Source of the DNA: a virus
IMG/VR virus record: IMGVR_UViG_3300022700_000179
Span: 1-64,000 of that record
Strand: one strand, 5' to 3'
DNA length: 64,000 nucleotides
In this document: in pieces, positions 1 to 64,000 of the stretch
Position numbering within the stretch: position 1 is the first letter of the stretch
How the letters are laid out: every line of letters begins with the position of its first letter
The notes under the pieces: model-generated
What the model was told of the DNA's origin: nothing
Seen by the model: only the letters and a program-made list of their open reading frames with translations
The model's database searches: none
Translations under genes and position numbers: made by a program

Positions 1-147
1 AACAAGAAGAAGGCCACCAAGTCGAAGACGACGAAGAATCGCGGACCCGGACGGCCCAAGGGCAGCACCAAGAAGGCCAAGAAGACCTCGAAGAAAGACA
101 CTAGCCCGGCGAAGGGCCGAGGTTCCTCGTTGTTTGAGGACTTCTAG
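1..147 (+). CDS. 3' end of Lys-rich, AT-hook-containing DNA-binding protein (partial)
   Basis: Frame 1 reads NKKKATKSKTTKNRGPGRPKGSTKKAKK...SLFEDF*; RGPGRPKGS is an AT-hook; stop TAG at 145-147. Confidence 0.7.
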   Translation, partial: NKKKATKSKTTKNRGPGRPKGSTKKAKKTSKKDTSPAKGRGSSLFEDF

Positions 148-233
148 ATAAGAGCCGCCGTTCTTATCATTCCAGCCAATAATCCGCGACATTACCAAGC
201 CGATGTTGTTTAATCGCTACATGAGGTTGTGTA

Positions 234-1073
234 ATGTCCGATGCCTGCCAAGCTTACCCCATCTGCTCTGAGTTAGTGCAACTGCTCGAAAATCACGGTT
301 ACTCTGATCAGTTAACACCTTTATGTGACGGCGCTGGTTCGTCTAAAGCGTGGCCTTGTGACGGGATGGTATCGAATGCAAGGTTGTTGTACTCAGTTGT
401 TTCCCCAGAAAACTTTAAGGAAGTACTAAGGTTTGTTTCTAGGCTCTTTACTGACAAGAGTTCCTTGTATAATAAGGATATGCAGGAACTTACGAAAGAT
501 GCTGAGTTTTCGTGCCCAGAACTAGGAGTCGACATACACCAACCGTGTTCTGTAACTACCTGTGCGTTTTATACAGATAATTCTTGGACTAAGAACTGTA
601 TATTGTGCTACCGTTTACGTTATAGGCACGAAAATCTCAGCCTTAACGACTTGTCGGTTTTGTTAAAGCGCGATGCGGTTTCGTTGCGCACGCAAATAAA
701 TAAAACTATAAAGGGTTTAAGCCATGGCGCATTAAAAGAAACAATCATACAGGATGGTGCCGATCAGCTGATCACACATTTGGATGTAGACAGAGTGTGC
801 GGTGTGTGTGAAAAATCAATTCCAATTGACAAATATCCTTTGATTAAGGGGGGTTTTTGCTATTGTAGTGATTTATGCTATAAGTATAAACCACCAGTAG
901 TACTTAAAATAGAACGAGATTTTGGTTTACCAATTCCTAATGTGCTACAGCTATGCATCAAAAAATTTTCAAATCTTAAATCTATGGCGAATGCCATTGG
1001 TGTTGGTCAGCCTGTATTTACCAATTTGTGCCAAAAGTACAATATAGACATACCTTCCTGCATACTGGCGTAG
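234..1073 (+). CDS. Cys-rich hypothetical protein, possible Zn-binding/HTH regulator
   Basis: 279-aa ORF, RBS GAGG, several CxxC clusters (CGVC...YCSDLC) and HTH-like segments. Confidence 0.6.
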   Translation: MSDACQAYPICSELVQLLENHGYSDQLTPLCDGAGSSKAWPCDGMVSNARLLYSVVSPENFKEVLRFVSRLFTDKSSLYNKDMQELTKDAEFSCPELGVDIHQPCSVTTCAFYTDNSWTKNCILCYRLRYRHENLSLNDLSVLLKRDAVSLRTQINKTIKGLSHGALKETIIQDGADQLITHLDVDRVCGVCEKSIPIDKYPLIKGGFCYCSDLCYKYKPPVVLKIERDFGLPIPNVLQLCIKKFSNLKSMANAIGVGQPVFTNLCQKYNIDIPSCILA

Positions 1074-1180
1074 CCCGTCCCAATTCCAGCTTTCTAAGTT
1101 ATATTCTATTTGTAAGTGGCATCCAGCCGGATAGGTTGGTGTGTTTTCTGATCCAAAATTCCTTTTGGGAGAGATTCACT

Positions 1181-1969
1181 ATGACAGACATCGGCAATAC
1201 GATTGAACAGCGGTTAGGCCAGAAGCTGCGTGAGCGCACTGCAAGCGTGCGTAGTGGGCGTTTCGACTTGCGACTATCTGACTTCAAGATCTTCAATAGC
1301 AATCGCGAGGCTCGGGTTTTGGTGACCTACGAAAAGAACCTGGGCATCCCTAGTCGTAAGCAGTTGGACGAGTGGGTAACTGCTTCGACGAACGGGCGTC
1401 TCGTGATGGAGCTTGAATCTCCGCGTCATTATGCAGACTACAATGCTATCGTGGCTATGGTCCGCATGAACGAGCTGAAGCGTCCTGTGCGTCACACTGC
1501 GAGCATGATGAAGGGTGCGGCAAACCAATACATGGACAAAGACCGTTCTATCTGGGAGGTCCAGCAAGACTCTTCAGGGGAGCGGTTCTTAGTGCGTGTA
1601 GCAGATGATGACATGGAGGAAATTCTCCGTGAGCGCCAGCGGTACGAGCGAACTGCTTCCGTGCATAAGCGTCTTCGCCTAGACGATCTTAGGGAAGCCG
1701 CAAGTGAGATGCCTTTGGACGTAGGGGATCGTATTTCCTACATGCACCGTGGTATTCTACAACGTGGTGAAGTTACCCATGTAGGTGACGACGGTTTGGT
1801 TCATGTTCGCAAGGCCGCCAAGGACGTTCTCAAGATTCCGCGAGAGAATGTGGTAGACATCTTTGAAAAATCGCCAAAGGCGCAAAAGGACCGCAAGCAG
1901 TTCTTGATCGATTTCTTTACCCAAGCCTACGGTGATGCCGACTTTGCCAAAGAGTTGGTAAAAGAGTAA
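1181..1969 (+). CDS. hypothetical protein, probably virion-associated
   Basis: ORF 1028-1969; ATG 1181 follows GGGAGAG; repeated RTAS/HTAS motifs. Confidence 0.7.
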   Translation: MTDIGNTIEQRLGQKLRERTASVRSGRFDLRLSDFKIFNSNREARVLVTYEKNLGIPSRKQLDEWVTASTNGRLVMELESPRHYADYNAIVAMVRMNELKRPVRHTASMMKGAANQYMDKDRSIWEVQQDSSGERFLVRVADDDMEEILRERQRYERTASVHKRLRLDDLREAASEMPLDVGDRISYMHRGILQRGEVTHVGDDGLVHVRKAAKDVLKIPRENVVDIFEKSPKAQKDRKQFLIDFFTQAYGDADFAKELVKE

Positions 1970-1996
1970 GCTTCCCATTCACAGGTAGGTAGTGCC

Positions 1997-2848
1997 ATGG
2001 GGAGCTTACGTGCTCCATATTTAATCCGCTATGCGGACGCTTACTACCGTGTTGCTGGAGTTAGGGATCTAGCACAAATAGTAGCGTCTTTGCTCTTCCG
2101 TTGGATTTCCGACGCTGGTATATCTAAGCAGCGGATACTGACGTGGCTGGGCAATTTATTTCGTACTGAGAAGTTGCAAGAGTATCGAAAAAACCGGTAC
2201 CATGATTCCTCTTCTCTACTACCTAAGGATTTGGTGGATCAGATCGCACAAGTTTTCTCGGAGTTATCCTCTGAGGGGGTGCTTTGGGGCGACTTCGTGA
2301 TGGAGCTTACCCGGGCCCTGGATAACCCACCACAGGGCTATGAGTGGATCACTCAGAGTGGGCAAGAATACCTAGTCCGCAAGACAGCGCGATCACGTGA
2401 GGAATTTCCTGTACGTGGTAAGAGGTTCATTGGGCGTGTGTTGATCGGGGTTTGGTGGGCTACCCCAAACACACGTTCCAGTGCAAACCGACGTTTACGT
2501 GAATTTATTCAAAATAATGGTGCTATATTTTACAGCAAAACCAACCGCTCTACTGGAATTAGGGAGTACGGTGGGTTTATCGTAGTTCCACATGTGTCCG
2601 CAGAAGGTGTTGGGATCACTCTTAACTCTCTATGTAAGAAAATGGCTGGTGACACTGGTTATTTTCACCTGTCTGCTGTAAAGCTGGACGGGTTGGCTGA
2701 GCCACGCCCGCTCAAACCAAGTGATCAATATCATATGCGATCCATTCGTAGTATTAAGTTCAATGACGAGTATACGCTTCCGGAAATAGTGAATGGTCAA
2801 GTTCCGGAATATCGCTCGTTACTTCAACTTCTAAGAAAGGCTGTTTGA
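1997..2848 (+). CDS. hypothetical protein with N-terminal shared tag motif
   Basis: 283-aa ORF; PYLIRYADAYYRVA. Confidence 0.75.
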   Translation: MGSLRAPYLIRYADAYYRVAGVRDLAQIVASLLFRWISDAGISKQRILTWLGNLFRTEKLQEYRKNRYHDSSSLLPKDLVDQIAQVFSELSSEGVLWGDFVMELTRALDNPPQGYEWITQSGQEYLVRKTARSREEFPVRGKRFIGRVLIGVWWATPNTRSSANRRLREFIQNNGAIFYSKTNRSTGIREYGGFIVVPHVSAEGVGITLNSLCKKMAGDTGYFHLSAVKLDGLAEPRPLKPSDQYHMRSIRSIKFNDEYTLPEIVNGQVPEYRSLLQLLRKAV

Positions 2849-3309
2849 TGATGCCTAAAGCACCAGATCAGATAAAGTTTCATGGGGCTCACTATATCCG
2901 TGCTGATATTTATTCTCCTAGTAAAGGCGATACGGAGATAAGTACGGATGGCCTGCTGGAAATTGACATGAGTTTGGACCCTGCTGATGTCGCCGGTCTA
3001 GCGTCACAATTGAGTGATATTAATGCTGCTTCTAAAAATGGTAGCAACATACCAGAATCTGTTGCGTACAAGTTAGCAACTGAGGCTAATGATGTACTTC
3101 AAGGGTTTGGTGTTGAGTCTCTTCCATCTAATCCTGGAGATATGGACACCCCTGCAATTTATGTGAACAGAGGCGATATGTACAACGGCACAATCGTGTG
3201 GGATTTTAATGATCAACTATTTTATCTAACAACGCCCGGCGACTGGCTTGCGGTCTGGGAGCAAAAACAAACTGAGGGGGGACAGCAAAGCGGACACACG
3301 TCGTATTAG
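2845..3309 (+). CDS. hypothetical protein with N-terminal shared tag motif
   Basis: PDQIKFHGAHYIRA; overlaps upstream stop. Confidence 0.75.
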   Translation: MMMPKAPDQIKFHGAHYIRADIYSPSKGDTEISTDGLLEIDMSLDPADVAGLASQLSDINAASKNGSNIPESVAYKLATEANDVLQGFGVESLPSNPGDMDTPAIYVNRGDMYNGTIVWDFNDQLFYLTTPGDWLAVWEQKQTEGGQQSGHTSY

Positions 3310-3320
3310 GAGGGAGGGTA

Positions 3321-3920
3321 ATGGATGTTTCTAGGGATCAATTGATGATACCGGATGGCAAGCAGGTACGTTTGCCTACCCCGCAAGACGCGCATCAAGG
3401 GACGACATACACAGACGATCGTTGGTCATTTACTATTGATAAGGACCAGGTTGTAGAAGTCACTGATCGTATGCATCGCGGGGATAATGCTGAGCCGATC
3501 GTGGCAGATCAGACAGGTTTCCTGTCTTTTGTGGCCAGAATAATGACAGCTGTGTACCCTTCTGATGTGGAAAGTCAGAAGCATTTTACCGTCGTTATAC
3601 AAGACGACCGTAAAGTAAACCAGACCTTCACGCAGCTTTTACAGCTATTGCGTAGAGACCACGATTCTTTGTATCGCCTTTTTCACTGTCTACTTTTGGG
3701 TTATGCTGCTTCCGACGGAATATCCGCGTACATGTCAGAAGTGCCAACTCGGTCACATGAGCAAATAATATCCAAATTTATGGAACGGTCGAACGAGTTT
3801 TTTGATTTTAGCGATATACACACATTCCTTTCTAGTTTCGATCTGGCAATAGATAGAATCGAAAAAGAGATCCGCCGGATGAGCGGAGAGGGGACTTTAT
3901 ATGTCGAAGTCGAGCAGTAA
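3321..3920 (+). CDS. hypothetical protein
   Basis: 199-aa ORF with strong RBS (GGAGGGAGG). Confidence 0.7.
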   Translation: MDVSRDQLMIPDGKQVRLPTPQDAHQGTTYTDDRWSFTIDKDQVVEVTDRMHRGDNAEPIVADQTGFLSFVARIMTAVYPSDVESQKHFTVVIQDDRKVNQTFTQLLQLLRRDHDSLYRLFHCLLLGYAASDGISAYMSEVPTRSHEQIISKFMERSNEFFDFSDIHTFLSSFDLAIDRIEKEIRRMSGEGTLYVEVEQ

Positions 3921-4248
3921 TCCTCCAAAAGCAATCCGATTTAACGGTGCCGTTTACCACTTGGCAGCGTTAGAAGATTTTGAATACACGACCGTACGTG
4001 ATCACACTTTAGTTGGTGAAGGTAGCCTTCTGTCGAGTACAATACATACTTTGCTTGAGCTTACTCAGGCGGTGGAAAAAGCTGGGGATGCTATGGAGAG
4101 TGAGGATTACGATGCCGCCGCACTTCAACTTTCTAGCAAAGAAGGCAATCCAGGTCCTGTTTTTACTAAACTACGGGCTACTATAAAGCATTTAATGGCG
4201 TTGGAACGTGCATCTAACGCCTTGCGAAGTATGAGCCAAAGAAAGTAG
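3901..4248 (+). CDS. hypothetical protein with N-terminal shared tag motif
   Basis: PKAIRFNGAVYHLA. Confidence 0.7.
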   Translation: MSKSSSNPPKAIRFNGAVYHLAALEDFEYTTVRDHTLVGEGSLLSSTIHTLLELTQAVEKAGDAMESEDYDAAALQLSSKEGNPGPVFTKLRATIKHLMALERASNALRSMSQRK

Positions 4249-4264
4249 TTAGGCGAGACTGCAA

Positions 4265-5656
4265 ATGTCTGCTGCTTACCAAGTGACAGTTACAGGGATA
4301 CACGATTACAAAGGTCGTGGCGTTATTCGTAAATCTGATCTGTGGCATTTTTCTCAGCAAGTTTGGGGTTCAGCAGGTGACAGCGTGCCTGCCGCGCTTG
4401 ACGCTATGGGGGATGCTTTCTTTTCTTACTATCCTAAAGCGGCAATCGCCCTTCCACGTGGCAATAGCGGTATCGTGATTGTAACTCCCAGTGCAGCGGG
4501 TAGATTAAAAGACTACGTTCGTGATCCGCACGCTTTGGACAGTGGCAGGTATTTTGTACAGAATGACTACGCGGTGATCTACGTTAAGGAACTGCCAGCG
4601 TTGTCTGGTGATTACCCAGATGATCTTTACCCGTCGGATCCTAACGCGTATGTAGACGCCTTAGACCAGAATTTGAGGACAGGTCCGGATTTTGAATCCA
4701 GGGTGGATTTCCCTTGTACTCTACATAAGCACCCGGCCAACTATGTAGAGTACAACGGGGCAGTGTACAAATTAGCTCGTAAAACCGTGATGTATCATGG
4801 TACCTCTACTGGTGAAGACGGTGAGATCCTTCGAAGTATCCTAAAGAATGGCCTTATCCCAGAGCCGCCTAAGCGGGCGTACGATTCTCTTTATGGCGAT
4901 GATAGCGTTGATGTCTCCGCTATTGATCCACATACCCGTTACGTCATTATGCTAGATGAGTCTTTTGGTGGTGTATACACTACTGAAAAAGTAGGGATGG
5001 CAGAAAAGTATGCTAAGAACGCGGTTTTGGAATTCGGTGGTAATCCATTGTTGGTATCTTCGCAAGTTGAAACTAGATCTCCAGGAGTTACTTTAGACGA
5101 AGACACATTGTTTGGTGCACCCCTCATTAGGTTTTTAGATAGTAGTATACCTGGTGATGCAGCTGAGCAGTTCATCGCGATTGACGACGGGGAAATAGAT
5201 TTTATAGCACTAGGTCGTTCCTTTCTGGAATATTATTTTCCAAAGCACGATTTTTCGAAGCAAGAACTAATATATGCTTTACCTTCATTTGCCAAGGCTA
5301 TAGAATCCAGGTTTATGGCAGAGTTACTTGGCGACCATATTGATGATATAGAGAAAAAGCTACTTGAGATGGATGAAGCAGTACTTGGTGGTGACCTAGA
5401 TCCTTCTGAGTATATTGACGAGTATAGACACTATGGTGCGGAAGCTTTGAAGAAACTGAGGTTTTTAACTTATAGTGACAGGACCGTTAGGTCCACGTCA
5501 GCTCCTATCAGTTACCGTGGCGCAAATAGAATACTCGCGGTGGTTTCGGCGGATAGCACTTCAGTTACTATCCATTACGCGTACGACATGCGCGAAGCGA
5601 AAAAACTGGCCATGGCTTTAGGGGCAAATTCAAAAGAAGCCAAGAAAGGCATATGA
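4265..5656 (+). CDS. two-domain protein; C-terminal ADP-ribosyltransferase-like domain preceded by internal tag motif
   Basis: PANYVEYNGAVYKLA then MYHGTS...ILKNGLIP...GVYTT...AEKYA, typical ART-fold motifs. Confidence 0.6.
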   Translation: MSAAYQVTVTGIHDYKGRGVIRKSDLWHFSQQVWGSAGDSVPAALDAMGDAFFSYYPKAAIALPRGNSGIVIVTPSAAGRLKDYVRDPHALDSGRYFVQNDYAVIYVKELPALSGDYPDDLYPSDPNAYVDALDQNLRTGPDFESRVDFPCTLHKHPANYVEYNGAVYKLARKTVMYHGTSTGEDGEILRSILKNGLIPEPPKRAYDSLYGDDSVDVSAIDPHTRYVIMLDESFGGVYTTEKVGMAEKYAKNAVLEFGGNPLLVSSQVETRSPGVTLDEDTLFGAPLIRFLDSSIPGDAAEQFIAIDDGEIDFIALGRSFLEYYFPKHDFSKQELIYALPSFAKAIESRFMAELLGDHIDDIEKKLLEMDEAVLGGDLDPSEYIDEYRHYGAEALKKLRFLTYSDRTVRSTSAPISYRGANRILAVVSADSTSVTIHYAYDMREAKKLAMALGANSKEAKKGI

Positions 5657-6066
5657 AAATGCGGCACACCAACCCTTTGAACGCCGAACTAGAACAACGA
5701 TTGCAGCAGAAATACGCAGCTGCAGCGCGCACCGCAGCTCAGCCACAAGTAGATGAACACCTAATCGACGACTTTATGATGTACATCGACAACGATTCCG
5801 AGTTGCATGAGATTCTTTGGGAGACGTACTACAAGAACCTACTGCAGAAAATTAGTCGGGGAGTATACGACAGCGAGCAAGCCCCTAAGCTGTTCAAATA
5901 TTTCATTAAGATGTACGCGGCTCCTAAGTATGTGCAGGAATTTTTCCCAGGTAACGAGTGGTTCGAAGCATTTCCTCCTAGACTAAGAGAGGAAATTGCT
6001 CGTCGTATGCGGGATCATTTCGAGGCGGCGTATGAAGCTGGTGACCTTCGCCATCTTGTAGGGTAG
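5653..6066 (+). CDS. hypothetical protein
   Basis: 137-aa ORF, ATGA overlap with upstream gene. Confidence 0.7.
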   Translation: MKMRHTNPLNAELEQRLQQKYAAAARTAAQPQVDEHLIDDFMMYIDNDSELHEILWETYYKNLLQKISRGVYDSEQAPKLFKYFIKMYAAPKYVQEFFPGNEWFEAFPPRLREEIARRMRDHFEAAYEAGDLRHLVG

Positions 6067-6327
6067 GTTTAATTTCATTGTATAATCAGTCAGATACAGT
6101 TTTCTCTTGACTTCCCCGTGTTTTTGTGTGATATGGTAATGTGTGGTAGGTGAGCCAGGTATGCAATCAGACTGTAAACATACAGCAATTTTTCGGTGCG
6201 GACAGCTACCTGGTGGTATGTTGATGCCACCCGTTTATTCGTGTACCTTTGAGTTCAGTGCTTCTTGGTACTCTATCGATCTCGGAGACCCTGGCGGCTA
6301 GTGTATTATCCATATCATGGACCACAA

Positions 6328-6357
6328 AGCCGCTAGGGAGACCTAAGCGGCTTTTTT
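6328..6357 (+). terminator. intrinsic terminator (with competing upstream anti-terminator strand)
   Basis: AGCCGCTAGG-GAGA-CCTAAGCGGCT followed by T6. Confidence 0.65.
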
Positions 6358-6512
6358 ATTGAGCTGACTGTGCAGCATTAAGCAACGGTGATTGTGAGGC
6401 GTTGAGCAGAGGGCTTAAGGCTGGACTGAGCCTTGTATCCTAAAGGGGCACTTCGGTGCATACGGGACCTATTCCTGACCTTTTGGCCTGGCAATATAAA
6501 GTCAGCTCGGTA
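6357..6512 (+). ncRNA. putative structured ncRNA of unknown family
   Basis: 13-bp closing helix TATTGAGCTGACT/AGTCAGCTCGGTA with nested hairpins (GCAC-TTCG-GTGC); no ORF in the 530-bp intergenic region. Confidence 0.35.
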
Positions 6513-6559
6513 ATTGTTTGGGCACTTTGATAACAGAATAGTTATCGATGGTAGGTTTT

Positions 6560-6600
6560 TGGAGGAGGGCGCAATAGTTACACGCCCTCCTCCATTGTTG
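6560..6600 (+). terminator. strong hairpin/terminator between convergent units
   Basis: TGGAGGAGGGCG...CGCCCTCCTCCA then TTGTTG. Confidence 0.6.
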
Positions 6601-7251
6601 TTATTTGTGCCAGTATTCTTTGACCAAAGTACTAAGGTTTTCTGCAGTTTGTGGAACTCCTGAATATCTGAAATTGGCTATCCCATCCGCAACGGCCAAG
6701 GCTAACCGTAATATCTCCGCTTTTTTAGCAAGACGTTCATCGCCTTCGGCCTTCGCGGCTTCTACAGCATCATAGGCGAGCTGCTCCAGGTTTTCAGACT
6801 GAATTTTCTGGCCTATCGACTCGATCATGTAGTCGACTTTTGTGGCCCCTTCAGCCCTGATGTACGTGGTACCTTTGTATTTTACTTTTGTTGGGGTAGC
6901 ACTAGCCTCGGCGGGTTTTTCCTGGACCGCTCTTTTCAAATACTCCTCTACCCTCCGAAAAATCTGGGCCTGTACTTTCTGAGTACTATTGATAACTTCT
7001 TTCAGCTCTTCTACGGCGTCTTTATACTCTTTGGGTCCTGCAGCAGCGCTCTTTGCTAATTCGTCGGTTTTAGACTCTAGTTCTTTTCTGTCTTGAATCC
7101 ATTCTTTCAGTTCGTTGTCTTTAGCAGTTAGTTCGTTAACAATTTGCTGGCCGGACTTACCGAGTTTTTTGTACGCTGTTGCAATATTGGATTTGGCCTC
7201 CTGCAATATTTGAGCATTTTCTTCTAGCCCAGATGTTATACGTATTGGCAT
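6601..7251 (-). CDS. coiled-coil protein with internal shared tag motif
   Basis: 216-aa ORF; PTKVKYKGTTYIRA. Confidence 0.75.
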   Translation of the reverse strand: MPIRITSGLEENAQILQEAKSNIATAYKKLGKSGQQIVNELTAKDNELKEWIQDRKELESKTDELAKSAAAGPKEYKDAVEELKEVINSTQKVQAQIFRRVEEYLKRAVQEKPAEASATPTKVKYKGTTYIRAEGATKVDYMIESIGQKIQSENLEQLAYDAVEAAKAEGDERLAKKAEILRLALAVADGIANFRYSGVPQTAENLSTLVKEYWHK

Positions 7252-7283
7252 CTCTACCCCCAGATTTTGAGGTCAATCTCAGA

Positions 7284-7559
7284 TTACTTTGCTTTGTAAT
7301 CTAACAGATCGTCGGAAGTTTTGCTGAACAGTTGAGAGATTTTTCGCAAGTTTTCGTAGTCTTTGCCTAATCCTTGATTTTTTAAAAACAGCGCAAGACT
7401 ATCAATATCCCTGGAGATGTCGAGTGCGGCCTTGGCGGCGTCTTCTGAGGTCATCTGAGCGAGCACATACTCTTTGCCTGCAATTTTGATAACTGCTGGC
7501 TGTGCATCTGCCCGAACGTACACGTGACCTTTGAATTTGATCTTTTCTGGTTGTGACAT
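7284..7559 (-). CDS. small protein with two tandem tag motifs
   Basis: PEKIKFKGHVYVRA-DAQ-PAVIKIAGKEYVLA; RBS GGAG. Confidence 0.75.
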   Translation of the reverse strand: MSQPEKIKFKGHVYVRADAQPAVIKIAGKEYVLAQMTSEDAAKAALDISRDIDSLALFLKNQGLGKDYENLRKISQLFSKTSDDLLDYKAK

Positions 7560-7604
7560 TGTTTACTCTCCGTGGGCGCTTGTTGTGATTGTCCAGTAAA
7601 TTCA

Positions 7605-7622
7605 AGACACTATATAGTAACT
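7605..7622 (-). promoter_or_regulatory. candidate late-promoter motif
   Basis: AGTTACTATATAGTGTCT on the minus strand, matching motifs at 35512, 42626 and 47797. Confidence 0.4.
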
Positions 7623-7651
7623 ACCAAATCACCAACGAGCGTGGTATAGTT

Positions 7652-7736
7652 GGAAGCATGGCTGAGCGGGTTAAGGCGCCGGTCTCGAACACCGGTGGTC
7701 CGAAAGGACCCGTGGGTTCGAATCCCACTGCTTCCG
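7652..7736 (+). tRNA. tRNA-Ser(CGA)
   Basis: cloverleaf GGAAGCA/TGCTTCC, anticodon arm CCGGT-CTCGAAC-ACCGG, long variable arm, GTTCGAATC; no CCA. Confidence 0.95.
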
Positions 7737-7756
7737 TAGTACTGTAAAAGGTATAT

Positions 7757-8806
7757 ATGGCACAAAACCACTACGCCGGAATTGGCACCCGTAGACTGGC
7801 TCCTGCTCAGCAAAAGCTGTGTGGTACAATAGGGTCTTACCTTGCCAAAAAGGGTTGGATTTTGCATACCGGTGCGGCAGAGGGTGCGGATCAGTCTTTT
7901 GCTAAAGGGGCTCTAATAGGTGGCGGCGAACTTGTTTTGCATCTTCCGTGGCCGTCCTATGAGGAGAACTGGTTTAGTAAAATACCATCTCAGTATTCTA
8001 GGAGCATCTCGGTCGACATTTTAGAGATTGATCGGCGGGGTGGTGTATTTGATAAAGAGGCGTACGATTCGGTGTTTGATCTGCATCCAGCTCCCGAGAG
8101 ATTAAAACGTGGTGCAATAAGTTTACACGCCCGGAACTATAGAATTCTTTTTCCTAAAGGGTCGCCAGAGCCGGTACAGTTTGTAGTTGCTATTCCTTCT
8201 CCTCGCGGTGGGGGTACCGCACAAGGACTGCGTATTGCAGAGTCTCTTAAAATACCGACGGTGCGTTTAGATCAACTCTCGGCTAGAGAGGCCCGGCGTA
8301 CAATCGATAGTCTGCTGAGCGGTTCTTATGGTCAGCGACCTGACGAGCGTGGACAGAACCTATTTTATGCGGCATTACCTGATGTACTGCCTCCAGATAC
8401 TAGTATAGCGCAAGCTCAAGCATACTTGAAGCAAGGAGCTATAGGTGGCACGAGATGCCCTTGTTGCGGCACGCCGGCTAAGGTCAAAGATGTACGTTTT
8501 ACCTTGGAGATGGCGGCTTTTCTAACGTACCTGGTCCGTAGGTATGAGGCAGACGAATTCAACTCGGAATTGGTCTCTGCCAAGCCCGCTGATGCTTCGT
8601 TGGGGAAAGATCTTCAGTTATGGAAACTTATCGAAATGACCCAAAAATACAAAGCGTACTTGTTTCGGCCGACTGAACGTGGTATACAGTTCGTGCGAAA
8701 CGAGATTCGTGTGCCTGATCGCGTAGCCGTATTCAATGGTAGGGTGGTTGGGTGGGGTGAAAAGTTGGGATATATAAAAGATATAGCTGGTTCTGATGGG
8801 TTATAG
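7757..8806 (+). CDS. SLOG (DprA/YspA-like) domain protein with C-terminal Zn/HTH-like domain
   Basis: YAGIGTR...LHTGAAEGADQ...GGGTAQG SLOG motifs; C-terminal CPCCG. Confidence 0.7.
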   Translation: MAQNHYAGIGTRRLAPAQQKLCGTIGSYLAKKGWILHTGAAEGADQSFAKGALIGGGELVLHLPWPSYEENWFSKIPSQYSRSISVDILEIDRRGGVFDKEAYDSVFDLHPAPERLKRGAISLHARNYRILFPKGSPEPVQFVVAIPSPRGGGTAQGLRIAESLKIPTVRLDQLSAREARRTIDSLLSGSYGQRPDERGQNLFYAALPDVLPPDTSIAQAQAYLKQGAIGGTRCPCCGTPAKVKDVRFTLEMAAFLTYLVRRYEADEFNSELVSAKPADASLGKDLQLWKLIEMTQKYKAYLFRPTERGIQFVRNEIRVPDRVAVFNGRVVGWGEKLGYIKDIAGSDGL

Positions 8807-9035
8807 GCCTAAAAACTGTCGGGAGAACAATTTGCTTTGTTATGCAATCCATTTTATGGAGGTAGATGCCGATGGGAATGAGGCACCATATTGCACAGTT
8901 GCGCAGCAGGTTAGATCAGGAGTGGAGCAAGCCCCGACCTGTTTGCTCATGTCCAGATTTTACCTTTGGGGAGCTCCACCCATATTTATTCTGCATCAGT
9001 GCCCAGTTTGCAAAGGATGGCTGACCTTTGATTAG
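8796..9035 (+). CDS. small Cys-rich hypothetical protein
   Basis: 79-aa ORF overlapping upstream stop, CPVC. Confidence 0.45.
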   Translation: MGYRPKNCRENNLLCYAIHFMEVDADGNEAPYCTVAQQVRSGVEQAPTCLLMSRFYLWGAPPIFILHQCPVCKGWLTFD

Positions 9036-9078
9036 TTGATTCGCTTAGGGTACCTCAAAGGTAAATGAATTACGTAGT

Positions 9079-9162
9079 GCCGGTTTGGTGGAATTGGTAG
9101 ACACGCTGGTTTTAGGTACCAGTGGCCGAAAGGCCGTAGGAGTTCGAGTCTCCTAGCCGGCA
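9079..9162 (+). tRNA. tRNA-Leu(TAG)
   Basis: cloverleaf with CTGGT-TTTAGGT-ACCAG, long variable arm. Confidence 0.95.
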
Positions 9163-9165
9163 ACT

Positions 9166-9672
9166 GTGAACGGAATCGTATCGTATCTATTGGAAACCGC
9201 TGTCCAGCAGACTGGAAACTTTGGTTTGGTGCCCAAACTAACTCACACTGAACTGAATAGGGTGTGTAGTTCGTTGGAGGTAGAGCGCCACAAACCAAGG
9301 GTTTTAGTGGGTAACGTGGACACCTTTATACGGTTTTTTGATCCAGAGCTTTTTGGTAGCGAGTGTTACGATCCAGCTGGGCGGAAGAATCTACTAGTGT
9401 ACGGAGACTTAGGCTTTATGAACGGGCTTCGGGTCTTATGTTTGGGATCTATTGTGGATCCACTGTTTGCCGGACTTGCAGCACCCAGAGTCTTTCTTTG
9501 TGGTGGCTCTGAGCATCTTGGTTTACGAGCTACTTACTCGCCACTTACATCTCATTCTGTAAATAAGACCATCTTTAATCAGGATGAGATTGGCTACTAC
9601 TTTTGGGAGACGATATCGACTACACTCGTTGACAGCAACCGAGTTCAAGGATTGGAGTTTTCAACTAACTAA
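9166..9672 (+). CDS. truncated paralog of the major capsid protein (C-terminal half)
   Basis: near-gapless manual alignment to residues ~217-381 of 62806-63951, e.g. YDPAGRKNLLVYGDLG vs YSPIEKHELAVEGKLG. Confidence 0.6.
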   Translation: MNGIVSYLLETAVQQTGNFGLVPKLTHTELNRVCSSLEVERHKPRVLVGNVDTFIRFFDPELFGSECYDPAGRKNLLVYGDLGFMNGLRVLCLGSIVDPLFAGLAAPRVFLCGGSEHLGLRATYSPLTSHSVNKTIFNQDEIGYYFWETISTTLVDSNRVQGLEFSTN

Positions 9673-9867
9673 TTCGGTTCTGAAATTGGATATTCCATGT
9701 TTCTGAAAGCTCTTCGAGAATCCCTCCCTGGCATTTTTCTGGTTGTCTCTGCTTCAGCTTTAGGTTACATAACTCCAGATTTTCATGTGGTCTACGCTTG
9801 GATTGTAGTGTTCGGGATCTACGCTGCCGTAGTTTTGTCACCATTGCAGTAACCAAGGAGCGCGTCT

Positions 9868-10071
9868 ATGGATATATTAACAGAGAGTGAGAAACCGGAG
9901 ATTAGACAGGTAATCAGACAGATTAACGAGATATTTGAGTCGGGTCTTCAGAACACCAAGAATATACGATGTCCACGTTGTGGTACTGTTATTAGTTATT
10001 GGAAAGACATTGATGGTGACGAGCAGTGTTACGCTGACTGCCCAGCGGACTCTTGCAGTTTTAGCTTCTAA
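9868..10071 (+). CDS. small Zn-ribbon protein
   Basis: RBS AAGGAG; CPRC...CPADSC. Confidence 0.6.
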   Translation: MDILTESEKPEIRQVIRQINEIFESGLQNTKNIRCPRCGTVISYWKDIDGDEQCYADCPADSCSFSF

Positions 10072-10086
10072 TCATTGTTATCTTAT

Positions 10087-10173
10087 GGTAGGTTGGCCGA
10101 ACTGGTGAAGGCGCGGCACTGGAAATGCCGTGTACGGTGTAACGTACTGGGGGTTCGAGTCCCCCACCTACCG
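10087..10173 (+). tRNA. tRNA-Ser(GGA)
   Basis: CGGCA-CTGGAAA-TGCCG anticodon arm, long variable arm, GTTCGAG T-loop. Confidence 0.93.
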
Positions 10174-10176
10174 TGA

Positions 10177-10249
10177 GCGGGAGTAACTCAATTGGTAGAG
10201 TGTCAGCCTTCCAAGCTGAACGTTGCGGGTTCGAGTCCCGTTTCCCGCT
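10177..10249 (+). tRNA. tRNA-Gly(TCC)
   Basis: GCGGGAG/TTCCCGC, TCAGC-CTTCCAA-GCTGA. Confidence 0.95.
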
Positions 10250-10265
10250 TTCAGGAGCTAGCAGT

Positions 10266-11628
10266 ATGTATAAACCTTCAGAAATAATAAAGTATGCTGG
10301 CGGTTACTATCGTCTGGTGGAGGAGTACATTTCGTACCATAACGCGATCTACAAGCTTGCCAGCCTCGCGGAGAAAGAGGTGGAGAAGCTTTTCAAGGAG
10401 ATCTTGCCTGAAACTGGTTTTGCCGGTCATGTGTTTATGGTTTATTGCATTCAAGGATGACGTGAACTACGGTGGGAAAACATTCAAAACTAGTGGTGCC
10501 GGGATTGACGTAGCTGAGTCTCAGAAAGAGGGATTTCCGGACCCAAACTCCAGGCAGCGCGAGGTTGAGTTTGGGACAATTTTTGAAGATATGGAACGGA
10601 GGGACTTTACCGTAAACCAGTTGATGAAGGATATGGCGACGGGAAAGATAATAGATTTATCTGGGCAGGGGGTTAGTGATATTAAGAAAGGTGTTTTGCG
10701 TACGCACCCCAAAGTGAAACCTGACAAGGTTTTTCAGGATGATCCCTTGCGGATGATGCGTTTAGTCCGTTTCATTGCCAAATATGGATGGAAGGCAGCG
10801 CCTGAAGTCACTGAAGCTGTAAAGAGAAATGCGGACCGTATTGAGATAATTTCTGGTGAGCGCATTCAGGGTGAGCTAGTCAAGATTATGAACTTAGGCA
10901 AGACGGCTCAAGCTGTTCGTTTTATGCGCGACACGGGACTTTTGAAGTATGTGTTGCCTGAGATTGACGCTCTTAGAGGTATAGAGCAGGCAAAGGAGCA
11001 TCATTCTGAGGGTGATGTATTTGAGCATACCATGCTTGTTTTGGAGAATGCTAAACCTACATTAACTGCGCAGTTGGCTGCACTGCTGCACGATGCGGGC
11101 AAGCCTACTACACAAGAGTTTATTGGGGATAAGATACAATTTTTAGGACACGATGCAGTTTCCGGTGAGATCGCCGAAGCTATGCTGCGCCGACTTAAGT
11201 TTGATAACAAGACTATCAAGAAAATACGTTTTCTGGTTGAGAATCATATGCGTATGATCGACGCGGATCGATGGGGCCCTAAGGCGGCGCGCAAATTCAT
11301 TCGCGAAATTGGTGAAGAGCTTGAAGACTTGTTAGATTTGCATGATGCTGATTCCGCTGGGTCTATTACCCCAGAGGGTACACCAGCCAAGTCAAGCGGT
11401 CCGATTGTACGAGAGAAGCTCAAGCAAGTACAGGAGATACCAGTACGCACGCAGCCTATACTTGATGGTAATACTGTAATGGACATCCTCGGCATTACTC
11501 CTGGACCAGAGGTAGGGAGGGCTATGAACTGGCTACAGGAAAAAGTGGACGGCTACGCCGATGAGGGAAAAGAGATGTCCCCTGAAGAGGCCGCTAGACT
11601 TCTACGGACTGAATATACGATAGGGTAG
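10266..11628 (+). pseudogene. cca: CCA-adding enzyme/poly(A) polymerase-family nucleotidyltransferase with HD domain, disrupted by deletion and frameshift near 10435-10442
   Basis: RRDFTVN, DDPLRMMRLVRF, ERIQGEL, HD motif ALLHDAGK; N-terminus (ATG 10266, RBS AGGAG) is in another frame and the GGxVRD/DxD motif is missing. Confidence 0.8.
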
Positions 11629-11638
11629 CCCCAGTAGT

Positions 11639-12223
11639 ATGGTTGACCAGTGGCTAAATAGGATTTTGCAGGTTACTGAGGCTAGCCTATCAGCCTCAAT
11701 TGCAGAGGTAGAGGCTCCGGAAAGTATCCGGTATAAAGGACGTATATATCGTAAGCAATCTGATATTCTAAAGGGCACCGCGGACTACACCGTACGCACG
11801 GTTACTCCTAGCAGTTATGAATATGTACTAGTTCCTTATGTGCAATATATACAAGAAGTTCCTTCTCTTTCGTACGATGCGCCTTTTACCCTCAGATTGG
11901 AGGTTAACCCAGTTGCACCTAGCTCTATTAAGCTCTATGCAAAGCAGCCCTTTTCTACTGAACCTCTTTTAATCGGTGAGGACGATGGTCAGGGTAGTAT
12001 TTTGCCTCGTAGGTGGGGTTATATATCTAATGGGAATATTTACTACAATGACGGGGAGCTGACACTGCAGTTAACTGGGCAGTTTTATACTACGTCAGGT
12101 GATGGCAGCGCAGTGTTAGCTGTGTATTATAATCGATTGGAAGTTAAGCAGGCTTACCACAAGTCGGCTAGAGGAGGTTCAATCAAGTCTATACAGGCCG
12201 ATGAACTTGACATAGATGAATAA
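11639..12223 (+). CDS. probable structural protein with tag motif and beta-rich tail/baseplate-like domain
   Basis: PESIRYKGRIYRKQ; EDDGQGS...GNIYYNDGELTL. Confidence 0.6.
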   Translation: MVDQWLNRILQVTEASLSASIAEVEAPESIRYKGRIYRKQSDILKGTADYTVRTVTPSSYEYVLVPYVQYIQEVPSLSYDAPFTLRLEVNPVAPSSIKLYAKQPFSTEPLLIGEDDGQGSILPRRWGYISNGNIYYNDGELTLQLTGQFYTTSGDGSAVLAVYYNRLEVKQAYHKSARGGSIKSIQADELDIDE

Positions 12224-12263
12224 CAACCGCTGTTGCTACTGCTGATACTACTGAGGTGAGATA

Positions 12264-12440
12264 ATGCGGTGGATCCATGAGAATTGGTTACGTATCGTTG
12301 GGTTACTTGTTCCATTTGAGCTAATTGACCGTTGTACGGTACAATCGAACATTCCGTTGTCTGTTCTACTGATTGTAGGGGTTTTTGGGATCGTACTTTC
12401 GGTTTTTAAGGAGCCAGAAGATGATTGCCATTCTACGTAA
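12264..12440 (+). CDS. small membrane protein
   Basis: 58 codons, RBS GAGGTG, hydrophobic LLIVGVFGIVLSVF. Confidence 0.4.
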   Translation: MRWIHENWLRIVGLLVPFELIDRCTVQSNIPLSVLLIVGVFGIVLSVFKEPEDDCHST

Positions 12441-12545
12441 AATTGCTGAATGGGTGGTTGAGAACATCACTTTTCTGTGTAGCTCTTGCGTCTCTCTTGT
12501 GTTTTTGTTTCTGGTGATGTTAAGTTATTCATTTGTATGCCTTAG

Positions 12546-12618
12546 ACCGGGATAGCTCAGTGGTTGAGCAGAGAAGGTTCATATCATTCGTACGTGGGCT
12601 TGATTCTTGCTCTTGGTA
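12546..12618 (+). pseudogene. degenerate tRNA (CAT anticodon)
   Basis: ACCGGGA-TAGCTCAGTGGTTGAGC...TTCATAT...TCTTGGT-A; T-loop and anticodon stem mismatched. Confidence 0.4.
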
Positions 12619-12622
12619 GTGT

Positions 12623-12690
12623 AGGTCGCGTGCTGGGCACAGGAAAGACTCCAAATCTTTCCTTGCGGGGTTCGATTCCCTGGCGGCCTG
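12623..12690 (+). tRNA. atypical tRNA-Trp(CCA), 68 nt
   Basis: AGGTCGC/GCGGCCT acceptor, mini D-arm GTGC-TGG-GCAC, 7-8 bp anticodon stem around CTCCAAA, canonical TTCGATT T-loop. Confidence 0.7.
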
Positions 12691-12706
12691 TTTTCCTTTA
12701 GGAGCT

Positions 12707-13117
12707 GTGATGTCACATATGTTATCTATGGTAATCAGGTACTTTTCAAAAATACCGATACCGAAGGAAGATGAGAGTCTGTACCAAGCTCTCGACGAGC
12801 TAGTAGAGCTGTTTCCTGAGGGTCAGCGGGCACTGGTAAAGATACAATATAGCGAGCAACTCTTATGCATATTGTCGCGTTATGCTGTCAGTTACGGCCT
12901 GGGAACGGTGACCCCACATATACTCCGTAAGCTAGTTGGTGTAATGGATGAGGGCAATCTGTCCACAGCAGACCTGCTGGAGCTTGCAGATGTTCTTGGC
13001 AAGCAGCAAGTGATACCTGGGCAGCTAGATGCAACGGACTTTGATGACGAAGATCTGCAAGAAACAGACCCACAGGTACCCCATCTGATGTCCGGGAACG
13101 AAAAACCTACGGTATAA
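12707..13117 (+). CDS. hypothetical protein
   Basis: 136-aa ORF with RBS AGGAG. Confidence 0.65.
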   Translation: MMSHMLSMVIRYFSKIPIPKEDESLYQALDELVELFPEGQRALVKIQYSEQLLCILSRYAVSYGLGTVTPHILRKLVGVMDEGNLSTADLLELADVLGKQQVIPGQLDATDFDDEDLQETDPQVPHLMSGNEKPTV

Positions 13118-13150
13118 GACTTTGATTTGTTTGTGTCCGCGCTTTTACTG

Positions 13151-13179
13151 TTGACACATACCTCTGGGTGCATTATGGT
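13151..13179 (+). promoter_or_regulatory. sigma70-type promoter
   Basis: TTGACA-17 bp-TATGGT. Confidence 0.6.
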
Positions 13180-13210
13180 TTGAGGCAGTTAACTGCACAG
13201 GAGTACTGCG

Positions 13211-13627
13211 GTGATGTTTTATGTTTTAGACCAAAATAAAAACGCTGTCAAGGTGTCAGATTTGCCTTCTGATTTCTTCGTCAACATAGAGGATCGCAGG
13301 GTCGCCTTAGACAAAGGTGTGGGTGACTACGATGTCTCTACAGTATTTTTGGGTATAGATCATGACTATTTTAGTTCTGGTCCTCCTATGCTGTTTGAGA
13401 CAATGGTTTTCTTTAAAGGTACGTACAACGAGTGCAATTGCTATCGCTACTCAACCTGGGAAGAAGCGGAGGAATGTCATAAGCAGATTGTAGGATTTCT
13501 AGAGTCTGGCGGTTCATTGTCAAATCTGCACCTTTCGTTTACTGGGGGTGCAGATACTTGTGATGTGGTAAACCTCAAACCTTATGCAGAGCGTGCCAGG
13601 CTGATTCTTGACGATGCCGGGAAGTAG
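13211..13627 (+). CDS. conserved phage hypothetical protein
   Basis: VSTVFLGIDH...FETMVF...RYSTWEEA motif common in phage small proteins. Confidence 0.7.
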   Translation: MMFYVLDQNKNAVKVSDLPSDFFVNIEDRRVALDKGVGDYDVSTVFLGIDHDYFSSGPPMLFETMVFFKGTYNECNCYRYSTWEEAEECHKQIVGFLESGGSLSNLHLSFTGGADTCDVVNLKPYAERARLILDDAGK

Positions 13628-13691
13628 TCCAATCTGGTAGGACGCGGCGTTTGGGTCGCCGAAGTTGCAGGTTCAAATCCTGTCTTCCCGA
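13618..13691 (+). tRNA. tRNA-Pro(TGG)
   Basis: CGGGAAG/CTTCCCG, CGGCG-TTTGGGT-CGCCG. Confidence 0.93.
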
Positions 13692-13755
13692 TAGTAAGCA
13701 GGGATAGCTAAGACCAACACTAAATGGGCCCTGCCCATCCATTTAGTGTCTTCAC

Positions 13756-14126
13756 GGGCCCGAAATGGTTTCGACAGGGATGAATGAAGCTCTAGCTGCA
13801 ACCGGAGGATTCTAGGAACCTCCTCAAACTCCTAGAAAACAGAAACGCGAACGACAACAACGTTCCCATGGAGGTCGCTGAGGCGGCATAACTCCATCGT
13901 CCTGCTGGGAGCCCTGCCTATGGCATTCAGCGAGGGCGTCGTTAAAGTAGGCTAGCTTTCTGGGAATCTTGTAGCGGACGAAGAGAGCGAACACCTTTAG
14001 CTACTACGCCGATGCTAGGTCGTTACCCTACCTCGTGCAAAGGCGAAATGTCAGAAAGTGGTAACTATGGTTGTAGACGCTACAGTGGATCATTTCTGGA
14101 CCCCGGTTCGATTCCGGGCGGGTCCA
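13756..14126 (+). ncRNA. ssrA: tmRNA, tag peptide ANDNNVPMEVAEAA (13847-13891)
   Basis: 5' GGGCCCGAAATGGTTTCGAC, G3-U70 acceptor pair, 3' T-arm GGTTCGATTCC, resume codon GCG after AAAC, tag ending AA*. Confidence 0.93.
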
Positions 14127-14191
14127 ACTTCTTATAACGTTACACTTCCCTATACTGTAAACTACACGAGTACAACGACAAGAGGGTACTG

Positions 14192-14656
14192 ATGCCACCT
14201 TCCGATGACACCAGCAATTTTCCAAAAAGGACCCCATTCAAGCGCAAGCCATACAAGCGTACTGTAAAACTGAACGGTCGTAGAGGCCGCTTGATAAAGC
14301 TTGGCGCTTTTTGGGGTAACAACGATAAGAACGGGCAAGTATATCTGTCTGGGCGTCTTGGTCAGAGTCCTGTTATGCTGTTTCAGAACGCGTACAAGGA
14401 GAAGGACAAGCAGCCAGACTATTTTCTTTACCTGATTACTGATCCTTTAGAGGAGGATCTTCAAGACGTCCTTGGTGTTGAGAGGAGCCCCAAGGAAATT
14501 AAAAACCCACTACCCGCAGATAAAACAACCAAAAATCCATACTCGGCTCCACGTTACCTTGTTCTTGAAGATATTCCTGTGGAGGAAACGAGCCCGTATG
14601 ATCCATTTGGAGAGGTAAACCCACTTGAGGATGACGACGATGTCTGGGAATCCTGA
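14192..14656 (+). CDS. hypothetical protein, possible small ssDNA/RNA-binding (DUF736/PC4-like) fold with acidic tail
   Basis: LGAFWGNNDKNGQVYLSGRL...KQPDY; acidic C-terminus. Confidence 0.55.
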   Translation: MPPSDDTSNFPKRTPFKRKPYKRTVKLNGRRGRLIKLGAFWGNNDKNGQVYLSGRLGQSPVMLFQNAYKEKDKQPDYFLYLITDPLEEDLQDVLGVERSPKEIKNPLPADKTTKNPYSAPRYLVLEDIPVEETSPYDPFGEVNPLEDDDDVWES

Positions 14657-14876
14657 TTACCAAGAGTTTCTAACTCTTTTGCATCTGTACGACCAATTCT
14701 CCAAATTCAACTCGGTTTCTTGCGGCAGTATTCATTATGCTGATCAGGCAGGCGTTCCATTGGCGGAGTGGGATAGACTACTTTCACGGACCAAGACTCA
14801 GATTATAAAGGACATCGGTAGTTACATGTCGCGTGTTGCCGGATATTCTGCTGTAAGGGATCAACAAATTGAGTGA
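14640..14876 (+). CDS. hypothetical protein
   Basis: fills the gap in an operon-like series. Confidence 0.5.
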   Translation: MSGNPDYQEFLTLLHLYDQFSKFNSVSCGSIHYADQAGVPLAEWDRLLSRTKTQIIKDIGSYMSRVAGYSAVRDQQIE

Positions 14877-15177
14877 TGACAAACAATTATCCGTTTGTCC
14901 TTCTTGTAAGAAAAAAGGAGGACGTTTTAGCTTTCATGGCAGTTTAGTCAACCGGGAGATACTTTGCCCGGTTTGCGGTTGGGTTACTAAACTGGAGGAT
15001 GAGACAGGTAACGAGTCTATACCAAAAATGTGTGGGCGGTGCTGGAACAGGGATGTGATGTTGCATGCCTACATACGTAATGCCAAAACCACGTGCGAAA
15101 GCTGTGGTGAAGTTGTGAGGTTTGATAGTGCTGTCCCAGTTAGGTGGCCGGTTAAGCGGATTAACTTTAAAGGGTAG
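14869..15177 (+). CDS. Zn-finger protein
   Basis: four CxxC pairs. Confidence 0.6.
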   Translation: MSDDKQLSVCPSCKKKGGRFSFHGSLVNREILCPVCGWVTKLEDETGNESIPKMCGRCWNRDVMLHAYIRNAKTTCESCGEVVRFDSAVPVRWPVKRINFKG

Positions 15178-15589
15178 TACAATACAACAGGTACGCTTCT
15201 TTTCTCAAGAGGAAGCATGTGAACTAGTAGGCAGTGTATTCACAGGCATGATATCTATTACAGGGCTAGACAGTGCACCAGCTCCGTTGGATGATGGATG
15301 GGCTTCTGTACTGCGTTTGCAGTTTGACGATATAGATCGTCATTGGCAGAACTACCATCCTATAACTGATGAACAATCTGGTGAAATTTTATCCTGGTTA
15401 GCCCGTTATGAGGATATACTGCGTGCTGTTTACGTGCATTGTGCGCAGGGGCAGTCTAGGTCAGCGGCTGTAGCATTGTTCATTGCAAATTTGTATGATC
15501 TGAAGATGGACGAGCGCCACGCAAGATTTTATAATCAATACGTGTATGACTGTCTGTGTCGTAAATACGAGGAGTACTTTCTTGGCTGA
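15122..15589 (+). CDS. protein-tyrosine/dual-specificity phosphatase-like protein
   Basis: HCAQGQSRS (CX5R) and LQFDDI motifs. Confidence 0.8.
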   Translation: MIVLSQLGGRLSGLTLKGSTIQQVRFFSQEEACELVGSVFTGMISITGLDSAPAPLDDGWASVLRLQFDDIDRHWQNYHPITDEQSGEILSWLARYEDILRAVYVHCAQGQSRSAAVALFIANLYDLKMDERHARFYNQYVYDCLCRKYEEYFLG

Positions 15590-15926
15590 CTCTTGAACTG
15601 CTAGACTCCGTGCGTTGCGGCGTATCTTTGGTGGGGTGGGGTGTGAATATACCGTAGCTATTCGTAGGTACTGATTAGGTATCAAAAGAATGCGGTCTGG
15701 TGAAGATAGGGTCTGACGGTACTATTATAAAATCGGGTCTTGAACACAAAGACCGTACTTTATGCACGGTAGTAAAGTCTGTGTATCCGGAGGCTGCACA
15801 TATCACTACCTGTTTTCCTGCCTATTCTGTAATAGTAAAATACTATTGTTATTATGTACCCTTCCAGTGCAGCTTCCATTTGCTAGTTACATATGGCGAA
15901 ATTATGGAAACAAGGAGGTTGATTTT

Positions 15927-16181
15927 ATGTCCAAATCAACGCAGGATGGTTACCACCGTCTTTCCACTTTTGAAGATTTTGTGGAGACCATAAATTGTAT
16001 AGAACAGATAGATACCGTAAAATATTCGTGTAAAAACCCAGTCGAGAGCAAGCCCGTATATGTAGCTCTATGGTCGACCAAGCTTAACAAAGGTTTCGGC
16101 GGTTCCTACGTATCCAAAAATACATTTGATAAACTAAAGGCAAAATATGACGCGGATCTCGTTTTTGTGCGAACGTTGTAG
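15927..16181 (+). CDS. hypothetical protein
   Basis: ATG after AAGGAGG within ORF 15762-16181. Confidence 0.5.
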   Translation: MSKSTQDGYHRLSTFEDFVETINCIEQIDTVKYSCKNPVESKPVYVALWSTKLNKGFGGSYVSKNTFDKLKAKYDADLVFVRTL

Positions 16182-16217
16182 AAAAGTGCTTGACTTTTAT
16201 GTGGTGTTGGTTGTACT

Positions 16218-16589
16218 GTGCCTATCGATGTATTTTCACTTAATACAATTGCAAAAGGACAGCGCGCCATGTGTCTGCTGATACAAGATCAACAATTACG
16301 GTCTGATGTTAAGGTTGTAGTTTCCGCATTTACCGGGGAGAGGCGGACGTTTACTGGCTACGAGATTTACAAGGAGTTACGGGCTTCCGGGAACGTGCCG
16401 GCGAACAGAACTAGGTTACATGTCAGTTTTCACGTCCGTGAGCTGTTTAATGCCCGAGACCCTGCCTTTCGTGCGTATGGGTCCTATCCGGTACCGGAAG
16501 GGCCGTTGCTGTTCTTTCCCGTGCCGGAAGAGGTCTTGAACCATGGGGACGAAATCATTCAAGAAATCAAAGAGAAGACATCAACCTAA
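16218..16589 (+). CDS. hypothetical protein
   Basis: ORF downstream of TTGACT..TACTGT promoter-like site. Confidence 0.55.
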   Translation: MPIDVFSLNTIAKGQRAMCLLIQDQQLRSDVKVVVSAFTGERRTFTGYEIYKELRASGNVPANRTRLHVSFHVRELFNARDPAFRAYGSYPVPEGPLLFFPVPEEVLNHGDEIIQEIKEKTST

Positions 16590-17364
16590 CAGAACCCCAA
16601 CCGAACAAGAGTTGTTCGGTAAATCCAGGCGTTATCGGTACATAGGCGACTCTGGCCCCTCGATATCTGGGTGTACACTGGTTGGCATTTATCGTAATAG
16701 AGTACCCGGTTATATCACTCCTCTGATGGAGAGAATCGGAAATATAGAATATGGTTGGCATGGTACTAGCGCAGACGACCTTAAAAGTATAGCCAGGGAC
16801 GGATTGCTGCGTCCCGTATCTATACGCAGGCGAGGGTTAAAGGCCAAGCGGGTGTTGGGCAGCATGTTCGGACCCGGGATCTACGTGTCACCTTCAATTG
16901 CAAAAGCTTCCACGCACGCAGTTTCTTCCGGCTTCAAATTCTTACTACGTTGTTTGGTATCTTTAGGCACTCCATTGTATCCAACTTCAACGGGTAATAA
17001 GCGGCAGTTTTGTGGTGAAGGACTACCATACGACTCTGTCGTGGCCAACGCCGGTGCGCAATTGGTCGGTTCGTGGGTTTCCAACTTGCGACACGCTGAG
17101 TGGGTTGTATACGATAACCAGCAACTGACAGTTGACGAGATTTACGTATACACAAGAGTACCGCAGTCTGCGGCGCGAAGACCGATTTACTGGGGTCGGT
17201 CGGGTAAAAGGGCAGTTTATGTTCTACATCATCCTTGTAAAAGAGAAGGTAAAACATGTGTTTACGCCTACCATTACTCTGGTTGCATTAAGCATAACAA
17301 AAAAGCTGGATGTAGTGTGAATGGCATGCAATTTTGCCGAGATTTCCGTTTGTCCAGAACGTGA
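16543..17364 (+). CDS. PARP-like (H-Y-E) ADP-ribosyltransferase
   Basis: WHGTS...GSMFGPGIYVS...EWVVYD PARP signature. Confidence 0.75.
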   Translation: MGTKSFKKSKRRHQPNRTPTEQELFGKSRRYRYIGDSGPSISGCTLVGIYRNRVPGYITPLMERIGNIEYGWHGTSADDLKSIARDGLLRPVSIRRRGLKAKRVLGSMFGPGIYVSPSIAKASTHAVSSGFKFLLRCLVSLGTPLYPTSTGNKRQFCGEGLPYDSVVANAGAQLVGSWVSNLRHAEWVVYDNQQLTVDEIYVYTRVPQSAARRPIYWGRSGKRAVYVLHHPCKREGKTCVYAYHYSGCIKHNKKAGCSVNGMQFCRDFRLSRT

Positions 17365-17416
17365 AGAAGTACTGTAAACTATAGTGTACACATACCTTCA
17401 TGGAAAGGAGTTCGAG

Positions 17417-18070
17417 ATGCGGAAGTTGACTTTTCTTTCTGCTGTTCTGTCTTTGTTTTTGTTGGGGTGTCCACCGCCCAATCCGGATAACCCTAAAGAC
17501 AAGTATGCTCCCGGTTTTACCACAGTAACGATGGGTAAGCTTGTTGTACAGACAGCTTATACTGGGTTCAAGAGCTACGTTTCTGTAAAGCAGAACGAGT
17601 GCAATGATGTTGTCTGCGCGAAGCTGCACCCAAATAAAGAGTCCGAAGCATATAAGTCGTGTATGGCTGAGGATCACTCGGGGGTGTCTGAATTCAAAGT
17701 ATGCTACGGAAAATTGGGGGATGTAGAGAAGATTATTGACAAGTCTGTCCCTTTGGCGCTATCACTTCTTAATGATGTGAAGGAGGTGCTGGAGTTGGCG
17801 GTAGACTACGAAGTCGCCAAAGAGGCAGCAAAGAAAGCCGAGGATCCAGAGAAGCTAAAGAGCTTTTGTGGTACTGTTTATCCAGCTAAAGCTGGGGATG
17901 AGTATGAGAAGTGCCTACAAGGTAAACCTCTTAAGCGTCTTGACTGGGTTGCTTTGCTTAGTGGCCGTGCGTGTACGGTTTACTACGCGCTAGCTTTCGT
18001 ACCGAAGCCCTACAACAAATATACAGACCCTGTACGTATGTGGTTTAAGGGTTACGGTAACTGTAAGTAA
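17417..18070 (+). CDS. Cys-rich lipoprotein
   Basis: RBS AAGGAG; signal MRKLTFLSAVLSLFLLG-C lipobox. Confidence 0.75.
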   Translation: MRKLTFLSAVLSLFLLGCPPPNPDNPKDKYAPGFTTVTMGKLVVQTAYTGFKSYVSVKQNECNDVVCAKLHPNKESEAYKSCMAEDHSGVSEFKVCYGKLGDVEKIIDKSVPLALSLLNDVKEVLELAVDYEVAKEAAKKAEDPEKLKSFCGTVYPAKAGDEYEKCLQGKPLKRLDWVALLSGRACTVYYALAFVPKPYNKYTDPVRMWFKGYGNCK

Positions 18071-18101
18071 TTAGTAAAAGCGGGCATATTACTGCCCGTG
18101 T

Positions 18102-18173
18102 TGCGGGATGGTGAAGTGGCATCACGCCTGGTTCATGCCCAGGAGATCGCAGGTTCAATCCCTGCTCCCGCTA
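18102..18173 (+). tRNA. tRNA-Met(CAT), initiator-like
   Basis: CCTGG-TTCATGC-CCAGG; unpaired 1:72 position. Confidence 0.85.
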
Positions 18174-18187
18174 TCAAGGGTATTGAA

Positions 18188-18430
18188 ATGCAAGTTTACA
18201 TTGTTGGGTACTCATTTCCACGTAGTATGCTCTCCGGTGGTTTTGGTTGGGGGCAGTTAGGAATAGTAGGCACCAAAGAAGAAGCGCTAAAGTATTGTAC
18301 TGAACGGGATCATTTTTACATTGAGTGCGAGCTTGGTGCAGTTCTTACGAGTGGTGATATGCTAGATAAGGCCCACTTGGAAGGTAGAATGGTCTTCCCG
18401 AACCGTAGAGCTGTGTCTCAAGATAACTAG
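18188..18430 (+). CDS. hypothetical protein
   Basis: 80-aa ORF between two tRNAs. Confidence 0.55.
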   Translation: MQVYIVGYSFPRSMLSGGFGWGQLGIVGTKEEALKYCTERDHFYIECELGAVLTSGDMLDKAHLEGRMVFPNRRAVSQDN

Positions 18431-18504
18431 GGGATGTGGTCCAGTTGGCTAAAGACGCTGCCCTGTCACGGCAGAGAACGCGGGTTCAAGTCCCGTCATC
18501 CCCG
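18430..18504 (+). tRNA. tRNA-Asp(GTC)
   Basis: GGGGATG/CATCCCC, CTGCC-CTGTCAC-GGCAG. Confidence 0.95.
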
Positions 18505-18557
18505 TTACATACCAACAGCTGCTTGTGTTTTCGTCTGGAAGCGGGTTCGTGAGCAGT

Positions 18558-18629
18558 TGTTGGTTTTATGTCTCTCGTTTAGAGAATCGTTTCTGTTGGT
18601 TTTATGTCTCTCGTTTAGAGAATCGTTTC
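18558..18629. repeat. exact 36-bp tandem duplication
   Basis: TGTTGGTTTTATGTCTCTCGTTTAGAGAATCGTTTC x2. Confidence 0.9.
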
Positions 18630-18630
18630 C

Positions 18631-18702
18631 GGCCCGGTAGGCAAGCGGTTAAGCCATCGGCCTTTCAAGCCGACATCGCGGGTTCAACTCCCGTCCGGGT
18701 CA
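18631..18702 (+). tRNA. tRNA-Glu(TTC)
   Basis: TCGGC-CTTTCAA-GCCGA, cloverleaf. Confidence 0.93.
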
Positions 18703-18756
18703 TCTTCCTCAGACAAATCCTGTTGGCGTCATTATTTTCTTCCTTGAGGTTGACTG

Positions 18757-19242
18757 ATGGGTAAAAAAGACATAGTATTCAGTGTTACTAAGAAGGATCT
18801 GCAAATAGACTACTTTAGATGTGGTGGTAAGGGAGGTCAGAAAGTTAACAAGACCTCTTCTGGATGTCGCATTCGCCACGTTGCTTCTGGTGCGGTTGCC
18901 GAATCTAGAGAGGAGCGGTATCAGCATGCAAACAAAAAGATTGCGTTTAGGCGCCTGGTTGCATCCAAGGAATTTCAAAGTTGGGCGCGTATCCAGGCAG
19001 CGGCGATAGAACAGGGTTATCGAGATGTGGAGGAGAAGGTAGAGAAGTCGATGGCGCCTAATAATCTAAAAGTTGAGCATATAACCACTTATACTTGCGA
19101 CACTTGTGGGAGATCTGAAACTATCACGTCAGTAGATCCTTCTATTGCACCGGAATGGCTTGTGTATGATGGGGACGATCTGTTAAATGCCAATCGGTAT
19201 AGCTGTACTTCGTGTCTAGGTAGGGAGAAGGGGAATGAGTAA
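18757..19242 (+). CDS. class I release-factor-domain (GGQ) peptidyl-tRNA hydrolase-like protein (ArfB/PrfH-like)
   Basis: YFRCGGKGGQKVNKTSSGCRIRH...ERYQHANK. Confidence 0.85.
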   Translation: MGKKDIVFSVTKKDLQIDYFRCGGKGGQKVNKTSSGCRIRHVASGAVAESREERYQHANKKIAFRRLVASKEFQSWARIQAAAIEQGYRDVEEKVEKSMAPNNLKVEHITTYTCDTCGRSETITSVDPSIAPEWLVYDGDDLLNANRYSCTSCLGREKGNE

Positions 19243-19489
19243 GCGTGCGTTAAGACGGCACCACCGGCGCCGACTTATGCAAAAACGTAAGAACTACTGG
19301 TCCGGTGTTGCAAAGCACCAGCCAAAAATGCTCCGCAGAATTGTTGACACTCCAACGCCATGTTCTTGCTGTATGTGCAGTGGTAATTTCGAGCGTAGGG
19401 AGTTCAATAAAACTACCCGGCAAGAATGTGCTGCAGATATAGCAGAAAAGGAGCAGATTGATGCCCAGCGCAAAATTGGCGAGCGTTGA
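19235..19489 (+). CDS. small basic protein
   Basis: RALRRHH...TPTPCSCCMC, recurrent phage small-protein pattern. Confidence 0.6.
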   Translation: MSKRALRRHHRRRLMQKRKNYWSGVAKHQPKMLRRIVDTPTPCSCCMCSGNFERREFNKTTRQECAADIAEKEQIDAQRKIGER

Positions 19490-19838
19490 CGATCTGTACA
19501 AGTACCTTTCGCTTGGTTTTTTGGTCCGTGTTTATTCTGACGAGGTAACAGAAGTTTCCGACCTTATTTGTACAACCTTGGAAATTTATAATGCTGGCGG
19601 ATTTGGCTACGGTTTCATGTTTGAGGGATTTTGTCAATACTTTATCTATAATGGCAAGAATGAGTTTAATCCAACAAATCCAAGAATGTCATCTGCCTCT
19701 TTTTCTGAGGAAGAAAAGGCATCTTTTTGTGAGGCTCTAGCTGATCACCCCAAGGTTACTAAGGTCGAACTCGGGGATGAAGTAGACCTGCGTTTTATGT
19801 TCAACTCTTTCTTTAATCGCGAAAAGGTTTTTAAATGA
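19461..19838 (+). CDS. hypothetical protein
   Basis: RBS AAGGAG; operonic. Confidence 0.6.
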   Translation: MPSAKLASVDDLYKYLSLGFLVRVYSDEVTEVSDLICTTLEIYNAGGFGYGFMFEGFCQYFIYNGKNEFNPTNPRMSSASFSEEEKASFCEALADHPKVTKVELGDEVDLRFMFNSFFNREKVFK

Positions 19839-20062
19839 ATAAACGTCAGATGTATCTCATGTCAATACCGATGGGTACAGTGCTGCCTAAGAAGATGTTT
19901 GATGAAGTTCTTACGGTGCTGTTGTCCGAAGAGGAAAATGAAAAGAAACCTTCGGCAATCTTATCATCTGAACATGATGATGATGTAGTCGGCCTGAACG
20001 ATGAAAGTCATCCATTAGCAGCTTTTGTTCGTGCGGTCATAAACAAATTGAACGATAGTTAG
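19835..20062 (+). CDS. hypothetical protein
   Basis: ATGA overlap. Confidence 0.55.
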   Translation: MNKRQMYLMSIPMGTVLPKKMFDEVLTVLLSEEENEKKPSAILSSEHDDDVVGLNDESHPLAAFVRAVINKLNDS

Positions 20063-20127
20063 TGTGCTAGTTGGTATGAGCGTTTTGGTGATAGTGGGAT
20101 AACTGTACAAATTATTGGGGAGTATTA

Positions 20128-20334
20128 GTGATGCCTATTTACGAGTTCAAATGTAATGAATGCGGATCCGTTACCGAGATTGAACGTGCGATTACAAAAC
20201 GTACGGATCCATACACTTGTCCTGACTGCGGTTCCCTAAAAACTGAACAGCAGATTTCAAAGTGCACCTTTACGCTGGTCGGGGGAGGTTGGGCTCTTAG
20301 CGGCTATTCCAGTAGTGAAATAAAGTCAGGGTAG
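20128..20334 (+). CDS. FmdB-family zinc-ribbon protein
   Basis: MPIYEFKCNECG...CPDCGS...GGGW. Confidence 0.8.
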   Translation: MMPIYEFKCNECGSVTEIERAITKRTDPYTCPDCGSLKTEQQISKCTFTLVGGGWALSGYSSSEIKSG

Positions 20335-20414
20335 TAATGGTATGCCCATGGAATGGACCTTGGTAGCCGTGTTTCTTATATCAAAGTTGCTGTCTGACTT
20401 GTAAGGAGGTTCCA

Positions 20415-21233
20415 ATGCGTCTAAAGTTATGTTTGCTGGTGTTTATATACTGTCTATTCTTTTCTTGTACCACCCCGACTTTTAATACGTGTCCAAAGGT
20501 TACTGTACGGAGTCCGCAGTGCCCATTTGGTAGGCCGGTCACAATTTATAAAAATGCCGAGCGTAAGATAGCTCCAATTTTAGTTACTCGTGAGCAGTAT
20601 ACGCTAGCCTATGATCCCGACAGCCGTGTACCTATTTGGGCTTGTGAAACAGTATCGTCCAACGAATTAGGTGGGTCTGCAGAACGTAAGAACAGTATTT
20701 CCTTAGATCCTTTAATTCCACGGAAATATCAGTCTGCGTCATCTGTATACACGAATTCTGGCTATGACCGGGGACATATGATTCCAGCAGCCAACCAGCG
20801 GTGGGATCAGGAATTATCGGACAAATTATTTTATGTAAGTAATATAGCCCCTATGCCAAGGAGCTTTAACCGAGGTGTCTGGCGCGTATTTGAGGGCTGG
20901 ATTAGGGGGTGGGCAAAAACCCACGAAGACGCATATGTAATTACAGGATCTTTCAACGTGGACGCTGATCCAGTGGTTATCAAGAAAGAGTTGGTTGTGC
21001 CGTCGCATTTCTACAAGATTCTGGTCTCTAAACGCGGGACCAAAGAGTATCATGCTATCGGGTTTTTATTTGATATTAAGTCGGAGTATAAGAGTCCATA
21101 TGATTGGGAAAATCAGGTTGTAGCAATTGATTTGATTGAAGTGATGGCGGGAATAGATTTAATGCCGAGTCTCTCTCCGTATAAGGAAACGGAACTTGAA
21201 CTCAAAGCAGCAAGGTTCGAGCTATGGCAATGA
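20415..21233 (+). CDS. exported DNA/RNA non-specific endonuclease (NucA/EndoG family)
   Basis: YDRGHM, SNIAPM, FNRGVW, VPSHFYK; N-terminal lipoprotein-like signal. Confidence 0.9.
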   Translation: MRLKLCLLVFIYCLFFSCTTPTFNTCPKVTVRSPQCPFGRPVTIYKNAERKIAPILVTREQYTLAYDPDSRVPIWACETVSSNELGGSAERKNSISLDPLIPRKYQSASSVYTNSGYDRGHMIPAANQRWDQELSDKLFYVSNIAPMPRSFNRGVWRVFEGWIRGWAKTHEDAYVITGSFNVDADPVVIKKELVVPSHFYKILVSKRGTKEYHAIGFLFDIKSEYKSPYDWENQVVAIDLIEVMAGIDLMPSLSPYKETELELKAARFELWQ

Positions 21234-21478
21234 TATCTCTGCACCAAACAGTAACAACGCGAACTGTTTACCGGATCTTTCCACTGTTTTTCTGGCATAC
21301 ATGTGAAAAATGTGGGGATGATTTTCGTAGAGAGTGGGGATGGAAATTTAAGGTATTGTTCGTACACCGGGGAATTACAATAGTGCACGAAGGTGGTACC
21401 GATCTCTATCTTTGTTGCACCTGTGCGCCAGACCTTGCGGCGGCATCTCTACTGGCAGAGACATACCCACGGTGGTAA
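21224..21478 (+). CDS. small Cys-containing hypothetical protein
   Basis: CEKC...CCTC. Confidence 0.5.
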   Translation: MAMISLHQTVTTRTVYRIFPLFFWHTCEKCGDDFRREWGWKFKVLFVHRGITIVHEGGTDLYLCCTCAPDLAAASLLAETYPRW

Positions 21479-21479
21479 G

Positions 21480-21971
21480 ATGCCGGCTTATCTGATAAAA
21501 TATAAAGGTAGTCATTACAAGTTGGCAGGTATTCCTAATTTGGAATGGACTGGTGAAACTACGTTTATGGGCGGCAAGGTATATAAACTGTCAGTTGCGC
21601 TCGATCTGTTTGTCCATTTTACCACCCCGAGTAGGGCACAGGAGATTCTTAAAAGGGGGTTGTTGTTAATGCGCCCTCCATACAAGAAGTTTGGGACGGA
21701 CACAGTGAACGCTGTTTCTGCTTTGTATGGGTCTTACACACCGGGCGTACAGACCTCGCATTTAGGTGAAGAGGCAGCGCAGGTTGCAGTTGTATTCCGT
21801 ACAACGTTACCCCCTAATTATGGCTATGTAGAGGAGGTCGTCTGGGACAGTGACGTACCTCTTAAGTATCCCGAAGTTGTTGACGTGCCAACTGCAATCG
21901 CCCTGTTGAATTCATCTCCTGTAGTCATAGGAGATCAGGATATGGTTGTGTATTCTGAAGATACAGCTTGA
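21480..21971 (+). CDS. tagged protein, possible ADP-ribosyltransferase-like fold
   Basis: PAYLIKYKGSHYKLA tag; HFT...EILKRGLL...EEVVW. Confidence 0.55.
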   Translation: MPAYLIKYKGSHYKLAGIPNLEWTGETTFMGGKVYKLSVALDLFVHFTTPSRAQEILKRGLLLMRPPYKKFGTDTVNAVSALYGSYTPGVQTSHLGEEAAQVAVVFRTTLPPNYGYVEEVVWDSDVPLKYPEVVDVPTAIALLNSSPVVIGDQDMVVYSEDTA

Positions 21972-22002
21972 CAGATCGACTCTTTTTGTTACGTCTTATT
22001 TT

Positions 22003-22077
<75 letters not shown>

Positions 22078-22082
22078 AGTTC

Positions 22083-22167
22083 GGTGCGGTAGTCCTAATT
22101 GGAAAGGCGGCGGGCTGTAACCCCGCTGGGATGATTCCCGTTCCAGGTTCGAGTCCTGGCCGCACCA
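22083..22167 (+). tRNA. tRNA-Tyr(GTA)
   Basis: GCGGG-CTGTAAC-CCCGC, long variable arm. Confidence 0.93.
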
Positions 22168-22280
22168 TCTGGGTTCCTTTATCTGTAAACTGCCATTTGT
22201 GGATAAGGGCCAGTGTACTGTGGCAGCAGGCACGAAGTCGCATAGCCGGACTCCGAAACCGGTATGGTGCGAGCCCAGAT
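22167..22280 (+). ncRNA. putative 4-way-junction RNA with complementary (kissing) loops
   Basis: closing ATCTGGGTT/AGCCCAGAT; loops CTGCCA (22190-22195) and TGGCAG (22221-22226) are exact complements. Confidence 0.55.
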
Positions 22281-22309
22281 TTACTTTCTGTTTCGTGTTT
22301 TTGTTATAC

Positions 22310-22382
22310 GGCACCTTAGCTCAACTGGTAGAGCGCGCGATTGAAAATTGCGTTGTTCTCGGTTCAATTCCGAGGGGTGCCA
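22310..22382 (+). tRNA. tRNA-Phe(GAA)
   Basis: GGCACCT/GGGTGCC, CGCGA-TTGAAAA-TTGCG. Confidence 0.9.
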
Positions 22383-22444
22383 ATGTGTTGACATATTTGG
22401 TAGCATCTGGCAGGCGGACAACCAATGGCAAGGAGAAGCTGAAT

Positions 22445-22540
22445 ATGTCTGATGACATGCTTGCTTTAATAGCAATCGGTTTGAGTTTGCTAGCTATCTG
22501 CATGAATTTAACCCATCTACTGCGCAACCGTCGCAAGTAG
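22445..22540 (+). CDS. small single-pass membrane peptide
   Basis: RBS AGGAG; MSDDMLALIAIGLSLLAICMNLTHLLRNRRK. Confidence 0.45.
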   Translation: MSDDMLALIAIGLSLLAICMNLTHLLRNRRK

Positions 22541-22567
22541 CTCCTTTCTGCCTCCCCTCTTTTTCTC

Positions 22568-22596
22568 TTGACCTTACACAGTTGTGTGCTTAGACT
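22568..22596 (+). promoter_or_regulatory. sigma70-type promoter
   Basis: TTGACC-17 bp-TAGACT. Confidence 0.55.
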
Positions 22597-22674
22597 CTGT
22601 TGAGTCTGAGCTATTTACTGTACTGTTCTGTAGCGTGTACAGCAGTCCGACTTTACGGATCTGGAGGGTTTTAC

Positions 22675-22929
22675 ATGACAGTCACCGGTACTTTTGATAA
22701 AAACGGAGAGTTTCTTCCGTACGAGGACGGTATTATTTTCCACGATGACCGTTGGTCAGTCGAGTTGCTTGGCGGAGAGCAGTGTTGGTTGGTTAATGAA
22801 ATGGGACAGCCAGTGAGTGGTGCCGATGGAGTTGAGGTTTCTCGAGATGAGAATCGAAAGGCTATGGTCTTAGTTTTGCCCCGAATTCCTGGTAGTGCCG
22901 GAAAAGCGCGGTTTGTCAAGTTCTTGTAA
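22675..22929 (+). CDS. hypothetical protein
   Basis: ATG after GGAGGG. Confidence 0.6.
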   Translation: MTVTGTFDKNGEFLPYEDGIIFHDDRWSVELLGGEQCWLVNEMGQPVSGADGVEVSRDENRKAMVLVLPRIPGSAGKARFVKFL

Positions 22930-22943
22930 CGAGGAGGGACATC

Positions 22944-23234
22944 ATGGATATCGACATCCGAGGTATCGACAAGGTGCAGTTGGTGAAGAAGTTGTATGAG
23001 AATTCATCCCCGCGTGGAATGGGATTCCTTCAGTATCGGGATGGCGGGCTGAGTGACGAGGAGGCGCTGGAGCTGTCCAAGGCATCTCACTTGGACTATG
23101 TACGGGGCAGGGTGATGAAGCTCTCGGTCGCCGGCGATTACATGAGGGCAGATTTGTACGACAGGGACAATGGTCCCGGCGCCGCGCAGAGATGCGTGGA
23201 TGCGGTTCTCGATGAGATGACTGCGCCGGGTTAG
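22944..23234 (+). CDS. conserved small phage protein
   Basis: RBS GAGGAGGG; GMGFLQ...DYVRGRVMK...LYDRDNGPGAA; locally GC-rich. Confidence 0.75.
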   Translation: MDIDIRGIDKVQLVKKLYENSSPRGMGFLQYRDGGLSDEEALELSKASHLDYVRGRVMKLSVAGDYMRADLYDRDNGPGAAQRCVDAVLDEMTAPG

Positions 23235-23380
23235 ATTGGATATGCAGCAAACAGTATAGTTGCTTTGATTGTGGTTCTGTACACTATGAGGACCGAGACG
23301 CCCTACGGTCCCGTTGCGAAGCAATACTTAGATGGTCCCGATACTTGGTAGATTTAGTATGAAAGAGGAGCTAAAAGAGT

Positions 23381-24237
23381 ATGACTGTCTATAATACTGA
23401 AACTGTGAGTGCCGCGAAAAACCGTCAACGGGAAGCGCCTATTTTTGCCAATATCAATCTACTAGGCAAGTGTAACGTCGACTGCTTTTTCTGTCTTGGA
23501 AAGGACATCGAAGAAGAGTTAGCGCCGCACAATCAGCTTAACGAGCATTTCACGAAATGGAAGAATTTTTCGTCCTTCCTCAATCGATGTGATACTGCCG
23601 GGATCAAAAAACTGTACGTAACTGGCCAAAACACTGACAGTTTGTTATACAAGTATCTTAGTAACCTGATTTCGTTTCTACAAAAATCGGGTTTCCAAGT
23701 CGGGTTGCGCACTAACGGTTATCGTGCCGCGGACAAGCTGAACGAGATTAATCAATGTGACCTCAGCGTTGGTTACTCCATCCATTCTCTGAACTGGCGT
23801 ACCAACGTCGCCATTCTTGGCAGGAAGCACGTTCCGGATTGGGTAGAGATCATCGGAAAGACTGCCAACCCACGAGTGCAGATCGTAGTCAACCGCTACA
23901 ACGAATTCGAGGTGATGGGTATTCTGCGTTACCTCGAGCAATTCGACCACCTGCGTTATGTGCAAGTGCGCCGGGTTTCGACGGACACCAGATTTTTCGA
24001 ACTGCGTCCAGATATCGAAGCCTACGAGCGTGTGTGGAAGCATGTGGACTACTGTTTCGGTCCACCCGTAGAGACTCTCTGGGGCGATGCAGACGTCTAC
24101 AGATTCACGGAAACGATACTGTTTTCTGGCGTACTGTAAAAACGAGTGTGAACAGCTTCAATTACTTTACAGACGGTACTATTTCAGACGAGTACTTTGT
24201 TGTTGAAGGCTACCTCAAAAACAGCGACCAAGAGTAG
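23381..24237 (+). CDS. radical SAM protein with apparent 1-nt frameshift near 24100
   Basis: CNVDCFFC (CxxxCxxC); C-terminus continues in the frame of ORF 23839-24237. Confidence 0.75.
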
Positions 24238-24248
24238 CTGGAGGAAAA

Positions 24249-25616
24249 ATGTACAAATTGACAGAGCTGTCGGATGAAATTAAGCAGGAACTCTCAAACT
24301 TGACTTCACGTCAGCGCCGTATCGTGCTAAACGGACTGGTCGCCAAATTGGCCGCAGCCCAAAAAACAGGAAAGGTGTCATACAGGTACGATATCTGCCC
24401 TATTTGTGGGGATGTGGGTTCTACTAAGGAACTTAATAAATGCGGTGAGTGTTACATCTTCCGATCATGTAGTAAACCATTTGACTCTGGATTCAAAAAC
24501 GACCACGAAATTTCGTACAAGTACTTTTCTAAAATGTTAGTATTCATGCTGCACCACGAGTGTGAGAGTATTCCGGAGTGTGTTGTAGTGGGTGGTAACT
24601 GGGATCCGCGTTATGGGCGTCCATCTAAATTGGCCAAGAGCTTGGCAGATAATATGAGCGCGGATTTGTTCAACGGCGGGCTAATTCACGGCGGAGTTGG
24701 GGTGCCCGACCTCGTTTCTATTAGTCGTATATTGGGGCACAAACTCATTGTGTGGATGCCTAACGTACCTAATGCGGTAGCCAAAGTGTACCCCGAAAAA
24801 CGCAGAGGTGCTACCTTGGTCGTCTCCAAGGTAATGCGTGAAGGGTACACCTCAGCTGACGCTGCCAAACGTATCTTTGCTATGCACGGCAACGCCGTTA
24901 TCGAAATCTATACTAGCGAAGATGGGCAGTACAAATTTCGACTGGCAGATGCGTTGAATAACACCTGGACGGAATCGTCTAGTATTAAAGACGTTGCCAG
25001 CGGCATTAAAGATCTTCATGTGTGGTCACGAAAACAGAAGAGAATTGGGTCTGTTCGGTCAATCAACTGGCCAGAGGACAAGGCGACAGTAAAGTACTTA
25101 CATCGATTTTTGACTATTAACCGGAAAGTCCAGAGTCAGGTAACAAAGAGGGTTGGAGAGCGATACTTTGGAAATCTGTCTACGCGCTGCATGAAGTTGT
25201 TTCCATCAATGAGCGACGTTGCGGGTGTGTATGTGTCACCCCGGAATTCGGACAAGCGCAGCTTAGAACCCGCGGATATGGTAAGGGCATGGCTTGAAGA
25301 TGGGAAGGTTGTGTACTTTCATCCCGATTATCGAGTTAAGCCTAGTGTAGACACTGCGGTGCAGTTAGAGCTGTACTCCAGGTCCGATATCTGTTTTATG
25401 ATTCATGGGCACGCGTTCGTTAAAGGGGCGCCTACTACGTGGGAGTACTTTCCCTGTGGCGACCTGCGGGAGGTACTCCCCCTTTGGGATCTAATTAACG
25501 ATGGGCCCTCCTCCGGAGCGATCAACCTCAAGAATCATGGGTTTTTGCTGTATTCTCAGCATTTACGCGACCTAGATCGTCTGGTTAGCCGGTTGCAGTT
25601 TGAAAATCGACTGTAA
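24249..25616 (+). CDS. protein with C-terminal class II aldolase/adducin-like domain
   Basis: GNLSTRC...KPSVDT...MIHGH...LKNHG. Confidence 0.7.
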   Translation: MYKLTELSDEIKQELSNLTSRQRRIVLNGLVAKLAAAQKTGKVSYRYDICPICGDVGSTKELNKCGECYIFRSCSKPFDSGFKNDHEISYKYFSKMLVFMLHHECESIPECVVVGGNWDPRYGRPSKLAKSLADNMSADLFNGGLIHGGVGVPDLVSISRILGHKLIVWMPNVPNAVAKVYPEKRRGATLVVSKVMREGYTSADAAKRIFAMHGNAVIEIYTSEDGQYKFRLADALNNTWTESSSIKDVASGIKDLHVWSRKQKRIGSVRSINWPEDKATVKYLHRFLTINRKVQSQVTKRVGERYFGNLSTRCMKLFPSMSDVAGVYVSPRNSDKRSLEPADMVRAWLEDGKVVYFHPDYRVKPSVDTAVQLELYSRSDICFMIHGHAFVKGAPTTWEYFPCGDLREVLPLWDLINDGPSSGAINLKNHGFLLYSQHLRDLDRLVSRLQFENRL

Positions 25617-25802
25617 CTCGAGCCTCCACTTGGCTTCGTAGGTGATATGGTGGGTTGGGCAGCAACCAATAACGCCCCTAACTTACTGTTGAGGGGACTG
25701 TGTCCGTAGAGTGGGTACGTCACTCCCTGCTCTTGACTTTGGCACCAAAGGCAGCACCTTGTAGTGGTGTACGGCAGAACTTAAAATAGGAGCAGCAACA
25801 GG

Positions 25803-27692
25803 ATGTCTACAAAGGTATATCGTTACGGACTGCTTGCACCTACCGAAAACGCTGATGTAGTTGCAGACCAGATACGGCACGCCCATAGCTACTATAACAA
25901 GCTGGTAGAGTTAGAGCGTAGGCGCCGGGATCAGATCCGTGGTATTATTGATACTGAAACCGGTGATGTCTTGGGGGCAGCTAAGCAGGCCGACGCGGAA
26001 CGTCAGTCTGCACGTAAAGCCTTAGCGCGCGAAAATGCAGAAAAGCGAAGTCGCAAAAAAGCTGACCCGAAGCTGCAGAAAGCTCTTAAGGATGCTAGTA
26101 AAAAGAGGAAGAAGGCGCTAGCAACTCTCAAGAAAGCCCGAAGCAAAGCTTTCAAGGAACACAAGGAAACAATCCGGTCCATCAATCAACGGCACGGCAA
26201 TCGTTTGCGTGAAGCGCGCAAAAATACTCCTACTTACTGGGGTACCTATACGATTGTGGAGGATGCTCTCAAAGCTTCTGCTAACGACAAGATGCTGTGG
26301 GATCGACGAGATTGGTTTTCACCTTCAGACCCTGAGTTCAAGCGGTGGAGGGGCGAAGGCCGTCTTTCTGTACAGGTCCAAAAAAGTCCACAGGATAAAA
26401 AGCCTGGGTTGGCGTCGGAGGCAGTCTTCCAAGAAAATAACCTTGTGTGGGTTGATCCAGTTGACGAGCGGGCGTGGTGTGATCCGGTACGTGGAGTACG
26501 TCGTCGGTTCAGTCGAACCAAGTTGCACTTTCGAATTGACTCTGACGAAAATAGGAAACCTGTTTGGACGGAGTTCCCGATGATTATGCACCGGCCTCTG
26601 CCTGAGGGTGGGCGGGTAAAGAGGGTAACGATCCATAAAAAACGTATCGGGACGCGGGTAGAGTGGTCCGCGCACTTCACGGTGAATACAGACGCCGTAA
26701 TTCCAGAGAGTCGTCCTGTCAGTGGCATGGTGGCTATTGATGTAGGATGGCGCAAGCTGGATAGCGGGGCCATTCGGGTAGCTGCTTGGGACGCTTCTGA
26801 TGGTAAGTCTGGTTACCTGGAAGTTTCGCCAGAGCTAATCAGTGCTCTGCAGTACAACAGGCAGTTACGTTCTATTCGGAACAATAATTTCAACGAGATC
26901 ATTTCTCAGTTGGTAGAGCACTTCAAGCATGCGCACGTGCCCAGCTGGCTATGCGAGGAGCTGGGTAGGAAAGAGAAACTAACGCCTGAGAAAGCCCGGG
27001 CGGTTCTAGCGCAGCTTCGATCTATGGATCGACTTGCATACCTGACTAGACGTTGGGCCGAGGAGGGAGTCACCGAAAAGCACGCTTATATGTACCAGCG
27101 GTTGGAGGAGTGGCGGTACCACGATTTTCATTTGTATAGTTGGGAATCAGACCAAGCAAAGAAATCTCAGCGGCGCCGTAAAGATCTGTACCGTAATTTT
27201 GCTGCGGAGTTGTCCCGCACATACGAAACATTGGTTCTAGAGGACTTTAAATTAGACCGGTTGGTACGGCGCAACGATGTCGGTGCTGAATCTGAAAACG
27301 AGACAGCTCGCGCAAACCGACATATGGTGGCGTTGTACGAACTGCGGGATAGTTTAATCAACGCTTTCAACCGTTGCGGTGCAGTAGTTATAGTTGACCC
27401 GAGGGATAGTACTCGTACATGCCATGTTTGTGGGGTGGTTAACGATTGGGACCAGGCTGCCGAGCTTGAACACAGGTGCGTAGCATGTGGTACTATTTGG
27501 GACCAAGACGACAACGCGGCTCTAATTTTGCGGCGTCGTGGTGCGGGGTTTGGGGGTGGCGACGGGGCCGGAACCGCTCGCGGGAGTAAAAGTGGTAACG
27601 ATTATACCAGGAAGGCGCCGAGAAAGCGGCCCTCCCGGAGCTACCAGGAGCTGCACCGCCGGCGCCGAGAGTCGGCCGCTCGCAGTTGGTAG
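25803..27692 (+). CDS. cas12m: compact type V CRISPR effector, Cas12m (V-M/V-U1)-like, RuvC triad apparently intact
   Basis: 629 aa; N-terminal coiled REC, YWGTY, WRGEGRLSVQ, MHRPLP, RuvC-I AIDVGWR, RuvC-II VLED, Zn CHVC/CVAC, RuvC-III DQDDNAA; array starts 38 bp downstream. Confidence 0.85.
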   Translation: MSTKVYRYGLLAPTENADVVADQIRHAHSYYNKLVELERRRRDQIRGIIDTETGDVLGAAKQADAERQSARKALARENAEKRSRKKADPKLQKALKDASKKRKKALATLKKARSKAFKEHKETIRSINQRHGNRLREARKNTPTYWGTYTIVEDALKASANDKMLWDRRDWFSPSDPEFKRWRGEGRLSVQVQKSPQDKKPGLASEAVFQENNLVWVDPVDERAWCDPVRGVRRRFSRTKLHFRIDSDENRKPVWTEFPMIMHRPLPEGGRVKRVTIHKKRIGTRVEWSAHFTVNTDAVIPESRPVSGMVAIDVGWRKLDSGAIRVAAWDASDGKSGYLEVSPELISALQYNRQLRSIRNNNFNEIISQLVEHFKHAHVPSWLCEELGRKEKLTPEKARAVLAQLRSMDRLAYLTRRWAEEGVTEKHAYMYQRLEEWRYHDFHLYSWESDQAKKSQRRRKDLYRNFAAELSRTYETLVLEDFKLDRLVRRNDVGAESENETARANRHMVALYELRDSLINAFNRCGAVVIVDPRDSTRTCHVCGVVNDWDQAAELEHRCVACGTIWDQDDNAALILRRRGAGFGGGDGAGTARGSKSGNDYTRKAPRKRPSRSYQELHRRRRESAARSW

Positions 27693-27730
27693 CACAGTTA
27701 GTCGTACTTACACTGTTTTTTGTGCCCGCT

Positions 27731-28397
27731 GTAACAACGCCTGCTCAACGGCGTAGAAGTTGAGACACGATAGCAAAACTATTTGAGCTTGTAATGGCTG
27801 GTAACAACGCCTGCTCAACGGCGTAGAAGTTGAGACACCTCTCGTCTGTTTGGGGTTTTTATCCCATACTATGTAACAACGCCTGCTCAACGGCGTATAA
27901 GTTGAGACTCTGTTCGGTCGTCGAGAGACAGGATGAAAGCGCGGTAACAATGCCTGCTCACCGGCGTAGAAGATGAGACCAGTCCATAAGCGGTTCGTCC
28001 CCCGTGTAGCGGCCGTAACAACGCCCGCTCAACGGCGTAGAAGTTGAGACCAGGTCAGCGAGCCGCTCATGCAATCCCACTGCAAGTAACAACGCCCGCT
28101 CAACGGCGTAGAAGTTGAGACTCTGTGCGTCCGATTCCGACCTGGTCGTGCTCTACACAACAACGCCCGCTCAACGGCGTATAAGTTGAGACGTATCGGA
28201 TCTGCGTGGCATAATCGATCAATAACGCCTGCTCAACGGCGTAGAAGTTGAGACTTTGTAGGTACCGATCCCCCAGATCCAAACCACATACAACAACGCC
28301 TGCTCAACGGCGTAGAAGTTGAGACTTTGCAGAGGGTCGTCGCCAAAGTGTACGCGGCCCTGCAACAACGCCTGCTCAATGGTGTATAAATTGAGAC
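27731..28397 (+). CRISPR. CRISPR array, 10 repeats of 36 bp (GTAACAACGCCTGCTCAACGGCGTAGAAGTTGAGAC), 9 spacers of 26-36 bp
   Basis: repeats at 27731, 27801, 27873, 27944, 28015, 28086, 28157, 28219, 28290, 28362; 3' hairpin CTCAAC/GTTGAG then AC. Confidence 0.97.
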
Positions 28398-28422
28398 GGA
28401 TCTGGTTTTGTATGTTTTTTGC

Positions 28423-28659
28423 GAAGTCGTACCAGTACAACGGTTTTTCAAGTTGTAACGCGAGTACGGACGGTGTTTGCACGTAATCATATGCTATGCT
28501 ATACTGGATTAGTACCTGCTCAATGGGGTATAAATTGAGACGCGTCGTACTGCACAGACTCAATCTTGCTCAGCAGTTTACAAGCTGAGATGCCTCTGTA
28601 GGAGACATCTTTTGTGCAGTTATGTACCAATACCAGCTCAGCGGTATTAGAGCTGAGAT
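28423..28659 (+). CRISPR. four divergent trailing repeats with compensated stems
   Basis: 28423-28459 TACAAC/GTTGTA; 28506-28541 CTCAAT/ATTGAG; 28556-28591 and 28624-28659 CTCAGC/GCTGAG. Confidence 0.65.
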
Positions 28660-28675
28660 GCCGGGGTCATCAATT

Positions 28676-29029
28676 ATGCGGGTAAAGGATGCTTATGACG
28701 TATGGAATTCGATAATAGAACGAATTCGCTCTTTGGAGGACGATTTACGTGAAACAGAGCGTGAACTCTCGCGTGTGTTGGAAGAAGAAACTGACGCGCG
28801 TGTCTCTTTAATTTCAGCCGCCGTTCACAATACCTACTGGCCCGACAAGGCTTTTGCGGAAGAGGTGGTACAATTGTCAGAGGTGCATTGGCCCGACGAA
28901 CTTGCTTCTATACGTGAAAATAGCCACATCGATACGCATGAAGTGAAACCCGAAGTTGGTCGTACCAGACGGAGGTCGTTTGATGGGCGCATTCCAGTAC
29001 CTCCTAGTCGACCGAGGAAAAAGACCTAG
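28676..29029 (+). CDS. hypothetical coiled-coil protein
   Basis: ORF 28622-29029; start moved downstream of the last divergent repeat. Confidence 0.55.
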   Translation: MRVKDAYDVWNSIIERIRSLEDDLRETERELSRVLEEETDARVSLISAAVHNTYWPDKAFAEEVVQLSEVHWPDELASIRENSHIDTHEVKPEVGRTRRRSFDGRIPVPPSRPRKKT

Positions 29030-29239
29030 TTTTACATGTGAACTGTAAACTGGTATAGTATATACACATAAGCCAGTAGGGCATAAACTGAGGCCACCGT
29101 CCTATCTAGTTACAAACCCAGCGATTCACAAGTTGGGGTGATGAATTTGGCACGATGCTCTTACGCATGTTTAATCATGCAGGCTTTTGTGCAGCCGAGC
29201 CGAAGTCCAAGCTGTTGCTATACAAAGGACCGCTTTTAA

Positions 29240-29767
29240 TTGGCCAAATCTACCAGATCAGACATGGGAGTTCCTAAAAAGAAAAAGGAGTATGCTGAAG
29301 CACTCCGTCTTATACGTGAGGGATGGCCCCCACACGATATTGCTACAATGGTGGGTGTAGCCTACCGTACTGTATTGAAGTGGAGTAAAGACGTACCTCC
29401 CGAAGAACGTAAATACGAACGGCGGTATTACAAAGCAAAAGAGCTGCGGGAACAAGGTTGGAACAGAGGGCAGCTGGCCAGGTACTTTGGGGTTAACGTT
29501 CGGACCATTTCCAAGTGGTTAGGCGTTAGCAAAGTAAAAGGGGTACATTATCCAAGAGAATACCGTGAGGCAATCCGACTGTACACGGAAGAGGGTTGGA
29601 AGGTGGCAGATATTGCTGATAGTCTTTCTGTTTCTATTCCTACTGTTTACCGTTGGGTGCGTGATGTAAAAAGGGGGCCCTTTCCTCCATACCCAAGGAA
29701 GTCCGCCGTTTGCCAAAAAGAGAAAGAGCGGGAAAGTAAAAAATGGGAAGGATGGGATGATGTTTAG
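29240..29767 (+). CDS. protein with three tandem helix-turn-helix repeats
   Basis: repeated EGW..DIA..GV..RTV.KW units. Confidence 0.75.
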   Translation: MAKSTRSDMGVPKKKKEYAEALRLIREGWPPHDIATMVGVAYRTVLKWSKDVPPEERKYERRYYKAKELREQGWNRGQLARYFGVNVRTISKWLGVSKVKGVHYPREYREAIRLYTEEGWKVADIADSLSVSIPTVYRWVRDVKRGPFPPYPRKSAVCQKEKERESKKWEGWDDV

Positions 29768-29775
29768 AGGTTGTT

Positions 29776-30948
29776 ATGAGACAAGTAATCACTACAGGTA
29801 AAGTACCAATCAAGGCTTGGTTGGATGATATCGAAAATGGCGCGATGCAGCAGGCGAGCAATGCAGCAGATCTGCCCTTTGCTTTTAAGCACGTAGCCCT
29901 CATGCCGGATTGCCACCAGGGCTATGGTGTGCCTATTGGTTGTGTTTTGGCCACGCGTGGGGCAGTAGTGCCAAATGCAGTTGGTGTGGATATTGGGTGC
30001 GGTGTCGTAGCTTGCGACACGGGTATAATTGATATCTCCCAAGCTAAGCTAGAAAAGATTGTAGCAGATATCCGAAAAGTGATTCCGGTGGGTTTTTCCC
30101 ACCAAAAGGAAATGCAGTCGGTAGATGACATGCCGAAAGCAGCTTGTGTATCTGGCGCAGAGGCAATGCCTGTGGTATCCCAAGAATACAGGAGTACACG
30201 GAAACAACTGGGTACACTTGGTGGCGGCAACCACTTTATCGAGATTCAACGGGGCAACGGCACTATCTGGGTAATGATCCACTCCGGTTCCAGGAACCTC
30301 GGCAAGAAGGTTGCAGATCACTATAACAAACTGGCTTCCGATCTGAATTCAAAGTGGTACTCTTCGGTGACAAAGGAAAAACAATTAGCCTTTTTGCCTG
30401 TAAACACTATAAAAGCGCAGCAGTACCTTGCAGAGATGGGATACTGTCTCGAGTTTGCCAAGTGCAGTCGAGATTTAATGCTACGTTGCGTGTTGGGATG
30501 TGTGGGGGACGCAGTTGGTGATTTTTCACCAGAGCCGTCGGTCGACGTTCATCATAACTACGCTGCTCTTGAAAACCATTTTGGCCAGAATGTGTGGGTT
30601 CACCGTAAAGGTGCAACTCGCGCACGTACCGACGAGTTAGGAATTGTTCCCGGCAGTCAGGGCACGAAGAGTTATATTGTACGTGGTCTTGGCTGTAAGG
30701 ACAGCTTTGAGTCATGTTCGCACGGTGCCGGGCGCAAAATGAGTAGGAAAGCTGCGCAGCGCGAGCTTAGTCTCAAGCAGCAGCTCCAACTTCTGAAAGA
30801 CAGAAATGTGCTGCATTCAATTCGTAGCAATAAAGATTTGGACGAGGCTCCTGGCGCCTACAAAAACATCAGGGACGTTATGCAAAATCAGCAGGATTTA
30901 GTTGATATGGAAGTTAAACTTCATCCTCTTGCTGTGGTAAAAGGATGA
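29776..30948 (+). CDS. rtcB: RNA ligase RtcB
   Basis: MPDCHQGYG, GVDIGCG, GGGNHFIE, HSGSR, HHNY, HRKGAT, SHGAGR, DEAPGAYK. Confidence 0.96.
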   Translation: MRQVITTGKVPIKAWLDDIENGAMQQASNAADLPFAFKHVALMPDCHQGYGVPIGCVLATRGAVVPNAVGVDIGCGVVACDTGIIDISQAKLEKIVADIRKVIPVGFSHQKEMQSVDDMPKAACVSGAEAMPVVSQEYRSTRKQLGTLGGGNHFIEIQRGNGTIWVMIHSGSRNLGKKVADHYNKLASDLNSKWYSSVTKEKQLAFLPVNTIKAQQYLAEMGYCLEFAKCSRDLMLRCVLGCVGDAVGDFSPEPSVDVHHNYAALENHFGQNVWVHRKGATRARTDELGIVPGSQGTKSYIVRGLGCKDSFESCSHGAGRKMSRKAAQRELSLKQQLQLLKDRNVLHSIRSNKDLDEAPGAYKNIRDVMQNQQDLVDMEVKLHPLAVVKG

Positions 30949-31140
30949 TCCAGAATTATTGGATCGATACAGGTGGGGCCTCTGTGGTGATACTACATCT
31001 AAGGATGGTTAGGTTGTAAGTGGGCTCCAATATTTAGGAAGCTTGTATGGCGAAGCGTATGTAGGTTATTACGTCGTTACGTTATATATGAAATTTTCCT
31101 GAGTACAATCATTACTATAACGACAGGTAATTAGTTACTT

Positions 31141-31653
31141 TTGTGTAGGATGTCATCAGGGCAGCAATATATAAGATTGCGCATCCTGCACATTGAAGAC
31201 GACAAGAATATGGGTGTTTTGGTAGAGCGTATTCTTGCCCCTTCCCCCCTTGACGTGCAGCTTGAGCGCGTGCCTACCCTTGAAGATGGATTAGACCGTC
31301 TTAAATCGGACGTTTGGGACCTTGTTTTGCTGGATCTTACACTGCCGGATAGTAACCCCAATAATACATTTGCTGATCTTTACTCCCAGTATCCTTACAC
31401 CCCTGTCGTAGTACTGACTGGGGAGCCCAGTTTGGAGATCCGTGCCAAAGCAGTTGCGTGTGGGGCGCAGGATTGTCTGGACAAATTGGAGGTATCTTCT
31501 CCAGGGGTACTAGACCGATCTATCCGATTCGCAGTAGAACGACATAGAATTCTTTTGGAGCTACGTGAATTCGTCCGCGAACTCGAGGAGTTCAAGCGAC
31601 AAGTGTTGGAGATATTCCAGGAGGCTGATTTCACTTTGAGTCGCACACATTAG
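31141..31653 (+). CDS. response-regulator receiver domain protein
   Basis: ILHIEDD, LVLLDLTLPD, VVLTG, LDK. Confidence 0.85.
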   Translation: MCRMSSGQQYIRLRILHIEDDKNMGVLVERILAPSPLDVQLERVPTLEDGLDRLKSDVWDLVLLDLTLPDSNPNNTFADLYSQYPYTPVVVLTGEPSLEIRAKAVACGAQDCLDKLEVSSPGVLDRSIRFAVERHRILLELREFVRELEEFKRQVLEIFQEADFTLSRTH

Positions 31654-31680
31654 TACTTTATCGTCTAAATACTCTGTTAA

Positions 31681-31893
31681 TTATGCCCATCCTTGTTTTG
31701 CTGCTAACCAATACGGTATTACTAGTTCGTCTTCTTCATTAACTTGGCTATATTCATATAATGTTGAGTCGTCATGTACTTGTGAGTATGGGATCCATCC
31801 TTCCTCGTTTTCGTGTCTAATAAGCATTGCTTTTTTGCCGTGTTTAACTACCATACACTCGCCTTTCCACAAATCAGAATTATAGTTCGTCAT
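31681..31893 (-). CDS. small hypothetical protein
   Basis: RBS AAGGAG; WIPYSQV...IPYWLA. Confidence 0.7.
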   Translation of the reverse strand: MTNYNSDLWKGECMVVKHGKKAMLIRHENEEGWIPYSQVHDDSTLYEYSQVNEEDELVIPYWLAAKQGWA

Positions 31894-31986
31894 GTTATTG
31901 CTCCTTTTCGGTTGAGGACATAGTTATTGTCTACTTACATGCTGTGGTAGTTATAGCATCAAGTGCTATGAGGGGATAAGTAGACC

Positions 31987-32349
31987 ATGCAGATGACAAG
32001 AAGGCCGCGTCGGCTCCTTTACAGGGGTGCTATTTACAAGAGAGCATATGAGAAAAGTCAGATGGGTGACTTTTCTATTGATGAAGTCGTATTGCACTCT
32101 AAACTTATGCCGTACGGAATAATGGAATCCGGCGATGCTTACTGCCCGCGCGGCGGTTGGCATCCAATGTGGGCTGACATACGGGGACGTAAGTGGGCTG
32201 AGGTAGATCCACCGGATGCCATGCGGCAACAGTTACCCGCAGGTGAACAGTATTTCCTACGTATTGATAATAAACCAGATTGGCGTTGGGAATGGGGAGA
32301 GGGGGTGGATGACCAATCAGTGCTCAACACTTACTTACGTCGGAAATAG
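31987..32349 (+). CDS. hypothetical protein with N-terminal tag motif
   Basis: PRRLLYRGAIYKRA. Confidence 0.7.
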   Translation: MQMTRRPRRLLYRGAIYKRAYEKSQMGDFSIDEVVLHSKLMPYGIMESGDAYCPRGGWHPMWADIRGRKWAEVDPPDAMRQQLPAGEQYFLRIDNKPDWRWEWGEGVDDQSVLNTYLRRK

Positions 32350-32363
32350 GTAGTTCTTTTTGA

Positions 32364-32437
32364 TGGGAGCGACAGGAATCGAACCTGCTCTTCTGGGGAC
32401 CGTACTCCACAGTGTGCTGCCTTTACACCACGCTCCC
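32364..32437 (-). tRNA. tRNA-like gene with non-canonical 20-nt anticodon arm (identity unassignable)
   Basis: GGGAGCG/CGCTCCC-A, D-arm GTGT..GCAC, T-arm GCAGG-TTCGATT-CCTGT. Confidence 0.6.
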
Positions 32438-32441
32438 AGGT

Positions 32442-32900
32442 GGCCCGAAGGTGTATACCCAACAACTCCGGGCCTGCTTTGCCGGTACATAGTAACGGTT
32501 GCCCACAAAAAGGGCTTCCTATCGCCGACGACGTTTAAGTTGCCGCTTCAGTTCTAACCGCCCACGCTCTATCGCTGAGCTACAGGTCCATATAGAGGAC
32601 CTGATGGGATTCAAACCCACGCCTTGGGCTATATTGTCAGCAACATTCGATTCGACGAAACCGGCCAATGCTCAGCTTTGGAGAATAGCTTCAACTTTAG
32701 TGGCTCGTAAACTACCGACGGCCGTATTCCAGGCGGTGCTGTTGAGTACGGTTGCGTATGCCATTTCGCCATCCCTACGTAAAATGTAGGGAGCAGGATT
32801 CGAACCTGCATGTCGATATGCTCACATCGCCCTGATTTTGAATTTGAGTTTCAGCTTGTCTCCACTGCTAAGCTGCTTTGTCTTCTGCTACTACTCCGTT
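32442..32900 (-). ncRNA. ~460-nt structured RNA containing two circularly permuted tRNA-like domains
   Basis: T-arm, loop-closed acceptor stem, then D-arm at 32754-32809 and 32561-32628, each at the tip of long helices. Confidence 0.7.
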
Positions 32901-32905
32901 TACAG

Positions 32906-33643
32906 TTACCCAAGCAAGAAGCTGAACAGTGCATCACCGACGGATTGTTTGTCGTCAACCTCCACAGAGTTGGCCTGTTCTCGGGCGAACTTCACCGCCT
33001 TGAGCATTTTCCGTGCTCGTTGCTGTAGCTCTTTCTTCCTATCCGCTGTCACAGCGCCAGACTGTTTGATGGTCGTCCAGGTTCCCACGATTTTGTCGAC
33101 CTGAACCAATTGTGTCTGTGCTGGATGTTCCGGCGTGGCCGGGAACAATACAATCGGTTCGTGTACCTTCGATTTTTTTGTGGTATCCACCGGGGCCGAC
33201 TTGAACAGTCCCGTAGCCGCATCCTTGCTCCAGGCAAAAGCTGGATCGAGTACTGGTAAGCTGTCAATAACCGTATTTAGGTCGGTTAGTTGCTTCTCCA
33301 AGAAGAGCAGGTGCGTGGCTGGTATGCGCGTTAGTAGCGTTTTACCATCCACCACTACATCTGCGTACGCATGACAGTTTGCAGCATCCTTCGCGTACAC
33401 CGTATCCATGTATTCGGTGAGCTGCTCTGCCACTTCCTGTAGCGTGTCTTCTACACGCATCTGAACGAGATGCCGTTCGGGTGGGAAGTCCTCCCCGTCC
33501 TCATCCTTTTTGGAGTAGGTTTTGGAGAAGCCTTCAAAAAGCGCCGATTTTTGCAGGGCCTTGTATTGGTCCGTGACAAAACGCATGACTCGAGTTTTGA
33601 CACCCTTTTCTACTGCGATGATCTGATGCAATTTGGTTGTCAT
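32906..33643 (-). CDS. conserved hypothetical alpha/beta protein immediately upstream of the ncRNA
   Basis: 245 aa, RBS AAAGGA, KLHQIIAVEKG...LLFLEKQL...AVKFAREQAN. Confidence 0.85.
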   Translation of the reverse strand: MTTKLHQIIAVEKGVKTRVMRFVTDQYKALQKSALFEGFSKTYSKKDEDGEDFPPERHLVQMRVEDTLQEVAEQLTEYMDTVYAKDAANCHAYADVVVDGKTLLTRIPATHLLFLEKQLTDLNTVIDSLPVLDPAFAWSKDAATGLFKSAPVDTTKKSKVHEPIVLFPATPEHPAQTQLVQVDKIVGTWTTIKQSGAVTADRKKELQQRARKMLKAVKFAREQANSVEVDDKQSVGDALFSFLLG

Positions 33644-33683
33644 GGTTAATTCCTTTCAGGTTCAGTTTCGTTCTGTGTCCGCA

Positions 33684-33712
33684 ACAATACGGTACCTCTT
33701 TGTTGCTGTCAA
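33684..33712 (-). promoter_or_regulatory. sigma70-type promoter for the 245-aa gene/ncRNA unit
   Basis: TTGACA-17 bp-TATTGT on minus strand. Confidence 0.65.
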
Positions 33713-33886
33713 GCAAAATTTTTGTTGCGTGATCTTTTTGGGGCTACCGCGAGGTTTTGTGGGGCCAGGAGTCAAACTGCTCCCTAACACTACCCTTACC
33801 TATGGAAGTGGTCGGCGCGGAGTCGGACCGAGTACCTCGTAGTTGATCAACGTCAACAAGGTGCCCCCTCTATACAGCCGATCCGA

Positions 33887-34422
33887 TCATTGCTTTACAT
33901 TTCTTGCTGCGGTTCTGGCTACGCGTAGCCTTCGTCGTAGCTTGACCCACCAGCTGGACTCCGATTTATTTAACTCCAATTTATTTATTTGCTTTTGCAT
34001 GGTTTCAATTTGCGTGGTGTACTGTTTTCTTTTATTTAAATAACTATTTATATAATGTTTCATCATGTTCTGGGATTCCAAGAAGTGCATGAAGCGGATG
34101 AGTGGTAGTTCACTTAGGTATTGTCCCCGTATAGACTTATGGCCAGGGACAACGCCCAGGGCCATCAGTTGTCCCGCGAATCTACCGTGGGACGCCTCCA
34201 CTCTGTGAATGGGCACGCCTTTGGCTTCAAGCTTGTCTGCCAGCATACTAAGCTGACTCTCAGACTCTACGCCAAGCGCGACGGCATGTGTACCGGATTT
34301 AATGTTGCCATTTGATGATTCCCCAGCAGCGTGGATTAGTTGTGCTGAGGCTACACCAACCGTAGATCTGTACGGGTGATGCAATAATGGCAGATGGGAT
34401 CGGGAGGTGTGGACTGAGTCAC
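33887..34422 (-). CDS. Pth2-like peptidyl-tRNA hydrolase with apparent 1-nt frameshift at ~34362
   Basis: CHYCITRTDL / xVGVASAQLIHAA...QLMALGVVP resembles the Pth2 VRxDLxxGxxAAQxxHA motif split across two frames. Confidence 0.6.
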
Positions 34423-34470
34423 GGTCGCATCGATTTTTCCTTTGGCCGATTTATATTTTTCGATAAAGTA

Positions 34471-34499
34471 AACGTAACCATTCGCTGTACAGAAGTCAA
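34471..34499 (-). promoter_or_regulatory. sigma70-type promoter
   Basis: TTGACT-17 bp-TACGTT on minus strand. Confidence 0.5.
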
Positions 34500-34576
34500 G
34501 AAGTATTTTTGTTTTTCTTGCAACCCCTTGTCTTAGTTGGCTTTTAGGTTACGCGCACATGTAGTACTATGTAGTA

Positions 34577-35425
34577 CTATTTCGCTTTATTATATACATG
34601 ACCTTTATACATTATCTTGTCAGGTAAAGTTTTACTACTGGCGGTTGTATCTTTGCTGTTTACACTGTTGGCGACTTCGTCGAACACTTTTTTTGCGTCT
34701 TCTAGTGAGAAGTCTTCTCCTCGTGGTGAGCCGCAAGCTTTGGGGTGGCCTGCAAAGTGGATGCCCGCGACATTATTATTACCAAATTGGTAGTCATTTG
34801 ATGGGGCACAATAAATGGAGATGCTCTTAAAATGTTTTCTGTATACGACTACACAAGCGTAGCCGTCGTCATACGGTCTGCTGGGGTCGAAGCTGTCCTC
34901 TTTCCCTACTGCCCAAAGTCCTACCTTACCTTCTTTACTTACCAAATTGTTCTTCAGTGTTTGCTCTGCTTGTCTAGTGGCCTCTTTTCCTACCTTTATG
35001 TAGTTGGCCACAGGAATGCGGAGCATCTTTTTGATTTTGTCGGTGACTTCCTGGGGCTCTTTTTCCGTTCTTGGGAACCCTATGTCTTTAGCTATACTGT
35101 TAACACCAACCATAAAGGAATATGAGTCGTTCATTCGGTTTTCTACTACGGAGCTACCATTGACGTCCACCTTCTCAATTAGGTCGTAGTCGAGTTCGGG
35201 CATGGGTAATCCGGACATTCTGAATAACCCTAATAGTGTGTCTGCGTCGACATGTGTGATCTCTACGATGTCATTTGGTCCCAGCCTGGGTATTTCTGTG
35301 TTGTTGGACGGTGCTGGGTAACTGGAGTATTCTCCATGATGGTCGAAGTGCTTTACATTATCCGCCAATCCCGCTTCGATGGAGTAGTTTTTACCTGTTG
35401 CCTTGGGGACTAAAAATACTCGCAT
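34577..35425 (-). CDS. DHH-phosphoesterase-like protein with C-terminal tag motif
   Basis: HFDHHG, THVDADT, AGHPKACGS; ends PDKIMYKGHVYNKAK. Confidence 0.6.
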   Translation of the reverse strand: MRVFLVPKATGKNYSIEAGLADNVKHFDHHGEYSSYPAPSNNTEIPRLGPNDIVEITHVDADTLLGLFRMSGLPMPELDYDLIEKVDVNGSSVVENRMNDSYSFMVGVNSIAKDIGFPRTEKEPQEVTDKIKKMLRIPVANYIKVGKEATRQAEQTLKNNLVSKEGKVGLWAVGKEDSFDPSRPYDDGYACVVVYRKHFKSISIYCAPSNDYQFGNNNVAGIHFAGHPKACGSPRGEDFSLEDAKKVFDEVANSVNSKDTTASSKTLPDKIMYKGHVYNKAK

Positions 35426-35574
35426 TTGCGCCTCCTTGCTATGCTTTTACGTTTACAGTATTTGGATACGAGAACGTAACTACTTTGTGCTAGACATTTC
35501 GGGGCTATACAAGTTACTTTATTGTGTATTTTGAGCACCTTTTGGTGAACAACTGCTAAGGTGAGGCTAGCGCT

Positions 35575-36174
35575 ATGCGTCGTGTGCCCAGCTATGTCCT
35601 GTATGAAGGTTCGACTTACCAATTGGTTGTACCTAAACTTTTGCGATTTAAGGGTGCGGTATACCAGCTCGTTGAAGCTGTCATGCCAGCAAAGGCTGCC
35701 GAAGTCAAAGTAAGACAACTGCAGCGTGCGGTAGCGCGCCCGCCTACGGCAAAAATGGTGAACTCTTCTGACTGGGTTCCGGGTGAAGGTGGGATCTTGT
35801 CTTCTGTAAGCACTAAAGACGATGGACTGCCTATGTTAGTCATGTGGAATCCTATTACATCGGAAATGATGATGTCATCAGACAAAAACCTGTCTATTAT
35901 AACGCATAGTGATCTTTTTAAAAAAATGCGCCCGCAGCTCAAGGATTATCCCTTTTCACATATCCGAGATTGGGTGCGTGCTTCAGTAGATCAAAGTAAG
36001 AAGGAGGTAGCTCTCTGGCCTTGGCAGCCGCTTTTGGAGCACGTGATGTACCTGCAATCTCCAGAAGATCTTCGACAGATGGAGTCGATTCACGCACGTG
36101 GTAATCCCGTATTTGAGCAGTTGATACAGGAATTAGGTTCTGGGAACTATTCTTTCAGAACTTACAAAGTATAA
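35575..36174 (+). CDS. hypothetical protein with two tandem tag motifs
   Basis: PSYVLYEGSTYQLV-VPKLLRFKGAVYQLV. Confidence 0.75.
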   Translation: MRRVPSYVLYEGSTYQLVVPKLLRFKGAVYQLVEAVMPAKAAEVKVRQLQRAVARPPTAKMVNSSDWVPGEGGILSSVSTKDDGLPMLVMWNPITSEMMMSSDKNLSIITHSDLFKKMRPQLKDYPFSHIRDWVRASVDQSKKEVALWPWQPLLEHVMYLQSPEDLRQMESIHARGNPVFEQLIQELGSGNYSFRTYKV

Positions 36175-36190
36175 AGCGAGGACATGTAGA

Positions 36191-37705
36191 ATGCGGTTAT
36201 CAAACTTCCCGTTGCTTATCTCTTTTCGTGGTGCTAGATATGTTCTAGCGGACGAACAGCAAAAACTGGAACGGTTTCTAGCAAGCGCACAAAAGGCGTT
36301 CATCAAACTGTTGGCTACTGATGGGGCTGCGGTTTCTCTAGCAAAAGCAGCGCTGGAGAAGTATCCAGGAAAGGAGAAGGCTGCCCGCGAATATTGGATT
36401 AAGCACGCTAGGGGTTTGGATTCTGTTAAAGGTTTTCTGGGGAAGTTTGACCCTACTGGGTCAAAGCAAACAGTAATATTGCAGCGAATTCGGGATGCTG
36501 TATTTGGTGGGAACCAGTCTAAGGTTTGGGAGAAACTACATAATACTATTTTTGAGAGCTACGTAGCGTGGAAGCAGGAGAAAGCCAAAGAGCCTTTATA
36601 TCAAACTGGTCTACCAGAAGATGTAGTCCGCAAACTTTTTCCGAAGTCTTTTGCTGTAGATGTAGATCCGGACAGGAATATAGTGCAAGAATTCGAGGTT
36701 TTTGGAAGCGAGAAGCGTAGCTTAGAGCGCAAACGTCGGTCGATGTTGAAAATTATAGAAAATTGGAATAGGTTGACCGAGCAGGTCAACAAGGATCTGC
36801 AGGCGGAAGACCCTCAGCGTAGGCTCACGGCTCTTGTTACCTCTTTGATAATGGCGACGGGTATTAGAGTGGGTGGCGGGCGGACACAACTAAAAGATGA
36901 GTCTGGTAAGGCGGTAAAAGACGAGGAAGGTAATCCTGTATACATGGATACTTTTGGGGCCACCACGCTAAAGCCGGAACATATTAAATTTATCCGTGAC
37001 GACTACATGCTGATCGAGTTTCCGGGAAAAGCAGGTACGGTCAATATCGCAGGATTGTCCGACCCACAGATAGTGGCTGCTATTAAAGAACAATTGTCTA
37101 ATGTTAAGGATACGCTGTCCGGGGAGGCAGACAAGTCGGAACTTCTTTTCCGTACCAAAGATGGTCGGAAGGTTTCGGGCGATCTTGTTAATGCTTACAT
37201 ACAGAGAATATTGGGCCCAGAAGTTAGTGCACACAGCTTCCGGCATTTAAAGGCTACCGAGACTTTTTTCAGCCGATTGAAAGCCAGGGAATCCCATCTT
37301 GCTAAGAAATTGCTGGAGATCAAAAAAGCAGCTATAGATGACCTTCGTGGTCACGTCGTCAGCGAAATTTACAACGCGCTGTGGTCAACTGCGGAAGAGA
37401 CGCGGGAGATGCTTTCGCATGAAGACGTAGGGACGACCCTGGAGTACTATATCCATCCAAGGGTAATACTAAACTTTTTAAGCGGTGCGGGGTTAGACAA
37501 GGCGTTGGATGTGGTGGTTGGTGAGGGTAGGGGATTGAAACTAAAGTTTGATCCTGTTGAGTTTGTTGTCAAAATGCAGGAAAAAGTACAGGAACGGCAT
37601 ACCGCAAAAGTTTTTACAGGAAACACTACGTTTTTCCTGGGCGATAAGTTTGTTGAATATGATGTGGATGACGCTATACTTGATTTGATTGTCGAAGAAG
37701 AGTAG
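36191..37705 (+). CDS. DNA topoisomerase IB-like protein with N-terminal tag motif
   Basis: GIRVG, TFGATTL, FPGKAG, AHSFRH, LSH, YYIHP match the TopIB catalytic layout; PLLISFRGARYVLA. Confidence 0.75.
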   Translation: MRLSNFPLLISFRGARYVLADEQQKLERFLASAQKAFIKLLATDGAAVSLAKAALEKYPGKEKAAREYWIKHARGLDSVKGFLGKFDPTGSKQTVILQRIRDAVFGGNQSKVWEKLHNTIFESYVAWKQEKAKEPLYQTGLPEDVVRKLFPKSFAVDVDPDRNIVQEFEVFGSEKRSLERKRRSMLKIIENWNRLTEQVNKDLQAEDPQRRLTALVTSLIMATGIRVGGGRTQLKDESGKAVKDEEGNPVYMDTFGATTLKPEHIKFIRDDYMLIEFPGKAGTVNIAGLSDPQIVAAIKEQLSNVKDTLSGEADKSELLFRTKDGRKVSGDLVNAYIQRILGPEVSAHSFRHLKATETFFSRLKARESHLAKKLLEIKKAAIDDLRGHVVSEIYNALWSTAEETREMLSHEDVGTTLEYYIHPRVILNFLSGAGLDKALDVVVGEGRGLKLKFDPVEFVVKMQEKVQERHTAKVFTGNTTFFLGDKFVEYDVDDAILDLIVEEE

Positions 37706-37837
37706 GACCCACCAAAAAAATCCCAAGAAAAACAGATCAGGGGGTTGATTTTTACGAATGGGGGACTACAATCCCCGTATGACCGTACCGATCGGCTCAA
37801 TTGTGGGCCCACTAGCATCCAGAAAGCGAGATAATTC

Positions 37838-38422
37838 ATGATCAACGACAGAACCGCAATTTTCATCGATGGGGCATATTTCGACAAGTTGCTCGAACTT
37901 GAATTCGGGCGGCTCCGTGTAGACTTTAACGCCTTCGTAAATAAGGCGCTTAAAGAGGACAACGTTTTCAGAACATACTATTACCACTGTCGTCCATTTA
38001 TGAGTACAAACCCTACTCCAGAGGAACAAAAACGTTACGAAGCAAAAGAGCGGTTTTTCTCTGCTTTGTCTTCTCTGCCAAGATTCGAGGTCCGTTTGGG
38101 AAAGTTGGTGTATCGCGGTCAGGACGAAAATGATCGGCCGATTTTCATACAAAAGCTAGTAGATATTATGCTCGGGGTAGACCTAGTACGGCTGGCCGCA
38201 ACACGCCAGATTACTCGGGCACTTTTAGTGGCTGGGGACAGTGATTTCGTTCCAGCGGTTGAGGAAGCGAAGCGGCAAGGGGTGCTGTTATCTCTTTTTC
38301 ACGGCCCTTCGCGGAGTTTGAACGGTAATTCGGGAACAGTACATCGTGAACTCTGGGAAGCGTGTGACGAACGTTTTGAGATCACTCAGGAGTTTCTGAA
38401 TTCAATCCGCCGTAAGGCTTAA
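37838..38422 (+). CDS. NYN-domain (LabA/DUF88) putative RNase
   Basis: IFIDGAY, QKLVDIMLGVD, AGDSDFVPA. Confidence 0.88.
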   Translation: MINDRTAIFIDGAYFDKLLELEFGRLRVDFNAFVNKALKEDNVFRTYYYHCRPFMSTNPTPEEQKRYEAKERFFSALSSLPRFEVRLGKLVYRGQDENDRPIFIQKLVDIMLGVDLVRLAATRQITRALLVAGDSDFVPAVEEAKRQGVLLSLFHGPSRSLNGNSGTVHRELWEACDERFEITQEFLNSIRRKA

Positions 38423-38598
38423 ATGCATTCATGGTTAGTTGTTACCCAAGTTTTCGCTTCCTCATCCGTATCGAAGTAAGCATGTATATCTGGTTCATGC
38501 ATATTTAATGCAAGCCAGGTAGTATCTTCTTCCACTTCCATAACAAGATAGACCTTGCAGGGGCACACGTAAACTGCTTCTTCTGTCCAGTCTGTCAT
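38419..38598 (-). CDS. small hypothetical protein (59 aa)
   Basis: RBS AAAGGAG, open frame MTDWTEE...HECI*. Confidence 0.55.
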   Translation of the reverse strand: MTDWTEEAVYVCPCKVYLVMEVEEDTTWLALNMHEPDIHAYFDTDEEAKTWVTTNHECI

Positions 38599-38765
38599 TT
38601 TTCTCTCCTTTTTAAACTCGACAGTTCCATCTCTACCTGACCTATACCGCCCGGTAGTTTACATTTTGTACGCTGACCTTGGTATAGAGTACCATGATAT
38701 GCGCACAGCAGATCAACGGGAGCCACAACTGTAAAGGACTTTGTTAGAAGAGGAGCAGTTCAATT

Positions 38766-39023
38766 ATGCCCAATCGATCCAGTGGTTCACGGTATCCTTA
38801 CATGCTCGCTGCAGATTTACTGCGCAGTGTTGGTCCTGTAAACTCAGGAGGGTTAGTTCTCACAAGAGTTGACGCCTCTGCAATTATACAGCTTGTCGCC
38901 AACGCACTATCCATTAGTAAGAAAGAACTGTCCGAGAAATTAGCTAATTACTATCTTGATAATGAGGATGCTCTAACCGAAGACTCCGCTTATACAATCC
39001 TTTCTCAATTGGCTATGCGCTAA
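38766..39023 (+). CDS. hypothetical protein
   Basis: RBS GAGGAG. Confidence 0.65.
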   Translation: MPNRSSGSRYPYMLAADLLRSVGPVNSGGLVLTRVDASAIIQLVANALSISKKELSEKLANYYLDNEDALTEDSAYTILSQLAMR

Positions 39024-39053
39024 TTTGTAAAATATACTTATATCTCGTATGAG

Positions 39054-39269
39054 ATGTCTCGATACTACATACAACGGGTATACTTTATCGCAGAGCCCGA
39101 TGAAGAGGGGCGTGTGCCCATGCTTGCAAGTGCGGTAGGTGATAGGATGTACACGGAACTCGACAAAGCGAAAGAGACCGCTTCTGCCTTAAACAGGTTG
39201 TTGGGAGTGCATGAGCGTTACAAAGTATTTTTGGCAACCATAGAGATCCCAAGAGATCAGTTAGCCTAG
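39054..39269 (+). CDS. hypothetical protein
   Basis: 71-aa ORF. Confidence 0.5.
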   Translation: MSRYYIQRVYFIAEPDEEGRVPMLASAVGDRMYTELDKAKETASALNRLLGVHERYKVFLATIEIPRDQLA

Positions 39270-39518
39270 GTGTGTATTATGGCCAGGTCGATACTAAATC
39301 TGGGTCGGTTGCCTGATCTACGTGTGGGTATAACCCCACCGTTTTACATTGTTCCTCCGAAGGAGGAGGGTGGTACTGTAAAGGAGGGTCCGAGGATCCG
39401 TGTCCCCCTCCCAGAGCCGGAAGGCACTATCGACATTGAGGTGACTCGTTGCCAGTACTGCGGAGCCGCAATTTCTTCGGGGGATTCTATTTGCGGCAAT
39501 TGTAAAATGCCACAATAA
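39270..39518 (+). CDS. zinc-ribbon protein
   Basis: CQYCG...CGNC. Confidence 0.55.
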   Translation: MCIMARSILNLGRLPDLRVGITPPFYIVPPKEEGGTVKEGPRIRVPLPEPEGTIDIEVTRCQYCGAAISSGDSICGNCKMPQ

Positions 39519-39737
39519 CTGCAAGAGACAGTTTACATGCCATTGGAGGCGCCAATCGGCCATACTGTGTTCGTTGTGGTCGGTCCGTAGGGACTTGGCT
39601 GGATTCGGACGGTAGAGAGCACTGTAGAAAATTTCTATCGGCTGTTGCTTATGGCTACCCTAACGGTCAGCTTTTATGTGATGAGTGTATTTACAAGGAT
39701 TCTGTTCGTCAGACCCGAAAAAAGCTTGAAAAAGGGC

Positions 39738-39765
39738 TTGACGACCCAGATCCATCTGGTATGGT
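39738..39765 (+). promoter_or_regulatory. promoter of the Y RNA/Ro60 unit
   Basis: TTGACG-16 bp-TATGGT with extended -10 TG; spacer holds palindrome CCAGAT-CC-ATCTGG. Confidence 0.55.
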
Positions 39766-39832
39766 AACGAGCAGACTAGCTGAGTTGTATCGTAATGCAG
39801 ACTTAGCTGGGACCAAGAAGAAGAGTTGACAA

Positions 39833-39894
39833 TCGGGTGATGCAGGCATCGGATACTTCGAATGGGTCAAGACTGATGTCGTCCATTTCCCCGA
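39833..39894 (+). ncRNA. Y RNA 1 (minimal)
   Basis: CGGGTGATGCAG...TACTTCG...ATTTCCCCGA shared termini. Confidence 0.7.
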
Positions 39895-39939
39895 GGTTAA
39901 AATCATGTCTACCGTCCTGGTCCAGCACTGGTAGACTTT

Positions 39940-40082
39940 AGGTCCGGGTGATGCAGAAACGGCCTACTTCGCAATTGGTCGGTTGTCGCGGGTTCGATCC
40001 CCGCCTCCTTGGGTTATCAATCCTAGGGAGTAGCTCAGAGGACAGAGCACCGGGTAGCTGTTTTGATTGTTTCCCCGAACCT
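39940..40082 (+). ncRNA. Y RNA 2 (YrlA-type, full tRNA-like domain)
   Basis: same termini; T-arm GCGGG-TTCGATC-CCCGC, loop-closed acceptor stem, D-arm TAGCTCAGAGGACAGAGC. Confidence 0.85.
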
Positions 40083-40085
40083 TTC

Positions 40086-40212
40086 CGGGTGATGCAGAGA
40101 TAAGTTACTTCGATATTTGGCATATTGAGTTTAGGTTCGATTCCTAACCATTCTACGCAAAGTAGGTGGGCCCTGGGCGGGCGCTGTTGACTTATCTTGA
40201 CTATTTCCCCGA
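40086..40212 (+). ncRNA. Y RNA 3 (YrlA-type, divergent tRNA-like domain)
   Basis: same termini; T-arm TTAGG-TTCGATT-CCTAA. Confidence 0.78.
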
Positions 40213-40225
40213 TTTTTACTGGTAT

Positions 40226-40306
40226 CTGGGTGATGCTGCCAAAAGTTACTTCGCATCTGATTTGTATCAGCTCAGCTAAAAGACTTTTGGCGATTATTTC
40301 CCCGAG
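40226..40306 (+). ncRNA. Y RNA 4 (short)
   Basis: GGGTGATGCTGCCAAAAGTTACTTCG...ACTTTTGGCGATTATTTCCCCGA. Confidence 0.7.
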
Positions 40307-40371
40307 TTTATCGCGTCCTGCGAATCCGTGCTACGACTGTGTAGTACACAAACAACATTAGAGGTGACAAA

Positions 40372-42165
40372 ATGCGTGTAGGGACTGGAAAGAGGAGCGT
40401 GACTGACCGCGCCGTGCGCGAAGCCTTGTCTCGGGCTACTGAACAGCGGTATGTAGGTGGACCGGCGTTTGATCTAGCTGATCCGGTCCAGCGTCTTATA
40501 TTTACTATCGGGTCTGGATTTTTTGGTGAGGATAAGTTTTACGACAGTCTACAGCCAACGGACGTGCAGGGTCACCGAACCGCAAAGGCGAGTTTGTCTA
40601 CCTATAAAGGTGAAACCTTAGTTCACCCTGAGAATATAAAGGATCGGTTTGGGTTTAACGAGTCTGCGCGGGATCTAGTTCGGACTATGCGTGAGATTGC
40701 TGAAGAAAAGAACTTCGAGGATTTACTAATACTAGCCAGGTGGGCGCGTGAGGACTTGAATCTTAGGCAGACGCCTATCATGGCTCTGGTTATATCTGCA
40801 CGGGCAGAGTTTGAACTGGGTCGTGGTAGTGGGTTGATTCGTAAGTATACGCCGTTGATTCTTCGTCGGGCAGACGAACCGAAACGGGCTTTTGCGGCCT
40901 ACCGTCACCTTTTCATGGAGGGGGCAGACGGTCGACGTAAAGGATCATTCCCGAAGCAATTTGCGCGTGGTTTGATTGAGTCTCTACAGCAGTTTAACGA
41001 GTATCAGATCTTGAAATATGACTCATCACGTGAGGCGCCCACTTTCAAGGATTTGGCTATTTTTCTATCACGGTACGAAGGTCGTGGAAAAGGACGCCCT
41101 CGACGATCTAATATGCGTCCATTCTCGCACGCCATGGCAAAATATTTGATTGATGGTGAGATAAACGCGAAAGCACTTCCCAAAGTGGCTGCTAGGGCGA
41201 AGCTTTTCAAGTTGAAGACGTGGTGCCCTACTGCCAAAAAACTGGCATTAGAGGGTGATGTTACTTGGGAAAATTTGATAAGCCACTTTGGTTCTACAAA
41301 GGCAACATGGGGATGGTTGATTCAAAATAGAAAATTGCCTTACATGGCAATGTTACGTAACTTGCGGAACTTAGAAAAAGTGGGCCTGTCTGATAGTGAT
41401 TGGGAGCGTGTTTACTCTTACCTTACTTCTGATGTAAATCATAGGCAGATGCCATTTCGGTTTCTGTCTGCTCGGAAAGAGGTGAGCCACCAAACTGCAC
41501 GGTCAGCTATAGATATAGCTCTGGATAAGTCGGTTCAGAACATTCCGGATTTGGGCGGTAAGACTTTTATCATGGTGGATGCCTCAGGTTCGATGGACGC
41601 GCTTGTTTCAAAACGTTCCACCATAAGCTGCAAAGAAGTTGGTATGGCGATGGCGGCGGTCTTGGCTAAGCGTGTTGGTCGTAGGGCTCGGCTCGGTGTG
41701 TTTGGGACTCGTTTCCAGCTCGTCAGCTTTTCTGAAGCGAATTCTGTCATGGCAATCGTCAACCAGCTTAAGGATGCAGGAATCCAGGTCGGCCATGCTA
41801 CTCACGCACATTTAGGCCTTGTGTGGGCGTTGGGGAAGTATACCGGCTTCAACGCGGAGGAATTTGATCGAGTTATCATCGTAAGTGACATGAACTGCTA
41901 TTCAGAGAACTTTTTACGGAACGGTACTGATTTGGTAAGCCTTTTGGCAGAATATCGTCATACGGTCAATCCGGATGTGTTTTTCTACAGCTTGAACATT
42001 TCTGGAGGTAACCAATCCCAGATGGATCCAAAAAACGACAGAACACTTTTGATGAGCGGATGGTCCGAGAAGGTCTTCCATCTGATCGCACAGTTCGAGA
42101 ATCCGGGCACATTGCCCACAATCGACGCGTTACGTGATAGGTTTAGCTATTCTACAGCTAGCTAA
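40372..42165 (+). CDS. rsr: Ro60/Rsr TROVE-vWA RNA-binding protein
   Basis: RRADEP, FNEYQILKY, TWENLIS, LPYMAMLRNLRNL, PFRFLSA, vWA MIDAS DASGSM. Confidence 0.92.
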   Translation: MRVGTGKRSVTDRAVREALSRATEQRYVGGPAFDLADPVQRLIFTIGSGFFGEDKFYDSLQPTDVQGHRTAKASLSTYKGETLVHPENIKDRFGFNESARDLVRTMREIAEEKNFEDLLILARWAREDLNLRQTPIMALVISARAEFELGRGSGLIRKYTPLILRRADEPKRAFAAYRHLFMEGADGRRKGSFPKQFARGLIESLQQFNEYQILKYDSSREAPTFKDLAIFLSRYEGRGKGRPRRSNMRPFSHAMAKYLIDGEINAKALPKVAARAKLFKLKTWCPTAKKLALEGDVTWENLISHFGSTKATWGWLIQNRKLPYMAMLRNLRNLEKVGLSDSDWERVYSYLTSDVNHRQMPFRFLSARKEVSHQTARSAIDIALDKSVQNIPDLGGKTFIMVDASGSMDALVSKRSTISCKEVGMAMAAVLAKRVGRRARLGVFGTRFQLVSFSEANSVMAIVNQLKDAGIQVGHATHAHLGLVWALGKYTGFNAEEFDRVIIVSDMNCYSENFLRNGTDLVSLLAEYRHTVNPDVFFYSLNISGGNQSQMDPKNDRTLLMSGWSEKVFHLIAQFENPGTLPTIDALRDRFSYSTAS

Positions 42166-42178
42166 CTTTGTTGATTTG

Positions 42179-42532
42179 CTACTTCTGTCTCTTCTTCGTA
42201 GTTATCTTGTGTTTTGTCTTCCAGAAGTTGTACAGTTCCTTAATCAGTTTATCCTCCGGGATTTCCTTCTTACGTACTCTCCGATAAAAAGCAACTACAA
42301 TTAAGGCCCGCATGTCTTCAACTGAACGGATGCCTTGTTGTTCCAGGTGCATACGGAGTGGGGCCCCTTCTTTGAGCCACACTTTTTCTACGAATGACCC
42401 TACAGTTCTATAGCATTTCCATAGTTCTGCGGGCTTGTAGTTGGCGACTATTTCCACATAAGCTTTAGGCGTTCTCCGATCCAGTTCCTTCAGCCCTTCC
42501 TGAATGTTTCTCGGTTGGCTTTCGTAATACAT
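42179..42532 (-). CDS. hypothetical protein
   Basis: RBS AAGGAG; upstream TTGACA-17 bp-CACACT. Confidence 0.65.
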   Translation of the reverse strand: MYYESQPRNIQEGLKELDRRTPKAYVEIVANYKPAELWKCYRTVGSFVEKVWLKEGAPLRMHLEQQGIRSVEDMRALIVVAFYRRVRKKEIPEDKLIKELYNFWKTKHKITTKKRQK

Positions 42533-42625
42533 GCGGCTCCTTCTGTGTGTACTCTTCTAGTGTGATTCCAACTTGCTTCCTTGTCAAGCCGAGTATAGTT
42601 GGGTTGGTTGAACTACCGTGAACTT

Positions 42626-42643
42626 GGTTATTCTATAGTGTGG
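42626..42643 (+). promoter_or_regulatory. candidate late-promoter motif
   Basis: GGTTATTCTATAGTGTGG; near-identical GGTTACTTTATAGTGTGG at 47797. Confidence 0.45.
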
Positions 42644-42704
42644 AGTACCCAGTCTCTTAACGGGTACAGTTCTGTCAACAAACTTGTTTAGAGGGAGTTC
42701 CGAA

Positions 42705-43136
42705 ATGGCAACCGTAACTGTAGAAACCAGTGCAGTTTATCTCACAGTACAGAATCTCAGCAGCTGGTCCATTGTAGCGATGAACCGCAAGCTTGGACCT
42801 GGAGCCTCTGCTGACGTTCCTCGTCGGTATATTAATTACTGGCGTGCCAAAGATCTAGCCGAGCTAGTTAACAAGGGGTATATCTCTATCACCATCGATA
42901 ACCAGGTCTACTCGCTGTCGGGTTACGGTCCGTTGAGCGTAGAGTTCATCCAGGGACTGGCAGAGCCTACGGCAGCACCTTTTTCTGGGCTGCTCACTTT
43001 TGCCAACGCTGACCGTCCTGGGGTTGGTGGGATGCCTGATGGGACGATGATCTGGAATACAGATACTCTGATTCCTAATTGGGCTGATGCAACCTCGGGT
43101 ACTGGGTGGGTCGACGCTACTGGTGCAGACGTCTAA
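42705..43136 (+). CDS. probable small virion structural protein
   Basis: RBS GAGGGAG; beta-rich, GTMIWNTD; followed by a strong terminator. Confidence 0.65.
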   Translation: MATVTVETSAVYLTVQNLSSWSIVAMNRKLGPGASADVPRRYINYWRAKDLAELVNKGYISITIDNQVYSLSGYGPLSVEFIQGLAEPTAAPFSGLLTFANADRPGVGGMPDGTMIWNTDTLIPNWADATSGTGWVDATGADV

Positions 43137-43171
43137 TCCAGTTCTGCAGTTCGGCTGCCTTTTACTATATA

Positions 43172-43223
43172 TGCGCTGCTAGGCGGGGGGTCTAGTGTCT
43201 TCCCCGCCTAGCAGCGCACTTTT
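43172..43223 (+). terminator. intrinsic terminator
   Basis: TGCGCTGCTAGGCGGGG...CCCCGCCTAGCAGCGCA-CTTTT. Confidence 0.8.
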
Positions 43224-43235
43224 GAGGTATAAAAC

Positions 43236-44243
43236 ATGAGGGTTTCTACACTTTATCCTGTACGTAAGGCACCTAGGTATGCGATGAGCATATCGACCAC
43301 TACTGCTGCGGAAGGCGAGCCGAAGATAAGTAAAGAATTGCATGAACTTATTGGTAAATTTCTACTTCGTATAGTTGAGTCTGTGGGTCCACAGAGTAGG
43401 AATCCAGTAGAAGAAATACAAGATGAACTTGCGCTTGCTCGAGTGAACTACTATTCAGATGTCGACTTCTTGCTAGATCTGTTTTCTCAAAATCCGATTA
43501 TAGGTCGGACACCGTTATCCAGCATCCTACCCGACCCAATGCCAGATGACATCTCTCTGCTAAAAGTGATCGGATCAGCCGTAGACCGTCTTTTGCTCCG
43601 GGTTGCATCCAGATGGTACAAGCATGAGTTTGGTGACGCAAAAGACAAAAAAGCGGCAGCGACCGATTTTTACGTTTATTACGACGACATACCTTATTAC
43701 GTTTTTGGTTTGGTGAAAGCTGAAGATGTGGCGCAGCTTCCTTACAGTTCGCAGGATGTACTGATACTAACGAGAAATTATTTGGACACCTTGTCCGAAC
43801 TAACGAAGGAGCATCCGGAAGCGGACGCCGCTGCTTTGCTTAAACAGTACCCACCGAGTAATAAAGATGTCAACCCAAAAGAATTGGCTGACGTAATTGG
43901 TAATGAGCCCTCTTTAGCTTTCGCAAATATCGGTCCGATTTTGAAGGAATACAAGCATGGGGATGTGTATGCAGCTGCCAGAGCTGCGTTGGACTCTGCT
44001 GTGTTTGTAAACGCTAAAGAGATAATAGAATCTGGTACTTGGAGACCCCAAGCTGTAGACCATGACACTGAGGTAGACATTCACCCCCCTGAGGGGATAG
44101 ATGACGTAACAGACGAGGAGGAAGGTGCGGAACGACCTAGTGCAGAAGAGGGTACAAAAGTAGAAAAACCCAAAAGTCCTAGTCAGAGTCCCTCTGGTCC
44201 CATGCCACCTCATAAGTTAGATCAGAGTTCAAGGCCAGTCTAG
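43236..44243 (+). CDS. hypothetical protein
   Basis: 335-aa ORF. Confidence 0.7.
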   Translation: MRVSTLYPVRKAPRYAMSISTTTAAEGEPKISKELHELIGKFLLRIVESVGPQSRNPVEEIQDELALARVNYYSDVDFLLDLFSQNPIIGRTPLSSILPDPMPDDISLLKVIGSAVDRLLLRVASRWYKHEFGDAKDKKAAATDFYVYYDDIPYYVFGLVKAEDVAQLPYSSQDVLILTRNYLDTLSELTKEHPEADAAALLKQYPPSNKDVNPKELADVIGNEPSLAFANIGPILKEYKHGDVYAAARAALDSAVFVNAKEIIESGTWRPQAVDHDTEVDIHPPEGIDDVTDEEEGAERPSAEEGTKVEKPKSPSQSPSGPMPPHKLDQSSRPV

Positions 44244-45346
44244 TGCCTATTTACGATTATCATTATCGGACTTTGAGTCCAGACATTTGGAAGTCCGATG
44301 AGCTGACTTTGAACGCTAACACTCAGCGTTTTTTACAGGAACAGCTTTCTCGTAGGTTTAGTGAGAACAAAGGTATTTACTTGGTTGGAGATCTCACGGG
44401 CCATTATTACTCACCAACTTCCGATTTGGACTTACTAATTGTGGCACCTAGGAGTAAGGTAAAAGATTACTTACACGAAGCCGAGATGGTCAGTGGTTTT
44501 TACTTGGACAATACAGACCATCTGGTGAATTTTCATATTGTTGGGGAGGAAACCGTACCAGAAGCATTGGCGGAAAAGTTCGGACCTCTATTCAATGTAA
44601 CCGCGAATACTTGGGTCGGGCGCCGCGTGTTGGGTCTTACTGAGATGACTAATGTCGATTCACTAATGCGTACTGTAAACTGGAAATTGTATAAGAAACG
44701 TAACTCGCTCGAACTCTATCCGTATAAATGGAGAATTATATCTGAAGCTTTTTCTCAGTTAGCTAAAGACGACCGTGAGCAAGTACTTTCTACCATGAAG
44801 TATACTGCACGCAAGGTAGAAAAAAATATACGGAAAGTGCTAAAAGGCTTTAATGATGCTGCTGTTTGGAAAAATTCTTCAGTCTTTGCTTCTTCTTTAC
44901 GGGACGGCGGCCAAGACGTCGTAGACGACTTTGCTTTGTCCGGCGAACTCCCTGCCAAAGTTATGGCTGCTATTATACATCATTATAGGTATGAAGATGT
45001 GGTCGATAAGTTGGAAGATCTCCATAGTAAAATACAGAGAAGCGAAGAAGACTTTTTACGTACCACTGCACCCTCTTACAACCCTACCCCACATAATCCC
45101 GATCCTGTAGGTATCGACGCTAGTGTGCATACTGCGGATACCGCCACGCAAAAATATATGTGGCAGCGCCTTGATTTTGTTGCCGATATGATTATTAGGC
45201 ACTACGGGGGGTATGGGCAGGCGCTAGACACCGTTTTCAAAATATGTTCTTACATTTTAGAGAAGAGTCGTTACGTTGGTACTGATTCGCGGAGACGTAG
45301 GATAGTCTATCGTCTATATCGCAAGTATTACTTGCGTATTGACTAG
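44243..45346 (+). CDS. Pol-beta-superfamily nucleotidyltransferase-like protein
   Basis: IYLVGDLTGHYYSPTSDLDLLIV (G..DxD motif). Confidence 0.65.
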   Translation: MPIYDYHYRTLSPDIWKSDELTLNANTQRFLQEQLSRRFSENKGIYLVGDLTGHYYSPTSDLDLLIVAPRSKVKDYLHEAEMVSGFYLDNTDHLVNFHIVGEETVPEALAEKFGPLFNVTANTWVGRRVLGLTEMTNVDSLMRTVNWKLYKKRNSLELYPYKWRIISEAFSQLAKDDREQVLSTMKYTARKVEKNIRKVLKGFNDAAVWKNSSVFASSLRDGGQDVVDDFALSGELPAKVMAAIIHHYRYEDVVDKLEDLHSKIQRSEEDFLRTTAPSYNPTPHNPDPVGIDASVHTADTATQKYMWQRLDFVADMIIRHYGGYGQALDTVFKICSYILEKSRYVGTDSRRRRIVYRLYRKYYLRID

Positions 45347-45980
45347 TTGGAGGTTCAGTATGCCGTCAAGTGAGTGGAAGACGAGCCAAGTTAACGGTTA
45401 CGCAGCAGTAGTACTGAGTGGCGACACAAACGCTGTAAAGACAGCAAAGGCCGTTTACAAGGCTCTAGGTATGGCAATTCAAGATTCATCTCCAACTAGC
45501 CTTATTTTGCAGGATGTCAAAGAACCTGATATACAGGAAGTATCAGATATTGCTGAGAGCAACGGCTTGTATATAGCAAGCAAAAATGGTCCGAGGAAAT
45601 ATCTGGTACGATCAAGAAAACAAGTTCGTAAAGCTCTGCGGCTCAGTCTGCAAACAGGTAAATGGTATTTTGCGGAGTATGCTGAGGATTCTTATCCTTT
45701 GGTATACATACGCAATATGAGCATTGAAAACATCAGAAATGGTGATGCGGCGGAAGAAGCACAAATGTTCGAAGTAGAACTACTTGGGACAAATGATTCT
45801 ACACCTGTGTCTCTTACCTATAACGCACGAGATCTAGCACGTTTAGGGCTGCGTCCGGCTACCACCGAAGATTTCGCAGCGTACAGCATGATTTCACCCC
45901 CTTTAGAGCAATTAGTTCCGGCATTTGCTCGGCAGGCTCCAAACTTGGCTCACTTGGCCAATTTTAACAGAGAGTGCTAA
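45339..45980 (+). CDS. hypothetical protein
   Basis: 213-aa ORF, operonic. Confidence 0.65.
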   Translation: MTSWRFSMPSSEWKTSQVNGYAAVVLSGDTNAVKTAKAVYKALGMAIQDSSPTSLILQDVKEPDIQEVSDIAESNGLYIASKNGPRKYLVRSRKQVRKALRLSLQTGKWYFAEYAEDSYPLVYIRNMSIENIRNGDAAEEAQMFEVELLGTNDSTPVSLTYNARDLARLGLRPATTEDFAAYSMISPPLEQLVPAFARQAPNLAHLANFNREC

Positions 45981-45986
45981 AAACTC

Positions 45987-46631
45987 ATGGCTTGTGACTT
46001 CTGCGAGAGTATCCCCCGTAGCTTGGTTGCGGAGTTGAACGATGATCTACGCGAAGGGGATGATTCTGCTGCTGTTCTAGCAGAGAGATATGATACAACT
46101 GTTGAGGCTATCGAAGTTCACGAACGGAATTGCCTATACGCTGACAATGACGGGTACGACGAACTAGATCGTATGATAAAGCAGCTAGATATTGCAGCAT
46201 CTCGTAGCATGCGTACTTATAAGGAGAATAGTAAAAATTTCGAGGCTATGGACCATTTCATAGCTCTTACTAAAGAAAAACGTGCTGCTATTGTGGCCAA
46301 AGAGCGTTTACGGCCATCTGACGAGTTTGTCAAGGAGATAGCTACTAAGATTCTGTCACCTCTGATAAAGCGAATAATAATAGTCAACACGGAGGAGGTT
46401 GAACGTCTTAGAACCGCATTGTTCTCTATTACAGACGCTCGGATACACAAGAAGATCGATCGAGCACTGAAGGACTCATTGCGCAATTCAGGTAGGAGAT
46501 TAGCGTTGGAGTGTGACGCACTGCTTCCAACCCTCCAGAAGATATTCAATGCGCAAGAGTCTACTGTAAAGGATTTGGGGCTCGATGGTGAGGCAAGTCA
46601 AGAAGACACAGCGGATCCAAAACTAAACTAG
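45987..46631 (+). CDS. HTH/helical protein, candidate small terminase subunit
   Basis: CxxC + HTH (VLAERYDTTVEAIEVH) then long helices; upstream of TerL. Confidence 0.45.
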   Translation: MACDFCESIPRSLVAELNDDLREGDDSAAVLAERYDTTVEAIEVHERNCLYADNDGYDELDRMIKQLDIAASRSMRTYKENSKNFEAMDHFIALTKEKRAAIVAKERLRPSDEFVKEIATKILSPLIKRIIIVNTEEVERLRTALFSITDARIHKKIDRALKDSLRNSGRRLALECDALLPTLQKIFNAQESTVKDLGLDGEASQEDTADPKLN

Positions 46632-46745
46632 CAACAGTTCCCTCCATTTAACCGCGCCGACCCGAAACTCACAGGGAAAACATAGTTGTATATGCTGTAA
46701 ACTGGGTTGCAGACACCCTTTAGTTTGCAGGAAAGGAGCACACCT

Positions 46746-47723
46746 ATGAAAAAATCAGTGTTCAGCTTGTTGGCTTTTTACTTAATCTCTTTTTTAGGCC
46801 TGTCTGGTGTACTTGCGGATAGGGCTTCCCAGAAAAGTAGTAACTACAGTAAACTACATAAGTCGTTTTATGTAGAATCGGGTCGTACTTTGTCTTTACC
46901 CGATCCGTTGCTGAACCTGAAAAAGAAGATCCCGGAAGACGTAGTCTCTTCAGAAGAATACAAAGAGACTCGAAAAGCCCGAATTGCAGACCTAGTCGTT
47001 TCTCTTAAAGCAATCGAGGACCGTGGTGTACGGTTGCGCGATAAAGATCGTATTAAAATAGCGGACGCTGCTCTGCATGCTGAGGAGAGGACCGGGGTTG
47101 ACGCTGTGGTGATGCTGGCGGTTGGGCGTATGGAGTCTGACTTCCGGGGTCTGATGTTGCTAAATACCAGGTGTAAAGCAGGATTGCAGTTTAAGGGGTG
47201 CTTTGCTGATTGCGGTATGACGCAGCACCACGTACGCGGGGATAGGGGTAAGGTTATTCGTTATTGCAAAAAACTGAATCGTAATCCCAGACTCTCATTC
47301 TTGAAGAGCGCACAAGAAATAGCCCGGCATGTAAAGTGGTGTCTGGCCCGAAAACACCAAAAATGGCATCTGCCCCTGCGACGGTGTGTGCTAAATCGCT
47401 ACAACCAAGGGTATCGCTATAAGACTATTAGGCGTTGCCGTAAGCGGGTGTGGGATTACTACCATACCTCTAGAGCTTTAGGTGATTCTTGGAAAGAGCG
47501 TCGATTCCCATGCAAGTACTTACGCAGAGTACGCAACCAGAGCAAACCCGATTGGTACTCAGAGACTAAGAAATGCACTCGTACCCTTCGTAGATGTGTT
47601 TCTAGGGCCGCCTATTGGAAGAAGCTCACTTGTTTCGAGTATGGTGCACGTAATAAGGCACGGTTAAAAAAAAGCTGCCGTCGTTGCTATAGTATTCCCA
47701 AAATAAGTACGGATTACTACTAG
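46746..47723 (+). CDS. lytic transglycosylase (SLT-like) with signal/anchor, candidate endolysin
   Basis: VMLAVGRMESDF, GMTQ, RYNQG; N-terminal hydrophobic segment. Confidence 0.7.
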   Translation: MKKSVFSLLAFYLISFLGLSGVLADRASQKSSNYSKLHKSFYVESGRTLSLPDPLLNLKKKIPEDVVSSEEYKETRKARIADLVVSLKAIEDRGVRLRDKDRIKIADAALHAEERTGVDAVVMLAVGRMESDFRGLMLLNTRCKAGLQFKGCFADCGMTQHHVRGDRGKVIRYCKKLNRNPRLSFLKSAQEIARHVKWCLARKHQKWHLPLRRCVLNRYNQGYRYKTIRRCRKRVWDYYHTSRALGDSWKERRFPCKYLRRVRNQSKPDWYSETKKCTRTLRRCVSRAAYWKKLTCFEYGARNKARLKKSCRRCYSIPKISTDYY

Positions 47724-47796
47724 CTGTCGTAGACGGTCCTCTGTTAGGTACCCACCCACCTTTTCCTCTTTTTCTTTCTTCAAATCGGATAATTAA

Positions 47797-47814
47797 GGTT
47801 ACTTTATAGTGTGG
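47797..47814 (+). promoter_or_regulatory. candidate late-promoter motif
   Basis: GGTTACTTTATAGTGTGG. Confidence 0.45.
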
Positions 47815-47865
47815 TGCCATTCTCACCACCTGGTGTAGTAGTTTGTTGTATTAAACCGGGTATTC

Positions 47866-48270
47866 GTGGTCGTAGCCTTGTTGTACCACTTCTTCATAAC
47901 AATGGCTAAGTCGATCCCTCAGCCAATAGACTGGGGAATTGGTCTAAGTCTGCTCAGTTTACTTGTTTCGGTAATTGTGACCTTTATAATACTGATCCTT
48001 AAGAAGAAAAGTAGAGTAGAAGAGGAGCTGAGAAAGGCACAATTTAGCGCGTTAGAGAAGGACATATCTAATGTACTCCATACCTGTGCACGGCTGGAGG
48101 ATCAACTGAAATCTGTCGAGAGCGAGTTTAAAAGTCATTATGGCGGCTGCTCGAAGAAATTCGTATTGAAGGACGTCTATTCTGAGGTTCTACGCGCACA
48201 ACGTGAAGAAGTGCAAGATATAAAGAAGATGTTGACCCAGCAATCGGATGTAATCGAAAAGTTAAGGTAA
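47866..48270 (+). CDS. membrane protein with coiled coil (holin/spanin-like)
   Basis: TM GLSLLSLLVSVIVTFIILIL next to the lysin. Confidence 0.55.
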   Translation: MVVALLYHFFITMAKSIPQPIDWGIGLSLLSLLVSVIVTFIILILKKKSRVEEELRKAQFSALEKDISNVLHTCARLEDQLKSVESEFKSHYGGCSKKFVLKDVYSEVLRAQREEVQDIKKMLTQQSDVIEKLR

Positions 48271-48283
48271 GGAGAATGGTGCA

Positions 48284-48793
48284 ATGGATGAGGCTAGAAA
48301 CACTGGGAACTCTACATTTCCCGCGGCAGTTGACTTGTCTGAGCTAGATGAACTGGTAGATGATGAGTTGGGGCTGGAGCCATCATCCACAGCGGATATT
48401 TTAGAAGATTCTGCGGATAAACCATTACCGCGACCGCGTTCTTCCACGGAGTACAGTAAACATTTTGGTACGCAAACCTCTTTAGACCTATGTGAGCATT
48501 GCGATGACTTATGTGATGAGAGCTGTGCTGACGTTAGTAATATTGTCGAAGCAGAATTAGTACATCCATATGACAAAATAATAAAAGAAGAAAAACGCAA
48601 TCATACTACAACAGGCGTTATCCGTATTATGCGCGCAAACGGGGACGACGAAGCAGCAGATTTACTAGAGGAAATACGTGGTCTAACTAATGATGTATCA
48701 AACGTGCTGGATGGGCTCTCTGAATTGCACAAACGGCGTACTGGTAGCTACCCCCGTCTGAGCACTCAAACTAATGATAAAGAATCTAAGTAA
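48284..48793 (+). CDS. acidic hypothetical protein
   Basis: RBS AAGGAG. Confidence 0.65.
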   Translation: MDEARNTGNSTFPAAVDLSELDELVDDELGLEPSSTADILEDSADKPLPRPRSSTEYSKHFGTQTSLDLCEHCDDLCDESCADVSNIVEAELVHPYDKIIKEEKRNHTTTGVIRIMRANGDDEAADLLEEIRGLTNDVSNVLDGLSELHKRRTGSYPRLSTQTNDKESK

Positions 48794-48798
48794 AAGTC

Positions 48799-51291
48799 AT
48801 GCCTAAGTCTGGCAAGAAAGGTAGACAGCCTAGCATCGCTTCGTCGAGTAAGCCTAAGGCTAAGAAGAGAAAGCTAACGGAGTTCGGCTTTTCTCTCGGT
48901 GATAACGATGATGTTAAAATTGCAAAATCTAACCGTACACGTAAAGAGAGCAGCGGTTCTAAACCGAGAAAAGCAGATCAGGAAGAATACCGTAAGCTTG
49001 GGTCTGAGCTAGACAACCTGCTAAATGGTTCGGAGGATAAAACAAGTATTGATACGGTAGAGTCTGGGGGGCTTTTACCTATTCCTGATAAGGAAAATGA
49101 GTCCCCTGATCAAGACAGCAGTAAAAATAGTAGCAATAACGCCGTGTCAACTAACTATTTCGAGTTACTTGGGGATGTCGCTGATGAAGATGACTCAGAC
49201 GAGCTTCTGCCAGATGTAAAGGGCTTAGTTGAGCGCGCTATTTCTGCCGACCTAGACCCCTCCGTATTCTCCGGTTCCAGTTTTCCCGTTGCTTCTAATG
49301 TCATAGAGTTTTGTAGGGATCCAGACTTTTTAGGCTTTTCCGGAGATTTGTACCCACGGCAGGTAGAGATACTAGCGCATTATTTTAAAGATGTTTGCTA
49401 TTTTTGCAGTGACCTTGATTATATCCATAAGGTTCCCGTAAACGACCCAGTTGGCGACGTTTTAGACCGATTTGCACTTCTGCGCTTTGGCGTTTGCCCC
49501 AAATGTAAACGTAATCGGACGGAAATACTTTCTGACTGGATAAATGACCCAAGATTCGGAGAATACAACGATCTTGATCCTAACGTTGCTGCTAGCTTGC
49601 GCCCAGTACCTCCGAATGAGTTTGTTGGGGTGTGGGGACAGCGATCTGGCAAGAGTTATACCGTTGGTACGTTCGCTTTTCCCTATATCTTACATAGGTA
49701 TTTGGCTCTTCCCAATCCTACCAAATATTTTATGGTTCCATCGAATCAAGTACTAGAGGCCACATTTGTAGCCCCTACCCTGCATCAGATTACAAAATAT
49801 GTGTGGACGCCGTTCAGAGAAGCTTTTGCTGCTTCTCCTTGGTTTAAGGAAGTAAGGGAATCACTCCTTTCTGAGGGTAAACGATTAGGTACTACGCTTT
49901 ACCGTGAGGGAGAGCGCTTCATTATATTTCCTGCTAAAAATTTGGCCATTCACATACTAGCTGCGTCCAGTACCGGTCTACGTGGGGCAACGCGGCTGTT
50001 CTGTTCACTAGATGAGCTTGGTTGGTTTAACAGCGACGAGGATGGTAAGAAGCGTGCTGGAATCAAAGATGGGAATGCGGTCTTTGACGCCCTGGACAAC
50101 AGCCTTAATACCGTGCGTTCTCATGCAGACATACGGCGTGAGGACTTGCGTGATTACGACGTACTAGATGGGCATATGTTTAATATATCCAGTCCGTGTA
50201 CAGTTGGCGATCCAATTATGACCAGAGCTGCGCTCGCCCCCAGAGCGCCGAGGATGTTCTATACGCATTATGCCACGTGGGAAGTGAATCCTAAAGAAAA
50301 GGAAGAACGTATCAAAGAACGTATGGCCGGTGACATGGATCGGTTCATGCGGAACTGGGCGGCCATACCTCCACGTGCATTAAGTCCGTTTTTCTCTGAT
50401 TCTAATTTAGTGGCGAGCCTGTCAAGACCATCAGATAAGGATGAAGCACTATTCAACTATTATGTGGAAAATTATGAAATGGAGGGGGAGTCTATTATAA
50501 GGTTACGTCCGCACCTGGCGAATGTGCGCGCTGACCCATACGGTGCCCGGATTTTAGCCGTAGATAATGGTGAAGTGCAGAACTCTTTTGCTTTGTGTGT
50601 CGCAAAATATGACGCGACATTGGACAATTACTATTTTGAAGAGTTTGTAGAAGTGGCTCCGTACCGGGGCCATGTAGTGGATCTTAATTGGTGTTATGAG
50701 AATTTCATTGTTCCATTGGTTAACACTTTCAATTTTCTGCATGTGGCTTTTGACCGGTGGAATTCTTCGCATGCCTACCATGATCTTAAGACGAACCAGG
50801 GTTTCAATGCCACTACTGGAAAAGACGCGGAAATATACACGTTAAAGTGGCCAGATTTTGATGCATTCCGTGAGGATTTGCGAGGAATGCGCTTGTCGTT
50901 CCCGTCTACGGAAACAGTGCCAGATGAGTTACTTTCCATTAAAGATCTGTCGCGTAGGGCTGCAACCCCACGCGCACATATGCTATTGCAACTCACAACT
51001 GTAGAGCAATTTGGTCGAAAAGTGCTGAAACCTAATCAAGGGCAGGATGACCTTTTCCGGGTAGCCGTTTTAGCGCATCGATTCATGCGGAAGTACAAGA
51101 AGCTTTATGCAGAACACAGTATTTCCGCGCGACGTAGAGGCGACTTCCGTTCGGTTGCTATCTTCAGAGGAGCCAGTCGGCCCAATAGTGGCGGCTATAC
51201 TAGCGGCGGTCCTAAATCGGGCAGGTCTGTCGGTGTTACACGACAGCGTAGTGCGGCAATGCCCAGGAGATCGTCTGGAGGAAAATTGTGA
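48799..51291 (+). CDS. terL: terminase large subunit
   Basis: Walker A GQRSGKS, Walker B SLDELG, coupling ISS, nuclease LAVDNG...AFDRWNS...QDD. Confidence 0.88.
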   Translation: MPKSGKKGRQPSIASSSKPKAKKRKLTEFGFSLGDNDDVKIAKSNRTRKESSGSKPRKADQEEYRKLGSELDNLLNGSEDKTSIDTVESGGLLPIPDKENESPDQDSSKNSSNNAVSTNYFELLGDVADEDDSDELLPDVKGLVERAISADLDPSVFSGSSFPVASNVIEFCRDPDFLGFSGDLYPRQVEILAHYFKDVCYFCSDLDYIHKVPVNDPVGDVLDRFALLRFGVCPKCKRNRTEILSDWINDPRFGEYNDLDPNVAASLRPVPPNEFVGVWGQRSGKSYTVGTFAFPYILHRYLALPNPTKYFMVPSNQVLEATFVAPTLHQITKYVWTPFREAFAASPWFKEVRESLLSEGKRLGTTLYREGERFIIFPAKNLAIHILAASSTGLRGATRLFCSLDELGWFNSDEDGKKRAGIKDGNAVFDALDNSLNTVRSHADIRREDLRDYDVLDGHMFNISSPCTVGDPIMTRAALAPRAPRMFYTHYATWEVNPKEKEERIKERMAGDMDRFMRNWAAIPPRALSPFFSDSNLVASLSRPSDKDEALFNYYVENYEMEGESIIRLRPHLANVRADPYGARILAVDNGEVQNSFALCVAKYDATLDNYYFEEFVEVAPYRGHVVDLNWCYENFIVPLVNTFNFLHVAFDRWNSSHAYHDLKTNQGFNATTGKDAEIYTLKWPDFDAFREDLRGMRLSFPSTETVPDELLSIKDLSRRAATPRAHMLLQLTTVEQFGRKVLKPNQGQDDLFRVAVLAHRFMRKYKKLYAEHSISARRRGDFRSVAIFRGASRPNSGGYTSGGPKSGRSVGVTRQRSAAMPRRSSGGKL

Positions 51292-51707
51292 TGACTAGCT
51301 ATGATTTAGTGAGGGGATTGTTAAAGGAAGCCTCTCAACCATTTGGTATAAACAGCGTCAATCGGCTTGTGGGCAATCTCCGAGTGGCGGGTATACCTGA
51401 CACTTTGGATCCTAAAAGTGAGAGAGTAGCTCGGCGTATACTTTCAGAAGCTATTAGTAGACAACAAAAGAAGCTAAGGACTGCAGACGCTGGCAGCACA
51501 AACAGTGCCACAGTAGTCCAATCTTCCAATACTGACGACCATTTTATAGAGATAGACGCCCTTATATCAGAGGGTAAATGCCCACGCTGTAAAACGCATA
51601 TGGTAGATGTAAAATTGGGTGGTTACAACCCTGACACGCGAGCGTACGAGCGTGGTATGTATTGCAAAGCCTGCCGCACGACACTGCCGATGAATTGGGG
51701 TAAGTAG
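51288..51707 (+). CDS. hypothetical protein with C-terminal Zn ribbon
   Basis: CPRC...YCKAC. Confidence 0.65.
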   Translation: MMTSYDLVRGLLKEASQPFGINSVNRLVGNLRVAGIPDTLDPKSERVARRILSEAISRQQKKLRTADAGSTNSATVVQSSNTDDHFIEIDALISEGKCPRCKTHMVDVKLGGYNPDTRAYERGMYCKACRTTLPMNWGK

Positions 51708-51746
51708 CTCCTGCTCTCTACCTAACCAGTGCGCCGAGGTTGCTGA

Positions 51747-54086
51747 ATGTCTATGTTCCGAATTCGATATGATATGACCGAGGGTAGACGGCTGCGCCGA
51801 ATACAAAATCGACATGCCGGATTTATGCGATCACACAGTGGTTCGCCTAAATCGAAAATGCGTCATGGGGCGGCTATGACCAACCTGACAGCACCCATGC
51901 TGGCAGGAGGTGGATTACATCAGAGATACTCCCCAGTATGGGAACGTGCAGAGGATCCAACTCTAGCTGAAGATTTTCTGCCTGCCGATAGTCAAACTCA
52001 AAATAAAATATTTCGTAACTTAATAATGTTTGACGCCATTGCTGGACCAGCAACAGAGTATTGGAAAGATCTGGCGTTTTCACCGAATGTTATATTGAGC
52101 GGGCTGGATGATGATAAGGTACTGCAATTTTACCAAGATGCGTTAGCTGCTAGTGGCATCTTGCCTATGATGCCTTCTTTGCTTTCTGACTACCTTACGT
52201 TTGGTAAGTTTGTGTTTCACATGCTTATGGATGAGAGCAAAGGTTATTGGTATGAGACCATTCCACATGATCTAGATTATGTGAGTATCAAAGTATCCCC
52301 AATACCTAGTATGCCTCCATTAATTGATTACCAGCCTAGCGAGGACCAGCGTGAGTGGGCAACCAGTTCCGATAATCGAGTGGTGGAACAGCGGCGGGAT
52401 ATGGACCCGGTTTTGGTAAACCTTCTCGCGTCTGGGCAGCCGATTCCTTTGGCCCCTGAGAATACCATGTTCCTCCCTAGGATGGTATTTGCAAATGATT
52501 ACTACGGAACGTCTTATCTTACTCGTGTAATGCCTTTCAAGATATATGAGAAAGCTGTTTTAGACGCGTCCATTGCTGGAGCCCGTCGCCGGGCCGGGCC
52601 ACTTTGGCATATTACGGTATGGCCAGATGCATCAGACGATGAAATGTCTGAAATTTTAGATATGTTTTTTGCGGCGGAAGAAGACCCAATTGGGGGCAAG
52701 GTGGTGACCCGTGAAGGAGTTATAGTAAACTCATTAGGCGGAGGTTCTGGAGAATATTGGAAGCTTTCTGACGAGTGGTCTTTTTTATCAGAAGCAAAAA
52801 TGCGGGCGTTGGGAATTTCTGAAACGTTTCTTACAGGCGAAGCAAACTGGAACTCGATGGAGGTTATCCTATCGACGTTCCTCGAGAAGGTTCGTGCTGT
52901 ACGCAACTATTTCACTCAGAAAATTATTCTAGAGAAGATTATATACCAGTTAGCTCAGATGCATGATATCCGTCACCGTTCCGAGGCGGAGTTAGCCCAT
53001 CGTATCCGTACTGGTAAAAAGAGCCGGATTGATAGCCAGCCCGAGTTCAAGCTTCCATCCATTGAATGGGATAAGGCGCTTTCTCCAGTTGCAGATCAAG
53101 ATTATATGGCGATCCTGAACGAGTTGGAAGAGAAGGGATTACCAATTCCGATTCGGATGCGTGCTCAAGTGGCGGGGTTTGATATCGACAAAGCTATGAA
53201 TTCGTTTGAGTCCGATTTGGAGACGCACAAAGAAATATACGAGCATAAAGTTGCGCTTGCTGAACTCAAAAAGCAGTACGGCTTTGATGATTCAGGTCAG
53301 TACACTGGCGGAGGCGGGGAGCTAGGCGGTGGTTTAGGTGAGCTAGGAGGTGGGTTGGGTGAGGGACTTGGTGGACTTGGTGGGGGTGAACTGGGAGGTG
53401 GAGAACTTGGGGGTGGGGGCGAACTTGGTGGAGGTGAACTGGGAGGTGGGGGAGGAGTTGAAGAGGTACCCCCATCGGCACCAGAGGGTGGACTTGAAGG
53501 TTTTGGGGCAGGAACTGAGAAATCTAGATTCCCAGTTAAAAACCAGCACAAGAGGTTTGTTGGTAATACCAGACCACATGTGGTGAACAGCCTACTCGAT
53601 CGAATTGCTTCAGTTCCTATTTGGGACGATCGTAAAGAGCTTTTTGGATTGACGCAGCGTAAGATTGCTAAGATATTAGACCGAATTGATAAAAGTGCTC
53701 CAGATATAGACCACAGAAAACAGTTCGCCAGAAAAGTGTTTTCGAAGCTGAAGAGGAACGAGGGCTTAGATCGTAGGCAAGCACAGGTTGTGCAATATCT
53801 GGCATTTCGTTTGGGATTGGTACCCCCTGTCCCAATTCCAGAAGATGATTTTGAGCCTCTGAATAAGTACTTACTCGACAAGGTCCGTGAGGACGGATTG
53901 AGTAAAGAAATTACAAAAGAGCTGAACTACGTCTCCCGTATTTCAGAGGCATGTGGTAGGGAGCACCCGTATCAAATCAAACATTCGGATTTCAATCCTG
54001 TGCTCACTCGGTTTGACCGGGCCCTTTCCGATAAACAAATTCTCACGGGTCTTACAACCAGTGTTTCTCCTTTTATTAAAGGATAG
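51747..54086 (+). CDS. probable portal protein
   Basis: position after TerL; YGTSYL, ALGISETFLTGE portal-like motifs; Gly-rich linker. Confidence 0.65.
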   Translation: MSMFRIRYDMTEGRRLRRIQNRHAGFMRSHSGSPKSKMRHGAAMTNLTAPMLAGGGLHQRYSPVWERAEDPTLAEDFLPADSQTQNKIFRNLIMFDAIAGPATEYWKDLAFSPNVILSGLDDDKVLQFYQDALAASGILPMMPSLLSDYLTFGKFVFHMLMDESKGYWYETIPHDLDYVSIKVSPIPSMPPLIDYQPSEDQREWATSSDNRVVEQRRDMDPVLVNLLASGQPIPLAPENTMFLPRMVFANDYYGTSYLTRVMPFKIYEKAVLDASIAGARRRAGPLWHITVWPDASDDEMSEILDMFFAAEEDPIGGKVVTREGVIVNSLGGGSGEYWKLSDEWSFLSEAKMRALGISETFLTGEANWNSMEVILSTFLEKVRAVRNYFTQKIILEKIIYQLAQMHDIRHRSEAELAHRIRTGKKSRIDSQPEFKLPSIEWDKALSPVADQDYMAILNELEEKGLPIPIRMRAQVAGFDIDKAMNSFESDLETHKEIYEHKVALAELKKQYGFDDSGQYTGGGGELGGGLGELGGGLGEGLGGLGGGELGGGELGGGGELGGGELGGGGGVEEVPPSAPEGGLEGFGAGTEKSRFPVKNQHKRFVGNTRPHVVNSLLDRIASVPIWDDRKELFGLTQRKIAKILDRIDKSAPDIDHRKQFARKVFSKLKRNEGLDRRQAQVVQYLAFRLGLVPPVPIPEDDFEPLNKYLLDKVREDGLSKEITKELNYVSRISEACGREHPYQIKHSDFNPVLTRFDRALSDKQILTGLTTSVSPFIKG
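53306..53457 (+). repeat. coding low-complexity repeat (GGGEL)n
   Basis: GGGGELGGGLGELGGG... in the portal C-terminal region. Confidence 0.8.
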
Positions 54087-54091
54087 CTAAG

Positions 54092-54535
54092 ATGCAGAAG
54101 AGAATAGCCCAAGATCCTTTGGAAGAATTAGGAGATGCAGGACTAGCAGAATTAGAAGACATCGCTAAGGAGCAAGAGGTACCAGGTGAGCCGGTGCCTG
54201 CTCCCGACGAATCAGAGATGGTCAAGGAAATCTCTGAGCATCCGAGTACAAAATGGCGGGAATATTTACAACCAATTATTCGTGCAATAAAGGCACAGTT
54301 AGGTGGTGTACCTGTATCTTTGGTGGACCCGGACATCTCTAACGACTACGTCTCCCCCCAGTTTGGTTTTAATATTACAGGGTATATCAATTTCCCTAAA
54401 GGTAGACCCGATGATGTAAGGTCGGAGTTTGGGGACTCCCCTATCCGGTTTGAGGTTTATATCGGGCCGCCAGATTACGACATCCATTATCCAGTAGAAC
54501 TCTATAGTGCAGAAGATGTAGTTAACTCTATATAA
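54092..54535 (+). CDS. hypothetical protein
   Basis: 147-aa ORF in head operon. Confidence 0.65.
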   Translation: MQKRIAQDPLEELGDAGLAELEDIAKEQEVPGEPVPAPDESEMVKEISEHPSTKWREYLQPIIRAIKAQLGGVPVSLVDPDISNDYVSPQFGFNITGYINFPKGRPDDVRSEFGDSPIRFEVYIGPPDYDIHYPVELYSAEDVVNSI

Positions 54536-54568
54536 GAGTCTTTTACAAGAGACGGGGATCAGGTTCAA

Positions 54569-54967
54569 ATGCCTAAATGGAATCGTGTATGGCGCAATGT
54601 CAATGATCAGTGTCCACAATCTTGTATAAATTTTACTAATCCGGCTTTACGGCAGCAGTCCGTAGTACTAGATCAGTTTCCGTCTACTGTAGACAATATG
54701 TCGCAAGCTATGCGGATTGTAGCTGAGGGGATTGCTGAACGTGTTGGTGGAAAATCTATTGTTGTTAAGTCCGAATCTGAGCGTATACATGACGTTAGCA
54801 TGCGTCTATCGAGGGATGTAGCTAGTTTGGTTTCTATAAATTTTAGTTTTGGTGCCCAAGCAAACTATCCAGTAGAGGTTACTTATAACTATAGGGATGA
54901 CTCTGGTACCGCTAAATTCGGTGATATAGCTGAGGTGGTAGAATGGCTGGCCGTCCGCTTAAGGTAA
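54569..54967 (+). CDS. hypothetical protein
   Basis: 132-aa ORF. Confidence 0.6.
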   Translation: MPKWNRVWRNVNDQCPQSCINFTNPALRQQSVVLDQFPSTVDNMSQAMRIVAEGIAERVGGKSIVVKSESERIHDVSMRLSRDVASLVSINFSFGAQANYPVEVTYNYRDDSGTAKFGDIAEVVEWLAVRLR

Positions 54968-55194
54968 TGGAAGTCTTGTCCAATTCACCACCAAAAAAGT
55001 TAGTATATAAAGGGCGTACTTACGTTCTTGCTAAGACACGAGAAGACTTAATGTGGGAACAGGTAGAGAGACTTTTGTCTCAAATGTTAAACACGGTCAA
55101 GTCGGATCGTCCTTCGATTAGCAAAAAGAGCGGAGTCGCCGGTACATATCAAGAGCTTAAGGTCTTCCTCAAAGATCTAGGCGTCACGCTCTAG
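54967..55194 (+). CDS. small protein with tag motif
   Basis: PKKLVYKGRTYVLA. Confidence 0.65.
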   Translation: MEVLSNSPPKKLVYKGRTYVLAKTREDLMWEQVERLLSQMLNTVKSDRPSISKKSGVAGTYQELKVFLKDLGVTL

Positions 55195-55277
55195 CTTCAA
55201 CTCACACACCTCTCTGCCGCGACATTATCTGAATTACCAGACTGGTGTGTTGTATACCTGCAACATCAGGAGGTCTC

Positions 55278-57587
55278 ATGGCAACAGAGGGTAAAACGAG
55301 AGATGGACCGTCAATGACTCCAGAGGAGAAATACGCCTCTGAGTTGCTTGATACGGCGGCAAAGAAAAAGAATAAAAAACCCAAAAAGAAAAAGAAGACT
55401 GACCACGAAACCAACGTCCAGAAGTTTTTGCGTGACTTCTTCGAATTAGGGAAACCTAAGAAGAAGACCAAGAAAACTAGTCCCGGACTACCTGGTTTGT
55501 ATTGGAGAGGGGTCGAAGATTCACCCTTCTCTTATCAACCCGGTGGTGATGGTGGAGGGGATGGTGGGGGCGGTGGAAATGGTGGGTCGGCTGCGAGTGT
55601 TGCCGAGACCGAGGAGGAATTGATGCGCCAGCTCCGAAAGAAGATGGATCTAAAGGGCAAAAAGGCGGGTGGAGAGAACCCCTATGTTGGTTGGGATAAT
55701 CTTCCTAAGGGATGGACCAAAGAGTCCGTAGAGAAGTTCTGGGGTTCCCTGACTGGTGATCATGAGCACAAGTTCACAGAGTGCAGGAAGAAAATGGAAG
55801 GGAACGTAGACGATCCCGATGCTTTCTGTGCGTCGTTAAAGGATATGATGAAGGGTACTGAAGAGTGGCGGGGTAAAGGCAAAGGCGCTGCTAGTACCTC
55901 TTCACGACCGTATAGTGCTGATTCACTCGATGAAATGGGCTTCGATCCTGGACGTGCTCAAAACGAGTTCCGCCAAGAAACTGGACCGGTAGAAGAAGCC
56001 ATCCAAATCGAAGAAACCCCACCTACTGAAGTCGATCCCGAAGAAGTTGAGCCCGTTGACATGGAGGACGTATCTGCGAATCCTCCCCAAAGGGCAGATA
56101 TGGCATCAGGAGAAGAGACACAGAACGTGCCCGACGGGCCAGAAGCAATGGAGGATCCGCAGATGCAAATCCACAAGGGAACCGAAGAAATTTTTGAAGT
56201 AGATCCAAGTATGGTTGAGGAGCTAAACGTAGCCGTTGACCTGGAAGTTGGCGAGGACGATGAGGATGATTACGCGTCGCCTGTCCCGAGTGAAGGGGAT
56301 GAGATGGAAGCCGTAGAGGACGAGGAGGATGACCTGCTCGGTGACGAAGAAATTCCAGAGGTAAGCGACGAGGAAGTCGAGTACGAGCTGGAGATGGAGG
56401 CTCCTGAGGAAGATTTGGGCGAGATGGAGGAGGAAGATGAGCTGGAGGAGGCGTGCGGATCGAGAGGGGATCGCGCGAAGCTGTATAATTCTGAGCAGCC
56501 TGTCCTTGTAAAGGAAGATGATGTTGAAGTTGTTGATGAGGGACGTGGACACGCCGGTGCAACCCCTGATTCCCCGCCGACTACCTTAGAGCCCGAAGAT
56601 GCGGAGGCTCCTACACTCCCACAAAGCGACATCAAGGTACCTGCGATCGATCCTGCGGAAAAAGAGAGCACTGACGTGGTGTATGAGGTCGTAGTGCCTG
56701 CGTCGTCTTTAACGGACGAGTCGATCGATCGTATCGAGTTGGCACGCTACGGCGAGAACTCAGACGATCCAATGTATATCGTCCTCTTGGACGGCGATCC
56801 CGTTGCTAAGATTGCACTTTCAGACCAAAACCTCCCCGATGAGCACCGAGAGACCTTCCTCGATGACAACTATCCCAACTTTGTCCTTGAGGGCATGGAG
56901 CAGTTTGGTGTCCAGGCGACTTTGAAGACGGTTAACGCCCGTTTCTACGCGGCCCGTGCAAATGAGGGTGAAGTAGCCGAGTCGGTTAAGGCCCGTGTCG
57001 CCTCTGAGATGCACGAGGCGCGGCAGGTAGAGATCGGTCGGTTGAAAGACGATCTGCTGAATGTGGCCTCGGTAGTTCTGCAGGGAACTATGAAAAATTA
57101 CCTGTTGGACAACCCCCTGCGTGATGCACTGATCTCACGGTTCCATCGTGCCGGTGTGGATCCCAGTGCTGCGGTTGACGAAATTGACGATGCCTTCCGT
57201 TCAGCTGGCCAGGATTTCTTCAACACAGTTCTTGAAACAGCTGACGAGTGGCTCGGCCTCCCCAAGGAAGCCCTTGAGCACCATGTCCAGAAAATTCAGG
57301 AAATGTCGCATAGACATCCTGGATACGACATGGTTCAGGGTTACAACGAGGACGACATCCCCGAAGCAGTCGAGCCCACCCCGGAACCTCGTCAGTATGC
57401 TGCACAGGCGGCTGCACCTGCCCCAAGTGTGCCCAAGAACGTTCCCTTGCGCAGCGCGGCCCCACGAGCACCCTCCGGTGGTGGATTCAAGCAGGATAAA
57501 GAGTATTGGAAGCGTCAGCTGAACCTCAGCGGTCGTGTAGCGAACGCTTCTTTGGCTCAGTATCAGCTCCGTAACCCCAAACAGTAG
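55278..57587 (+). CDS. large acidic head protein, scaffold-like
   Basis: RBS AGGAGG; very Glu/Asp-rich; between portal and protease. Confidence 0.6.
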   Translation: MATEGKTRDGPSMTPEEKYASELLDTAAKKKNKKPKKKKKTDHETNVQKFLRDFFELGKPKKKTKKTSPGLPGLYWRGVEDSPFSYQPGGDGGGDGGGGGNGGSAASVAETEEELMRQLRKKMDLKGKKAGGENPYVGWDNLPKGWTKESVEKFWGSLTGDHEHKFTECRKKMEGNVDDPDAFCASLKDMMKGTEEWRGKGKGAASTSSRPYSADSLDEMGFDPGRAQNEFRQETGPVEEAIQIEETPPTEVDPEEVEPVDMEDVSANPPQRADMASGEETQNVPDGPEAMEDPQMQIHKGTEEIFEVDPSMVEELNVAVDLEVGEDDEDDYASPVPSEGDEMEAVEDEEDDLLGDEEIPEVSDEEVEYELEMEAPEEDLGEMEEEDELEEACGSRGDRAKLYNSEQPVLVKEDDVEVVDEGRGHAGATPDSPPTTLEPEDAEAPTLPQSDIKVPAIDPAEKESTDVVYEVVVPASSLTDESIDRIELARYGENSDDPMYIVLLDGDPVAKIALSDQNLPDEHRETFLDDNYPNFVLEGMEQFGVQATLKTVNARFYAARANEGEVAESVKARVASEMHEARQVEIGRLKDDLLNVASVVLQGTMKNYLLDNPLRDALISRFHRAGVDPSAAVDEIDDAFRSAGQDFFNTVLETADEWLGLPKEALEHHVQKIQEMSHRHPGYDMVQGYNEDDIPEAVEPTPEPRQYAAQAAAPAPSVPKNVPLRSAAPRAPSGGGFKQDKEYWKRQLNLSGRVANASLAQYQLRNPKQ

Positions 57588-57679
57588 TCTTTGATTTTTA
57601 GTCGTGCTCTGCACGCGGAGGCAGGGTTGAATCCAACCCTGCCTCCTTTGGAGGGCGCGAGCCACAAGGAGCAGTTTGG

Positions 57680-58510
57680 ATGTTGACTCTTCCCAATATA
57701 TATACAAGCTCTCACAGAATAGTTTCTAGCGGTCGCGGGATACATGTTGGTGACACTTTCTTTTCCCAAACACAGAATGGGGACATATATTACGATGAGC
57801 CTAATTTTATAGAGGGCCATCGGCTAGAAACGCTTCGCGCAAACGGCGGTTCTAGCATACGTATAGCTGGAACAGAACTAGGCAAAGTATCACAAAACTG
57901 TGCTTGCGGTTTTTTGGACGTGTCATGGTTACCTTTGGCCGCGAAAGCGTACAAGATAAGTCCCGATATTAAAGATTATGTCTTGGTAGACATCCCAATT
58001 GTACTGGCGAACGTACCTAATAGAAACGGCGACTGCTTTACTTACAAAGAACTCACTACCTTCCGTCCAATTATTGGCATGCCGGCGTTCAAGACGTTCT
58101 ATGGCAAGCCCGCACACCAGGATCACGATAATATGGATCCGACGCGTGCAAAGGGGGTTATTTTCGATGCAACACTTACCCCCTTCCGCGGCGTTTGGCA
58201 TGTAAAAATACTAAAAGGCTTCGACCGTACCAAGGATCCGCGTCTTGCAAAACTGGTTCGCCAGAAATCACGCATTGGCCATTCAATGGGTGCGTTGGTT
58301 GAGCGGACTGAATGCGGGTTACCATGGTGTAACTTCCATTCAGATGGGCGTATAACTTGTGACCATATTAATGGAGGTCAGGGTAAGGGGGATATTATTA
58401 AGGGACATCTAGTCTATGAGAACATGATGGACTACTATTTTGTGGAATGTAGTTCAGTAGAAGATCCAGCATATCCGATCGCTCTTTCTCGAGAAATATG
58501 GGGAGTGTAA
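57680..58510 (+). CDS. prohead protease
   Basis: GKPAHQDH, GVIFDA, HSMGA, ECSSVEDPA (assemblin/HK97-type motifs). Confidence 0.75.
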   Translation: MLTLPNIYTSSHRIVSSGRGIHVGDTFFSQTQNGDIYYDEPNFIEGHRLETLRANGGSSIRIAGTELGKVSQNCACGFLDVSWLPLAAKAYKISPDIKDYVLVDIPIVLANVPNRNGDCFTYKELTTFRPIIGMPAFKTFYGKPAHQDHDNMDPTRAKGVIFDATLTPFRGVWHVKILKGFDRTKDPRLAKLVRQKSRIGHSMGALVERTECGLPWCNFHSDGRITCDHINGGQGKGDIIKGHLVYENMMDYYFVECSSVEDPAYPIALSREIWGV

Positions 58511-58514
58511 CGAA

Positions 58515-59402
58515 ATGAATCCTCCGTCCCAGATAAAGTATAAGGGCACCATTTACAAGCTTAGATCTGCAGGGGATGTTCAGGTCTCTCCGGGCAGTCC
58601 AGTGGGACCGGAGGGGGTATTATTGATTGAACGTCAATACCCTACGGAATCTCGGGCATTGTATATCGACAACGATGGTGATTTCTTTGCCAAAATAAAG
58701 CTCAATTGGCACAAGAGTAATGTGTTTGACGAGTTAACATTTGATCTTTCTCCGGCAGGAGCGAAAGAGTTTTTTGATAGCCTCAAAACAGAAAGTGACG
58801 GTAAGCTGAGCGCTAAGATACCGGACGAGCAAGTTAGGCAATTGTGGGGGCCAGCTGTGCCAAAAACGCCGGAGGGTGTGGATCCCAAAAAAGTCATAGA
58901 TGTAAGTGGGCACTACATAAAGGTATCTGATCTTCCGGCTGACATAAAGCGGGAAGCTGCATACACATTTGAGGGTCTTCTTCGGGAAGAATTGGCAAGT
59001 ATAAGTAAAATAGAAGGTCGATTCTGCTCCGATCCTTTTAGCGTAATGGGCTTGCGCTACAATGTTCCAGAACATGTAGTTCAGCTGTTTGCAGAGACGC
59101 TTACAAACGCTATGAACGAGTATTTAAGAGAGCAATTCAACACACAGGCTACGGTAGACATAAATGTAGCGGACTCCTGTGGTCCTGTAGACGGGCATGG
59201 GGGTATATACGTATTCGGTAATGGTAGAGAGGAACTTAATAACTTACGTGTACATTTAGAGGGGAACGTTTTGTTACCTGTATGGCGGGAAGTGTGGAAT
59301 AGGTATCAGCAGGGAGAGATACCTGTTGGAGAAAAGCAAAGAGCGTTGGCTTCTTTCAAAGTCAAAGTACTAGCTGCAGTTCGTCCGGAGAACGGTCAGT
59401 AG
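58515..59402 (+). CDS. hypothetical protein with tag motif
   Basis: PSQIKYKGTIYKLR. Confidence 0.7.
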   Translation: MNPPSQIKYKGTIYKLRSAGDVQVSPGSPVGPEGVLLIERQYPTESRALYIDNDGDFFAKIKLNWHKSNVFDELTFDLSPAGAKEFFDSLKTESDGKLSAKIPDEQVRQLWGPAVPKTPEGVDPKKVIDVSGHYIKVSDLPADIKREAAYTFEGLLREELASISKIEGRFCSDPFSVMGLRYNVPEHVVQLFAETLTNAMNEYLREQFNTQATVDINVADSCGPVDGHGGIYVFGNGREELNNLRVHLEGNVLLPVWREVWNRYQQGEIPVGEKQRALASFKVKVLAAVRPENGQ

Positions 59403-59415
59403 GAGATACAGAATC

Positions 59416-60159
59416 ATGACACAAAAGACAAAAAATAGTGATTTGTCATTTAGCGAGCTTCTAAACCTGACTTCCGTTTCTGCGGCTAAAGGTGACAAGA
59501 AAAATAAGGTTAAGGACGAGCGGCAACCTGGATCAATTCCGGACGACATACGCCGTAGAATGAGTGATCCACTAGCCGATATTTTTTCAGAAAAGGGAAT
59601 GGATCTCTACGGAAAAGCCGTTTCTGCTATACAGAAAGAGTTAAAACAAATATTCGACGAGGGTATTTCAGACCTCAGCTCTGTTATCCACAAAAAGCTT
59701 GGTGAGTTTGGGTACGAGGAGTCGGTAGATCATTTCCGTCCCTGGATGTCTTCGATAATCGATGATGTCAAGGAAAAGGGAATGGGAGAGGTAACTGGTG
59801 CCCTTGAGGATATGCTGAGTCAGATGTCAACGGATTACGCAGAGGGCGAAGAAGAAACCGAGGGTGATGCACTACTGAGTGTAGATACCCCTGAAGTTGG
59901 CGACGAAGAGGTAGAGGTCGTTGAAGAGGAGAAGGTGGAAGAACCGGAAGAACCGGAAGCAGCTCCAGAGGGTGGCGAGGAGTTGGACTTAGGTTCCCTT
60001 CTAGGTGGAGAGGAGACCCCTGCAGCTGAAGCGTCCAGCAGTGGTGAGCGTAGATATAAACCCACGCCAGTTGTCAAGGAAGTTTTTGCGTCTTCTCGTA
60101 GGCGCCATCGCCTTTTGGAAGCGGCTTCTAATTGCCTTGATGAGTTGGACCGCGACTAA
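59416..60159 (+). CDS. acidic hypothetical head-region protein
   Basis: RBS AGGAG. Confidence 0.7.
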   Translation: MTQKTKNSDLSFSELLNLTSVSAAKGDKKNKVKDERQPGSIPDDIRRRMSDPLADIFSEKGMDLYGKAVSAIQKELKQIFDEGISDLSSVIHKKLGEFGYEESVDHFRPWMSSIIDDVKEKGMGEVTGALEDMLSQMSTDYAEGEEETEGDALLSVDTPEVGDEEVEVVEEEKVEEPEEPEAAPEGGEELDLGSLLGGEETPAAEASSSGERRYKPTPVVKEVFASSRRRHRLLEAASNCLDELDRD

Positions 60160-60171
60160 TCCAGGAGGCAA

Positions 60172-60648
60172 GTGATGCCCAAGATTCCAGAGGAGATACA
60201 GTATAAAGGGTGCCGCTACGTATTAGCTGGGCGTAAACGTGGGCGCAAATCTGCTACTATTAAGGACAGTGGCTACCGACACGATGGCATCTTGTTTTAC
60301 ATAAATGTTCTCTGCCGAAGTAAGACAGGGAACGACTTGCCGTCTAGATTTGCAACTAGAGTAAATACAATCCCGGAAGGTATCTCACTTAATGAGCAGG
60401 AAACCGTAGCTGCGAAAAAAGCCATTGGAGATAGTGGCAAAAAGAAAGACAGCAATCTGTGGCACATACTAGTACGAGATGAGGGTTGGTTTTGGGCGGA
60501 TGATCCTAAGAGTGTACAAAACGCTGTACCGATCCAGCAGACGTTGGATCTCGTTGAAAAGTATCGCGAGTGGGACCGCCCAGGAACCAATCCTTTAATC
60601 TATGCGGAGATCGTCACAAAAGTTGTTGGCGGCCGTAAAAGGGATTAG
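60172..60648 (+). CDS. hypothetical protein with tag motif
   Basis: PEEIQYKGCRYVLA. Confidence 0.7.
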   Translation: MMPKIPEEIQYKGCRYVLAGRKRGRKSATIKDSGYRHDGILFYINVLCRSKTGNDLPSRFATRVNTIPEGISLNEQETVAAKKAIGDSGKKKDSNLWHILVRDEGWFWADDPKSVQNAVPIQQTLDLVEKYREWDRPGTNPLIYAEIVTKVVGGRKRD

Positions 60649-60651
60649 TAC

Positions 60652-61707
60652 GTGTTAGTAGTCTCCTCTGACAATTTCTCTGACTACGTCAAGGAATACG
60701 ATCGCCGTGTTCTTGAGGGAATCAGTAAGAAAAATGAGGGAGAATATGGTGGTATAGACTTGATTGTTGAGGATTGGGGTGGGTCTCCCACTTTCCCAGG
60801 TATCGCACTCCTCATTAAAAGATTCGACTTGAATCTGCCTAGTACGGTAGAGGAACTGCAAGAAGATTTTGATGATGTGGCCGATCTGATTAGCTCGTTA
60901 GAGTTTAAGGTAATGAATAAAGTAGTTCGGCCTATTAACAATCTCAGTGAGGTAACAAGGGTAGGGGGCGTTTACTCCGTTGGATGGGATGGAAGAAAAC
61001 TAGCTCTTATGTTCAATGCCGGCCCATCTGAGGTAGAAGATCTAATGTCGGTGAAGGATAGGATAAACGTTGCTACTACACAGCAAGAAAATGCTGAGCT
61101 GCTCCGATGTGTACGTTCAGCGGTAGACCACATTAAGTCCGCGGACCTCGGCAGAGCTTCAGAGGTAGATGCTCAGCACCTCAATGAGGCAATAGACATA
61201 CTCGAAATATGTGGACTTTCAGACAAAACTAAGGACGTACGGTTGGCGCTCAAGAGTTTTGACAGCAACATAGAATCCGCTAGAGAGTATATTTATGGCC
61301 CTACTGGCCATGGCACAAACCGTGGCGCCCTGTACGATTTAATCACTTTCGCTGAGTCCCTCGAGAAAAATGTTGAGTCCGGACCGTTAGAGCAAGGTAA
61401 TTCCAGGAGTCTTCTAATGCACCCGATTTCGCCTTACATCGTCTATCAAGGTTCGGTATACAAGAAGGTAGCTTACGACCTCCCTAAGGATATGAAAGGC
61501 GTAGAAAAATGTAAGCCCGAGGATTTTGATCCTAAGCGTGATCCTGCCGACCAAGAATGGTGTACGTACAGTTACGACGGTAAACTGCGCGGTCGTTTTA
61601 GAAAGAAGAAGGACGCGTTACAGCACAAAGTATTTTTGATTAACATGTATTGGCAGAAGGGAAAGGGCAAGAATAAACCTAAGGGTAAATATTGGCGTAA
61701 GAAGTAG
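60652..61707 (+). CDS. hypothetical protein with internal tag motif
   Basis: ISPYIVYQGSVYKKVA. Confidence 0.7.
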   Translation: MLVVSSDNFSDYVKEYDRRVLEGISKKNEGEYGGIDLIVEDWGGSPTFPGIALLIKRFDLNLPSTVEELQEDFDDVADLISSLEFKVMNKVVRPINNLSEVTRVGGVYSVGWDGRKLALMFNAGPSEVEDLMSVKDRINVATTQQENAELLRCVRSAVDHIKSADLGRASEVDAQHLNEAIDILEICGLSDKTKDVRLALKSFDSNIESAREYIYGPTGHGTNRGALYDLITFAESLEKNVESGPLEQGNSRSLLMHPISPYIVYQGSVYKKVAYDLPKDMKGVEKCKPEDFDPKRDPADQEWCTYSYDGKLRGRFRKKKDALQHKVFLINMYWQKGKGKNKPKGKYWRKK

Positions 61708-61773
61708 CTGGCTACTTCACTTCATCCATCCGACAAAGTATATACTTACATTATAGTAGTCACGTAGAAGCCA

Positions 61774-61885
61774 GCGACATTACCCTGCAACATCATCACG
61801 GCTTCACCTCGCAACATCAGACGGAAGCAACATTAATCGAGACGGACACTGTTGGTCTGTCCGGACTCTGCGGTCAGCAACATCA
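61774..61885 (+). promoter_or_regulatory. five GCRACATYA boxes in the long leader of the capsid operon
   Basis: 61774, 61787, 61811, 61827, 61877. Confidence 0.5.
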
Positions 61886-62024
61886 TTTCAGAGCGCAGGT
61901 TTCGTCCAGGTCGACAGCTAACTGGGAGGCAAGATTAACATTGCTTAGTACCTCTCCACGTCCTGAAAGCAATTGACCTGGTTTCAGGTCGTATCTGTTT
62001 AACCTGTTTTTGGAGGAAAGCCAA

Positions 62025-62780
62025 ATGGCACTGCTTCCCAACGCGTCTGTGAAGACGAAGGTAGACTTCACTCGCAGCCGGTTTGAATGGAAGCGCCAGT
62101 TTGAGGTTGCCGCTACCGCGAATATCGTGGAAGAGGGGTCTCTGCTGCAGCGCATTCCTGACGCCGCCGGTCTGAAAGAGGTGGTCGATCTCAGCACGAA
62201 TGCAGGTTCCCTGCGTCCGGCTGGTATTTCCCTGCAATCTCGAATCTCTGCTACCACTTTCGCGTGGGTAGAGGAGGTCGTGGTTCCTAGTGGTGCGCCA
62301 TACACGGTGCAGCTCAGCAAGACCAACATCATCGATTCTGGTGGTGGCATCGCTGAGGCCGCTGCGTGGGACTACAACGCATCTGCGTACCTGAATGTAG
62401 TAGCGGGTGCTCCTCTTGGTACTCAGTTTGAGGTTGTCCCTCTAACTGGTCTTACCACATTCAACGTGGCCGAAGCGGGTCACAGCGTTCGTATGATCTA
62501 CCGCTACAACTTGACTGCTATTGAGCGGGATGAGTTGCTGCGGCAGTCGCACGTAAACCGCGGAGCCGAGGATCAGTTCGGTCTCATGACCGTCGCTCAG
62601 GGGCACTGCGTGGTTTACACGACCATGTATGATGCACAAGAGAAGTACCTAGTAGGGGACCAGCTGACTCTCGATAACAACGGTCTGTTCTCTAAGTCTG
62701 GGGCTACGAATTTTGGAGTGGTCATTTCGGTTCCGACCGCTTCCGATCCGTACCTGGGCGTTGAATACGACGCTGCTTAA
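62025..62780 (+). CDS. head decoration/cement-like structural protein
   Basis: RBS GGAGG; directly upstream of MCP; YLVGDQLTLDNNGLFS..GVV..PT..DPYLGV. Confidence 0.65.
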   Translation: MALLPNASVKTKVDFTRSRFEWKRQFEVAATANIVEEGSLLQRIPDAAGLKEVVDLSTNAGSLRPAGISLQSRISATTFAWVEEVVVPSGAPYTVQLSKTNIIDSGGGIAEAAAWDYNASAYLNVVAGAPLGTQFEVVPLTGLTTFNVAEAGHSVRMIYRYNLTAIERDELLRQSHVNRGAEDQFGLMTVAQGHCVVYTTMYDAQEKYLVGDQLTLDNNGLFSKSGATNFGVVISVPTASDPYLGVEYDAA

Positions 62781-62805
62781 TAGCTGATCCAAAGGAGACT
62801 TTCTA

Positions 62806-63951
62806 ATGAAGACTTTCTCACGGAAACCATCTCTTCGGGATCGGCAGGGAAACGATATCGCCCATGGTAAGGCCTTCAAGGCTAACCCCCGTACGGGTAG
62901 TATGTCGTTTTCTGACAGCACGCCGCTGGTCGGATCCAATGGAGAGTACAATGCAGGTAGTGACCGTCAGCTGGCCGAGGTTGTTGACGGTATCGTAAAA
63001 TTGGCTCGTCGTGGTGAGATTCACTACGAGGCGGGCACTGAAACCACTGCACAGGATGTGTCAGCCTGGAATCAGGAAGGCCATCTCGTGCAGGCAGCCC
63101 TGGCAGAGCGCGTGCCTTCGCAGGAAGGTCCGTTCCAGGTGCTTGGTGAAGTTTTCACCGACTCCGTTTCTGAAACCATGGGCCGCATGGGCTTCACCAA
63201 CAAGGTGGTAGCCCAGCAGGACGTGGCTGAGGGTGGAACGGCACGTGTGCGCATCCGCCAGAAGGATGTCACTTCCTGGCTGATGCTGACCGACGGTCAC
63301 ACCGTTGAGTCCCTCATCCGTCAGAAGTACATCTATCCACGTGGCTACAACATCGAAACCCTCGTTATGATGGGTGAGGATGAGATCCACGAGGCTGGTG
63401 CACAGATCATCGAGGAAAAGTACAACGATGCGTTGGAAGCCACGATGGTCCGTGACGACAACATTACTAAGTTCCTGCTGGACCAGGCGGCAGACACACA
63501 GAATGACGTGATTGCTTTTAACGCATTCACTCCGAATGTGTTTGTTACCCTGCGTAACCAGATCTGGCAGTGGAGCCTCCCCGTCCCGCATTGCCTTATG
63601 GCTATCGACTTGTGGGACGACTTGTTCGCTGACCAGGACTGGGCACGTTGGTATTCGCCAATCGAGAAGCACGAACTGGCAGTCGAGGGTAAACTCGGTC
63701 GGCTTGCTGACATCGAGATTATTACCGACGGCTTCCGTTATGACACCTTGCAGGTCCTCGACCCTGGCGAGGTTTACTTCTTGAGTTCTCCAGCAACTCT
63801 GGGTGTGAAGGCCAACATGATCGCGCTGAATAGCACGGTTGTTGACCAGCGCATGCTCGGACGCGCTGCTCGCGGGTGGTTCATCTTCCTGCGGCAGGCA
63901 ACCATCATCGGTAACGCTAATGGCGTTTCCAAGGGTATCCGTCTCTCCTAG
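62806..63951 (+). CDS. major capsid protein (HK97-fold, inferred)
   Basis: 381 aa, strong RBS, strongly biased codon use, last gene of head operon followed by terminator. Confidence 0.75.
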   Translation: MKTFSRKPSLRDRQGNDIAHGKAFKANPRTGSMSFSDSTPLVGSNGEYNAGSDRQLAEVVDGIVKLARRGEIHYEAGTETTAQDVSAWNQEGHLVQAALAERVPSQEGPFQVLGEVFTDSVSETMGRMGFTNKVVAQQDVAEGGTARVRIRQKDVTSWLMLTDGHTVESLIRQKYIYPRGYNIETLVMMGEDEIHEAGAQIIEEKYNDALEATMVRDDNITKFLLDQAADTQNDVIAFNAFTPNVFVTLRNQIWQWSLPVPHCLMAIDLWDDLFADQDWARWYSPIEKHELAVEGKLGRLADIEIITDGFRYDTLQVLDPGEVYFLSSPATLGVKANMIALNSTVVDQRMLGRAARGWFIFLRQATIIGNANGVSKGIRLS

Positions 63952-63967
63952 TTCGGAAACCTGATTC

Positions 63968-63999
63968 GTTCCCGGGGGAGCCACAACTCCCCCGGGAAC
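63968..63999 (+). terminator. terminator hairpin after MCP
   Basis: GTTCCCGGGGGAG-CCACAA-CTCCCCCGGGAAC; window ends before any U-tract. Confidence 0.7.
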
Positions 64000-64000
64000 T

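Follow-up and report, generated by a model that had tools for sequence, protein, structure and literature searches.

An undescribed 17-residue tag on about 25 otherwise unrelated proteins of an uncultured huge phage, present also in close relatives

The window analysed here, the whole 64,000-nucleotide stretch at positions 1 to 64,000 of the IMG/VR record IMGVR_UViG_3300022700_000179, belongs to a 105.7-kb contig of an uncultured huge phage and carries head-morphogenesis genes on its forward strand towards its end. These are a large terminase (TerL, 48799-51291; phrog_17415, E 4.3e-93), a portal (51747-54086; phrog_16240, E 2.1e-85), an acidic, helical protein that is scaffold-like by position and composition (55245-57587), a head maturation protease (57680-58510; phrog_18299, E 4.6e-51), a virion structural protein (62010-62780; phrog_16710, E 9.9e-13), and the major capsid protein (MCP, 62806-63951), recognized by tblastn matches of ~29-30% identity to MCPs annotated in PaBG, GR11A, and Lu11. 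All six are untagged, and the portal, scaffold-like, protease, and MCP genes are interleaved with genes whose products carry the same undescribed 17-residue tag, present on about 25 otherwise unrelated proteins of this phage and in its close relatives. The tag consensus is P-x-x-[IVL]-[KR]-[YF]-[KRN]-G-x-x-Y-[VRK]-[LR]-[AV], with an invariant Y14 and a nearly invariant G11, and it comes in two subtypes, I-K-Y-K-G and I-R-V-N-G. Its best-conserved positions are hydrophobic (I7, Y9, Y14, L16, and A17), K or R is frequent at positions 8, 10, 15, and 16, and the linkers joining it to the protein body are usually S/T/A/P-rich or acidic.

The original prediction listed 20 copies of the motif P-x2/3-[IVL]-x-[YF]-x-G-x2-Y-x2-A in 17 ORFs of the window. 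All 17 indeed carry the tag, in 18 strong copies and two weak second copies, with one ORF start to be corrected (cited as 54967, it lies at 54943). Forward-strand N-terminal copies (profile scores in bits) occur in ORFs 1997-2848 (283 aa; tag at 2006-2068, 19.4), 2845-3309 (2854-2916, 24.5), 3901-4248 (3916-3978, 25.3), 31987-32349 (31996-32058, 20.2; a diverged tag is kept at the equivalent place in the G001 ortholog), 58515-59402, the first gene after the protease (58515-58577, 18.6), and 60172-60648 (60178-60240, 24.3), as well as in the topoisomerase IB ORF 36191-37705 (36200-36262, 21.5), while ORF 35575-36174 begins with two tandem tags (35578-35685; 17.3 and 20.0). Other forward-strand copies lie close to the N-terminus of ORF 11639-12223 (11708-11770, 21.2), at what is probably the true start of ORF 21393-21971 (21477-21539, 24.8), and in the 83-aa ORF 54943-55194 just upstream of the scaffold-like gene (54982-55044, 25.0). 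On the reverse strand, the 91-aa product of ORF 7284-7559 has the highest-scoring copy of the contig at its N-terminus (7497-7559, 29.3), followed by a degenerate second copy (7452-7502, 3.5) at the spacing of other tandem copies. A 64-aa ORF on the forward strand (10266-10460), upstream of and out of frame with a CCA-enzyme body, similarly pairs a strong copy (10269-10331, 21.6) with a degenerate one (10323-10373, 7.6). Internal copies are found in ORF 4265-5656, immediately ahead of a putative ADP-ribosyltransferase (ART)-fold domain (4727-4789, +, 19.9), in ORF 6601-7251 (6841-6903, -, 21.9), and in ORF 60652-61707, ahead of a C-terminal module (61420-61482, +, 16.8), and one copy forms the extreme C-terminus of the product of ORF 34577-35425 (34580-34633, -, 17.0).

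Across the contig, a tag HMM of 21 positions, seeded from regex matches, found 33 copies scoring at least 16.8 bits in about 25 ORFs, including 15 past the window end, at 64.1-72.2 kb, with up to four per protein. The remaining matches score below 8 bits, save one of 11.5 bits in TerL, which we rejected as an artefact of the seed regex: it is without the tag's flanking features, and the G001 ortholog does not have it. TerL stays with MCP, portal, protease, RtcB, Ro60, and Cas12, the proteins originally described as untagged, in which the HMM search found no copy. The motif occurs far above chance: within called genes there were 29 HMM matches of at least 12 bits, against none in 40 shuffles and none in reversed sequences, and the HMM-independent regex [IVL]x[YF]xGxxYxx[AV] matched called proteins 25 times, whereas 500 shuffles averaged 0.16 matches and never gave more than 2.

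Whether the motif might be an already described domain was raised with the original prediction; however, no Pfam or PHROG family covers the tag in 25 carriers from the contig and 108 from relatives. A PDB profile search returned chance matches only (E at least 0.46), and neither a PDB sequence search nor an ESM Atlas look-up gave a family or meaningful look-alike. Among 1.84 billion representative proteins there were 39 matches, nearly all multi-copy environmental hypothetical proteins, and the cluster members of tag-matching representatives were likewise environmental proteins only. Three candidates from this search, P0007, P0027 (from an Asgard archaeon), and P0033, were rejected as carriers, being long repeat proteins with weak summed matches.

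Relatives whose capsid protein is 75-92% identical, including one with a complete 350-kb genome, carry the tag at equivalent orthologous positions, namely in the gene after the protease, the 83-aa gene ahead of the scaffold-like gene, topoisomerase IB, and the orthologs of ORFs 60652 and 72094, where the flanking sequence is only 22-43% identical. The 83-aa gene has tagged orthologs at the equivalent position in six relatives, and a deeper alignment of its product recovered one homolog only. Five cultured jumbo phages with a ~30% identical capsid protein (PaBG, GR11A, Lu11, BcepSauron, and RHEph12) have no tag, and virion proteomics of cultured relatives, such as the PaBG proteome with its 14 listed proteins, is therefore not transferable to this phage.

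Selection acts on the tag peptide, since its synonymous codons vary freely: Y14 is encoded by TAC in 23 copies and TAT in 10, and G11 by all four glycine codons. Such variation, together with a mean nucleotide identity between copies of 42%, led us to reject the idea that what is conserved is a nucleotide-level repeat or an RNA element. In AlphaFold2 models, every copy forms a beta-hairpin of two strands with a two-residue turn at K/R-G, in which I7, Y9, Y14, and L16 are conserved on one face. In the tandem-tag protein, the predicted strands span residues 7-10/13-16 and 25-28/31-34 (pLDDT ~70), and in the ART-fold protein the tag is modelled without confident packing on the adjacent domain. 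A copy lies within the first 30 residues in 18 of the 25 tagged proteins, and the other seven have internal or C-terminal copies only. Single-tag proteins are the majority, and several carriers have two to four copies. In the many two-copy proteins, the tags either follow each other with 2-5 residues between them or occupy the two ends of the protein; one protein has four, spaced by disordered linkers. The view of the tag as a modular hairpin placed N-terminally, internally, C-terminally, or in tandem on unrelated proteins thus holds, the hairpin itself as a structure prediction.

Most carriers are orphans with low-complexity charged regions, and most have no nucleic-acid domain. The earlier claim that the tag is fused to enzymes stands for topoisomerase IB, the putative ART-fold protein, and a cREC protein, but not for the CCA enzyme, whose body (10294-11628) does not share the reading frame of the tag-bearing ORF 10266-10460 and so is not a fusion as assembled. 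The topoisomerase (Pfam Topoisom_I, E 8.4e-15, residues 185-380) has a 43% identical G001 ortholog that likewise begins with the tag. In ORF 4265-5656, the ART-fold domain spans approximately residues 172-463, and the junction between tag and domain is kept in eight homologs. This domain has no Pfam match, and its top structural matches, with Z below the level the tool states as safe, are nearly all ARTs, led by Tpt1/KptA (Z 7.0-8.2, rmsd ~3 Å over 79-89 residues) and followed by pertussis S1, Rhs ART toxins, and PARPs (Z 5-7); BFVD matches reach E 2e-4, and HGT, GGxY, and E residues are invariant. The C-terminal module of ORF 60652-61707 recurs in ORF 69238-70095 (E 7e-12), the four-tag protein (66984-69239) has an LPKGW...DDPxAFC module in common with the scaffold-like protein, and tagged proteins in relatives include an AAA_33 kinase and a DSP-like phosphatase.

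Tagged genes are concentrated in the head block. Between the portal and 73.5 kb, 12 of 22 genes are tagged (19 copies), compared with 13 of 84 in the rest of the forward block and none of 58 beyond it. The 13 comprise 12 counted by script and the C-terminal copy in ORF 34577-35425, missed by a coordinate filter; with 12 of 84, the enrichment gives a Fisher p of 1.5e-6. Four tagged ORFs fall between portal and MCP and eight more from MCP to 73.5 kb, an arrangement also seen in relatives. Roughly half of all tagged genes are found away from the head block, beside tRNA and RNA-repair genes. In the complete 350-kb relative, tags form four clusters of the forward block, and a single weak match, of 10.7 bits, falls in the reverse block (9-147 kb) with its genes for DNA polymerase A, RNR, UvrD, and a subunit of the topoisomerase IV/gyrase A type. 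A promoter-like motif, GTTAC-N3-TATAGTGT, precedes two tagged operons and the TerL operon; with four copies only, and none found in the 350-kb relative, it is a weak marker of co-regulation.

The motif, its hairpin prediction, protein-level selection, orthologous conservation across the clade, and head-block enrichment are supported directly; docking, the identity of the partner, packaging, and ejection are what we infer. The most likely interpretation is that the tag docks its carriers to a common partner during head assembly, an explanation that, taken as a whole, we hold to be somewhat short of evenly balanced. The conserved hairpin face (I7, Y9, Y14, and L16) would be the docking surface for this one partner, most likely some part of the prohead under assembly: its scaffold or core, or else the inside of its shell. 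The tag may thereby recruit fast-evolving internal head proteins and a few enzymes, such as topoisomerase IB, the Tpt1/PARP-like ART-fold protein, and the cREC protein, while carriers of two to four tags would be multivalent binders and might serve as auxiliary scaffold or glue. A role in the head is suggested by gene neighbourhood, conserved synteny, and one common promoter-like motif, and capsid loading is the best-fitting reading by gene neighbourhood alone. We count in favour of head docking the enrichment of tagged genes among the portal, scaffold-like, protease, and MCP genes, the module that the four-tag protein shares with the scaffold-like protein, the conservation of the tag at orthologous positions, the nearly tag-free replication block of the 350-kb relative, the 18 of 25 carriers with N-terminal copies, and the GTTAC motif. 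Against it we count the lack of a fixed cleavage residue, the half of the tagged genes outside the head block, and the recognizable cargo of RNA-repair or NAD-type enzymes, which a cytoplasmic hub would explain equally well. Complex prediction of the tag profile with MCP and with the C-terminal domain of the scaffold-like protein scored 0.00 ("no answer"), which speaks neither for nor against binding.

Such a hub, to which the hairpin would dock its carriers outside the capsid, could be a factor of the host, a chaperone or translocase, or an assembly of the phage for replication or RNA repair, the phage reportedly encoding Ro60/Y-RNA and RtcB. The recognizable tagged enzymes are related to RNA repair or NAD (the Tpt1-like ART-fold protein, the cREC protein, and the ORF upstream of the CCA enzyme), with the AAA_33 kinase and DSP-like phosphatase of relatives adding to them; the position of about half of the tagged genes outside the head block, among tRNA genes, and the internal and multiple copies, as suits a retained docking peptide, point the same way. 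However, the strongest enrichment is between portal and MCP and just after MCP, one carrier shares a module with the scaffold-like protein, and most carriers are orphans with low-complexity charged regions, which are typical of internal head proteins; we consider a non-capsid hub unlikely. The aromatic and basic composition of the tag, with K/R at positions 8, 10, 15, and 16, its presence on topoisomerase IB and upstream of the CCA enzyme, and its recurrence in multiple copies, as with AT-hooks, would also be compatible with a small nucleic-acid-binding element that anchors proteins to RNA or DNA through its exposed tyrosines and the K/R residues beside them. We judge this improbable, given that in the 350-kb relative, one weak match aside, the whole 140-kb replication block is without the tag, including its DNA polymerase A, UvrD helicase, and topoisomerase IV/gyrase A subunit, that most carriers have no nucleic-acid domain, and that the best-conserved positions are hydrophobic rather than basic.

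Somewhat more improbable still is that the hairpins pair with each other by beta-sheet, with multi-tag proteins cross-linking a network or condensate, possibly the head core or an inner body; the many two-copy proteins and the four-copy one would fit, although the majority of carriers have a single tag. The least probable reading makes the tag a recognition signal for processing or turnover by the head protease or a cellular protease, rather than for localization. Among 95 distinct copies, the final Ala is followed by E in 21, by D in 19 (E or D in 42%), and by A in 21; the 10-15 residues downstream of the tag are acidic, and T4-type proteases cut after L/I-x-E (PMC5694885). Nonetheless, no single residue is conserved after the tag, and no fixed protease site was found there among the 95 copies; moreover, cuts at internal copies would fragment enzymes, as in the ART-fold protein, right ahead of its catalytic domain.

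Returning to head docking, its furthest extension would be that the clade relies on a retained, multivalent hairpin label by which more than 25 unrelated proteins, exchanged rapidly, are brought into the capsid and delivered together with the DNA, a reading we regard as possible but doubtful. The cargo, including topoisomerase IB and RNA-repair or NAD-utilizing enzymes, would then form an expandable payload, mechanistically nearer to encapsulin loading than to a cleaved T4 leader. If the tag is a head-docking label, huge phages would be able to pack a large, changeable enzyme kit into the virion through one portable 17-residue module, and sequence alone would reveal which proteins an uncultured phage clade probably injects. 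A tag of this kind could also be useful for loading foreign proteins into capsids. Should the partner not be the capsid, the tag would still represent an undescribed protein-sorting or docking system with ~30 clients per genome; in either case, curated family libraries lack the motif and could take it up as a new family.

The precedent originally invoked was the capsid-targeting sequence (CTS) of T4, by which internal proteins, along with Alt, an ADP-ribosyltransferase, enter the core of the prohead (PMC5694885). The comparison holds in that both the CTS (on IPI-III and Alt) and the tag are short peptides common to otherwise unrelated proteins. In both, part of the carriers are encoded next to the genes for portal, protease, scaffold, and MCP and the rest in clusters of their own, the carriers include an ADP-ribosyltransferase-fold enzyme (a putative one for the tag), and a copy near the N-terminus is usual, for the tag in 18 of 25 carriers. 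It fails for the many internal and multiple copies and the fixed cleavage residue: unlike the CTS, the tag (P-x-x-I-K-Y-K-G-x-x-Y-V-L-A) has no sequence relation to MKTYQEFIAE, is a predicted beta-hairpin, is found at internal and C-terminal positions too, with as many as four copies in one protein, shows no fixed protease site after it, and has ~25 carriers in 106 kb, its targeting role being putative. Encapsulin cargo-loading peptides are similarly short, retained, placed at either terminus, and borne by diverse cargo encoded beside an HK97-fold shell gene; in contrast, this is a virus and not a compartment, the motif is unrelated, and binding of the tag to the shell is putative. We know of no encapsulin counterpart for the multiple copies and the large cargo set. 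Heads of phiKZ and SPN3US contain many internal proteins, among them the head ejection proteins, that evolve fast and are presumed to be directed to the prohead by their N-terminal regions (PMC5694885), and the tag carriers would likewise be fast-evolving internal proteins of a giant-phage head. However, the phiKZ and SPN3US propeptides are at least 100 residues long, are cut at AxE/SxE, and belong to paralogous families, whereas here a 17-residue module is found on non-homologous proteins.

The tag, a motif of about 17 residues recurring on otherwise unrelated phage proteins, was present in all 17 ORFs of the original prediction, as 18 strong and two weak copies by HMM. A strict regular expression of the motif as first worded matched exactly at 11 places when the window was translated in six frames; the remaining copies came from a looser expression. 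Scanned over the whole 105,713-bp contig, whose initial 64 kb form the window, a 21-position HMM with seeds from the regular expressions detected 33 copies at 16.8–29.4 bits, including 15 further copies at 64.1–72.2 kb, immediately past the capsid gene, on carriers (proteins bearing the tag) that include two-copy proteins and one four-copy protein. Other matches fell below 8 bits, save some degenerate extra copies (second or third) adjoining strong ones and one 11.5-bit match in the large terminase, which was rejected as an artefact of the seed set. Chance is excluded as the source of this recurrence: a simple regular expression gave 25 matches against a mean of 0.16 over 500 shuffles, and the HMM, with 29 matches in called proteins, returned none in 40 shuffled sets or in reversed sequences.

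Scanning relatives as well as this genome, as originally envisaged, added to the 33 contig copies another 80 around the capsid gene at fourteen IMG/VR loci (capsid protein 75%–92% identical). One of these loci is part of G001, a genome complete at 349,793 bp and bounded by terminal repeats, in which 29 ORFs carry about 34 copies, grouped at 174–181, 217–220.5, 259–263, and 276–293 kb. The same search, which detected the G001 tags, found no match in PaBG, GR11A, Lu11, BcepSauron, or RHEph12 (capsid protein 25%–30% identical). The notion of a modular label fits its behavior among relatives: its position is kept in G001 orthologs despite only 22%–43% identity elsewhere in the protein (topoisomerase IB, the gene that follows the protease, and orthologs of ORFs 31987, 60652, and 72094), and in the family of ORF 4265-5656 it directly precedes the conserved domain in 8 of 8 homologs (30%–64% identity). 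Because the region upstream differs or is absent in these homologs while the tag stays in place, the tag, judged by sequence comparison, is a conserved, portable module in its behavior.

Across 95 distinct copies from the contig and its relatives, the consensus is [ST]-x-[PA]-P-x-x-[IVL]-[KR]-[YF]-[KRN]-G-x-x-Y-[VRK]-[LR]-[AV], with Y14 invariant, G11 in 94 copies, and P4 in 79, flanked by S/T/K-rich sequence upstream and acidic sequence downstream. The conserved residues are encoded by freely varying synonymous codons, and DNA identity between copies is only 42%, which rules out a conserved DNA or RNA element and points to selection on the peptide. The beta-hairpin anticipated for the tag agrees with AlphaFold2 predictions from a 12-sequence alignment of tandem-tag proteins, in which each copy forms a two-stranded hairpin (strands 7-10/13-16 and 25-28/31-34; pLDDT about 70) and long helices follow. 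If the turn consists of the two residues K/R-G, one face would carry I7, Y9, Y14, and L16, all of them conserved. A subtype with Val for Tyr9 and Asn for Lys10 (I-R-V-N-G-x-x-Y) occurs in G001 at 217.8–219.6 kb (L033:17848-19622), in four adjacent small ORFs beside topoisomerase IB, and in other relatives; none was seen in this contig.

Nor does the tag appear to be an already described domain. No Pfam or PHROG family covered it in any of 25 carriers in the contig or 108 from relatives, a PDB profile search and ESM Atlas look-up returned nothing meaningful, and no description of the motif was found in the literature. Searched with the tag profile, 1.84 billion representative proteins gave only 39 matches at E <=0.001. 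Almost all of these are environmental proteins without a name, each with two to four typical copies, and three, which are long repeat proteins, seem to be false positives. We consider the tag real, undescribed, and clade-specific, and its proposed function plausible.

The carriers are mostly orphans. Recognizable among them are topoisomerase IB in the contig, a cREC plus DUF5661 protein, and, in relatives, an AAA_33 kinase and a weak DSP phosphatase; Pfam/PHROG searches of the 108 carriers in relatives gave only DUF5661 (2), cREC (1), AAA_33 (1), and a few weak matches. In the 463-aa protein 4265-5656, the tag, itself modeled at low confidence, directly precedes a confidently modeled domain and does not look like part of the adjoining fold. 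Structural matches of this domain (residues about 172-463; window 4778-5653) are almost exclusively of the ADP-ribosyltransferase fold, led by the RNA 2'-phosphotransferase Tpt1/KptA (Z 8.2, rmsd 3.0 A over 84 residues) and followed by pertussis S1, Rhs ART toxins, and PARPs at Z 5–7. Two phage G proteins match it (E 2e-4), the motifs HGT, ESxGGxY, ETR, DED, and YRGANRI are invariant in nine homologs, and no Pfam family matched. Membership in the ADP-ribosyltransferase superfamily is held at probable rather than established because the Z values are moderate.

The supposed fusion of tags to a CCA-adding enzyme does not hold in the sequence as assembled, where the enzyme body (ORF 10294-11628) and the 64-aa ORF 10266-10460 with the tags, which starts immediately 3' of tRNA-Gly, are in different reading frames (region 10176-11628). 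The enzyme body's Pfam PolyA_pol head-domain match covers the profile only from position 54 on. Possible causes of the break are a frameshift, an assembly error, a pseudogene, and a split gene. ARAGORN predicted thirteen tRNA genes at window 7651-22382, mixed with tagged and untagged ORFs, a tmRNA gene at 13756-14126 (tag peptide ANDNNVPMEVAEAA), and an odd tRNA-like element at 32362-32438(-). Untagged neighbors of the tagged genes at 32–37 kb (32906-33643(-), 37838-38422, 33887-34384(-), and 31141-31653) include proteins with DUF7873 (E 4e-94), NYN RNase, weakly matched PTH2, and response-regulator receiver domains.

PHROGs assign the genes at 48799, 51747, 57680, and 62010 to large terminase, portal, head maturation protease, and virion structural protein, respectively; the capsid protein (62806) matches annotated capsid proteins of cultured jumbo phages, and an acidic, helical protein (55245) is putatively scaffold-like. 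In the head block, taken from the portal to 73.5 kb, the tag occurs in 12 of 22 genes (19 copies). The rest of the plus-strand block has it in 12 of 84 genes by script, or 13 with the C-terminal copy in ORF 34577-35425 that the script's coordinate filter missed, and the remaining 32 kb in none of 58; Fisher p is 1.5e-6 with the script's 12 of 84. Relatives keep both the gene order and the tag positions of the head block. In the minus-strand block, a 237-aa ORF (contig 86441-87154(-); L017:6444-7154) weakly resembles a C-terminal stretch of the capsid protein (local match, 33% identity over 64 residues; pairwise E 1e-6).

Head-block proteins have two other short modules in common. LPKGW...DDPxAFC occurs in the scaffold-like protein (window 55692-55871) and the four-tag protein 66984-69239 (contig 68979-69143; L016:8979-9143; pairwise E 3e-9), and also in relatives' tagged proteins. 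Cys...DP...Q-W-C-x-Y-x-x-D-G...K-x-D-A lies at the C-terminus of ORF 60652-61707 (window 61480-61704) and the N-terminus of ORF 69238-70095 (contig 69238-69420; L016:9238-9420; pairwise E 7e-12), and also in an environmental two-tag protein, P0006. A promoter-like GTTAC-N3-TATAGTGT has only four copies, at 7606-7621(-), 35513-35528, 42627-42642, and 47798-47813, each lying 42–53 nt upstream of an operon's first start codon. Two of these operons are tagged, one includes TerL and the portal, and another, at 42.7 kb, consists of unknown genes; no copy was seen in G001.

The best reading of the hairpin is that it would dock its carriers to a single shared partner, as suggested by its being small, linker-flanked, and portable, with a conserved hydrophobic/aromatic face, on unrelated proteins. 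We tentatively favor a partner in head assembly, at somewhat less than even confidence, because tags are densest around the portal, protease, scaffold-like, and capsid genes, the gene order there is conserved, N-terminal copies are in the majority, one carrier has a module in common with the scaffold-like protein, and the replication block lacks the tag (the 140-kb minus-strand block of G001, with DNA polymerase A, ribonucleotide reductase, a topoisomerase IV/gyrase A subunit, and UvrD, gave only one weak 10.7-bit match). A parallel is phage T4, whose CTS directs the ADP-ribosyltransferase Alt, along with internal proteins and small core proteins, into the prohead core (PMC5694885). Against docking in head assembly, no fixed cut site follows the tag among the 95 distinct copies, and half of the tagged proteins are encoded elsewhere than in the head block, in regions of tRNA and RNA-repair genes. 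A cytoplasmic RNA-repair hub would suit the identifiable enzymes just as well, and docking to such a non-capsid hub, although unlikely, is the foremost alternative. Nucleic-acid binding by the tag seems improbable, homotypic cross-linking of carriers slightly more so, and a processing or turnover signal the least probable of all.

Among known systems, the CTS of T4 is nearest to the tag in proposed role, and encapsulin cargo-loading peptides are nearest in form, being retained, at either terminus, and beside an HK97-fold shell gene. The tag is a sequence member of neither, and differs from both in its predicted beta-hairpin, its occurrence in up to four copies per protein, and the size of its client set.

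Follow-up and report, generated by a model that had tools for sequence, protein, structure and literature searches.

The locus and its phage context

The window analysed here covers positions 1-64,000 of the IMG/VR virus record IMGVR_UViG_3300022700_000179, a phage fragment of 105.7 kb with a CheckV completeness of 30%. On its plus strand, a gene at 25803-27692 encodes a protein of 629 aa, which homology and predicted fold assign to the type V-M effectors of the D-E-D type (cas12m). A Shine-Dalgarno-like AGGAG is read from the sequence 9 nt 5' of its ATG (25789-25793, + strand). A leader gap of 38 nt (27693-27730, +), likewise read from the sequence, separates its stop codon from a CRISPR array on the same strand (27731-28397), which holds ten 36-nt direct repeats, R1 to R10, with nine spacers between them. 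The arrangement described in a first-pass annotation, a 629-aa RuvC/zinc-finger protein directly followed by an array of 36-nt repeats, is thus found as reported. The repeats are spaced 62-72 nt from start to start, and the spacers measure 34-36 nt, except for S7 with 26 nt. R1 and R2 are identical, as are R5 and R6, and the variation of the repeats rises towards the 3' end. A weak promoter-like TTGGTA-17-TACACT at 27686-27714, which scored under the threshold of the promoter scan, might conceivably serve the array; the site counts of the promoter and terminator scan were no higher than in shuffled sequence.

The record that bears cas12m also carries genes matching the large terminase (E 4e-93) and the portal protein (2e-85), which, together with its status as an IMG/VR virus record, places the effector on a phage, as first proposed. 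The neighbours of cas12m encode a radical-SAM-like protein, an aldolase-like protein, an HTH protein and RtcB, and no neighbour genes conserved with other Cas12m loci were found. The GC content of cas12m is slightly higher than that of the adjoining genes, and this small excess suggests a long residence of the module. A search for related phages by means of the large terminase returned a single contig of 5.5 kb with 73% identity. The fragment further contains a tmRNA and many tRNAs. In agreement with the initial reading of the window, the Pfam families of Cas1, Cas2 and Cas4 (PF01867, PF09827 and PF01930) had no match in the entire 105.7-kb record, with positive controls; this absence applies to the record, about 30% of the phage, and not to the whole phage genome.

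The effector is a Cas12m protein

The PADLOC profile Cas12u1, which represents V-U1, now named Cas12m, matched the protein over residues 1-578 with an E value of 1e-100, and the closest solved relative was the PDB entry 23vw, itself named 'Cas12m' (E 1e-76). A profile built from homologues gave the same order when compared with the PDB: 23vw was matched at 1e-167, MmCas12m2 (8hio/8hhl) at 3e-90 and GoCas12m (8pm4) at 3e-86, with 8hio, 8hhl, 8pm4 and the additional entry 23vu spanning 1e-77 to 1e-90, while TnpB, Fanzor and Cas12f reached 1e-12 or weaker. Identity to the nearest described proteins is only about 37-38%.

The predicted structure leads to the same family. The Cas12m fold comprises WED, a long helical REC region with its 'roof', RuvC carrying a helical insertion, and the TNB zinc ribbon, and the AF2 model (pLDDT 88.9, pTM 0.78) has this fold. 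In Foldseek its best matches were 8hhl and 8pm4, with TM scores of 0.69-0.76 (0.62-0.76 for 8hhl, 8pm4, 8hio and 8hhm together), as compared to at most 0.42 on query length for Cas12f and TnpB. The N-terminal Arg/Lys-rich REC region (25851-26225, +; residues ~17-141) is made of four long helices in the model (17-52, 54-81, 89-119 and 121-141), holds 32% Lys plus Arg in residues 40-135, aligns with the equivalent region of 23vw, 8hio and 8pm4, and corresponds to the REC 'roof' described for Cas12m (PMC11013384). The zinc ribbon (27420-27488, +), formed by the two CxxC pairs C540/C543 and C559/C562, lies within a match to Pfam PF07282, Cas12f1-like_TNB (E 1.8e-9, residues 522-574), and its four cysteines are almost invariant in the family alignment. 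The protein ends in a basic tail of about 50 aa (27540-27689, +; residues 580-629), in which a disordered Gly-rich stretch, with pLDDT below 50 at residues 586-610, precedes a basic helix (residues 612-628). Many relatives from the same clade end in a related tail that combines a G-x-A-R motif with a basic helix; the HDD-type proteins have no such tail.

The protein is therefore a genuine type V-M effector (Cas12m) rather than a TnpB borne by an insertion sequence, given that its full-length sequence and fold matches go to Cas12m; the Cas12m-like identity first assigned to it holds. A TnpB of the IS200/IS605 type, or one only recently domesticated, beside repeats unrelated to it, is an alternative that can be practically dismissed. 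What speaks for such an origin is a weak match of the C-terminal part, residues 454-579 only, to the TnpB model NF040570 (5.8e-13), which at 48.9 bits stays below the cut-off of 100. The match over the full length, however, is to Cas12m, no TnpA-type transposase was present among the eight neighbouring ORFs scanned, and an array of at least ten repeats with a family-specific pseudoknot follows directly downstream. As a known system, IS200/IS605 TnpB (OMEGA) was likewise rejected: the protein has 629 aa rather than ~400, it bears the REC insertions of Cas12m, and it is accompanied by an array instead of an omega-RNA.

The repeat folds into a covarying pseudoknot

A comparison of 22 repeat families revealed two helices, pairing repeat positions 7-11 with 20-24 and 14-19 with 29-34, which together form a pseudoknot. 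Across these families 88% of the cells were paired, as compared to 34-43% in slid controls, and the covariation score of 0.736 stood against at most 0.21 in the slid controls and was reached by none of 500 shuffles. Double changes were seen at 10 of the 11 pseudoknot pairs. Counted from the end of the repeat (-23 to -18 with -8 to -3), the helix positions match, within one position, those of the published crRNA pseudoknots of MmCas12m2 (PMC10442227) and PmCas12m (bioRxiv 10.64898/2026.03.26.714355). A covariance model of the family found all ten repeats, R1 to R10, on the plus strand only, with E values from 3e-6 to 1e-3; as the model was made from 22 Cas12m-locus repeats, R1 of this window included, the array matches it partly by construction. 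Rfam holds no family for this repeat. The repeat shape pointed out initially is thus that of the Cas12m pseudoknot, covarying across the 22 families.

The second part of that proposal, independence from a tracrRNA, also finds support in silico: outside the array, the whole 105.7-kb record holds no candidate anti-repeat or tracrRNA with at least 12 nt complementary to the repeat.

An intact RuvC triad in a family that binds DNA

The three acidic residues noted at the outset are indeed present and occupy the catalytic positions of the solved Cas12m structures: Asp313 of RuvC-I (AIDVG; codon at 26739-26741, +) aligns with His317 of MmCas12m2 and with the Asp of 23vw, Glu480 of RuvC-II (VLEDF; 27240-27242, +) with Asp485, and Asp569 of RuvC-III (DQDDNA; 27507-27509, +) with Asp579 of MmCas12m2. 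They had been presented as a notable exception among proteins with a degenerate RuvC domain, a premise that is out of date. Cas12m has been divided into clades, D-E-D ones included, with the triad types HEK/HQK, HDD, DED/NED and DND (PMC10442227), and by alignment D313/E480/D569 belong to the D-E-D type of clades 3/4 of that scheme. Moreover, 129 of the 151 best family representatives (85%) have D-E-D. The triad is the default state of the clade and has not been specially retained in this phage, and for that reason its integrity is no evidence of nuclease activity.

The suggestion of a possibly cleavage-competent protein, i.e., a miniature tracr-free nuclease that destroys the DNA of competitors or of the host by means of its intact triad, becomes the less likely reading in the light of published work on orthologues. 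Four D-E-D proteins were assayed, and none of the four showed dsDNA, target or collateral cleavage (PMC11013384). In the same study, D-E-D, H-D-D and N-D-D orthologues all displayed PAM-dependent binding and interference without dsDNA cleavage. Furthermore, MmCas12m2 still failed to cut once its HDD triad had been converted to DED (PMC10442227), and 23vw, the nearest solved relative with D-E-D, was deposited as 'CRISPR-associated DNA-binding protein Cas12m', an activity that we take solely from the deposited name. The family tree points the same way: D-E-D was repeatedly replaced by NED, NDD, HDD, DDD or DKD inside array-bearing lineages, which indicates that catalysis is dispensable for the system. 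In favour of a nuclease one may cite that all three catalytic positions are filled, that retention of the triad in 85% of the close representatives implies selection for some purpose, that two-metal DNA hydrolysis by the D-E-D clades was left open as a speculation (PMC10442227), and that the protein, at ~37% identity, is distant from any characterised orthologue. Judged by analogy to these orthologues, RNA-guided DNA binding, and hence silencing, is the most likely activity of the phage Cas12m, and DNA cleavage is unlikely.

Spacer content and the age of the array

Spacer searches, as had been proposed, yielded no protospacer in the sets searched. When the ten spacers were compared by BLAST with the 105.7-kb record, they matched only themselves, the whole array had no match among the INPHARED phages, and the PLSDB plasmids gave one chance match with E 0.7. 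Against 43 IMG/VR records, 42 with Cas12m relatives and one found via the terminase, matches of the array stayed at chance level (best E 0.012 per genome). Exact 22-nt prefixes were absent from IMG/VR for S1, S3, S5, S6 and S9, and from the GTDB genomes for S4 and S9; since no mismatch was tolerated, these prefix scans are weak negatives.

The repeat itself was found neither in IMG/VR nor in GTDB species genomes nor in JGI metagenomes, so that no host array with this repeat came to light and the idea that the phage relies on the adaptation machinery of its host is left unsupported. A degenerate pattern of the repeat recovered one related array (L080), located at a contig end, with no effector on that contig. 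The degenerate trailer of the array and the lack of adaptation genes in the record suggest that the spacer set may be old.

The same observations could be put forward for a relic that has lost its function, acquired long ago by horizontal transfer: trailer repeats are degenerate, adaptation genes and detectable targets are lacking, and the repeat was not met in any other record searched. Against this, the frame of 629 codons is intact and retains the conserved residues listed for the closest relatives, the Shine-Dalgarno sequence is good, the leader-proximal repeats are mutually identical, the fold is kept even in divergent repeats, and the GC content suggests long residence. We accordingly regard loss of function as very unlikely.

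Divergent repeats beyond the array

The array extends beyond 28397 by three further, divergent repeat units at 28506-28659 on the plus strand. Upstream of them, a decayed repeat remnant recognised by eye (28435-28459, +) lies in register with a 71-nt period and keeps GTA-CAACG and AAGTTG-AAC, the middle being lost. R11 (28506-28541) differs from R10 by one base in its 3' 27 nt, with 96% identity over 28 nt, its 5' part having been replaced; it keeps 10 of the 11 pairs and was found by the covariance model at E 0.046. R12 (28556-28591) shows 15 differences from R1 in 36 positions, among them three double compensatory changes, and likewise keeps 10 of 11 pairs, a retention expected under random changes with P about 0.003; the family covariance model did not report it at E<=10. 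R13 (28624-28659) has 12 differences in 36 positions, again with three double compensatory changes, and keeps all 11 pairs (permutation P about 6e-4), and its 3' end reads GAT instead of GAC. With E 0.017 it is the top match of the covariance model in the window outside R1-R10, R11 being the next. R13 runs up to or into the start of the next ORF, which has in-frame ATGs at 28622, 28658 and 28676 and runs to 29029. Directly at the start of R11 ends a promoter-like TTTGCA-18-TATACT (28476-28505, +), with TG before the second hexamer and agreement at 9 of 12 positions; as sites of this kind occur at the level of shuffled sequence, it is a lead rather than a finding.

These features allow for a different role of the units, in which R11-R13, under selection for the pseudoknot and with a promoter of their own, would be working Cas12m handles that run into the next gene, and not debris. 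Placed on the mRNA of the next ORF (28622/28676-29029), or acting as fixed non-canonical guides, they would let Cas12m regulate phage genes, either in addition to its action on foreign DNA or in place of it. The compensatory changes of R12 and R13, the rank of R13 and R11 among matches outside the array, the start codons adjoining R13 and the promoter-like site that stops exactly where R11 begins all agree with such a role. There are, however, just three units, contiguous with the array trailer and in its period; no solitary dispersed repeat beyond chance exists elsewhere in the 105.7 kb, the promoter match does not exceed chance, and the guides following R11-R13 showed neither a CreR-like partial self-target nor any other match in the record. 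We hence consider gene control through these units quite improbable. If it were true, Cas12m would be both a weapon with ordinary guides and a marker or controller of at least one mRNA of its own phage, and a CRISPR effector would thus have been turned to the regulation of viral genes.

Discussion

Our preferred reading, to which we assign a probability of about 0.78, is that the locus constitutes a minimal type V-M module on a large phage, consisting of an effector with its own array, in which D-E-D is the default triad and the effector binds DNA and does not cut it. Family, fold, alignment of the catalytic positions, structure and covariation of the repeat, orientation of gene and array, lack of an anti-repeat and phage context are all taken from the record and its relatives. 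Cas12m gene and array would be co-transcribed from the plus strand, and each 36-nt repeat would fold into a Cas12m pseudoknot handle. By analogy, Cas12m may bind this handle and trim the precursor to crRNAs of ~50-60 nt with a guide of ~17-20 nt, a tracrRNA presumably not being required. The complex would then locate dsDNA with a 5' PAM and a guide match, form a stable R-loop and remain bound, and in this state may block transcription or replication of the target while leaving the DNA uncut; here crRNA processing, PAM dependence and binding without cleavage are carried over from characterised orthologues. The target would probably be a competitor, either a phage or a plasmid, though it might also be a host gene.

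The closest solved counterpart, 23vw, is collinear with the phage Cas12m over residues 7-576 and has D, E and D in the same columns, but lacks the extra basic C-terminal tail of ~50 aa. With MmCas12m2 (8hhl/8hio) and GoCas12m (8pm4), the phage protein shares the fold (TM 0.69-0.76), the domain order, the pseudoknot handle of the crRNA and the single-crRNA guide, whereas these two proteins are of bacterial origin (Mycolicibacterium and Gordonia), have an H-D-D RuvC triad and reach ~19-23% identity in structural alignment. The D-E-D orthologues of Bigelyte et al. 2024, for instance MsCas12m, process pre-crRNA independently of RuvC and bind PAM-flanked dsDNA, leaving it uncut (PMC11013384); compared by their description only, they have the same triad and scaffold as the phage Cas12m but are bacterial.

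Modules made up of Cas12m and an array are frequent in viral records. We found 49 IMG/VR loci with a related Cas12m, about 40 of which hold a repeat array nearby, mostly directly downstream of the gene, and 11 of the 49 lie on genomes with terminal repeats. The carriage of Cas12m and an array by phages is already known, and the D-E-D module described here is an ordinary addition: one more, fairly divergent phage-borne Cas12m in an already large family, in which ~3,000 clusters (50% identity) match the Cas12m profile at E<=1e-30. By analogy, a compact tracr-free DNA binder of this kind may offer a further orthologue for CRISPRi or base-editor scaffolds. In addition, the maintenance of D-E-D by selection in a non-cutting family poses a puzzle, for which the phage Cas12m is as good a test case as any.

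A close phage-borne counterpart is MvCas12m of the myxophage MV-1, described in a 2026 preprint (bioRxiv 10.64898/2026.09.14.751636), whose locus we recovered as JADZFZ010000476.1, with a protein of 610 aa, an array of 9 repeats, and E463 and D555 as in the preprint. Both systems are borne by phages, have the D-E-D triad and an adjoining array of 36-nt repeats, lack cas1, cas2, cas4 and a tracrRNA, and hold spacers without identifiable targets. Nevertheless, the two proteins share only 37% identity and fall into separate subclades, and their repeats differ in sequence while sharing the fold. Furthermore, MV-1 was described as a temperate phage and is represented here by a contig of 40.7 kb, whereas the present window is part of a far larger phage, known as a fragment, with a tmRNA and many tRNAs.

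Al-Shayeb et al. 2020 (PMC7162821) reported CRISPR systems in huge phages, among them 'new variants of type V-U' and Cas-Phi. Our locus resembles them in the large phage, the translation-related genes, the compact array, the absence of Cas1, Cas2 and Cas4, and the catalytic residues, which are mostly kept in their effectors; V-U1/Cas12m was not singled out in that study. Cas-Phi, in turn, is a true nuclease from another branch of Cas12, and was matched by the homologue profile of the phage protein with an E value of about 1e-4.

Identity of the effector

The 629-codon ORF on the plus strand (25803-27692), read from the sequence, is intact, carries a Shine-Dalgarno AGGAG 9 nt 5' of its ATG, and is followed by a CRISPR array of ten 36-nt direct repeats (R1-R10, 27731-28397), the first of which lies 38 nt past the cas12m stop codon, confirming the first-pass annotation of a RuvC/Zn-finger protein with a 36-bp-repeat array behind it. 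The canonical RuvC motifs described there were likewise all found in the product (P0001), namely AIDVG (D313), LED within VLEDF (E480) and DQDDNA (D569), plus two CxxC pairs. Furthermore, its assignment to Cas12m proved correct: the PADLOC Cas12u1 (V-U1) model matches residues 1-578 (E 1e-100), and residues 7-576 align (E 1e-76) with 23vw, a solved structure whose deposited name is "CRISPR-associated DNA-binding protein Cas12m". With a profile of 38 homologues, 23vw reached 1e-167, followed by MmCas12m2 (8hio/8hhl, 3e-90), GoCas12m (8pm4, 3e-86) and UnCas12m4a (23vu, 6e-77), and TnpB, Fanzor and Cas12f scored 1e-12 or weaker. The AlphaFold2 model (pLDDT 88.9) best resembled 8hhl and 8pm4 (TM 0.69-0.76), as against TM of at most 0.42 (query length) for Cas12f and TnpB. 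In the profile alignment D313/E480/D569 fall on His317/Asp485/Asp579, the published RuvC residues of MmCas12m2 (PMC10442227). An identity as TnpB is refuted by these full-length and fold matches, as the NCBIfam TnpB models cover only the C-terminal 125 residues, below model cut-offs, and no transposase occurs among the neighbouring genes scanned; the sole Pfam match is a Cas12f1-like TNB zinc ribbon.

P0001 is a moderately divergent further Cas12m of already known type. Its closest relatives (61%, 47% and 43% identity) all come from metagenome assemblies, and two of them reside on ~300-kb contigs, which fits a lineage of large phages. A C-terminal tail of ~50 aa extends past the TNB in P0001 (residues 580-629; 27540-27689), in the homologues P0002 and P0007-P0012, in the comparison loci L002, L011 and L012, and in many Cas12m of the D-E-D clade, phage ones included; HDD-type proteins have no tail. 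In it, a Gly-rich G-x-A-R segment is joined by a basic helix; an [RK]W[AR][RK]AK motif and an NAAE end are common, and P0001 and P0002 carry the variant KRPSRS[YF].ELHRRR.

The D-E-D triad and DNA cleavage

The triad D313/E480/D569 (D-E-D) had been taken as a notable retention that might permit cleavage. Cas12m, however, is divided into four clades by triad, and D-E-D predominates in clades 3 and 4 (PMC10442227). When 1.84 billion cluster representatives were searched with our profile, 3,016 proteins were retrieved at E<=1e-30, and 129 of the best 151 carry it. The phylogeny, which had been proposed as a check, covered 98 relatives and placed P0001 together with the homologues P0002-P0004 (all D-E-D) within a D-E-D-dominated clade; NED, NDD, HDD, DDD and DKD losses are dispersed over array-bearing lineages. 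Of the eight orthologues assayed by Bigelyte et al. (four D-E-D, two H-D-D, two N-D-D), none cleaved dsDNA and six showed PAM-dependent binding (PMC11013384). Taken together, D-E-D is the ancestral and default state of Cas12m, and is repeatedly dispensable.

Neither the triad nor possible cleavage nor phage carriage makes this module novel. All four D-E-D orthologues left dsDNA uncut (PMC11013384), and MmCas12m2 remained unable to cut when its H-D-D was reverted to D-E-D (PMC10442227). Furthermore, purified Ms and Go Cas12m displayed neither target nor collateral cleavage, and pre-crRNA processing by Cas12m is RuvC-independent (PMC11013384). By analogy, the most probable role of P0001 is RNA-guided DNA binding and silencing. 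We set its competence for cleavage at about 12%, in view of the still unexplained, strong conservation of the triad.

A conserved pseudoknot in the repeat RNA

The repeat is able to fold as an H-type pseudoknot, in which positions 7-11 pair with 20-24 and 14-19 with 29-34. Across a gap-free alignment of 22 different 36-nt repeats, taken from arrays beside Cas12m relatives on IMG/VR and GTDB contigs, 88% of the cells formed pairs, compared with 34-43% when partners were slid by 1-3 columns; 10 of the 11 pairs changed on both sides, and the covariation score of 0.736 (<=0.21 in controls) was reached by none of 500 shuffles. Measured back from the spacer, the second helix takes up -23..-18 and -8..-3, no more than one position off the pseudoknots of the solved MmCas12m2 and PmCas12m (PMC10442227; bioRxiv 10.64898/2026.03.26.714355). 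The handle lies in plus orientation at the repeat 3' end, where a Cas12 crRNA should carry it. The 105.7-kb record holds no anti-repeat of at least 12 nt, which is consistent with the tracrRNA-independent system previously suggested. The same pseudoknot architecture was seen in a 36-nt repeat of L080 (JADDYB010002630.1, 1-330), a contig that starts within an array, so that the effector gene would be beyond its end; the 3' half of this repeat is similar to ours (GCTCAATGGC...ATTGAGAC).

Repeats are spaced by 62-72 nt, with spacers of 34-36 nt and a single exception of 26 nt. R1 and R2 are identical, as are R5 and R6, and variation grows across R7-R10, a polarity compatible with a leader on the side next to the gene.

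Divergent units beyond the array

A decayed repeat is discernible by eye 3' of R10 (28435-28459), followed by three divergent units in register with the array period, R11 (28506-28541), R12 (28556-28591) and R13 (28624-28659). Relative to R1, 12 of 36 positions are altered in R13, and all 11 pseudoknot pairs are kept, through three double compensatory changes (permutation P ~6e-4); R12 keeps 10 of 11 with 15 differences (P ~0.003). With the family covariance model, R13 (E 0.017) and R11 (E 0.046) were the best hits in the window outside R1-R10, the next having E 0.7. R12 and R13 terminate in GAT, and C36 is nearly invariant across repeat families. Most simply, these units are an old trailer of the array, with selection still preserving the shape of their handles. 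A bolder reading, that the phage sets Cas12m handles on its own transcripts, seems improbable. The guides following R11-R13 match nothing else in the record, which holds no more copies of such units. A promoter-like TTTGCA-18-TATACT ends exactly at the R11 start, such matches occurring at chance frequency regionally. R13 reaches up to or into the beginning of the following ORF, which has in-frame ATGs at 28622, 28658 and 28676.

That ORF encodes an orphan protein of ~118-135 aa (28622-29029) directly 3' of the array, and a multi-HTH DNA-binding protein follows (29240-29767). The order is reminiscent of acr-aca pairs, with no homology evidence, and neither gene is conserved beside the other Cas12m loci compared.

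Spacer targets and adaptation

The spacer search that had been proposed yielded no target in the phage's own 105.7-kb record, INPHARED phages, PLSDB plasmids or 43 IMG/VR phage records (42 with Cas12m relatives), and exact 22-mers, allowing no mismatch, were found neither for S1, S3, S5, S6 and S9 in IMG/VR nor for S4 and S9 in GTDB species genomes. Five spacers have a GC content of 57-66%, compared with 46.7% for the phage, which is only a hint of foreign, GC-richer targets. Cas1, Cas2 and Cas4, said to be absent from the window, were also not detected by profile search of the 105.7-kb record (30% complete), in which controls were positive. Reliance on host adaptation machinery is unsupported, since neither IMG/VR nor GTDB nor the JGI metagenomes contain a further record with this repeat.

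Phage carriage and genomic surroundings

Carriage of Cas12m by a phage is only mildly special. Relatives of P0001 are encoded at 49 distinct IMG/VR loci, ~40 of which hold a repeat array, mostly directly 3' of the gene; completeness is at least 90% in 19 of 42 such records, and 11 of 42 have direct terminal repeats. Moreover, huge phages were already described in 2020 as carrying "type V-U variants" that lack adaptation genes (PMC7162821), and according to a September 2026 preprint the first Cas12m from a phage is MvCas12m, encoded by myxophage MV-1 (10.64898/2026.09.14.751636). The MvCas12m locus corresponds to our L056 (JADZFZ010000476.1; 610 aa, 37% identity to P0001), with E463 and D555 as published; its gene (3001-4833) precedes an array of 9 repeats and 8 spacers starting at 4864. 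The 'MAG' contig is apparently MV-1 itself, although the RuvC-I residue given in the preprint (D305) disagrees with our count in L056 (D300). Two separate arrays, or arrays flanking the gene, were seen in L002, L008, L017, L018, L020, L025, L033, L042, L045 and L048; layouts of viral Cas12m modules are more varied than gene-then-array.

The source record is linear (105,713 bp, CheckV 30% complete), the window being its first 64 kb, and its gene content is that of a large or "huge" phage. It encodes a portal protein (51747-54086, E 2e-85) and a large terminase (48799-51291, E 4e-93), a tmRNA (13756-14129, Rfam 154 bits) whose tag, ANDNNVPMEVAEAA, is unusual, and 12 (Rfam) or 13 (ARAGORN) tRNA genes between 7651 and 22382. 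Both tools also called an aberrant tRNA-like gene on the minus strand (32362-32438). The cas12m gene and array (50-57% GC) are only slightly richer than the genome (46.7%), and the cassette is therefore not obviously a recent arrival. 5' of the CRISPR module lie an RF-1 domain protein (peptidyl-tRNA hydrolase/release-factor-like; 18757-19242, E 2e-19) and a DNA/RNA non-specific endonuclease (PF01223; 20415-21233, E 3e-41). Amid the tRNA genes, a 36-bp unit with no relation to the CRISPR repeat is perfectly duplicated in tandem (2.0 copies, spacer-free; 18558-18629). Finally, a 597-aa protein that matches the PHROG 'RNA-binding protein' family phrog_850 (40372-42165, E 3e-36), together with an RtcB RNA ligase (29776-30948), suggests an RNA-repair gene set.
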